The notes beneath the pieces are model-generated. The model had not been told where the DNA came from. It was given only the letters and a program-made list of their open reading frames with translations, and made no database searches. From Saccostrea cucullata (Eukaryota): a stretch of DNA of 64,000 bases. The stretch covers positions 1 through 64,000 of the forward strand of contig NW_026936797.1 in NCBI RefSeq assembly GCF_032062105.1, given 5' to 3'. Within the stretch, counting starts at the first letter, position 1. Each line of letters starts with the position of its first letter. The translations under genes were made by a program, and so were the position numbers. Below are positions 1 through 64,000 of this stretch, piece after piece.

Positions 1-13415: not shown

Positions 13416-13433
13416 ATCCCACTTCTGACACCA
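13416..13433 (-). promoter_or_regulatory. Primer-binding site, tRNA-Leu (CAA/CAG type)
   Basis: Minus strand TGGTGTCAGAAGTGGGAT, 1 nt inside the 5' LTR; complementary to the metazoan tRNA-Leu 3' end ATCCCACTTCTGACACCA. Confidence 0.9.
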
Positions 13434-13434
13434 G

Positions 13435-14482
13435 TGTTGCGCCTCCCACCTGGGGGAAAAGTGGGGCAAATGTGTGGGCTTTCCACTCTCGTATGTTAAC
13501 TAATAAATTAATAATTAAGTCAGGATAAAAGTTAACAAATAAAATTTATTTTCACTATGTACAATTAAATGTAAGTATTGTTATAATAAAAATCACAATA
13601 CAATATATATATAGTTTTTTTTATAAAGTGAAGTCACTCCCACAACCCGTAGGTAAAATCTAAATTTCCCAAAATAATTATAAAAATTAGCTACTTGTAC
13701 TAAAATATACTTTCCTTGGTTTAATATAATTTATTTATCCCATTTGTAAGACCTATATAGTTTTAATAATAAATTGTAACTCCCATAAATTCTCCCATAA
13801 GTTTTCCGTCGATGGGTCTCCCACTCTACTTATGGGGCTCCCCAAAAGGGATATTCAGCGTCTCTATTTAATATAATTTGACTAATATAATTACCCATCT
13901 TCTCATAGGGCTCCCTCCCTTTAAATGACTGCCAATGATGGGGCCTTGTAAGATAATAATCTGGAGGCTTCCGTATCCTCCCAACTTCTCCCCCCCTTTT
14001 CTTCTAGCAGACGAAATTTTCGCTTCTTTATATACCTTTACTGTACCCACTGGTAACCTCAATTAGCCAATCGCGCCCGGAATGACCCTACGCCACTTCC
14101 GGTATAAACAAATCAGGGGAAAGGCCGCAGAGAAGTTTTCTAATAGAAAATATTACTAACCATACAAAAAGGGATTTTATCTACCAAAATACGATAAGTA
14201 CAAGTAGCTATTACGTTATTAAGTTGATTTTAAAAAATGACAATACAATGTTCAAAGACGAAACGTGATAATTGACTTAAACATGCTATGGTGAACGGGT
14301 CAAATCGTAACCCCATTCCAAAACAATATTATATGATTGACAGCATATAACTTATTTCTTTTCAACTTTTTTTCAATTATTTAATAACAAACAATATGTA
14401 CATATCAATATGCTGATAACAACTGCATACGCTGCGAGTGATCAATGAAATATATAAAAGTGACGAAACGAATTTCGTAACA
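13435..14482 (-). repeat. 5' LTR of the Gypsy element
   Basis: Runs tgttgcgcctcccacc...ttcgtaaca and is adjacent to the PBS. Confidence 0.93.
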
Positions 14483-15459
14483 AATGCCAGAAAAATCACT
14501 TTTTATTAGTGCAGAAAAGTCAAATAATTGATTATGCGAAGCAATTTTAACATTTTTCTTAGTCACAATTTTTAAGTGTTTTTTTTTTTAAACAAACAAA
14601 AAGTTCATTTTTTTAAAAATTTTTAATTGAATAAAAATATTAGAGGAAAAACTAAAAATTTAATTTGTAATTAAGACACAAATTTAGGTGCAAAAAGGTC
14701 ATATTAGATGTACTATAGCGCCAAAAGAAGTGTATTGCCCCCCATTTTTTGAATTGAATTTTAATTAAGCTATGTGTGTAGAAACTAAAAATATACTTGG
14801 CAAATAAAGTTTAAGACTTTAAATATCAGGACCGAACGTCGTTAAGTGCAGCCATTTTTCCTCTACAAGCACTGATGTAAAAAGTGGTCAGTTCCGTCAC
14901 TGTCGAACACCAACAAAACTGGAATCCAAATGAGATAAGGCTGACAATTTTTAAAGGTAAAACAAAGATGAAATGAAGATTTTAACTCTATAAGATTTTT
15001 ATTTATTGCATGAAGGAACCATTGAGCCTATGCATCAGAAATGGAGGGGGCAAAGTTCGCACGTAGATCTAGCGCCGAAAGCCCCCCTGCCCGACTACCC
15101 ACCAGCAATTTTCCTTTATTTTTTCGTCAATTTTATTTTAACGTGTACAAATTTCTTCATTTATTTATTATCCCTTTTAAATACCTATTACCTTTTAAAA
15201 GTGACAAATCTTTTTTTACAAGTAGGAGTGCTTGGAAATCGTAATAAAGTTTAAGAAAGTTGAAAATATATCAAGCCACGATCACCATGTGCAAAAAAAT
15301 TAATGTGCCCGAAGAAAGGTTTAAACTGAAAGCCGGGTTTGGGGAAAAGTTCACTACAGTAGAATTTTAAATAATGTAAATTAATTGATAGGATAAAGTA
15401 TGCCTGTATGCTTTATAAATGTGCAATTTGAAATAACCTCTTTTTAAGCACTAATTTAC

Positions 15460-15789
15460 TTTTGTGAGAGTTGTTCTTAACATCCTTGTCAATTGATATC
15501 GAAAGTAATAATACTCCTCGCAAGTGTAACCTTCATCGTCCTCACCATCTGCTGCAATATCGGAATAATTCTTCACCGCTTCAAAACCAAAGGAATTGAC
15601 AGACTTGTCTGGATTCAATAAAAGAGCAGTCGGTGTTTTATAAGACGATAGCTGGCTCCCTTTCCCCATTTATTCATTAGCACTTTTGCCCATCGGTTTT
15701 GAAAGAATAGGCAAAACCCAATACTTTTTCCCGAAGTTAATTGCTGCCACTAAAATTCGGGACGATGAAGTTTTTCTTTCATGTGCCAT
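15460..15789 (-). pseudogene. HSPA12: HSPA12 copy E, first coding exon only within the window
   Basis: MAHERKTSSSRILVAA...SYKTPTALLLNPDKSVNSFGFEA...YYYFR followed by a GT donor at 15459. Close paralog of the exon at 40841-41165. No exon 2 was found between 958 and 15459. Confidence 0.8.
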
Positions 15790-15817
15790 AGTTTACACAT
15801 TAGTTAAGTTTTTTTCA

Positions 15818-15828
15818 ACTTTCGTTTT
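15818..15828 (-). promoter_or_regulatory. ISRE/IRF-like motif AAAACGAAAGT upstream of HSPA12 copy E
   Basis: Plus strand actttcgtttt, 29 nt upstream of the ATG. Confidence 0.55.
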
Positions 15829-17379
15829 ATGTAAAGAAAACCCCGGGTTTGTGACATTATTATTTTATTGGTGGGATAATAAAATTTAAATTTGTCGCAC
15901 CTAGTTAAGTTTTAGTTTAATCTTGCTAAGATTACAGATAAAAAATAAATAAGAAGGAATGGATATTGTATTGTTTGAATTCTTTTTTACAAATTGTATG
16001 ATTAGACGATGTTAGGGCTGGTAAAATTTTTGGTGGGCAAATGTTTTTATTTCTTTTTATGAAAATATTTTCTTTTCACGATTCACGATATATAAATTTA
16101 ATAACTAATGTCAGTCGCATGATATAAAATTACTGTATCTCGTTCACATTTTATTTCTTCGCACCACATAAGATTTCTATTTTTACGTTTTACTTTGCAC
16201 CGACTAAATATTTCGCTGATTTTAAGTTGACATACATGCATATGTGTACAATTTGATGATGGAATAGTTAAAAATTCAATTTACATGCCTAAACAGCTTT
16301 AATTATTATTTCTTCGAAAAAGAAAATTTCAATTGCATTATAAAAAAATTAGATGCGTTCTTGTTGTCAAAGCAACAAGTGATCTTACGATCGATTTCTA
16401 TCTAGAACGATATCTTTATTCATCCTATCAAACAGGGTAAAGAAAGTAATTTTCTTATATTCACAGTCTCTAAATTTAAAAAATAGATTGTGGTTATTTT
16501 AAAAGTCTTCTACAGAATCTCTCATAAAAGCTTTTAGAGATCGGCAAAATCTTTAAACTTGGGAGAAAAGTCAATCATTCTGCAACTGGAAAAAGACAAA
16601 CAAAGAAAATGTTAACTGGTCGTAGTGGGATACACAAACCAACGGTGACAAAGTTTGGATCGGTCGTATATATCTTTGCAATAAATGCCCCTTTAAATAT
16701 TAAAAAATTTTAAATTCTTAGTAGACCCTTAATCAACCCTGTAAATCAGATCTTAAAAAAAATATATCATGTAAAAAAAAATGAAGGTAGTTGCCCACAT
16801 TTAAATTAAGGGGGTCGGCTTGGGTTTCCATTGCACAGTTCATTACGCATCATAGCAAAATGAAGTGTATTTACTGTTTTATTATTTTTTAATTTAATTC
16901 CTATTTTGTATTATTTATGGATTTTGATATTGAATCCTTTTTGTAATGTTCATATCCTCCTTTAAAAAATGAAAAGAATTAAAAATTACAATTGTAAAAC
17001 TTAATTACATATTGTATATAATCGATTTTTTAAAGCGATTTTTAACTAATATGTAGATTGACTTGAAAAAGGGGCTTTTTTTGATGTTATGATAAATAAA
17101 CTAGATTCCTTTACTGATTTTTCCCTATAAAAATTAAATAGTAAAATGTAATAATTCTCCTTGAAATCACTGTCAATGGACTAATCCCCGTGCTTTAGTC
17201 CAAAAATTTTAATCCCTACTTCGCAAGCTAATTCCCGGTTATGGGGAAATCGTCTAGTTTTTTACTTTTGTATTGGTCATGTTGGTATATAATGTTATTT
17301 GACTAATCCCCGTGCGCTAGACAAGTGAGCTAATCCAACTCCGAAAGCTTATTCCTCTATTTTTTATGCCCCCGTAATC

Positions 17380-17660
17380 GAAGATTCGGGGGTATATTTT
17401 TTTAGTTCTGTCTGTCCGTCATCCGTCGGTCTGTCTAGCTGTCCCGCTGTAAGCCCCCCCCCCCCCTGGTTTTCCGCATTTTTTCTAAACACTTGCAGAT
17501 ATTGAACTGATTTGTTGTAGGGGGGCTGTTCAATTTTAATGCCCTGAACTTCATGACATACAATACAGATATAATATGACATTAAGCTTGATTTTTTTCG
17601 CATTATTGAATCTTTAATGAATTTATAACAATTTATGTGACCACTTTTCATCAGATATTG
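17380..17660 (+). mobile_element. Helentron-associated non-autonomous element (HINE/DINE-like) 5' portion
   Basis: tttttatgcccccg..gaagattcggggg hairpin followed by a ctgtctgtccgtc microsatellite, the typical HINE head. Confidence 0.6.
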
Positions 17661-18216
17661 TCATAGTGAGAAGCTGGAAAACAAGGGCTATTCGAGACAC
17701 TGCATTAAAAGTGAATGGTAAAGAATCAGTAAACTAGATTGAAATTAAACACTTCATTCAAGCTGCTTTAAAATTCGATAAGAATTCCAAAGAAATATTC
17801 ACTGAAATATGTAACATTTAGGGAACCAAATTTCTGTTTTATAGACAAATGAGCAGGTAGATTTAAATGAAGTTTGATTGTTTTTTTAATATTTATACAA
17901 TTATTGCTGTTTTTGTGATCAATACAATGATTTAGCCATCTGAGGAGTACAATATTCACCGAGCCCGAAGGGCAATAATTGATTCATTATATGATTCATC
18001 GATAAAATGCTTGTTAATTTGCATTTAATTAAGTCCTAACCAAATACAAGCAAAAAACCAAATTTAAAAATTTTAAAAAACCCTTTCCCAGTCGTATCAC
18101 TTTGAAATTTTTTTTTTTAAATCAATTTTAGTTGCCATGAAAAAATAATTTAGAGTCAGTCTTTTTATAGGATAGATTTTGAAAGGAAGGAGTATTATTA
18201 GGGAGATCTGACTCCC

Positions 18217-18255
<39 letters not shown>

Positions 18256-19032
18256 ATGCTGTTCAGTAGAAGTGTTGGAGGGGCCCCTTTGCATCCCCTC
18301 TTACCACCCTACCCTAAAATATATATTTGCTTATGTTTTTTTCCATGAAAAAAAATCACAGTCGTTTAAATCCCTTTTCCCCAAAACAATTTGTATCAAT
18401 TTGGAATTTCCCAATCTATTTTTAGATCAATATAGAGGAAATAAATCCTTGTATTGACCTGGAACGTGCAGGTCAATACAACGTAGTATTTTTCTAACAT
18501 AGTTAGATCTCAACCAATCAGAGAGATGGAAATTATTCAATCATATAATAAAATCATTTATTTTGATCATGTAAAATAAGTTATTTTGACCAAAGTACCA
18601 TGCATGTATATAATGAATAGACGTTTCTCTTCGTAAGACAGATCGACTTATTAATTTCCAAGACATTTCATTAATAAACAAGCAATTACCGAAATGTTCA
18701 CTTTTTGTAGGCACTTTTTCATGAACAGGTTGTTATAAAATGACATCAAAAAAGAGAAAGGGAAAATCAGGTAGGGGACATCTATTGCCTATGCAATACT
18801 CTCAGAATGCTTGTTGGAATTGGCCCACAATAAAGGGGATAAAGGCCAAAAAACCCTATTTTTAAAAAAACAGGCATTCATAAAGAAGGTGTTTTATTTC
18901 TACTGTGAAAATTTTTGCAGCTATCTGCTACTCTTTTTGCATTGTCCATTTCATCTATTCATATTTTGTTGAGTCAATATTCAGAGTAATATAAAAAACT
19001 TTAGAATTTACAGGTACTTCCCCCAGTTGCTT

Positions 19033-22000
19033 TTATTGTTCGGGAAGTGCTATTTTTGGAGAGAGCAAATCGAAGGTAACTTTATACTCTTTCTTTGTGT
19101 GACAATTGCAAGCTGTAACCTGTAACTCTGTGTGGCCAAATATCAAAGACTCTTCTATTTCTAATTTTCTATCTCTAACACTTTGAAGCGGAACTTCCAG
19201 AATGCCCAGTTTCACACAACCCTTCTCGTCAACATTTTTAGGATCTTCCTCATTTGAAATGTACACGCCACATTCTAATGCTTTTTTTTCCCGGTTTTAG
19301 TGCATTGAATATGTAAGATTTCTTGTTCCAGGCTTTATCTTTTCTCCTTTCGCAACGAATCGGAAAAACACATCTCTCATTTTTTTTTCCTCCCCCATTT
19401 TAAAACAAGCTTTGATTTCATGTGAACTGTTTCATCAAATTTTGGCCGGTTTGAATTCCGTAAGTATATCTCGCCACTCTCTCCGAGATAAGATCTGGTT
19501 GATAAACCAAAATAAACAGCCCCTTTGAGTACAGCAAGGCCTGCTTGATTTGGTATAACTACTCTACAAATGTCTTCAAATTTCTCTTTCACAGCCTCGT
19601 GGACAATGTTACATTCTAAAAACCCCCCGACCATCAAAATTACTTTCAAATCCTTAATAGTTGGAATCAGATTTGATAGATGGTAAAAAGCCCAAGACAC
19701 AGTAGGATCAAACATTTTTTTTTGAAAAAGGAATGTTTCATGTGCAATTTGCCAAGTACACATTTTAAATCATTTTTGAATTGCGATTTTTCAATCAATC
19801 CCTGAAAAATTATATCTGATTTTATCTTCTTTGTATCTTGATTTGTTTTTTTCCCAATTATTTCTGCAAGTGCAACCGGAAGACGAATATGAAAAGTGGG
19901 TCTTTTTTGTATTTTTCTCATTTTCCTGTGGCTTCTTTTTTTTACTTCGAAAGTTCTTTTCTTAATTTCAAAACTTTGCCAAAAGTCAAAGTAGTCTTCA
20001 ACATACGGGGGTTTAAGTTTTGAAAGTCTCCAGAACATCTTCACCAAATAAATTTTTCAAAAATTTTTTAAATGCTTTGTCAATGCATGTTCCCCCAAAA
20101 ATTTCCACCCCCCTGCTGGCACCAACTCTGCCAAAGTTCCGTCTGGCTTCAGCTGATGAACTGTGATATCAGCAGTTCCCCTTTTTGTTAATAAATAGAA
20201 ATTTTATAAATACCAAAACCCTTTAATGTAGTTAGAATAGCTAAAAAAATTTAATTAAAGCTAAATACTGTTGCATTACAAAATTATAAATTTTTTTTCC
20301 CAGATATTTTTATAACAAATATCTCAATTTTAAAGAAATGTTTTAAGAAAATGTTTTCCAATTTCATAAAATGCCAAAAAAGATTGTAGACTGGGTTTAT
20401 ACAAAAGCATGTTATGTATTGAATTCTTAAACTATCTTGGTCTATTATAATGAAGTGATATCCTTTTAGTCTTGCTTGGTTTAAAGTTTTAATAAATTTG
20501 AGGTTTTTGAATCAGCTTCAAAATTTCCCAATACTATATTTTCTACTTAAAAAACTGAGTATAACTTATACAAGATTATACAATTTCTGATCGATTTGGT
20601 TATTTTTTTTTTAACAAACCACACAAACTTTTTTTGGTTTCAGAAATTCTAATAAAAGCACAACTTACCGCCAAGATCAAGGACCATATATTTAGCTTTA
20701 CTTTCCCTTTTCCAGCCAAAAAAAATCTGCTGTTTTCTGTCGATTCTAAATGCATCAGTTGACAGTAAATTGACGCTGCTTCAGGTTTCCAGGGCAAATC
20801 CAACTGGTCCCTTTTAATACCAGCCTAATTTAAAAAAAATTGTGAGAAAAATGAGGAAAAACACAAGCGTGACAGGAAACTCCATATTTGTTTTTAATAT
20901 TACTTAAAGGTTCTTTCTAAAATAAAAGATTTTACTAGGAATTTTTTAAAAAAAAAAAAAACAAATATTCGTCAATTTTGATATAGTTTTTTTCTTTAAA
21001 TGTATCGTGCATGTATAGCATTAAAGCTTTTGCCTCAATAAAAATTATGTCGTCTGTCTAGGTAATTCAATTATTTGTATATCTCTTGGAGAATAATCTA
21101 CTTAAAGATAGCAAAGATTCTCATCTACACATAAATTTTCAGCATGTTTTGTTAGTCATTAAGTTAACTATTTCAACATTATATTCATACAATTAATTTA
21201 TTATTACATTCTCTGCCGCTTCTCGCATGAACATTTTGGCAGTGTCGCCCCAGATGGCAGGTACTGTCAGAACAAAGTCTATGTCCTCCATGAAAATTTC
21301 TCCTGTGATTTTATCTTGTAGTGCTTTCAGTAGATGGTCTTTCATGTACTTGATGCAATTAGTGAAATTTTATAGCATCTACAGTTTTTACCATTCTCGG
21401 TACCCCATTTTTTTTCCTGTGAACTCTCTGAAATGTTAATAAATAAATACGACATATCTATCAGTTGAGTTTTCCCTTTTTTTTCCGAGTGAATTGTGCA
21501 ACAATTTATTCATTACAATGATTAGGGGTATTTATTAAAATTATTATTTACAATGAGTAAATACATGTAACCTGATTGTATATCATTTAATATTCTTGAA
21601 TCATGTGTATTTATACTATCAATTATTTGAATAGAGCCTTTTTTTGATTACCCATGGGTGATATATGTACCATTTTAATTTTCACAAAAGTAATATACGA
21701 ATTTAAGAATGTGTAATATTTTTGCTTATATATGTAAATATGCTACAGTTGTTAATAAAATCGGAAAATTATTTTTGTTTATTTGATAAGCCCTAACCAT
21801 GGTACCTGATTCCCCTTTTTTGGAAGTCTAATTTTGTTTATTAATATGGCGCTTATCAGATGCTAAATATATTTAAAGGGCTTGACACCTAACAATGGTG
21901 CAGAGGCCCTAATACTTGGAGCCGTTGCCCCAATAGGTGCCCTAATGATGGAGCCGATTGCCCTTTAAAAGGGTGCCCTAATGATGGAGCCTAACGCCCT

Positions 22001-25000
22001 AACAGGTCCCTAACAAAGGACCTAACGCCCTAACTTGGTCCCCAAATCACGTTAGGTGTCAGACAGGGTATATAAAGGAGAAGAGTTAGTGAGTTGATAT
22101 ACATAGCTTGGATTTGATTTGTAAAACTACTCTTGGGTATTGTTAATACACTCGTTGAAACGAACTTTGTCGTTGTTCTTATGTTAGATCTATAAAGATC
22201 TCGAGTTCCTGAATTTATACACGGGATCCACAATATTTTGTGACGCGGGTAAAAACAAACACCCCATAAAAAGAAAAAAACGTTACAATTGGTGGCAGCG
22301 GTGGGATCCAAAGAAGTTATTCTACGTGTAACACCGGAACGGGACAGCACTTAGTTTGAAATGGAGACACCCATCGTAAAAAGGAGGAATTCCCCCTAGA
22401 AAGGTAGAACGATTCGACAGTCCAGCTCCCTGAATGACTCTGGAATAGAGGTCCATGCGGGGTGAAGAACAAGTTTTCAGCCCACAAGTCGAGTAATACC
22501 AGACAATCCTAACTTTTAGGAGTTCGGGCAAAACTCGCAGGGTCTTTCCGTTCAAAACGGTCAAGCCAAGGCCAAGCTTAAAAGAATCCTATTTATTTGG
22601 GTACTCTTTGCTTTAAAAGGATGTTCTTTGTTGGTGATGTCCTGGACCTATTTTTCCCGAAAGCAAGATCGTACAGAAATCGCATGAAAATGCAGTTATT
22701 TCTCTGGTATCTGTAACAAGTATGGTATTGCTTGTTATGGTAATCGGCGTAGCATGGAAGTATGGGGGAACAGGTCTGACAAATTTCCAGTAAGAAAACG
22801 GAAATTTCTTTGACACCTACTGATACACCCTATACTGGTGGTAGTGCGCCTAACGCCCCTACAGGTACCTATCAGGAACCTAAAATGTTTGGGCAATCTG
22901 GACGCACTACTCCTCATTTGGGTAATTTTCCTCGGGACTTGGGGACAATTTTGAATTTCCTATGGCTGGCGGGACATCTACAAACAGTCCTATGACACCA
23001 AATGCTGGTCAACGAACCAACGAATATCCAGTAAGGGGGGATTTTTTCGGGGCCAATGATAAAGTTGGGGTGGTTTCTACAATATTTCGAAAACATTTAG
23101 AATTAAACTCATTGGGGGCCCAAAAAATTTTTCCAAGTCTTACTTAACACCTTGCGAGGACAGGCCCAAAGCTATGCCTATGGAATGCCCCTTACTGTAC
23201 AGAATCACTATGAGGAACTAAAAAAGAAAATGGAAACCCAAAATTCGGACATTCTGCGATGAAAGAAAAAAAATATTGCAGATGTCAAAATTTGGGGAAG
23301 ACAACCTGGTAGTCCTTGCGAGATTTAGGACAGGTCATCGAAGATCTGTACCGAAGGGCCTATCCAGGAAATCCAGATTTAGTTGAAGAAAACACTATAC
23401 AGTCCTTCTTAAAAAAAGTGTGGACAATCTGAAGATTTTTTGACTTGCAGTGAAACCAACCCAAACCCCGGAAATTCAAGAAGCAGTTATTAATGCAATG
23501 CAAGAAGAGTGCTTGCGGATTGGGGAAAAAGAACTGCCAAAGGAGACAAAACCAGGCTATAAGCCTGTGTATGAGATTGAAGATGGGGAATTGAATGATG
23601 AAATAGCAGCTGCGGATACTGCCAAACCTCCAAGCGCGGGTGACGGGGTTTAACAGTATCTTTTAAAAACATGAGAACCCCAAGTACATGTACCAGTACA
23701 GGACCAGGGAGGAGGGGACCCCTTACAACCCGTGGAACCCGAAAAAAGGAGGAAAACTTCGGGCAAATTAAGATTTTGCCATAGTTGTGTTGAAAAGATT
23801 TTGTAAGGAATTATATTAACTAAGATGACTGATGCCGCAGGTCAGGTGTCAGTCAACTTTATACGGCCCAAAACCTAGGGAAGAAAAGCCTATATCAGAA
23901 AAAAAAAGGGGAAAAGGAAAATGTTGAAGAAAAAAAAAAAGGCCAGGGAAATCCAAATGTGAAGCTACCAGTGTGATGAACTTTTGATTTAATCTAGTGA
24001 CATTTTCATTTAATATAATTTTGTTGTTTTACCTTTTATCTTTTTGATTGTTTGGCTTTTGTGTATTGAGCATTTTTATTTGCGTAATGTGATTTTACGT
24101 ATAATTCATGTTCATGTTTTAAATACCCTGATATTAATGACAATGGAAGTCATGTTTCAAAAGGAGGGACCAATGTAATATTTTTGTTTTATTGTAAATA
24201 TGCTACAGTTGTTAATAAAAAAGGAAATTTTTTTTGTTTATTTGATAAGCCCTAACCATGGTACCTAAATTTCCCCCCCTTATCTTGGAAGTCTAATTAG
24301 TGTTAATTAATATGGCCCTTTTCAGATGCTAAATGTATCATGTGTCTTGACACCTAACAATGGTGCAGAGGCCCTAATACTTGGAGCCGATTGCCCTAAT
24401 AAATGCCCTAATGATATGGAGCCGATTGCCCTAACAGGGTGCCCTAATGATGGAGCCTAACGCCCTAACAGGTGCCCTAACGATGGAGTCTAACGCCCTA
24501 ACTAGGTGCCCTAAATCACGTTAGGTGTCAGACAGGGTTTTATAAAGGGGAGAGAGTTAGTGAGTTGATATACATAGCTTGGATTTGATTTGTAAAACTA
24601 CTTTGGAATTTTTAATACACTCGTTGAAACGAACTTTGTCGTTGTTCTTATGTTGATCTTTTAAAGATCTCAAGTTCCTGAATTTATACACGGGATCCAC
24701 AATATTTTGTGACGCGGGTAAAAACAAACACCCCATAGAGAGAAAAAAACGTTACAAATGCATTTACTAGACTTTTATGATAAAAGAGGTAACTTTAAAT
24801 TTTCGTATATACGAGAGAGTATGATTAAGGCTAAATATGTGTTTATTAAAAATTTGAAATTTTATAAAACCCGTGTATTTTTTATTTTAAATATATATGC
24901 TATTAAGCAAATTTTACCTTCTGTAAGGTGGTCTTTAATATCATCTTAAATCGCTGAAAAAAGAAATATTCTTGACATTCCTCATCTTCTACCGAGGTTA

Positions 25001-25260
25001 AAGAGGCTAATTTCCCCAGCTTTTTAAATCCAAATGAATTAAATGATTCGTCCGGGTTAAGTAGTAGTGCACTGGGGGGGCCCTTTTCAAAATCTGTTCC
25101 CCACCTGGCCATTTATTCGTAATAACCCTGAGGCCATTTCTGTTGAAAAAAGTAGGCATATCCAGAATAGGCTGTTCCAAAGTCTATCGCCGCCACAAAA
25201 ATTTAAGGATTTCGAAGGTTTATTTCTGACTGAAGCCTGAAGGGCAGACTTATCAGCCAT
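19033..25260 (-). CDS. HSPA12: HSPA12 copy D; exons 25260-24918, 21427-21208, 20824-20669, ~20180-19033; many indels (pseudogene or consensus errors)
   Basis: Motifs ALLLNPDESFNSFG, LTVPAIWGDTAKMFMREAA, PEAASIYCQ, GTADITVHQ, LMVGGFLEC, AGLAVLKGAVYFG and EESLIFGHTE, with GT-AG boundaries matching the other copies. The exon 4 acceptor is garbled. Confidence 0.85.
21905..22053 (+). repeat. ~32-bp tandem repeat inside the LTR (second array at ~24370-24515)
   Basis: Unit approximately gccctaatgatggagcc(g/t)a(tt/ac)gccctaacagggt, about 4-5 copies per LTR. Confidence 0.8.
22800..23790 (+). pseudogene. gag: Gypsy-type gag (capsid) remnant, frameshifted
   Basis: Fragments read HLxGQA.SYAYGMPLTVQNHYEELKKKME, LRDLGQVIEDLYRRAYPGNPDLVEENTIQSFL and QEAVINAMQEECLR, which resemble the retrotransposon gag capsid. 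Boundaries are approximate. Confidence 0.75.
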
Positions 25261-25291
25261 TATTTCATGTCCTATATCATTATTTACATGC

Positions 25292-25302
25292 ACTTTCGGT
25301 TT
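25292..25302 (-). promoter_or_regulatory. ISRE/IRF-like motif AAACCGAAAGT upstream of HSPA12 copy D
   Basis: Plus strand actttcggttt, 32 nt upstream of the ATG at 25260. Confidence 0.55.
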
Positions 25303-26302
25303 GTAAACTATGTGTATTGGTGTGTACTATATTTAGATCAGTGTCGGTTATCCCCCCTTTTAAACGTTTTAAACTAAGTCCCCCTGCTATTTAGAATATG
25401 GGCTATATTAGATATATTTTGTAAGAGTAAATTTAAGAATTGCCAAAATACAAATAAATCTATCATAGAGGCAGGGAAGTGTAAACCAAAGCCCTAAAAA
25501 AATTTTTTGACAAACCACCCAGAAGCACCTGAATTCTAGATATTTTAAGGGTTAAGTGAAACACTAATAATGGACTTAAGGGAATATTAACACTTCTTTT
25601 TATGGGTTTCAAAAATTATGTGACAGAAAATTTATAGGGGCATTCAACAAATAAGGCGTAAAACTAAATAGATGATTAAATATATACTATTTTTTCCAAT
25701 TTTAAAAAAATTAAAAAAACATTTTTATCTTAAAGTCAATCTATATTACATTGTATAAGTGAATAATTAGTAAAAAGATTTTTGCTTAACAATTAACCTA
25801 CAGAAATGATTTCATTTCCTTTGAATATTGTGTAATTTTTGAAATCAACAACGAAGACAGCGGATTGTATACATATATCATGTACAACTTTTTATAATTA
25901 AACCCAAAAAGAAACTTGTGTTATTTTAAAAGGTGCATGACAAAATCCTGGAGATTTATGTAATTCAAAAAAAAAAACCCTACATGTAATCATAAATAAA
26001 TGGTTATTTTGTAAATTAATATCTTGCAGAAATACAAATTAAAAATGATTAAATACACAACAAAATGTATGGAGTGACAAAGTCAAATATTTTAACCATG
26101 TATATATCTTTTTTCAGATAACGGAAACCCTCTTATAAATATCACCTTATCTCTTGTATCACAGGTACCTTTATAACAAGTAAAGTTTGATATCACATAT
26201 TCGCACCGTCCATTCTAAGCATAAGCTATTTGTAGAAAAAAAAACTTTTTCACATGCACAAACATTTATTTAAATGTTATACATTCAATTTGAGATCTGA
26301 GG

Positions 26303-28027
26303 TTAATTTTTGGCGGGATATTTGATTTTCTCTGACAGCAAATCAAAAGTGACGCTGTATTTTTTTTCTTCCCGTTACAGGCCTTTGCATGTAGCTCTGT
26401 ATGTCCAAAAATCGGCTCCCCCGACTTTCCGTCCCTCTTTCAACGTCAATTTTCGGAACTTTCCCAAATTTCTCACAACCATCTTCGTCAACATATTTAG
26501 GATTTTCTTTGTTTGAGATGAAAATGCCACTTCAAGGTCACCATCGGCTGATTTCAATGCCCTGAAAATGTGACTTTTTTAAAGAACCCTGCTTTTAATC
26601 GGTCTCCCTTGGTAACGAACTTAAAGAATAATTTTTACACCGGGTTTTGGGAAAATTGGGGCATCCCGCTTTGCCTCTTTATGTTCCCCTTTTGGGTAAA
26701 TTTTGGCCTTTGAATTCCGTAGGTGTTTTGCTACACGTTAGGGTTTATCCGGGTGATGTCCCAAAAAAAACAGCGCCTTTAAAAATAAAAGGGGGGCCCC
26801 GGTTTAAAATAAATCGACATTGACCTTTGATTTCAAACGTTTCACGAACTTGATTTTGAATAAGTGAACATTCCGAAAATCCACCTACTAACAAAATAAT
26901 TTTCAAACCTTTGCCAACTCCTTTCACAAGCACCTTAAGTGATTGACAATTTCGTCTGTAGTTGCCTGAAAAATACTTTTCATAATTGTTGTAGGTATAT
27001 GCAATTTCTTCTGCGCAAATTTGATTCCTTTTCCTTTCCATTTTGATTTTTCTATAATTTTATTTATATCTTTCTCTTTATTAATGTTTGGATTGTTAAA
27101 AACCCAAAAATTCCAATGGAACTTGTAAATGGATATTTTCTGTTCCTTTTTTAAAGTCAAATGATCTTTTCTTTAACCCCAAACCGTTCCAAAATCAAAA
27201 AAGTCTTTTGGCACTGTCTTTTTGAAATTTTGTCATTGCCTGTTTGCCAAATAAATCGTTAGAAAGGCCCAAAAACCTCATCAATGCGTGTTCCCCCCCA
27301 GAGTCCTCCGGAAGCAGGAGTTAGTTCTATTTTGTTCTAGTCTCCTGCATTTGGTGTATAGTTATATCTGCCGTGCCACCTGAAAATAAAACTATATATT
27401 ACTGAAAAAATGGAAAATTTCAAAATGAAGGCTAAACCCAGTTTTTAACATTTTTTTAACTACTACATGTAGATGTAAAAGTGGAATATTCTAGTAAATA
27501 AGGACACCGAGTATACTTTTCCTGAGATGTGTATACATTAGAAAAATACAAAAAAGGATAAATAGACATCTTTTTTCCAGGGGTTGGGAAAACTTTTAAA
27601 TTTTTTTTGGCAACCCCAAAATTTTTTTTTTTAAATTCTGGTGTATCTCACTCATGATTGATTCAAACGTGTACTACAGGTATATTTATTCAGTATACAT
27701 GAACATGAATTTAGTAACATGCATAGCCTTTGAATTCCTGCTCTACACTAAAGGTACAATATTGATATTATCAAAATGTATAAAAATATTTGAAATGGAT
27801 TGAAGATTTCAAAAGTAACACACTCATTCTTACAAATGTAAATAGAGAGAGATATATATTTATTTAGTAATTTACCTCCAAGATCAACAACCATATATTT
27901 TCCCTAGGGGTTTTTCAGTTACACGAAAGCTGGAATCGTTCTGAGGCTCCAGATCATCAGCTGGCAGTAGATAGAAGCGGCCTCAGGTTCCAAAGCAAAA
28001 CTAATTTTTTTTTTACTTTGTTGCCAC
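26303..28027 (-). pseudogene. HSPA12: HSPA12 copy C, exons 3 (~28027-27876) and 4 (27379-~26303) only
   Basis: ALEPEAASIYCQL, YMVVDLG|GTADITIHQ, LLVGGFSECSL, KGAVFFG and VTFDLLSEKI. Exons 1-2 were not found between 28030 and 36356. Confidence 0.82.
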
Positions 28028-28926
28028 CTGGCGCGTAGTGTTTCACAAACACATCTTGTTTAATCATAGAACTTGCAAAATGATGATTTCAAACGAAACT
28101 ATTAATATTCTTTTTTTTTTTCTTCAACTTGCTGGGCAAAAATTTGCAGTGTTTTCAAAATTGATTGTACGCAGAACAGGTTTTTATGGAATGAACTTGG
28201 AGATATCAACCCCATATGCAGTTTATATGGGTATGCTGTATAAATATGGGAAGAAGACAATTGAAAAGTATAAGCCATCGTATTTACCAAAACGTTTTGT
28301 GGTTAGAATATCAAATTATCAATGTCCTTTTTTCGTAAAATAACCAAAAATTAAACAAATTAATTGTGTAAGGATCTGTGATATCTTTCTTTTCAAGTTC
28401 ACAGGGATATATCGAGTTATATAAATTGAAGTTTCTTTTGTAACTGTAAAGGAAGCGCTAAACACCAACAAAAAATGCTTTTTGGACTTGGAGAAAAATA
28501 TAAAAGACTGCTTATTGAGGATATTTGATTCATTTTCAACTTAGGATACCTGCCTAAAGTCTGCAAGAAAAATGATCGAAGGCAATGGACTATGCATGGA
28601 CAGAAACATTATTTACTTAAATCAGGAAAATCGGTGGAAATAAAGAATTCACTTACTTATTCGTGGTCTGTTTAATGACAATATTATTTGTAAAATGAAT
28701 TTTGAACAAGGTTGTTTATATCCGTGTTAAAACAGCTTATTTCTCTGTAGCTTGCCCAAATTGAAATATTAATCGTATTCAGAGCATATTCTTGCTTATA
28801 AAATCAACTTTAAAACAAAACACAAACCATGTGCAAGTGGGTGGTAATACTTCTTGCAAGGGTATTGGACAAGCATGGTCATGCTTTTCTTCTTGGTTTT
28901 CTATTTAAAAGATTCTTCAGACTTAC

Positions 28927-31038
28927 GTGGGACAATCGCCTATGGGAAGAAGCAGGGTTAAACAAACATAGGCTGCTAGGATACCAAGAGACAGAAACCA
29001 CTGTGGGAGGAACAGTAGAATGTCTCTAAAAGGGGACCAACATCTGTCCTGTAACAATTAAAGAAGAATAATTAATTAGTATAACTGTCCTGTAACAATT
29101 AAAAAATAATTTTAAAATTAGTAGTACATGTAAGTCAGGTATAATCATAATGATGTTTCAATATGAAATGTAAGAACAACGCAATATGTAACAAACTGGT
29201 ATCTTTACATTTTGTATTACAATTTGCGTTGAGACCAATATAGAAATTAGTAAAGCAAAAATGTAAAACGATCTCTTAGGTGTTTTTTCCCCATTTTGCG
29301 GAATTACGTGTCAAGGTTGGTGCAAAATGTAGAAATCTGAGCTTAGTACATTTTGCGTTGTTATAACATTTCAAGTTGTTATTGCATTTCGCATTGAAAG
29401 ATAGTATATCATCTTTCATAAAGGAATATTACTCGAACATACCAAATTACAAGAAAATAAGGAAATCAATTAACAAATGTCGGATGTTGTGTAAGCCAAC
29501 TGTTCTTCTGACGACTAATATATATTTCAGATTAAAAACTTCAACTACGTCAATCATAAATGAAATGAAATAAGGAAAAAAATATGCAGGAAATTTGGGG
29601 AAAAAAATATATTTCAGTTTTTTTTTTTTAATTGACTTTCATGTCCTTATTTTAATTTAAAATTTCGGAGAATTTTTTTTTATCAGAAAATTATTCACAT
29701 TTGATACTCTTAGCGGAAATCTCATTTAAAAACGTGTTTTTGCACGTCAAACAAGCGCGTGAATCGGATCCGTTTGTTTTTATAGAGTAATATGGAGTAA
29801 GCGTAGCATGGGTTTAAAATGCACTTCTTGTCCTTAAGCTTGCAATTGGTTACTTTACTTCTTCAAAATGAAGAAGGGGGCTAAAAAGGGGGAAAATATT
29901 ATAGTTGGTCTCATCTTTTGGTGCTGTGTGTCTTTTGGTTTACAAAATATTTAACCTTGCCCATAATTTTTTGAGCGCAAAACACTTTCACTTAAAAATG
30001 CCTTGAGCGTTTGACGAAGGAACAATTTAATTGTTATCTTATATATACCTTTAGAACCAGTCACGGTAGCCTAGTGGTAGGGCGTTTGCTTCGTGATCGG
30101 GAGGCCAGGGTTCAATTCTGGTTCGCCCCCCCCCCCCTCTTACGAGTCATTAAAACACGGTCGTCAACATTCATTATTATACATGTACTAGATATTCAGC
30201 TTTGGAAGAAAATTTTTGGTACTGGAGTTCGAACCTAGCCCCCCACCCCCCCCCCCCCACCCCCCACGAAATAGGATTTTCGTGTTTGGACAGTGGAATT
30301 TTTTTTGCTTTAAATTTACAATTTTTTTGTTGGTCTAGCCCCCCCCCCCCCCCCCCCACTTTCAATTTGCTTCCGACGCCAATGCTCACTGCTCAATTCC
30401 TCTGAGTGCCGAGTATAGGACTAAATTTGAAGGCCTTCACGAACCGTATATAATTGTTAAGTTTTAATTGAAATCATTATGCTTTGTAGATAAGAATGGT
30501 TTCAAAAATCATTTTTTTTTAAATTATTATGGTAATTTTGTACGTGACGTAAGTATTCCCATTTGATCAGAATAACTTGTAATCTGATCAATTTTGGATT
30601 TTTTTAGGGAGTGGTACTGATAGATCTTATCAGCCCCAGGAAAAAGAATGGGAACTTGTTTTCTAAATCATATCTGGTACTTATACATGTTTAGTATTTA
30701 TTCGGAATAGCGTTTACCTACAGAAGCAAATCTAAATCAATCAGCAACAGAACAAGAAAGATAACTGGCGATGTTATCATACCTTGTACATGTATTTATC
30801 TATCATTTACCCACAGAAGCAAGTCTAAATCAACAAGATAACTTGTGATGTGATCACACCAGATATTTATACCGAATTCAGCAACAGAACAAGAAAGATA
30901 ACTCGAGATGTGATCATACCTGGTATTTATCTGGTGTATCGTACCGACAGAAGCAGATCTCAATGAGCCCCAGAACAAGGTACGTGAGACTAAACCTCTG
31001 TAGTACACCGGGAATACGTATATTCTTCAAGTCCACGG
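28927..31038 (-). pseudogene. HGSNAT: Two consecutive internal exons of heparan-alpha-glucosaminide N-acetyltransferase (31038-30920, 29048-28927)
   Basis: AVDLKNIRIPGVLQRFSLTYLVLGLIE...DKYQ spliced in phase 0 to DRCWSPFRDILLFLPQWFLSLGILAAYVCLTLLLPIGDCPT, with canonical AG/GT sites. RIPGVLQR and LxxLLPxxxCPT are HGSNAT signatures. No flanking exons were found. Confidence 0.85.
30056..30442 (+). mobile_element. tRNA-derived SINE interrupted by a MITE fragment (30126-30384)
   Basis: A-box-like ggtagcctagtggtag and B-box-like ggttcaattc head. After the insert, the body ctgagtgccgagtataggactaaatttgaa resembles 53766-53800. Confidence 0.6.
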
Positions 31039-31236
31039 CTGAAATAAAAACAGCATACCAGGGTAAAATGAAGGGAAACTTACACATTTTGTTATATGTG
31101 TATATGCAAAGTTGACATTCCTGCGTAAACAGTATATTTGCAAATTCAGTCTCGCCCCAAAAAAGCAGACAAAAGCAAAAATCAGACCATTCCTTATTTG
31201 GATTATAACCACACAAGGCTGAATAAAAACGGAACT

Positions 31237-34180
31237 TATGGAACGCCATCACTGCCTTATAGCATAAAACTATGCATTCATTATGTCAATCTATCATTAC
31301 GTGATGTGAACATATCTTTACGTTATGTCAATTTCTTATGGGGTGATGTAAAAATATCTTTACATCATGTCAATGCTACATTACATGAAGTAAACACATT
31401 CTTCCATTATGTCAGCACTTTATAACTTGAAGTCGGAAGTTCATTATATGAAGTGAAAATATGTTCACATTGTGTTAAAACTTCATTAGGTGAAATGAAT
31501 GTTTCTTTATATTATTTCATTTCTTTAATATGTGATGTCAAAATTGCATTACGTCAAGTAAATTGTGTTTTATAATTAAACTTATCATTACATGAAGTCA
31601 AAAGTCCATTCCTTTTTGAGAATGTATATGTCTATTATATCAAAGCATTATTACGTGATATGGATTTATCTTTATTTTACGGCGAGAGCATCATGATGTG
31701 AGGTGAACACATCTTACCTTTATGTCAGTGCTTTACGTGGTGTTAAAAGTGTATAACATAATGTGAAAATATCTTAATATTATATCAACACTTTATTACA
31801 TTATGTCAAAACTCCATTCCGTGATGTGGATATATAATTACGTTATGTCAACTCTTTCTTATGTGATTTAAAAAATATCTTTATCATTGGCGTCGGAAGC
31901 AAATTGAAAGTGGGGGGGCTAAGTGTAAGAAAATTTTTTTGTACCTCCAAAAAAACCTGACAAGCAAAAAAAAAAAAGGAAATATCTATTTCCCAAACAC
32001 GAAAATCCTACGAACTCCAGTACCAAAAATTTTCTTCCAAAGCTGAATATCTAGTACATGTATAATAATGAATGTTGACGACCGTGTTTTAATGACTCGT
32101 AAGAGGGGGGGGGGGGGTCCCGATTAAGTAGGACGAATTACAGACACATAATATCAGCCCCCTCTTTTCCCAGACATTACCTTATTAGAAAATGTAATGT
32201 TCATTGAAAGTACAGCCCCCAACCCCAATTGTTGTTGAAGTATTGTCCACTATAGGTAATGTAGTATAACTGAAAAAATATAGGACTGATCGAAGTCGGA
32301 CCTCCTCTCCGAAATAGGATTTTCGGGCTTGGACAATTTTTTGGGCTTGTCGAGTTTTTTTTGGGGGTAAATAATTTTTTTTCATTCTGGCTGACATCCT
32401 CTTTCAAATAAATGCTATGTCACGGAATTAGTTACAGTAATTTTTTCAACCATTCCAAGACCAGAATTCTGTTACAAAAATCTACCAGTCCCTCTTCTAA
32501 ATCAATTGAATATGCTTTAATAAGCATGCATGGGCACATATTTGTGGCACATATGGGAAGCTTGAAAAAAGAAGGGGGACGGTATAGAGTTGGTGACCAA
32601 AGGGGGAAAGCGGAAAAACTCCCCGGCAAGCTTTATAGTTTTATAGAAAAAAGTTTCAATTTAATTCAGCTAAACTTAATGTGAAAGTAATGCAATGTCC
32701 TACATTGTAAAACTAATAAATTTATTACTTTTATGTATATTTTGGTGACTAAAGATGGTAGGGCGGGATTTCTGCCCCCTCCCCAACCCGCCAGTGCACG
32801 TGTGTTATACGATATATCTGTTTACACTTTAAAAAAGGAGAGTTAAAGACTGATAAAAAATACAGTGTTCTGAGTAAGATCAGAAGTTTAAGATTTTTAT
32901 TTAAAAAAAAAAGCAATTCAGAAAAAAAAATGCTGCACGACTCATATTTGATTTATTTAATTATCAGATAAAAGTAAACGCCATTGAATTTCGGCGCGTG
33001 ACTTTAATTCACAGTCGCAGTGTTAAGGCTTTGCATGTTTCAAGATTGTCAATCATTTTTCGCTTAAAGTTTTCATTTAAAGATGCAATTCCCAAATCGC
33101 TGAGAATTTAATTTATGACAGTTTTCTCTTCCGCCATTTTTTAGTGCTTTCGGAAAGCGGAAAATACGTTATGCTCATATAAAGGCCGAGGATACCCGTG
33201 TTCGCATAACGTAATAGTGAATCGATATAATGTAGAAGAGTGCGCACAGTATGACATGAGCTTTTCACATCAGATATGAGATGAAATAGCCTAAGATACA
33301 TGTATGCTGACAAGAGGCTGAGCATTTTTGACACAATGTAAAGACACAATGACATAACGTAATAACGATTTGTCAAAAAGTAAGGGCAAATTCACATCAT
33401 GAAATTGATTCACGTCGTCATGTAGCATATTGAAGGCATAATGTAGTAAAAGAATTGACCACATGTGACAATTTTTTCAGATAATGTAATGAAATTCTGA
33501 CAACGTATTATAGCGAATTGATATTGAGTTAAAGATACATTCACATCATGTAATGAACTACTTAGACCAAATAGTAGAGAGTGCACATAATGTAATAATG
33601 AGTTGAAAATATATAAAAACATTTTTACACCACGTAAAATTGTTTTGACTTAATGGCATAAAGAGCTGATATAATGCAATGGAAGATTGGCACAATGTAA
33701 TTAAAGTACGAGTTAATGCCATAAAGACTAAACATAATGCAATTGAAAGTTGACATAACGCAATGGTAGTGTGTGTAATTGTCATAAGGAGTTGACATAA
33801 TGTAATGAAAGGTTGACACAATGCAATAGTAGTGTGGACTAATGTCATAAAGAGTTGACATGATATAATGGAAGGTTGACATAATGCAATAGTATTGTGG
33901 GTTAATGTCATAAAAAGTTGACATAATATAATGGAAGGTTGACATAATGCAATAGTATTGTGGGTTAATGTCATAAAGAGTTGACATAATATAATGGAAG
34001 GTTGACACAATACAATAGTAGTGTGAGTAAATTTCATAAAGAGTTGACATAATGTAATGTAAGGTTGACATAATGCAATAAAAGTGTGAGTAAATGTCAT
34101 AAAGTGTTGACATAATGTAATGGAAGGATGACGCAATGCAATCGTTGTGTTCTGCTATAAGGCAGTGACGGCGTTCCATA
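31237..34180. mobile_element. Foldback-type non-autonomous DNA transposon: 28-bp TIRs, 3-bp TSD, inverted subterminal 21/63-bp arrays
   Basis: tatggaacgccatcactgccttatagca (31237) versus tgctataaggcagtgacggcgttccata (ends 34180), 1 mismatch; ACT on both flanks. Left array cattatgtcaa (31275-31880) and right array ttgacataatg (33200-34135) are in opposite orientation. Confidence 0.85.
31886..32118 (+). mobile_element. MITE arm nested in the foldback element; inverted twin of 30126-30384
   Basis: cattggcgtcggaagcaaattgaaagtggggggg end, plus ~100 bp identical to the reverse complement of 30126-30231. Confidence 0.75.
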
Positions 34181-35559
34181 ACTTACACTGAAAGGGTTTT
34201 AAAAACACAACGTAGTGAATACTATACTCTATGAAAATGATGTTTGCTGTTACGAGAAATACGCTTTGAAATTATTGCATTAATTTCGTGTTTCTGCTAA
34301 CGATTTTCGCATCCACATTCAGAATAATTCAAGATGAATAAAATAAATGTATTTAAGCTTGGATCGTACACTAGTGCTGTACATGTTAAAACCATGAACA
34401 TAGATACAGCTCTGATTTAATTTTATACTGTACTATACAGTGTATGTGACACGAATGCAGCTCGACGCCATTTCGTCTTCCTTTGTTACATGAACACATG
34501 AGATTAAATTATTCATTTAAAAGAAAATTCATAATTTTGATTTAATTTGTAACATGGATGAATAATTTTACTTACATAAATTTATAGACACACAGTTAAT
34601 TCAAATGAAAACCATTCAATTTTTTTTTACCGATATCTAATCTCAATATCATGCATGCCATTCGAAGTCCAATATCTGGTAGAATAAAAACGATTATTTT
34701 ATATACATACTCGTAAAACAAAGTTATAAATTGTTATCAAAATTTATTATCAAATTTTTATGAGAAACAAACGATTTTGTCTGTAATACTATTTACACGG
34801 TGCAGCTTGGGGGGGAATTTTCCGGACACGGTGCGACACGGAGGACATTAACTGAGATTTTTCTAGACACGGTGCGGCACGGTGTGCCTACCTGTATATT
34901 TCAAATCCACACACACCGTGCTACACCGTGTACACGGTGTAACACAGAGCGTTTCACACGGTGTTTTTTCCACCGAGCGTTGCGGAAAACTCGTGGCCTG
35001 TACTGTACTACTTAAGAAAAATGCTCATAAACTTTAATTACTATTTTAAAACAATTTAATCAACCATTGCGATTGTTTAATTTTCTAATTAGAATGCCTT
35101 TGAGAGCTGAACAGAAAATTATATAATTTGAATAAAAAAGGAGTACGTGAAATAAATGACATATTGGCTTTTATTTATATATTGTGCAAATCAATTAGCC
35201 CCTGAAGTTCCTAATCTTGATCTGAAAGTGTTCACCATCTTGATCTTAGCCAAGATCGAATTAAGGTAGCTTTTTAAGTCCGAGTTTTAAAGTTGACCAC
35301 TTTATCATGAATTTTGCAATATCATAGGAACCTCTATTTATAGCACCTTTCAATCCGCTACTTCGTTGGAATAGTCCAATGGTTAAGACACATATTAAAA
35401 TAAATCTTAGAATTTAAATATTAAGCGAAGGACATGGAATTATTTTCTCGACTCTAAATCGGTTGTATGATCAAATAATAAACTGTCTGTTATTGAAAAA
35501 CAATTACATGAAATCATTTTTACCACTAAGCAATTAAACGGGCTAAGATAATAGATTAA

Positions 35560-35870
35560 ACTAGATTTACTGTGAGCACTGAGCTCAAGAAATGATACTC
35601 TCCACCTCCAATATGATTATGACGATAAAGTCCATGTGTTGCTATGGGAGACTCGAAATAAGTCTCAAATTAAAAAGTAAAATAAGAGGTGTATAATGGA
35701 ATTATGTAATAAAGAATCTGTGAAGGTCTCATTAAATTTCATTCAATGGTATAAGAAGAGTTGCAGATAAGAGATGGGTACCCCCAAAGCGTTGCAGACG
35801 GACGGACACACAGATGGACATCCCATAGACATTATACCCTTCCACTTTTCAAGCTGGGAGGTACAACTAG
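35560..35870 (-). mobile_element. HINE/Helentron-like non-autonomous element
   Basis: aactagatt... start, gacggacggacacacagatggac microsatellite, and terminal tatacccttcc...gggaggtacaa hairpin. Confidence 0.55.
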
Positions 35871-36355
35871 AGTCAGTCACAATAATGATAAACGTAATAT
35901 ATTTTTCCATATATTCAAATAAACATGATATGTAATACAAATGAAAGGAAATACTAGTATTCCAGAAAGCATATAAATTGTTATAAAATACAATTATCAT
36001 TTTCCTGAGCATGAATACAATAGAAAGACATAGAAAAAATTAACATGTTCAATTACATACACTATTTTTTCTTCGTTGTTTACATATTTTGAGCAATTAA
36101 TACACAGTGGTTATGGTGATCTGGCATTTGAAAAATGCAGCAAAGTCAAACATTGATCTAATTTACAGATAATGAAAAAAGTGATAACATAATCCTTACT
36201 GAACTTTATGATAAAAATAAAAATTATCAATCTACATACATGTATCTCGTATGAATGCATGGTTAATAGTAAAAGGTTTGAATCTTTCCCTCTAGTTTCT
36301 AAATGTTACAATTTCTTTTCAACGTCAAAGATTGTTTACAGATTTTTCTTCTGTA

Positions 36356-39300
36356 TTACCTTTTACTGCTTGGGATTTTAATTTTTGGTGAGAGAAGATC
36401 AAAAACGATTTCGTGTTCTTTGCCTGTAGCAAAGTTGCAAGCTGTGACTCTTATTTCTGTCTCCCCAAAAATGATGGATTCCTCAATCTCCATATTAGTC
36501 CTAAGTTCTGAATTCGTCAATGGAACTTCAAGAGTCCCTAGCCTATAACAGTCTTCCTCGTCAACGTACTCTGGATTCTTTTTGTTGGAAATGAAGACCC
36601 CACACTCGAGTATTTTTTCGCCTTGTTTGAGAGTTTTGAAAATGTAAGATTTCTTCAGACCAGGCTCTATGGGATCACCCTTGGTAATGAATTTCAAAAA
36701 TACATCTCGACATCTGTCTTCGCCATTTATCTTATGCTTTTTATGTAGAGAATGTCTTGTTTTGTCAAATTTTGGCCACGTTTGAATTCCATACGTATAT
36801 CTCGCTACTCGACGTGAAATCAAATCTTTGTGGTGACCGAAAAAGACTGCCCCCTTCAAAACAGCGAGACCTGCTTGATAGGGGATCACCAAACGCTTAT
36901 TTCCAAAATGTTTTGCTAGTTTTTCTTGAACCAGCTCGCACTCAGAAAATCCACCAACCATTAAAATGACATCTACACCCGGACCCACTTCCTCTCTGAA
37001 CATTTTAGACAAATGATCAACGAGTTTCTCGATCGTTGGTGTAAAAAATTTCTGGTAACTCTCAATCGGCAACTCGAGTTTTCCCTGCAAACTTGTAATG
37101 TCTTCATTTTTATGTGTTGATTCCTTTATAAGCGCTTTCATTATTGCATCATGCATTCCTTTCTTGTTTGTTTGCTCTTTAAATATTTCAGTCAAAGCTA
37201 TAGGTATTAAAAGATGTACCAAATGTGAAATCTTTGAAATAACTTGTTCTCTCTTTTTGATTTCAAAATTTTGCCAAAATTCTATATAGTCTAAGACATA
37301 CTCCAAATCGTATTTAAAGGTCTTCATAACAGTTTTTCCAAAAATGTCCTCAAGAAAGTTTTTGTAGGCCTCATCAACACAAGTTCCGCCCCAGTCTCCA
37401 CCACTTGCCGGTACCACCTCTGCCAGAGTTCCGTTTTCTTGAAGCTGATGTACAGTTATGTCAGCGGTGCCACCTAAATTTTAAAGCATTTTTATTATGA
37501 CAAAACCATTACATACAGGTAATATTTGGAAAGGTACGTAAGTTGGATATTCAAGATAAAGTGGTTAAAAAATGATATTTCGGTAAACTTTAAATAAAAA
37601 ATACCACAGAATAGGAAAAGAAGTAAATGGTTACGTGACAACAAATTGTTATGATAAACGTAATGACTACAACTTAATTTTCAATCGACAATTTTATATC
37701 TATATAGCATATACTATTATCACTTGCATATCAGGGATGATATCTCTCTCAATTTATTCAATACGGAAGAATATGCTCGATGTACAAATGATTTCTAAAA
37801 TGAAGTAGGTTATTGACAAAAAGTTGATGAAACAAGAATCTCAAAAGCCTCGTTTAAAGTCATTTTTTCGTAAACATTGAAGATTTTTCATACTAATTGA
37901 TGGGTAATTATCAGGCACGTAGCATACCCCTCATGTTTAAGGTTAATGCAGCAAAATTGGTACTGAAAGAGGTAAGAACCTAACAGCCCTCATCCCCATC
38001 CCCACCCCCCGAAATAGGATTTTCGAGTTTGGGGAAACTTTCCCTTTTTCTGTTATACTGATTATTTACACACTGAATTGTCGACGAGTTTTTTTTCCCT
38101 TACTCCGTATTTCCATACATATCATAAGGATCCAACACGACAGGTGTGACCGTCGACAAAGGCTTACTCCTCCATTTCGTCTTATCCCATTTCTGATGTT
38201 TAAGAGTCCGCTTGCTTTGCTCCTGATTTGTATTTTTGCTGGGATTTTTAAGCTTAAATACTGTACATTATCTCAATACGCAGTATTTCTTTCAGGGAAT
38301 TCAAAAAAAGTAATGACAGAAGCCTGACTGACCAGTTCTTGATTAAAGCTGAGAGTATCATGCTATTTTTGGAGGAAGATGTTGTAAAACCTTAAGGTTA
38401 AAAATTCACGTTATGTGATTTATTGTAAATCGCAAAAATAAAAAAGTATTTAATGGTTGTATAAGGGCCAATCGGTTAGCTACCTTATCGGGCGACAAGC
38501 TCCTTGCTTAACTTTATCATTACTTTACAGTTTTTTAGTATCTATACTATAATAAAATCAGATACAACAAAGAAGTGGATAATTTACAGAAGAACAACGA
38601 ATTATTATGTACATAAAAATTTATGAAATAAAAGATAAAAATAACAATATTCTAGATTACAAGATCACTTTTTCGCCTCATACTACATATTACCAGGTAT
38701 ATTACATATAATAAATATCTTTGCCGAGGGAAAACTTATTCTTTACTTCTTAATATCGAACAGCTGTAGTATTTTATACATGGATGGATTAAAAAAAACA
38801 ATTTCTTAATTTGTAAAAACAATCTTCATATAGAGGATATACTAATAACAAATAGTATTCATCCTCAACACATACGTACAACCATGAAAAACATTTAATG
38901 TACGCTATGATTGTCCTATTATATCCCCGTTTTTTTTTTTAATAATAAAGTTGTAAGGATAATTTTAATCTGCATATACATTAATTTTTGAAACAATGGA
39001 ATTTTTTTTTCTTAAATGATTCTTTTATTACCTCCAAGATCCACAACCATGTATTTTAAGCCCATCTCCGTGTCCAGTTGCCTTTTCCCTTTTGCTTCTC
39101 AACAGCGTCAAAATGCATGAGGTGACAATAAATAGATGCTGCCTCTGGTTCTAATGCAATCTGCAATTGTTTGTCTGGTAATCCAGCCTGCAAACCATTG
39201 AAAAGCATTCATTATTTGTATTCTATTCATTTTTATGAAAGAAATGTACATGTCTCGAATGTGTCCATTTAAGGAAAACAATACTGCATGCAATGTAGCC

Positions 39301-41165
39301 TAACAGGGAATAAACAGACTTACTTTTACAGCCGCCTCTCTCATGAACATTTTTGCTGAGTCGTCCCATATTGCTGGCACGGTGAGTATAAAGTTAATGT
39401 CATCCAAAGTTATCTCCTCGACAAGGAATCTTTTTTCTATTTCTTTCATGAGATGGTCTTTCAGATATTTGATGGAAAGGGTGAATATTGGCATAGCTTC
39501 CATTTCCCGATCGTTCTCGTCCTTACACATTGTTTCTCGATGAACTCTCTAGTCAATGAAATTGCAATTATTAGTCTGATCTAGAATGTAAAGAGTGTAT
39601 AAGAAATACAAACTTTAAAAAAAATTGTAGAGTATTCCCTCAAAATTAAAAAAAAAAATATCAAGCTGTGCATTAAGCAGATAAATATTGTTACAGTCCT
39701 TGAAAATTGTGGGAAATAAAGTTATCAGTTTAGGCGTACATGTATGTACATGTATTTCGACAGTGCATCAGTTTTCCTACATCTACACATCTCTCTCTTT
39801 CTCTCGATCTATCTCTCTGAGGTTTTAATTGTCCTGGAGGATACTTTGGACCACAACAGGAGGTAAAGCTATGTTGAGAAAAAATTATTTCCTCGAGACC
39901 AGAAAAAATCGAAACTTTGTTAAATACTTCCTGACATACATGCAGTATAGGGTGAAGTTTATTCAAATCATGTCGTCTGGGGATAAAATGAGGCAAGCAC
40001 AATAGGTTATGAAAGATTTATACTGGAATATTTATTTAGGAATATATACAAATCAATCTTCAAAAACATCTTATGGTCATTTTGCCAGACAGGATAATAA
40101 ATAAATAAGATTAATTTTTAGGACTACAATTTATATTCTCACTGACCATCGATTCATAAGCATGATTTGGGTTAAGGCTAGTCCACAAAAAGAGATCAAA
40201 ACACACTTAAATATTTGTACAGGGAAATTTTAGTTTAGTACAGATTTGATTTCAATTTAAGGCTATCGTGGTCAGAAAAGGGGTGAAAATTTTCATCTAA
40301 ATATGTAGAATTTTTTTTAGTTCGAGAGTAGCAGTCTTTTGATATTGAACAATAGAGTTCAAATCACTGAGCTCAAACCCATTTTTAACTAATAGAAAAA
40401 TTATAAACTGGGACATTAAAAAAATCGATCCTTTTTAGTTTTACAAAGAGTGTGTGATTTTTTTTTATTGAAATTTATTAAGAGGTTTTGCATATCGTTT
40501 TTGTCAGCTTTTAGATTGAGTACTCCCTCCAAGAACACCCCCTCCTCCAGAGATCTTACATCGGAAAAAATGACTCTTGGGAACTGTTACACAGAATAGA
40601 ATCCCCCGGAAATTTGACACTTATGTCGATTTTTTTGGGGAAAATCCTACATTATACTCTAAGAGCCAATTTAATTTTCCGATTGCAAATCCTGCTATAG
40701 AGTTAGTTTTCGGGGGGGGGGGGTGTCTAAAATACTTGAACCACACATATTTCTATCTGTTCGTATTACTTAGTTTTAGACCATGAGCCCCATCCTGGTT
40801 CCTGTGTACACAATCATTTGTAAGCAAGATACCTACAAACCTGGGTGAGAGTTGTTTTCAACATCATCTTGAATCGATGAAAAAAATAATACTCCTTGCA
40901 AGTGCGACCTTCTTCGTCACCATCTGTTGCAATTTCAGAATAAGTTTTCTCCGCTTCAAAACCAAAGGAATTAAAAGACTTGTCTGGATTCAATAGAGAG
41001 AGCAGTTGGTGCTTTAAAGGACGATAACTGGCCACCTTCCCATTTATTCATATGCACTTTCGCCCAGTCCGATTTGAATGAATAAGCATAACCCGAATAC
41101 GTTGTCCCAAAGTCAAATGCAGCCACTAAAGTTCGGGACGATGATGATTTTCTTTCCTGTGCCAT
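36356..41165 (-). CDS. HSPA12: HSPA12 copy B, the most intact; exons 41165-40841, 39548-39324, 39187-39032, 37473-36356
   Basis: VAAFDFGTTYSGYAYS, LTVPAIWDDSAKMFMREAA, IALEPEAASIYC, DLG|GTADITVHQ, GGDWGGTCVD, VGGFSEC and AVLKGAV; all introns GT-AG; exon 4 fully open. Two single-base indels (~41000 in a ctctct run, ~39085 in an A/G run). Confidence 0.93.
38130..38275 (+). repeat. Dispersed repeat remnant in intron 3 (related copy at 45465-45605)
   Basis: cacg(a/g)c(a/g)ggtgtga.cgt.cga...gct(t/c)actcctccat...tgatc/tatccc...gatgtt at both positions. Confidence 0.65.
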
Positions 41166-41187
41166 TTTTATGACTTTACACTTTGTT

Positions 41188-41198
41188 ACTTTCGTTTT
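41188..41198 (-). promoter_or_regulatory. ISRE/IRF-like motif AAAACGAAAGT upstream of HSPA12 copy B
   Basis: Plus strand actttcgtttt, 23 nt upstream of the ATG. Confidence 0.55.
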
Positions 41199-41499
41199 GC
41201 AATTTAAATGACTGCCCGTTTGTGACACTATCATTCTAACACCCATGCAACAATCAAGATGTGGCATAGCAAAACTGTATACTTTTCATCGCAATCACCA
41301 TGATAATTGACCTTGGGAATTATGACCTATGTAACCTCGTTGTACATTGTTGTATATATCTGACTTTGTGAAGAGAACTACATTTACTACTTCTAGAGAT
41401 TTAATTTTATTAAAATTCAGAAAACATCAGAGCTCAAAATTCTGAAATCAGAATCACTATAGAGTGTTACAATGTTTGGACCTTCTCTGTTTTACCTGG

Positions 41500-41983
41500 T
41501 AAGTACAAATTAATGGTAGTGAGAACCAGACTGGACAACCCGTTACCTAACGGGAGTTTTAAAACTTGCTCTGACAGAAGATGTCTTCTTTGTAAGCACA
41601 GCACTGACACAGACAGTTTTCTGTTACAAGCCACAGCTACAAAATACTAGGGAATTTGTCCTGTCATACTGACAACTGCATTTATCTCATCAGCTGCAAA
41701 GTTTGCTCCAAACAGTATATTGGTGAAACAGGAGATCTCCGCATGAGAGTCAATAACCACCGTTCGACCATTAGGACCAAAATACTAATGTGTGTTTGGG
41801 AAACATTTCAACCTTGAGGGTCACAAATGGGAGGACATGACAGCAGTGGTGATTGACCATAACCCAAGATGGACAGACACTCAGAGAAAAAGCAAAGAAA
41901 AGTTCTGGATGCACAGATTGAAGTCATTCCGCCCTAATGGTATTAACAAACTGAATGACTTCACCAGAATGAACGTAAACTAG
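41500..41983 (+). mobile_element. Penelope-like retroelement 3' fragment (GIY-YIG endonuclease), frameshifted
   Basis: FKTCSDRRCLLCKH zinc linker, NCIYLISCKVCSKQYIGETG, RVNNHRSTIR, GKHFNLEGH and EKFWMHRLKSFRPNGIN. Confidence 0.88.
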
Positions 41984-43419
41984 ACCCAATTTTTGATGAT
42001 TCTATTAAAGATTATTCTCTCAATTTAGTGTAAACTCTACAGTTAATTTGCGTTACCAACTCTGGATCAACCCACATAACTATGTATTGCTTACGCCTTT
42101 ATTAATTATTTTTTCCCGATTATTAGTCCTAAAACATTTCCAAATTTATATTAGATCATTATTCATATGTTAAAATATCCCTGCTACATTATTTTTCTTT
42201 GACTACATTAAATTTCTTCATAACAGCGTTCAAACCCTCAAGCCCTGAAGAGTAAAGGAGTTTTTGGGATAAACATAAAGTTAATTTTTTTTTTCACATT
42301 AACAATATTCGCCAGATCTTTCGCCTTTTGACTTGTTTCACATTTTCCAAACTTTAAAATAAAAAAAACCTAGCGGAAGGAAGAAACGAGTCCAGGAAAT
42401 CATAAAAAATTTACGGACGTGTTTCAATTAAAAGAGAATATTAAGTAGTCATAAAGACTACATCATTGAAAAGCGTCTATATTGCTTCTTTCCGAGCACC
42501 AAGGTCAATATTTATTGAACAGCCCTCGTACATACAGGAAATGTTTGCATATTTAAACTAACACATTGCAATGGGCTAGAGGTTGCTATAGCTAAATTAA
42601 CACATATAAATTCAAAGAAATCATATTAAATTTAAAAAATCTAGTATATACCTAGAAACAAGTAAATTATTTATGAATATAAATTCCTGCGAGCGTGAAA
42701 CATTAGAAAGACACAACAAATAGTTAAAAAATAAATATAAAACATGTAAGGAAGCTCTTAACACTAACAGAAACTGTTTTTTTGGACTTTGGGAAAAATA
42801 TATCATATAAAGATATGCATATTGAGACTTATTCTTTCATTTAGAACAAAGGGTACGTGCCTTTTTTGGGCATGAAAAATGTTCAAAGACAATGGACAAT
42901 TTGTAAGCAGAAATCACTGTAGTTTACTTACATTAGGAAAATTAATGAAATCAATTATTAAATTTCATACTATTGGTCTTATGTAATGCTAAATATATTT
43001 TAATCTATCAAAAGTTATGTAATTAACGGTAAATAACAATTTCTATAATTTACATCTAACGGCAGATCACTCTAACTGCAAAAAAAACACCCAAAAAATT
43101 TAGGTCTTTAGTGTGCAGTGTTTAGAGCGTCTTTAACGGTGATTTTACTAATGAAATCAATCTGAAAAAAAAAACCATAAACCCCAAATTTGATAACAAT
43201 TCAACCTAAAGTATAAATATTGAAAATAGTGTCATCGATTTATATTTTGGGAAAAAATTACATTAACAACAAATTCAAAACAATTCAACCTAATGTATGA
43301 ATATACATCGATTTATATTTTTGGCACAAAACTGATACTGTAGATCTTTAATTTGAAAGATGCATTCAAAATAGGTCTCGAGGAAAACAATTTAAATTTG
43401 TGATTTTGATAAAAAATTT

Positions 43420-46016
43420 TCAGTGCACACTCCAAGTCCTGCTATCGGGCATATCAATATCCTCAGCCAGCAAATCAAATTTCACCTCGTATCGCTCTCC
43501 AGTAGTAAAGTTACAGGCTTTCACTCGAATTTCCGTTTCTCCAAAAATAATAGATTCTTCAATTTCAGTTGTTTCACTTCGATCGCCCATTGGAATTTCT
43601 AATGTTCCTAATTTGCAGCATCCTTTTTCATCAATATATGTAGGGTCTTCGGAATTCGATATAAATACCCCACACTCTAATTTCCTCTTTTCATTTTGCA
43701 GCGATTTAAAAATGTATGACTTCCTCATTCCAGGTTCAATATGATCTCCTTTGGAAATAAATTTTAAAAAGACATCTCTACACCTTTCTTCTCCGGAAAC
43801 CATCTCTTTTTTCTTTAAATCGTGTTTGGATTGGTCGAATTTCGGCCAAGTTTGAATGCCATAGGTATACCTAGCAACCCGTTTAGAAATAGCGTCTGGA
43901 ATATGACCAAAATATACCGCTCCCTTCAGAACAGCCAAATCTGCTTGCTCGGGTATGACCAAACGCTTTCCCCGAAACTTTTCTTTCATTTCAGATGCAG
44001 TAACTCATTATCAGCAAATCCACCAACCATCAGTAATATGTTAACATTTTTGCCACTTTCTTTTTTGAAAAGACCTTCCAGATGAGTATGTGATGTTTCT
44101 AATTGTTGGATAAAACATTTCTTTGAAAATTGCAGATGGCATCCATATGACTCAATCTTTGTATTCTATCTTGCCATTGTAAATAGACTTTTCAATACAT
44201 CGTTTTATTGGTTCGCCCCTTTTCATGTGTTTATAGTTAAAAACTTCTTTAACAATATCCTCTAATCCCAATGGAAGCCTTATATGAACATTGTCACTAA
44301 CAGCTGTTCCTATTTTGTTACTTTTCTTGGTCTCAAAACCTTGCCAGAATGTGAAATAGTCATCTTTGTAATCTATATCCGACGAAAACTTCTCCATGAC
44401 CTCATCACCCAAAATGTTCTCCAGAAATTTGTGGAACGCTTTATCTACACATGTGCCTCCCCATGCCCCGCCGGTTGCCGGAATTAGTCCAATTTTTACC
44501 AATTTTTGAATTATTTTCTAAAAATTCTGGTGTATATGAAGTTCATATTATTTATATCTAATGCTAATTGCTTTCTACTAATGATACATATCCTTGTAAA
44601 AGCAAGAAAAAAATACTTGTACATCATAGTGTACATTTAATGCTATGGGGCGATGACTCTAACTTTTGGAAAATACTAAAAACTTTCTTAAATTTTTGTC
44701 GTTTTTCAAAATAATACTTTTTTAAATTCAAATTATATTTGTATATTTAAAGAATTTATTCCTTTCTATTGCTAAAAAACAATGTATATTACATATGTAT
44801 GTATGTGTTTTATTTTGGCAATTTCACAAAAAACCTGAAGTTTCTTAAATTGTCTATGATCCTTTTGACTTTGTCAATAAAATATGTACACAATTCAATT
44901 CATATTAGAAAGATGCTTGAGTTTCTGATTGACCATATCTAGAATTTTGTGTTTTGGAGACAATATGTTTGAATTCCCATGTGTACCTATTTCACCCCGC
45001 CATTAGCAGACCAAATAAATTTTGTATACATATGAAGCAGTATTTATTCAAAAACTTGTACATTGAATTATGTTCCAAATTGTATAAAGTAACAAAGCTT
45101 TAAATTTATGATAAACGCAATGACTTTAACTTTTCAATCTTTAACACCTCTTATTGAAGAAGCAATTTATACCGGTACCTTTATCACCTACATAACTACG
45201 TATACGGGCTTATGTCTCTCAGTTGATTTCATACACAAGAGTATGCTATATACGTACGAACAATTTCTAAAACAAACCAAGCATTTAACAAACAAGTTGA
45301 TGAAACAAGAATATCAACTTACAGTATCTGAATTTATCATTTTACAAGTGTTATGATCTATAGAATGATATTGTCAGCAAATACAACCCTATTGTTAGGT
45401 CATAATTTTCACACTGAATTGCCAACGGATTTTTCAATTTTTTTCCAACACGACAAGCAGCACACGGCGGGTGTGAGCGTTCGAAATGTGATGCTCACTC
45501 CTCCATGGCACATGATCTGACTTCCGATGTTCATAGAGGTTCATGTATACTCTGCTGCTGATTCTTGAATTTTAAATGGTCTTTGAGCTTGAATACCATT
45601 CGTTATCTACGTAGTCTATTAAAGAATTGCATTTGTTTATCATTATTCCAAAAGACAGTAAAAAAATTGTTTTGCCTCTACCTGGTATATGTTACTTGCA
45701 TTAAGAGATACATATTTGTCCTAAATTTCGAAATTTTTTGTATTGATCGTACAGCACTGTATTCTTTTTTAACTTTAACTAAAATCATGTATGTGTAAAG
45801 TACCTCCAATATCAAGAACCATGTACTTAGAGTTGATACTTTCTTTTTTCTTCGTATTGTCCGGATTTTCCAAGTGCATATATTGGCAATAAATAGATGC
45901 AGCCTCTGGTTCCAGTGCTAGAAGCAACTGATCACTCGGAATTTCAGCCTAAAAATTGTTTAAAAGTTACAACAAAAATTTTCAACGAGAACCAAGTATG
46001 CAACATCAGTGGAATG

Positions 46017-46085
<69 letters not shown>

Positions 46086-46868
46086 GTACCGCTTCTGCAG
46101 CTTTTCTCATGAACATTTTTGCTGTATCATCCCAAATTGCTGGCACAGTGATGACAAAAGTGATGTCTTTTACTTCAATTTTTGTTTCCGATTTCGTTAC
46201 AAGGGTTTTATTTATTTCTTCAAGAAGATGATCTTTCAAATATCGTATGCAGTGGGTAAAGACCACAATAGCATCCAGCTCCTTTTTGTTTTCCTCCATA
46301 CATTTGGTTTTTCTATTGACTCTCTGCATATAAAAAGTATTTTTAGTGAAAGTAATAATATTATTAAATCAGAAATAAAATTCAACACTCCATCTTTATC
46401 AGTTTATATGGCCATAATTTCATCGTATCACTCTATAGATTTTCATCATATTTTCAGCTAGAGTTGTTATGTTTGTACACATGTTCATAAACAAAAAGAA
46501 AATATACTAGTTTATCAAATTATAGGATGCATTCAAATGATAACATATTCTACCTTCTCTAATTCTGTTTTCAAAATCATCTTAAATCTGTGGAAAAAGT
46601 AATAGTCCTCGCATTTTCCCCCATATTCATCAAGTTCAGAATAATTTTTCTCTGCTTCATATCCAAATGAATTAAACGATTGGTCTGGATTTAAGAGGAG
46701 AGCTGTCGGTGCTTTGTGAGACATTAGGTTCCCACTTGCCCACTTATTTGCCACAACTTTTGCCCAGTTGTCCTTGAAAGAATAGGCATATCCAGAATAA
46801 GTTGTGCCAAAGTCAATAGCAGCCACCAAGAGTTTATAGGAACTTTTTTGTTTTATTTCCTCCGACAT
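43420..46868 (-). pseudogene. HSPA12: HSPA12 copy A; exons 46868-46554, 46323-46090, 45948-45804 intact, exon 4 (~44488-43420) damaged
   Basis: VAAIDFGTTYSGYAYS, VITVPAIWDDTAK and LALEPEAASIYC. Exon 4 lacks its acceptor and the GTADITVH motif, has an in-frame TGA at 44152-44154 and indels near 44090 and 43993. Confidence 0.85.
46021..46084. repeat. (GA)32 microsatellite in intron 2 of HSPA12 copy A
   Basis: Perfect dinucleotide run starting 5 nt into the intron. Confidence 0.98.
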
Positions 46869-46899
46869 TTCGACACATCCTAAAGAAATATTTATAGCT

Positions 46900-46910
46900 A
46901 CTTTCGTTTT
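46900..46910 (-). promoter_or_regulatory. ISRE/IRF-like motif AAAACGAAAGT upstream of HSPA12 copy A
   Basis: Plus strand actttcgtttt, 32 nt upstream of the ATG. Further motifs gaaagtgaaa (~47270) and actttcgttttc (47862-47873). Confidence 0.55.
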
Positions 46911-49153
46911 ACAAGATTATGAAAAGTAGACTAAGTATGTTAAGGTTTCGTCAAATGTCAACATGTCCAAAAATTTATTTTTACAATAATTCCAGAACTT
47001 TAACAGTTTATAAATTTTTCATTGATTAACAGATAGAAAGTATCAAACTTGATATAAAAAATACTTGGAAAAAATTTAATGATCAGCAATTAAAAATTCT
47101 TCTTAAAAATGCATATATTTTCAAAAATCACCTAATTAATTCCGTGCAATTTAATGGAACCATGCATTGCAGAAACACAATATGTTTATCAATGAAAATA
47201 AACCTTTCAGTTGAAATATATCTATGAAAGTTAATTTTCCCTGTTGAAAATTGTTGAAATGTTAAACTTGAAAGTGAAAAATTATTTTTAAAGGGCATGA
47301 ACATTACACAGATTTAAGTTAAAATATACCTGTTTAAATCTTATATATTTTCATAGCATTTCACACAAAACTTACCCTTCAAAAAAAAATTATTTCATCA
47401 AGTTATGGTTTTCAAAATTTTGGACAGGGTTTGATTGTCAGGTGCACTTTTCAAATTTTCACATTTTCTGATGCAATTTTTCACAAAAAAAGTCATTTTA
47501 TTAAAATTTTTGTAATCAAAATACTTTAAAACTTTAATCCAGAAAAATAATATATTTATAAACTGTAAACGTTTTGACGAAACACCACACACAGTTTTCA
47601 TCCGATTGTAAAAATAACTTTTTAGCAAATTGATCACACCCGTGAAACCTTACAATTTAAACAGGGCACGGACAAACTGTTATCATGTTTAATTCATCCG
47701 GCGCGTGATACATCAAATTGTTAAAGTTAGACCTATTTTTTCGAAAAATAAAGTGAATTGCTTTCAATGTTAAAATTTCATAAGTATCTATACCCTGATG
47801 AATTAAAATTTACATGATCTGCAATGATTATAAAAAAACAAAATTAATTAATTAAAATTCTACTTTCGTTTTCGATGATCCACGGCAAATTAAAAAAAAT
47901 GAAAGTAAAGCGATGTGCATACCAAAACCTTTAAATATTTTAAGTTTTTGTCACTAAGAGAAAAAATTCTTTAAATTTATTTTTGTGAATATTTCTATTC
48001 GATATATGGTTTGTTCCTTGATTGAATTTTTTAAATTTTATCTCTTTTTTAAACATTTTAACCTATAAAAGAGAAAAATAAATTATTTTTTTTAAAGATG
48101 CAATTAAAATTTTTTCTTTGGTATTAAACCTTGAAAAAAAATGAAACCCTAATTTTTTTTTTGAAAAGTTGGATGATCCGATGCATTTGATATTTGTTTA
48201 AATTAGTAAAGTGATTTATCATTATTATTTTGAAGAAGTTCAATTTATTAAGGTTCCTCAAAAATATATATTAATTTTTACAGTGACTTTATTGAAATGC
48301 TATTTTGCAGTTTAAACAAGTTTCTGCCAATAAATTACTTGTCTAGCATTTGTTTTTCAATGATGCAATTGAAATTTAACTAACCCATATGGGTAATCAT
48401 CTGAATGTCTTTTATCACAATTTGAAATGTACTTATATCTAAAACATATTGAAAACAATGTAGAAATTACAAGAGAATGACAAATATGCATAATTTTTAT
48501 ATAATGCCAAGAGATACAAAAGATATATTTGAGGAACTTGTCTGACCTTACAACAACAACAACGAAGACGACAGAAAAAAGAAGATAGTCTGATATTGAT
48601 GTTTATTATTTCGAAATATTTAAATTAAACAAGACAGAACAAGATTAATGAAACTTTATTAAATGGATATAGATATTATAGTATGATAAATTTTTAATAG
48701 GGTATTAATCCATTCCTTCTGTTTACATAATAGACTGATATTCCTGGCAAGCCAAAAGTTCTGAAAGTTGAGAAGTCATTTTAATCTGGCAATTCGTCAA
48801 AGTGATCTTCCTCGCTTGTTTTACCAGAAAAGGAAACCCAAAAATAATTTTGAAAAGGTTAATTTGGTCAGAAAATGAGCCTCTGTTTTGTCGGAGAGGT
48901 CCATAACCTGGGAAGTTCCAATGCAAGTCAAGCATATGGTCAAAGGAGAAAAAATAATTCAATAGTATAATAAGGCAAACTATGGTACTCCCTTCTATTC
49001 ACAGATAAAAAATGAAGAAATGAATTCATGAAAAATCAGTTAGAGATAAAGGCACGCGGATAAATAAATAGTAAGTCATTGTCATTTTTAAAGACGGCTT
49101 CTGTACATTGTTCACTACCATGCTGCTCAGTGCATTGTGTATCTGTCTCTGTT

Positions 49154-49713
49154 TCACTTTTTCAGTTTGCCTCGCTCGATCAGTTTTCTTCTTCTTTCCG
49201 CCAATCTGTCTTCTTTCAACAGACCGTTCTCCCGAAGAGCTTTGTGAATTTTTTCTGCAATTGAATAATGTCTGTATGTATAATATCGGTCATAGTGAAT
49301 TTCATATCAAAAGTAATAATTAGGAAGTATGCATATGCGTTTTTACCTTTCCATTCCTGGTAGGCGGCCTCGTTATCAATTGGAAGAATCAAGATTCTAG
49401 TGATGTTTCCATTGATTGGAGGTAGTTTTGGAACACTCGACTCGTAGGTGGGCTGCATCATCTCACTCTTTTGAGTAACATCTGATCTAGAGTCATCTGG
49501 TTGTCTACAATCATATGCACTAGAACCATTGGCGTTGTCACCATGGGCCTCATTCGGTGTCACACAAAACATGGCATCCAAGAGGGTCGGAGTGTAAACC
49601 TCCTCTTTCACATCTTCGGAGTTCACCTTCTCTATCTGTTTGTATGCTGCTTCCTCCTCATCTGAGATGATGCCTATTTTATTTATTCTCATACAGCTAT
49701 GAAACAAACCCAT
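49154..49713 (-). CDS. Uncharacterised 155-aa protein, copy 1 (exons 49713-49347, 49254-49154)
   Basis: MGLFHSCMRINKIG...PKLPPI...AAYQEWK|EKIHKALRENGLLKEDRLAERRRKLIERGKLKK*. The phase-1 GT-AG intron and the reading frame are conserved in both copies; the coding indel between copies is 6 nt. Confidence 0.72.
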
Positions 49714-49771
49714 TTTTGCTGTATACTGCTTAGCGACCAAACTGCGCTATCCACAATAATCAAGATTATTA

Positions 49772-49838
49772 TGACGTCATAGGTATTATGACGTCAAATG
49801 GTTGTGACGTTGGTATGATAAAGAGAATGTTTACGTCA
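49772..49838. promoter_or_regulatory. CRE/ATF site cluster
   Basis: TGACGTCA at 49772 and 49789, TGACGTT at ~49806 and TTACGTCA at 49831; 60-125 nt upstream of the ATG. Confidence 0.65.
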
Positions 49839-51298
49839 AGTGCAGGCACGTAATGCATTGATATCTTTTCGATTAAAAAAAATATGTAACTATATGATAT
49901 AACCTATACGTCATGTAGCAGCTAGACTAGCATCTCTAATTTTTGATGATACTACGGTCATTGGCCTAGCTGTACATAATACATACAGTACTAATTGCGC
50001 TTCTTTGCTAAAAAATATTGTTGAATAAAAAGTTTCAAAGCATTTTTTTAAATCGAGTTTTTTTTTCCCTATAAAAGAATAGAATATCATGTTTCATCAT
50101 ACATGGCAATTACAAGGCACACGATTTGACATCAAACTTCCATTCATTTGGTGTTTTGTTTCAAATTGTAAGCATTTACTGAGTAAACACTCGAACTCAA
50201 ACTGTTTAATATGCTGTAAGAAAAATACAGGTATAGGCACGTAGCAACAGGGTGGCTACCCCCCCTTTTCCCCCAACAATACTTACACTATGATAAATGT
50301 TTATGGAGAGGCAGGTTGCCCCCCCCCCCCTCCAACCCCAACTTTTTGTGATATAAGGAAAATGTATGAAAAATGGTATTGAAGGAAGATGGCATTGACA
50401 AAAAGTTGGCCACGCACTATATAGTGAAAAATAAATAAATAACTGCACAATATTAACTCCTTTATACAAAATATTTTTTTAATGTTAAAAAATTGCACTT
50501 GTGTATAGAGGGTGCTTAATACATGTACTTCCCTTTTGAAAAAAGTGAAACCCTAATTTATTTCGATAAAAAAAATTCAAATCTTTTTTCCCGATTGAAG
50601 CTTTCGTCATATTTGGTTTTAAATTGGTAGATTTTTTGTGTCATCATTTTTGAAGAAGTTCAATTTTATTGCGACAACAACAACGAAGACGACAGAAAAA
50701 AAAGAAGATACAAGTAATCTGATATTGATGTTTATTATTTCGAAAATTGTATGAATTAAACAAGAGAGAACGACAAAACTTTACTGAATGGATGAACATA
50801 TTATAACATTATAAAATTTTAATAAGGTATTAATCTATTTCCTCTGTTTACAGAATAGACTGATATTTCTGGCAAGCCAAAAGAAGTCATAACATAATTT
50901 TGATCTGGCAATTCGTCAAAGTGACCTTCTTCACTTGTCTTACCAGAAAAGAAAACCCAAAAATAATTTTGAAAAAAGTTAATTTCATTAATTTGGTCAG
51001 AAAATAAGCTTCTATTCTATCCATGTCCACATCCTGGAAAAATTCCAATTCAAGTATATGGTCGAAAGAGAAAAAAATAATTCAGAAGTGTAATAAGGCA
51101 AACTTTGGTAAAAGAGCATGGACGTCCTTTCTATTCTCAAATAAAAAAATGTACAAATAAATCCATGGAATAATTAAATCTGAGTAAGAGATAAATGCTT
51201 GCAGATAAATAACTAGTAAGTCATTGTCATTTGTAAAGATGGTGTTTGTACATTGTTCACTTCCATGTTGCTCAGTGCCTTGTGTATCTGTCTCTATT

Positions 51299-51868
51299 TT
51301 AGTTTTTCAGTTTGCCTCGCTCGATCAGTTTTCTTCTTCTTTCCGCCAATCTGTCTTCTTTCAACAGACCTTCCTCTCGAAGAGCTTTGTGAATTTTTTC
51401 TGCAATTGAATAATGTCTATATGTATAATATCAGTCATAGTGAATTTCATATCAAAAGTAATTAGGGAGTCTATGCATATATATTTTTAGTTTACCTTTC
51501 CATTCTTGGTAGGCGGCCTCGTTATCAATGGGAAGAATCAAGATTCTAGTGATGTTTGCATTGATTGGAGGTAGTTTTGGAATACTCGACTCGTAGGTGG
51601 GCTGCATCATTTCACTCTTTTGAGTAACATCTGATGTAGGCCTAGAGTTATCTGGTTGTCTACAATCACTTGTACTAGAACCGTTGGCGTTGTCACCATG
51701 GGTCTCTTGCGGTGTCACACAAAACATGGCATCCAAGAGGGTCGGGATGTAAACCTCCTCTTCCACATCTTCGGAGTTCACCTTCTCTATCTGTTTGTAT
51801 GCTGCTTCCTCCTCGTCTGAGATGATGCCTACTTTATTTTTTCTCATACAACTATGAAATAATCCCAT
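51299..51868 (-). CDS. Uncharacterised 157-aa protein, copy 2 (exons 51868-51496, 51399-51299)
   Basis: MGLFHSCMRKNKVG...YQEWK|EKIHKALREEGLLKEDRLAERRRKLIERGKLKN*, with the same structure as copy 1. Confidence 0.72.
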
Positions 51869-51927
51869 TTTTTGTTGTGTACTGCCTGACGACCAAACTG
51901 CGCTATCCACAATAATCAAGATTATTA

Positions 51928-51996
51928 TGACGCCATCGGCATTATGACGTCAAATGTTTGTGACGTTGGTATAATATGAAGAGATTTTTTACGTCA
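51928..51996. promoter_or_regulatory. CRE/ATF site cluster (copy 2)
   Basis: TGACGCCA at 51928, TGACGTCA at 51945, TGACGTT at 51961 and TTACGTCA at ~51989. Confidence 0.6.
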
Positions 51997-52773
51997 AGTG
52001 CAGGCACGTCTTTTCGATCTTTATCAAATTATGTATAACCTATACATGTAGCAGGTAGACTAGCTAGTATCTCTTATCTTTTATTATCGTAACATGTATA
52101 CCATCGACCTGTACATGTACATGCATATAGTACTAACTGTGCTTCTTGTCTAGAAAGAAATTTAAAAAGAAATTTCAAGTCACCCCCCCCCCCAAAAAAA
52201 AATTAAGAATAAAATATCATGATTCATCATGCATGGCAATAAATTATAAGGAAATTGAATTGACAGGGCGTGTCAAACTTCCATTGATTTTTTTTTTCAA
52301 ATTGTAAACATTTTTAAACAATCGAACGAGTTTTAGAATTTCAAAATAATTAATATGCTTTAAGAAATAATACAATCATGTTTTATGTGCAACCTCTTTA
52401 GGCGATTTATAATATTCAATGTTTTTCAGCTGATTTTGGTAGAGTTTTATGACTTGCATATTGCTAGAGCGTTTCAGACTGATTATACTAAATAAATATA
52501 AAACTTTATTTACAAATCTGAAAATAAAAAAGTTTTTGTTGGAGTTTGTAAAAATTGGTCAGTGATGTGAGCAAATCAGCAAATCGATCAGATGCACCAC
52601 TTTGAAAACAGTGTTCAGGACCCCCCCCCCCCCCCCCCCCCCGATCGCGTGATCGAAGTGGATAACGAAAGAATTACCTAATTTTAACTCACATTTTCTC
52701 TGTCCTATTCTCTGTTCACCAGTCACAAGAACTAATGTAAGAACTGTGTAGCTTTTCCTGTGTCATTGAAATC

Positions 52774-53179
52774 ATGGAGATATTACAGGATCCAGTGATG
52801 CAGCAATTCATAAAGGTAAGTTGAGATAAGTTGAATCATATCTAGGATACATAAAAGTCGTTGTTGATTACATGAGGTGTTTTCGCTCGAATTTCCTCGA
52901 TATCAATTTGACCAATGATTCCTTTGAAATTTATAATTTGAAAACATTTTCGTATATTTTAAGGGAGAACAACAAAGACAAAAATTTCAAGCGACTGTCC
53001 AGCAGTTAACTGAGGAATGTTTTGACTATTGTGTCACATCTCCAGGAAATAAACTTGGTTCTTCTGCTGAACAGTGCATCAAAAACTGTGTTGACAGATT
53101 CATCGACACCACAAACTTTGTAGCCAATCGTGTACAAAGATCTGCCATGTCATCTTCTACCTCATCAGGCTTTGATTAA
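52774..53179 (+). CDS. TIMM8: Mitochondrial intermembrane-space small Tim chaperone Tim8, 85 aa (exons 52774-52815, 52964-53179)
   Basis: MEILQDPVMQQFIK|GEQQRQKFQATVQQLTEECFDYCVTSPGNKLGSSAEQCIKNCVDRFIDTTNFVANR...; twin CX3C motif and the Tim8 signature NCVDRFIDT. Absent from the ORF track because it is spliced. Confidence 0.93.
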
Positions 53180-53674
53180 ATTCTCATAGACTCATTTTAC
53201 ATGTTTGTTGTATTTTTATATTTTGTTAAGTTGTGAACTGAAGGTAACAGTGAACTCTGTTGATTTATTAATATACAATGCAAAGTTTTAACCATGATTT
53301 CAGACATTATGCATCTTTATGCTACACCGCAGGCCCAAATCGCCATTATCGGTTGAGTAAAATATTCCACTCAATGTCCCGTGGTCAAATTTCTCCATCA
53401 TCACGGACCATGCTTAAACTATGTGGTTCTGCTGCTATTTTTGTTGTGGATTTTTTTTACTAGTTGTATTAAAATGTTAATTATAATTTTTACAGCCAGT
53501 TTAAATTAGGTATGCTTTTACTTTATGCAACTGGAACAGCTATAAAATTGAAATACAATTTCTCTCTTGGTATACTTTATTAATAACTGAACAAATCCCC
53601 AATAAAATTGATATACAATTTCCCTTTCGCAATTTATAGTCTTCCCATTATAAGGGAAAGTTTTGGGGCATTTG

Positions 53675-53865
53675 GATGAACGGACCTTATAAACAGAGGC
53701 CCCTTGTCACAGTTAAGGTATTGACAAGATAAAGAACTCTCGATGCTCCAAGGTGCTCAGTGGCCCTGAGTGCCGATTAAAGGTCTAAATTTGAAACCCT
53801 TCACCAGTATATGGTGATGTCTCTATATGTGTGAAGCATTCTTGAAAGGGACGTAAAACAAGATA
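53675..53865 (+). mobile_element. SINE 3' remnant
   Basis: ataaacagaggccccttgtcacag body and gggacgtaaaacaa tail; shares sequence with 30385-30442. Confidence 0.55.
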
Positions 53866-56139
53866 TACTGTATACTGGGTTATTTTCACCCTTTTACATT
53901 TGCTAACAGTTTTATGATTTAAATATGCCCTTTCACAGTTCTGTTTATAAAGAAATTATACAGTGTACTTTGATTCCGTTCTGTTTTAAAATTGCCCAAA
54001 TGTGACGAGGGCAAAAATAAAAGGGGGGGGGGGGAATTTCCTTGTATACAGTAAATCAATCAAATAATCAATCATTTTACTCGTAAGTTCTTAAAAAAGT
54101 CAAAAATTGCCTGAAGGTTTGTAAATTTTAATCACAACTTCATTTTAAATATGAATGCATGTATTTTACAGAGGCAGGTATATAATATAATATATACTGC
54201 ATACAAATAAATAATGGAGAAAAACTTAAATAAACCACTTTTATAAAAAAAGAAAAACCCAGTACAGTGGTCTTTATAGATACATGTACATGTAAAATCA
54301 GTGTAAGTTACAACAAAATAAGCATCTATTAACATGATTAAATAAATAAACATGGAGTGTTCATTAACACAGTATTTACATATATAGGGCTTCTAGTATT
54401 CTTTTGTTAATAATGTATATCACACACTGTTTCTAAATGGGATGGAAGATGCATTGCAAGATATGGATTTCAATATTACAGTGTGTATGAAAGAAAATGT
54501 TAGGATAATACACTGCGAACAGAGGAATATTGCAAAGATAGGTATGAAATTGAAAACCAAAAATTCAAGTGAAACAAAAAATAATGCTGCCAAACAAAGT
54601 TAAAAAAATCCTTATAAATGAATTTATTTACATGTATATTTTTTTTACTACGGGTAGGGGAAGGACACTATATGTGCTGAGAGAATATGTGTTAGAAATC
54701 TACTCTAAAGGATGTTTTCCTACAATCTGACTAGTGTGATAAAATTTTAATAGATAAAATTCACATCTACCTTTTTCCACCATTATTTTCTTATGCCTTT
54801 GTAAAGTTGTTGCATATAACAATCCTTTAACACTCCACCCTCTTTAATAATTTTTCAACCTGAGAGATTTAAGCTTTGTTGTGAAAATGTGCTTGCATGA
54901 GCTCAGAAAGATCATGTTTAAGTTCCTCCCAAAGGACCATAACCTGAAAACAGACTAGTACTCAATGTCAGAATTTTGAATTTTAAATAACAATGTTTTC
55001 GAAAATTTTCAAATTTCTTCTTATTAAAATTGTGAAATGCAGGTTTCTCTGTTTCATAATGTTTTACTTATACTGCTGATTCATTATTAGCCTTTTGTTG
55101 CCAAAAGTTCATGTATTTTTCAATTAAACATGAATGAAAAAATAAAGCACAAATAGCCCATATTTAGCAGTTTGTGTATCAGTGATCAGTGAAAGACAAA
55201 TAGTACTTGAAAACAAGGTCACCTTGTTTTCAATCCACAACCCCTAAGGTCATACTTTGAAAGCATTCAATTTGTAGATGACAGAAATATACATGTGTAC
55301 ATATTTAGATCTTTGATGATAACATATATACAACTAATGCATTCAAGCTATAAATGCAAATGCATCAATCTATAAGAGTATTTCATGAAATGACTAACAA
55401 CTCATAGTTAAATTTTCAGTGAGTTTTAAATTCTGTAGAGCCCTTGTGAATAAAACAATTTTAACAATAGTTATAGCTCAATGTTTATAATTAAAATAAC
55501 TTTGCATAGCTGTGTACAGGTTCATCAGGTACAATGTATATAAATGTATAATTAAAGACCATATGGACTTAAATTGATTAAAATTTAAAATTAATTATCC
55601 ATACATAAAAGCAAGATGCATACAATGAAGATATTTGCAACTGTTCTAATTTCCATCCTTTAACACACAATTTAAAACAACAAATACATGTACATCTGAA
55701 GTGTATTGAGACGATATAACAAATATTGTCAACAGTGAACCAGAGTAACCATAAAAACATGGTTTCATGACATCAAATATCACCCAAATCTGGAATGTAT
55801 GTACCTTTGTTGACGTTGGAGTACAGTAACTACCACAAAATAATTCACCTGCTCCTTAAACCAAATCAAAGCAAACAAAACAAAAAAATTTAAGCTTCTT
55901 ACTTAAGTTCAACCATGTATGTACATAACCCACTTTTATGAAATGGACCAAGAAAAGCTTGAGTATACACAGCAATGATAAAACCTGGGACTTTTATATC
56001 AAATATTTGTGTCAGGAATAGGGTGAGCAAGGGAAGTAACTCTCTATCTCACATTCATAATTCTCATTTACATGTATTAATATGCTCACATGGTTTAGTT
56101 CTCACAATGGTTCACATGACTAGATAATGGTTAAAGATG

Positions 56140-58862
56140 TCACTGCTCTAACCAGGAAGGGCCGTCCGTGTTGGCAGATTTCAGTTTGATGTTGAACTGC
56201 TTGAGGGTGGATTCCAGGGCAGTGGCATTCCCAGAGAAGTAGGCGGACGTGGCATTGTGGAACAGCAGAAGTTGTTTGTGCATGACTTTGACCTGCAAAA
56301 TAATTTACACAGTAAACATTGACAGAACTACTAATACATTTAAAAATTTTGTTTACTAAATACATGTATGTTGCATTTCTCGCAGCTAACCAATCTGATT
56401 AAAATTAGATCCTTTGACTTGCTCACATAAATCGCTACACAAGAATCTGAGGAAACCCCATGTGAGCAGATCAAAGGATATGATTTTTAACCAGATTGGT
56501 AGCTAACTTGATAGCTTTTCAAATGAAAGAAGTAAAATTATAGATTTTGATTTCTGTATGTACATGTGCATGTTTTCCTGTTCTTTAATTACTGTTTCAT
56601 GATCAAAACTATCAATTATCAATTTATATGTATCTATAAAATTACCCTGTTTTCATCTAGAAATTTCAACTTGATGGCCACATCTCCTCTAAGCTTTTCA
56701 AACTTTTCTTTGTGATCTTCAAACTTTTTCTTGGCCTCTTCTATTTTTTGGGCAGGAGTAGAATCTCTGGGACCTAACTGAAGAGCCTCAACATCATTTC
56801 TGTATGCATCATACTCCAACCTGAAACACAGTGAACATATTAAGGAAGATGGATTAAGGTCATATAAATACACAACCAAAACAAGTACGGTATATTTCAC
56901 ATATATATGTACAACTACATTTCATGGCTGACTCCAAGACATGAGGTCCTATGAACTTACTGAATATAGCAAAATGAGCTTATATTAAAAGTATAACAAA
57001 TCAAAATTGTTCATACATGTACATGTATATGACTGTCTTACATGTAAATGTACATTCATCATTATAACACTAAAGCCATCATCAGATGAATTGAATGCAC
57101 AACAAGTAACTCACCTGGCTGCCTCATAATTTTTTATTGTTAGGAGTGTGTCCTCCATTGTCTTATTGCAAAGAGTGTTGACTGAAGATGTGAAGAAATT
57201 CATTGCACCTGCAAAGAACAGAAAATAGAATAATGTTTTGCAAAACATTTATTTTGCAACAAGAAATACATATTCTAAATTTTTTGGTCAACTAGATCAG
57301 ACAAAGTGGTGAATTTAATACATCTTTTAATCTTCAATTTTGAATTAAAAATTATCTTAAGGAGATGAACTCAATTGAAAGTTTACATGAAATCCAGAGT
57401 TACTCCTCTTGAATTCCAACAAAGTTTGAATTAAATATCCATGGTTAACAAATCAACTGATGAAATTCAGAAAAGTAAACATAATACACTTTTTTTGAAG
57501 ATCAAGGTTATATTACCCAGTAAAACTTCTCCATTTTTCACCAAATTCCTTTGAGTCTCACAGTTGTAGGAGAACTCTTCCTGAAGCTCAGGGTTCCTTT
57601 GAGATTGTTCTGCAAACGCCTCTCCCAGAGCCCTCTGTGTCTGCACAACCTGGTAAAAATGGTTAGTTAATGTCCTTGCCAATCGTAAAATGTTGGAATA
57701 CTTTCTTTGCATATCTCTCAGGGTTTCGATTTGATTTTCTAATTCCAAGTCCACAGTTTTGGAGCCTTTGCCAAATTTTTCTGAGATGAATTGTTTGGTA
57801 CATTTGAAGGTGTTTACACTCCAGTGTTTGATGGTTTCTAGTTTTGTTTGAGCAGCATGCACAGTCTTGGGAAGAAAGTCACCACCATTGTTCTGTCTAG
57901 CCCCTTGTGACGATAGTGGGATATTGCTTGTTGCTGGAAAAAAAATCTTGAGAAAATAAGTTATTTGTGTTATGTCGATAGGGGCTTAAATATGTTCATA
58001 TGTACACATGTCAATTTCAATATTTCTTTTCATTCAAAAATTAATAAATTTGAAAAGTGTAGAATGAGAAATAGTACTGTGCATCAAGTTTTAAGAGAGC
58101 TAGAAAAATATACATGATATCAGATGCAAGGGGAATTGCAATTTGGTCATACAATAAAGTTCATCAATCAGTGTAAAATACTGTGTTACAAAAATAACTA
58201 AAATTTTCATTCCAATAGAGAATCTTCTTTGAGCTTGACCTCTGATAAAGTGACGTCAAATATTAAGTGTGTCATCATGTAAATTCAAGACCAATGTAAA
58301 ATATGTCATCTCAAGTGTACACATAGAAAATTAGAAATGGTGACATATAGGTGCCAACATGGTGATCACTACAGGGGTGAATAAAAGAGACCGTAAATGT
58401 TTATTAATTAGAAGTAAAGCAAGCCATATTCTAAGATTAAGTTTCACTAAATCCCTATTAACAGCACGTCAAAATATAGGAACCCATTTGCCATTACCAC
58501 TTCAAAAATTTTCATCAGATCAAAGAAAATTTCAAATACACTAGAGATTAGATAAACACCTTGCCATACAAACTGTAAGAAAAAATATATAAATTCAAAT
58601 TAGCAAGGTTAATTAAAAGCATGAAAACACACACACCAGGAGGCATAGTGAAAGAGCGAGGGAGACCAGACTGTGTTCCAAAGTTACCGGTGGAAGCTCC
58701 AGGGTAGGAGGAGGTCATGACCTTGTTGGGGGAGCCACTTTGTACAGTGTTATGTACATCTGTCAGGTCTTGTCCATCGTTCAGGATGTCCTTCAGGTCC
58801 TGCTCAAAGGTGTCGTTGGCCTTGGAGTTCCCATTATACGCTGGACCTGAATCTGCCATCAT
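56140..58862 (-). CDS. ARFIP2: Arfaptin (AH/BAR domain); exons 58862-58637, 57933-57517, 57208-57115, 56820-56646, 56292-56140
   Basis: [56 protein letters not shown] and [27 protein letters not shown]...PSWLEQ*. All GT-AG with consistent phases. An acceptor directly before the ATG implies an upstream non-coding exon. ARFIP1 versus ARFIP2 naming is nominal in an invertebrate. Confidence 0.95.
56385..56503. repeat. Imperfect hairpin / small MITE in the last arfaptin intron
   Basis: gctaaccaatctgattaaaat..atcctttga..tgctcacat versus atgtgagca..tcaaaggat..atttttaaccagattggtagc. Confidence 0.75.
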
Positions 58863-59232
58863 CTAAAAAAAGCATATATACATGTATATACAATGTATTA
58901 AATTTTTAATCTTAATAGGAAATTTTAGATGTACATTAGGATAATCAGAGTGTTTTTTGAACAAGTAATTTTGAGAAAAAAAATACAGTGTACTTGAAAT
59001 TTTACTTTCCATACCTATCATTCCTAAAACATTTACAGCTGTAGTATTGTGTTTGAATTTCCTATGTTCAAGTTCAAAACTTAAATTATTTACATAAGGC
59101 CTCTTTCAATCTATCATACCCAAATCATGTGAGTGAATTAAAGGAAACTAATCAAGTAGTTTGAAGAAATCACTTTAAAAATAATAGAAATTTTACAGGT
59201 TCTGACCCAGTAAATGAAAATAAGAATACTTA

Positions 59233-59695
59233 GGCTTAAAAAAAAAATAAGTTTGTTTCCTGTAACATTCCCAAAAAATCAAGGGTCGGTAGGTCGGAAT
59301 TTTTTTTTTTTTTTTTTTTTTTTGCTTATGAATGGTCAAACATCCCCGGACCGAAAATACCAGGTGTTATATTTACAGTAGACACCCAATATGGCATCCA
59401 AAATGGCTGCCAAGCGGCAGAAAACTAGTCTCGCAGAAAACGAACTTCAGAAAGTTGTTGGGGGAAACTGTTGTTACAATAATGATTACTCTTTATTTTT
59501 AAGGTAAATGTACACTAAGTTGACATATTTTATGTCTCAAATTAAGCAACAAGCTATTTTTTTAAATTTAATAAATGGAATCAGCTGATTGATCAAACGA
59601 AATTTTGCCATTTGTCAGAAAAAAAATTCCACCCGGGGATAATTTGAATGGGTCGGTCGGGTTACAGGAAACAAACATATTTTTTTTTTTAGGCC
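59233..59695. mobile_element. PIF/Harbinger (Tourist-like) MITE
   Basis: TIRs ggcttaaaaaaaaaataagtttgtttcctgtaac / gttacaggaaacaaacatattttttttttaggcc, flanked by TTA on both sides. Confidence 0.8.
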
Positions 59696-60348
59696 TTATA
59701 CAGCATGTACCTGTTTTCATTTAAAATCAAGACCAAATTGTCCAATTCACAGATATGGCCAAAAAGCGAATTCACAGTTACATATGGACTTGCAATGCAT
59801 ATTTATTTCTCATTAAAATTTTTAAAAACCACCCAGTCTTGATTGAAAAATTTGCATTTAACTTTGAGAAAAAAAATCTTTTGAAACTGTGTATTTTGTT
59901 CTAACATGAAAGAGTTCAAAACCAGAAAAATCAGGACATTTTAGAGTAATATAAGAATTATATTTCGGAAACACATCAGACCTCGGAATGGAATACTCGC
60001 AAGTCTCTAATTCTCATTCTATGTCTATAATCCCAACCGGAAATAGATGTATATTATCCGACATCCTACTACATAATTTTTATGGAATAAATGAGTGGTT
60101 TACAAATTGGTTTGACCAGAGACTTCTGAAACGATTTAATTGACAAGAAAAAAATATCTCGAAGCAAACGATGTCATTTTAAAAGTAGTTTAATGATTGA
60201 TATACTAACAAAATACAAGCTTGATGAGGGGATGCCTGAAATTGGGCTATGTACCTTGTGGTAAAATAAGTAGGGTAACCGTATACGAAACAAGTACCTG
60301 TGCTACAGGTACTCAAAAAATTTTTTAAAATGTATGCACTGATTCTGC

Positions 60349-60453
60349 TAATCCGAGATTCCTCCGACTCTAACCTGCTTTTACATTGTGACTTGTGCAG
60401 GGGACAAATCACAATGTAAATACAGGGGTTAGAGTCAGAGGAATCTCGGATTA
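60349..60453. repeat. 105-bp palindromic MITE
   Basis: taatccgagattcctccgactctaacc...ggttagagtcagaggaatctcggatta, near-perfect arms with TA ends. Confidence 0.82.
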
Positions 60454-61610
60454 TGATTCGGCATGCATATGAATAGGCCTTTGTCTGTTTTAACCAGTAA
60501 GAAGTGCAAGATGTACCTGTGTGTACTTGAAATGAAAGTGTTCATTCCATGCAATCTATTTAAGGACATGACATACCATTTAACTGTATTTTAAAACGGT
60601 CAGAATGACCATGAATGCCGGATTTACTTGTTCCCCCAAGGCAAGACATGACATGCATGTACATAAAGCATACCCTCAACACTCTACTCAACATTTTATT
60701 TAATTTTTGCAAGACCCAATTTTATGGCGGAGCCTCTTACCATATGTATTCCTGGCAAATCTTTATGAATGTATATTTTTACAATTTTTTAATGTATCAT
60801 CTGCTGTCTGTCTGTGTGTCGTGACACCTTGTCGATGATGACGTATCAATGTAGTCTAAAACTAAACCAGATCGGGTAAAATCTCAAAATTCCGAATTTG
60901 TATTCATGATCTACATAGTATATAATTATATATCAATTAAAATAAAATTACTAAACATGGTTTACATCTTATTAAATGATACAAATTAAAGGTTATAGAT
61001 TAGAGTAATAAAAAATCTAATAAAATAAGAAAAAAAATGTAAATCGGGATCGAAATACAAAATATTTTTAAATCTTCAAGGGGCATGGAAGACTGAATTG
61101 CCTCTGTTTCAGTGCTGTTTCTAGTTTTGTTAACTACTCCTATCTCCAACTCTTAACCATGAATGCAAATTTTCAGGGAACTGAGAGAGAGGTTTCAATG
61201 GTTGGTTACAAATCTTTGATTATGAGCGTTATCATTGTTTCAAACTTGGATTTTCAATTTTTCATTAAATATACATGTACTATCAGGTCCATTACAATCT
61301 CTTGATTTAGCTATATAGCTTTAAATAGCTATAACACTTTATATCAAGCAATTCAAAATAGCGTTATTTAGCTACTTATATACAGTTTTTCACAAAAATG
61401 TTGTTTGCTAAATCGCAATCAGAAATTTTCTATGCTTTGCACTTAATTTTCATCCAAAATATTGACATATTTGTTGAGTACGTTGCTTAGGTGTAAGCCT
61501 GATATCAATATTGGATCTAAATGACAGTCAACTCACCTGTCCTCTTCGTGTCCCCTGGCACATAAGGCCCCATAATGACAGTCATTCTAAACAAATTCAG
61601 TATATTAAAG

Positions 61611-61771
61611 GTAACATGCGGTGAAAAATTTTGGCCAGGCTGAGACTCGAACCCAGGACCTTCCTGGGTTCCGCTAACCGCGCCAGGGATTAGGTACATT
61701 TGCCTGGTAGCTCAGTGGTTAGAGCACCCGCACCAGTCCCAGTCTGGCCAACATTTTTGCCTGCCTGTTAT
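61611..61771. mobile_element. Element made of two divergent tRNA-like heads
   Basis: Left half has a minus-strand B box (ggttcgagtc) and right half a plus-strand A box (ggtagctcagtggttagagca). The ends aaaattttggccaggctgagact / agtcccagtctggccaacatttt are inverted. Confidence 0.6.
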
Positions 61772-62134
61772 GTTGACAAGAGAGTTTGTATTTTAAAACA
61801 ATCACTAGAACATTCCTTGAATCTTTCTACTACCTTAAGTATAACTATAATTATAAAAGATTTCATACTGACAATTCAGTGTATACATGGTATAATACAT
61901 GTATGCACCAACTGTGTTTTGCTTTATCCAGTTTATCATGACCTTTTTTTCTCCAGTTAGTTCTTTCTGCATGTTCTGCATTTTACTCAGATATTCTCAT
62001 TTATATTCATGTTTACTCAGCACATACAAGTTTATAAACTCTTTGAAGGTGATATCAAGAGAAAGAATCGTAATTTGTGGGCTAATTAAGCATTTGAAGA
62101 GGGAGGAATGTCAAGTGTTCAGGCAGTGGCCTGC

Positions 62135-62215
62135 AGCCAGATGGCTCAAGTGGTAGAGCGGCCTTTCTGGACTTCAGGGGGCCTGGGTCTGAATCCTGGT
62201 CTGGACCATGGCATT
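62135..62215 (+). mobile_element. Degenerate tRNA-derived SINE head
   Basis: gatggctcaagtggtagagcg A box and degenerate ggtctgaatcc B box. Confidence 0.5.
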
Positions 62216-62559
62216 TCCTTCTTTTCTAATAATCTTAATTCCCCCCCTCTATAAAAATTAAACATCTCAAATCTCTTTAGGTTTATCTTTCTTTTCCCCT
62301 TACTTCTAATCCAAACTGCAGTAGAGATACATATGTTAAGATAAGCTTGTCAATGATCAAGAAGCAGTCTAAGGTTTATGTAAGCTAAGTATGTTTATAA
62401 ATCTGAAATTTCTCATTTCAGCTGCGAGATGTGTTGTTATCCCACAATATAATGACAGAGAGGTGCTTCACCACATGTATAACTAAATTCAGACAGAACA
62501 CATTGACAGATGAAGAGGTAATCTTTATTTTTTAGAATTAAAAAAAAATGACAACAGAC

Positions 62560-62780
62560 AAAAGTTGTTGCATAAATTTCATATGAAATGCACATGAATT
62601 TTATGTGAATTTGCATGAGAAAGAGATGAAAAAACAAGAAACAATGAAATTCATGTGAAAATTTCATTTTGATATGACTTCCATGTGAATTTTACATGAA
62701 AAGCATACCGCATAAATATTGTGCAAAGAAAATTTCACATGAAAGTTCTAAAAAAAAAATTTCATGAATTTCGTATAAAC
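62560..62780. repeat. Short palindromic-unit array (ttca(t/c)(a/g)tgaa)
   Basis: Repeated tttcatatgaaat, ttcatgtgaaa and tttcacatgaaa units. Confidence 0.55.
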
Positions 62781-62920
62781 CAGTGAGAAAAATTAATTAA
62801 TTATTGTGGGGGGGGGGGGGGGGCAAGAGATGTTTTATGAACATCTCTTGTTTCTAATTGATTTTCACATAGTAGTTTTCAATCAAAAAAAAAGAATTAA
62901 AATGAATGTTATATAAGCCA

Positions 62921-62921
62921 C

Positions 62922-62957
<36 letters not shown>

Positions 62958-63655
62958 ACTCTGATCATAATTTGTCCGTTGTCTGTTGTTGTCGTCATCA
63001 TTGTTATCGTTGTAAACTTTTCACATTTTCATCTTCTTTTCAAGCACCACTGGGCCAATTTCAACCACACTTAGCACAAAGTATCCTTGGGTAAAGGGGA
63101 TTCAAGTTTTTTTAAATGAAGGACCACTCCCTCCTCCAAGGGGAGATAATTATGAAATGAATTAGTGAAAAATTAATGGCATCTTTTGAAAATCTTCACA
63201 AGAACCACTGGGCCAGGAAAGATGAAACTCATGTGGAAGCATCTTCATGTAGTGTAGATTCAAGTTTGTTCAAATCATGCCCCCAGGGATAGGATGGGGC
63301 CACAATGGGGTATCAAATTTTAACATAGGAATACATAGGAAAAATATTTAAAATCGTCTTTTAAAGAATCACTGGGCCTGGAAAAATGAAACTCATATGG
63401 AAGCATATCCTTTGATAGTGTAAATTCCCTGGGGTAGGGTGGGGCCACAATGGGGTATCAAAGTTTAGCATAGGAATATGTGAGAAAAAATCTTTTTCTC
63501 AAAAACAGGAAACCCATGATCGGTCATAATTATATGGAAGCATTCCTCTTTTAAATAAATGTAGATTTATGTTTGTTAAAATCATGACCCCCTTGGGTAG
63601 GATGGGGGCACATGGGGGGGTCAAAATTTACATAGGAATACATAGAAAAAATCCC
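62921..63655 (+). mobile_element. Helentron-associated element with ~165-170 bp internal satellite (oyster Cg170/HindIII-like)
   Basis: tttttagctcacctgagccgaaggctcaagtgagct head, gtc/gtt microsatellite, then ~4 units beginning aaccactgggcc...aaact...aagcatc...gattcaagtttgttcaaatcatg. Confidence 0.8.
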
Positions 63656-63666
63656 AATTTTATTAT

Positions 63667-63838
63667 ACAATTAATTACCCCTTTTGAGGTCAACATGGTG
63701 AAATAAGGACCCGAGACCTGGCCCACGAGGTGACCTGACCTGACCGAGGCCGCGTATTGGTCGAGGTTAAGGTCATCGAGTGGGCCAGGTGGGGGTCCTT
63801 ATTTCACCATGTTGAACTCAAAAGGGGTAATCAATTGT
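63667..63838. mobile_element. Palindromic non-autonomous element
   Basis: caattaattaccccttttgaggtcaacatggtgaaataaggaccc ... gggtccttatttcaccatgttgaactcaaaaggggtaatcaattg; the inner arms are also complementary. Confidence 0.82.
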
Positions 63839-64000
63839 TTTATTATACCGATATATATTGAAAAGTATGAATCTCTAACCGTTATCAATTCTTTCTTTGA
63901 TCGGGATCAGGATTCGCTACACTCCGTATAGTGAAGTTGTTTACATTGAAGTCTGCAAGTCGTGTAAGTTTTTGCATCATGATTTACTGATTAAAATTAT

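Follow-up and report, generated by a model that had tools for sequence, protein, structure and literature searches.

The stretch of DNA analysed here (64,000 nt; hereafter the window) carries on its minus strand a tandem cluster of five HSPA12 copies, designated A to E:

43420..46868, minus strand: HSPA12 copy A, ATG at 46868, four coding exons
36356..41165, minus strand: HSPA12 copy B, ATG at 41165
26306..28014, minus strand: HSPA12 copy C, a remnant consisting of exons 3-4 with many frameshifts; exon 1 is missing in the window
19033..25260, minus strand: HSPA12 copy D, ATG at 25260, frameshifted in the window contig
15460..15789, minus strand: HSPA12 copy E, an orphan exon 1 related to copy B, ATG at 15789

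The best hits of the products are HSP70-12A/12B, the actin-fold motifs DFGTT, DLGGGT and VGGFSE are present, and database proteins identical to cluster products are labelled Saccostrea cucullata HSP70-12A-like. Protein identity between HSPA12 paralogs is only ~48-57%. RNA reads demonstrate transcription and splicing for copies A and B, including removal of the copy A intron 46323/46554; the last exon of copy B is 100% identical to protein P0001 (607 aa). Two further contigs, C18069 and C18014, appear to represent additional haplotypes of the cluster, whose paralogs differ in part. On C18069, copy C has its exon 1, copy D is intact (protein P0026), and the exon-1 frameshift of copy B is absent; one RNA contig has a single gap at the latter position. 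One-base indels of the window in the last exon of copy A also differ in RNA. Since the alleles lack many of the frameshifts and the RNA of copies A and B reads differently at one-base indels, most frameshifts of the window are probably assembly errors. The allelic proteins have intact ATP-binding motifs. Copy E has NFG in place of DFG, and exon 1 is all that was found of it in the window. A metagenome scan for cross-species DNA returned no relative.

An earlier note on this DNA had drawn attention to an ISRE-like motif immediately upstream of the ATG in every HSPA12 copy that has exon 1. The strict word AAA[A/C]CGAAAGT has five matches in the whole window, all of them on the minus strand (the plus strand reads ACTTTCG[T/G]TTT). 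The genome rate (7358 in 1.17 Gb) predicts 0.40 matches per window (Poisson P = 6e-5), an order-3 Markov model 0.05. The strict matches and two other sites are as follows:

47862..47872, minus strand: second site of copy A, identical to the first and ~960 nt upstream of it; also on allelic contig C18014
47270..47279, plus strand: GAAAGTGAAA, named in the earlier note; chance level
46900..46910, minus strand: IRF-type site of copy A, 31 nt before the ATG, with an acceptor-like AG in between
41188..41198, minus strand: IRF-type site of copy B, 22 nt before the ATG
39907..39916, plus strand: AATCGAAACT, a looser match within the first intron of copy B, in the opposite orientation; also on C18069
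25292..25302, minus strand: IRF-type site AAACCGAAAGT of copy D, 31 nt before the ATG
15818..15828, minus strand: IRF-type site of orphan copy E, 28 nt before the ATG

In all exon-1-bearing copies of the window (4/4) the motif lies on the gene strand and precedes the ATG by 22-31 nt, and the same holds for the exon-1-bearing copies of the allelic contigs (5/5 and 4/4, once in the form AATCGAAAGT), including copy C of C18069. The word 'every' is thus justified for the window cluster but not for the family, where the site is ATG-proximal in 17 of 85 non-redundant loci. Two additional motifs had been proposed; the one at 47862 is a strict match, whereas the one at 47270 (GAAAGTGAAAA on the plus strand) carries no weight, since the window contains 14 occurrences of GAAANNGAAA. 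The flanks of the window sites align only at the level of AT-rich noise, except that copies B and E have ~15 nt in common upstream of the site, as had been described.

We then turned to the family as a whole. An exon-1 search yielded 150 matches among 248 candidates; 110 of them, taken in descending order of score with several evident duplicates skipped, were combined with three window copies to give 113 loci, which form 85 groups at 88% identity. Of the 85 loci, 31 have the strict word in the 1.5 kb preceding the DFG codon (34 sites; 0.79 expected), compared to 2/85 in the reversed control, and 15 have it within 200 bp (0.11 expected). For the loose form the numbers are 42/85 loci, 10 in the reversed control and 6.2 +/- 2.5 in resampled sequence. 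The comparison with background proposed in the earlier note therefore comes out far above expectation, and in a de novo 8-mer count of HSPA12 upstream regions ranks 1, 2 and 3 are all occupied by the IRF-type motif. Seventeen sites are ATG-proximal and sense (the orientation being part of their selection); at 25 other HSPA12 loci the site lies in another part of the 1.5 kb and may point either way, the trailing TA(G) of these distal sites being retained in both orientations.

No strict word was detected in the regions of Ras (0/14), canonical HSP70 (0/9), HSP20 (0/15; 1.0-1.45 kb examined) or proteasome/LSM genes (0/17); the difference between HSPA12 and the combined Ras, canonical HSP70 and HSP20 sets is significant (Fisher P = 2e-6). 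The HSPA12 word is not itself a heat-shock element, as it does not contain three alternating nGAAn units. A perfect three-unit heat-shock element does not occur in the window, which agrees with the earlier remark that there is no obvious heat-shock array at these ATGs; within 600 bp of copy A there are two matches with one mismatch each. Over the 113 HSPA12 loci, a perfect element is present in 1 and a one-mismatch element in 15; 7/8 intronless HSP70 loci have at least one match, usually several. The proposal that the cluster is an immune array 'rather than' a heat-shock locus gains from the lack of the word in HSP70/HSP20 promoters and from the heat-shock elements of most intronless HSP70 genes, but it is worded too sharply: according to the available part of PMC11268181, heat moves many HSP70-family genes in both directions (31-47 up and 29-45 down among 113).

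Which kind of site this is was judged from single-base variants with the other positions held fixed. AAA and GAAA are nearly invariant, the fourth base follows the order A>C>T, and after GAAA, C is accepted in place of G (5 vs 0.0 background). The GAAA form occurs 38 times vs 1.3 expected, while ETS-type GGAA is unenriched (1 vs 0.6 expected), ruling out an ETS site. The word agrees with IRF-E and the IRF core AANNGAAA and differs by 1-2 bases from the selected IRF6 site AACCGAAAC[C/T], as these are given in the accessible parts of PMC5861432 and PMC2638798; like the consensus presented there, it has the core followed by S-Y. Distal HSPA12 sites and sites of Ro60-like genes are found in both orientations. 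The genome contains three IRF genes with a conserved recognition helix, WKANFRCALNS, and mollusc IRFs (CgIRF1, CgIRF8) are reported, in the portion of PMC13524488 at hand, to bind ISREs and to respond to immune challenge. A two-site ISRE is ruled out: the base preceding AAA is mostly T or C, and cluster sites have no 5' GAAA. The label 'ISRE-like' had to be abandoned, because the substitution pattern is that of a single IRF half-site (AANNGAAA followed by S-T) and two GAAA units at 2-nt spacing are absent. Judging from sequence conservation, AAANCGAAAST(AG) is likely a conserved IRF-type element under selection in a new target family.

The same site was sought near other gene families. Among the Ro60-like TROVE genes, 6 of 16 have it within 1.5 kb and several others at a greater distance upstream, in either orientation; at five loci it lies 15-31 nt before the likely ATG. 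TLDc/IFI44-like loci have the loose form in 6/22 and the strict form in 1/22. The site is near 0/12 IFI27-like, 2/16 CARD and 2/27 Mab-21 genes. Viperin has no strict site in ~10 kb, only the T-type AAACTGAAACT, and none was found in the stretch examined around two adjacent IRF genes (contig C12779). These absences are weak negatives, since transcription starts were not located in the antiviral families.

Genome-wide, the extended word is found 910 times vs 82, and the motif followed by an ATG 164 times vs 25 in the control (antisense, 48 vs 31). However, 18 of 30 sampled matches of the former belong to two repeat families and, counted by eye, 67 of 100 matches listed for the latter belong to five. 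Both excesses, being mostly due to repeats, were dropped, the first as support and the second as proof of directionality. Pfam analysis of genes behind 40 sampled sites (108/189 candidate ORFs) gave few identities: METTL14, a PIF1 helicase ORF and transposon domains; some of the 40 sites are probably intronic chance matches. At METTL14 the site is 25 nt before the ATG. Because several repeat families and METTL14 have the same word, it is not immune-specific. One motif-bearing repeat family differs from an abundant ETS-like repeat by a point mutation.

Published expression data for the Pacific oyster were compared with these results. Table S5A of PMC7064767 contains 57 rows named HSP70-12A/12B among 1,587 genes, a preselected list of differentially expressed genes in which names are best BLAST hits and CGI identifiers are not tied to the HSPA12 clade of the window. 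By our own count, 47/57 of these rows are up on day 1 in the poly(I:C) group, with log2 changes of 0.3-2.1 (viperin, 3.4; an IRF, 4.8), compared with 6 in the seawater group. At any time 51/57 are up, and after OsHV-1 in unprimed oysters 40/57; with seawater alone, 23/57 are also up by day 10. Heat-shock genes are not mentioned in the available text of that paper.

The presence of the word before all exon-1-bearing cluster copies, together with its recurrence over the family, indicates that HSPA12 genes are likely to be partly under immune signalling. We consider it reasonably probable that the HSPA12 word is a single oyster-IRF site that provides basal expression and a modest dsRNA- or virus-driven rise independently of heat-shock factor. 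By analogy with established IRF biology, the IRF DNA-binding domain would read AANNGAAA close to where transcription starts or within the first intron, and the bound IRF would recruit activators; an active dsRNA-sensing pathway would thus act through IRF to raise HSPA12 transcription modestly, without heat-shock factor, with an output that may be ~1.3- to 4-fold if values from another oyster species apply. The stronger claim of the earlier note, an IRF-inducible antiviral or immune effector array, draws support from the IRF-type specificity, the family enrichment, the intact-helix IRFs of the genome and the rise of HSPA12-annotated Pacific oyster genes after poly(I:C) and OsHV-1 in the PMC7064767 table; against it, the word also occurs in repeats and METTL14, and most antiviral families examined do not have it nearby. 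An 'antiviral effector array' is therefore a plausible but unproven description of the cluster.

The main alternative, which we regard as rather unlikely, is constitutive binding, by an IRF or a factor of similar specificity, which would set expression generally or in certain tissues (gill, palp) without any particular relation to viruses, and which transposons would exploit for the same reason. It would explain why the site is found in several repeat families, before the PIF1 helicase ORF and before METTL14, and is scarce near classic antiviral genes; expression of the HSP70 family is also highest in palp and gill in the data seen from PMC11268181. Such general use is at odds with the lack of the strict word in all housekeeping or heat-shock control regions (0/55) and with the family-wide poly(I:C) rise in the Pacific oyster rows of PMC7064767.

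Very unlikely, in our estimate, is an element acting at the RNA level, in the 5' UTR or as a splicing signal at an intron end. The 17/17 sense orientation of ATG-proximal sites, which would suit it, follows from how they were selected; several have an AG acceptor behind them, in some copies 16-26 nt downstream of the site. The sole RNA contig across the copy A site (46780-46924) is unspliced, although read depth is low and the raw reads provide no start. The word, however, is rich in purines and resembles neither a branch point nor a pyrimidine tract. In copies B and E the interval from motif to ATG contains no acceptor, and the distal sites of HSPA12 genes and those of Ro60-like genes are found facing either way, with the same preference for flanking bases. 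A splice acceptor in particular is disfavoured, since the trailing AG is retained in reversed sites too.

Also very unlikely is neutral inheritance by recent duplication or with a word-bearing repeat: 13 of the 17 proximal sites fall in one supported clade of 24 (in a quick tree of 103 columns with poor resolution), the site persists in orphan copy E and repeats do have the word, but the paralogs share only ~48-57% of their protein sequence, the 11-mer is intact while its flanks are at random identity (mean ungapped identity at the 17 proximal sites, 0.28 upstream and 0.34 downstream), and sites reappear in several parts of the tree, their positions varying. The clade does explain the ATG-proximal position in the cluster, and the proximal sense placement is mostly inheritance within one subclade; inheritance does not account for exact retention of the 11-mer amid randomised flanks, nor for the recurrence over the family.

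The HSPA12 expansion of bivalves is usually read as an adaptation to heat and intertidal life, and hardly any direct targets of mollusc IRFs are, to our knowledge, known. An IRF-type half-site is a known kind of element; HSPA12 is a new target family for it. Going beyond the single site, we tentatively raise the possibility that the expansion is largely an IRF-wired innate immune family of Hsp70-fold ATPases, with the site defining a regulon that transposons may spread. A monomer-type IRF site would then drive an Hsp70-fold ATPase array directly, in an animal without true interferon, and the direct IRF regulon would comprise HSPA12, Ro60-like and some IFI44-like genes; several oyster transposon families have the same site and may distribute it. 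This bears on why bivalves retain ~60-100 HSPA12 genes. A native site of 11-13 bases that is present in some paralogs only lends itself to a test within the family, for which poly(I:C), OsHV-1 and heat RNA-seq data already exist. If the proposal is true, 'HSP70-12' signals in oyster stress studies would have to be reread as immune tone, and the site would offer a handle on the invertebrate IRF regulon and on herpesvirus-resistance variants.

The cluster shares with the bivalve HSPA12 expansion described in PMC11268181 its tandem organization and HSPA12-like ATPases of 595-619 aa; HSPA12 accounts for 89/113 HSP70 genes in M. gigas, and the expansion is ascribed there to environmental stress, promoters being unmentioned in the sections available. 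In the open-access literature, to which our search was confined (subscription papers were outside its scope), no publication describing an IRF element for HSPA12 genes of bivalves was encountered. Within the portions seen, neither a native consensus nor an HSPA12 target is described for the oyster IRF pathway (CgIRF1, CgIRF8; PMC13524488), and no native oyster IRF site is given in PMC9437489 or PMC8218723. With IRF-E and the IRF half-site, the oyster word has in common the AA-N-C-GAAA-S-T core, the tolerance of G or C after GAAA and use in either orientation; it differs from IRF-E and the IRF6 site in being one half-site with a strong preference for AAA[A/C]CGAAAGTAG and an oyster IRF as its predicted binder. 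Compared with the ISRE, a dimer site (A/GNNGAAANNGAAA), the oyster cluster sites contain the 3' half-site without the 5' GAAA. True tandem ISRE forms were seen at one IFI27-like locus and at some TLDc loci.

The AAAMCGAAAGTAG word, a putative IRF half-site also seen near HSPA12 start codons, is present in at least five interspersed repeat families unrelated to each other. Repeat loci carrying it are:

First group: L117, L124, L129, L132-L134, L137-L140, L143-L146
Second group: L120, L125, L126, L128
Third group: L149-L154, plus others

One word-bearing family has CCAAT, an ETS-like site, a TATA-like stretch, the word and an ATG, arranged as they would be in a promoter. A repeat containing AAACCGGAAGT and then AAAATGG has ~1,500 occurrences in the S. 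cucullata genome searched, versus 10 for the control.

Ro60-like (TROVE) genes form an expanded family with long single exons (L272-L278, L339, L349), and in many members an IRF-type site, in either orientation, closely precedes the likely ATG. Two further loci carry such sites:

L355:301-340, METTL14-like gene, IRF-type site 25 nt 5′ of the ATG, MT-A70 exon downstream
L362:4967-7546, PIF1 helicase ORF, 860 codons without interruption

At the latter, which is probably a mobile element, the site lies ~10 nt 5′ of the ATG. The IFI27-like gene at L404 has the classic tandem element CTACTTTCACTTTCACTT ~1.2 kb upstream of the domain.

Paralog content of the HSPA12 cluster differs among three contigs, the window (at 28000-32200) and contigs C18069 and C18014 of the same genome, and the window has other sequence in place of copy C exons 1-2; these differences suggest presence/absence variation. 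Other features of the window are:

8700-13400, decayed Gypsy-like retrotransposon, downstream of the orphan exon 1 (copy E)
8749-9216, integrase zinc-binding domain of this element
49216-49746 and 51452-51949, minus strand, near-identical ORF pair (MGLFHSCMR...)
56600-58900, minus strand, Arfaptin gene

The MGLFHSCMR... ORFs have no Pfam match; the pair is a tandem gene duplication.
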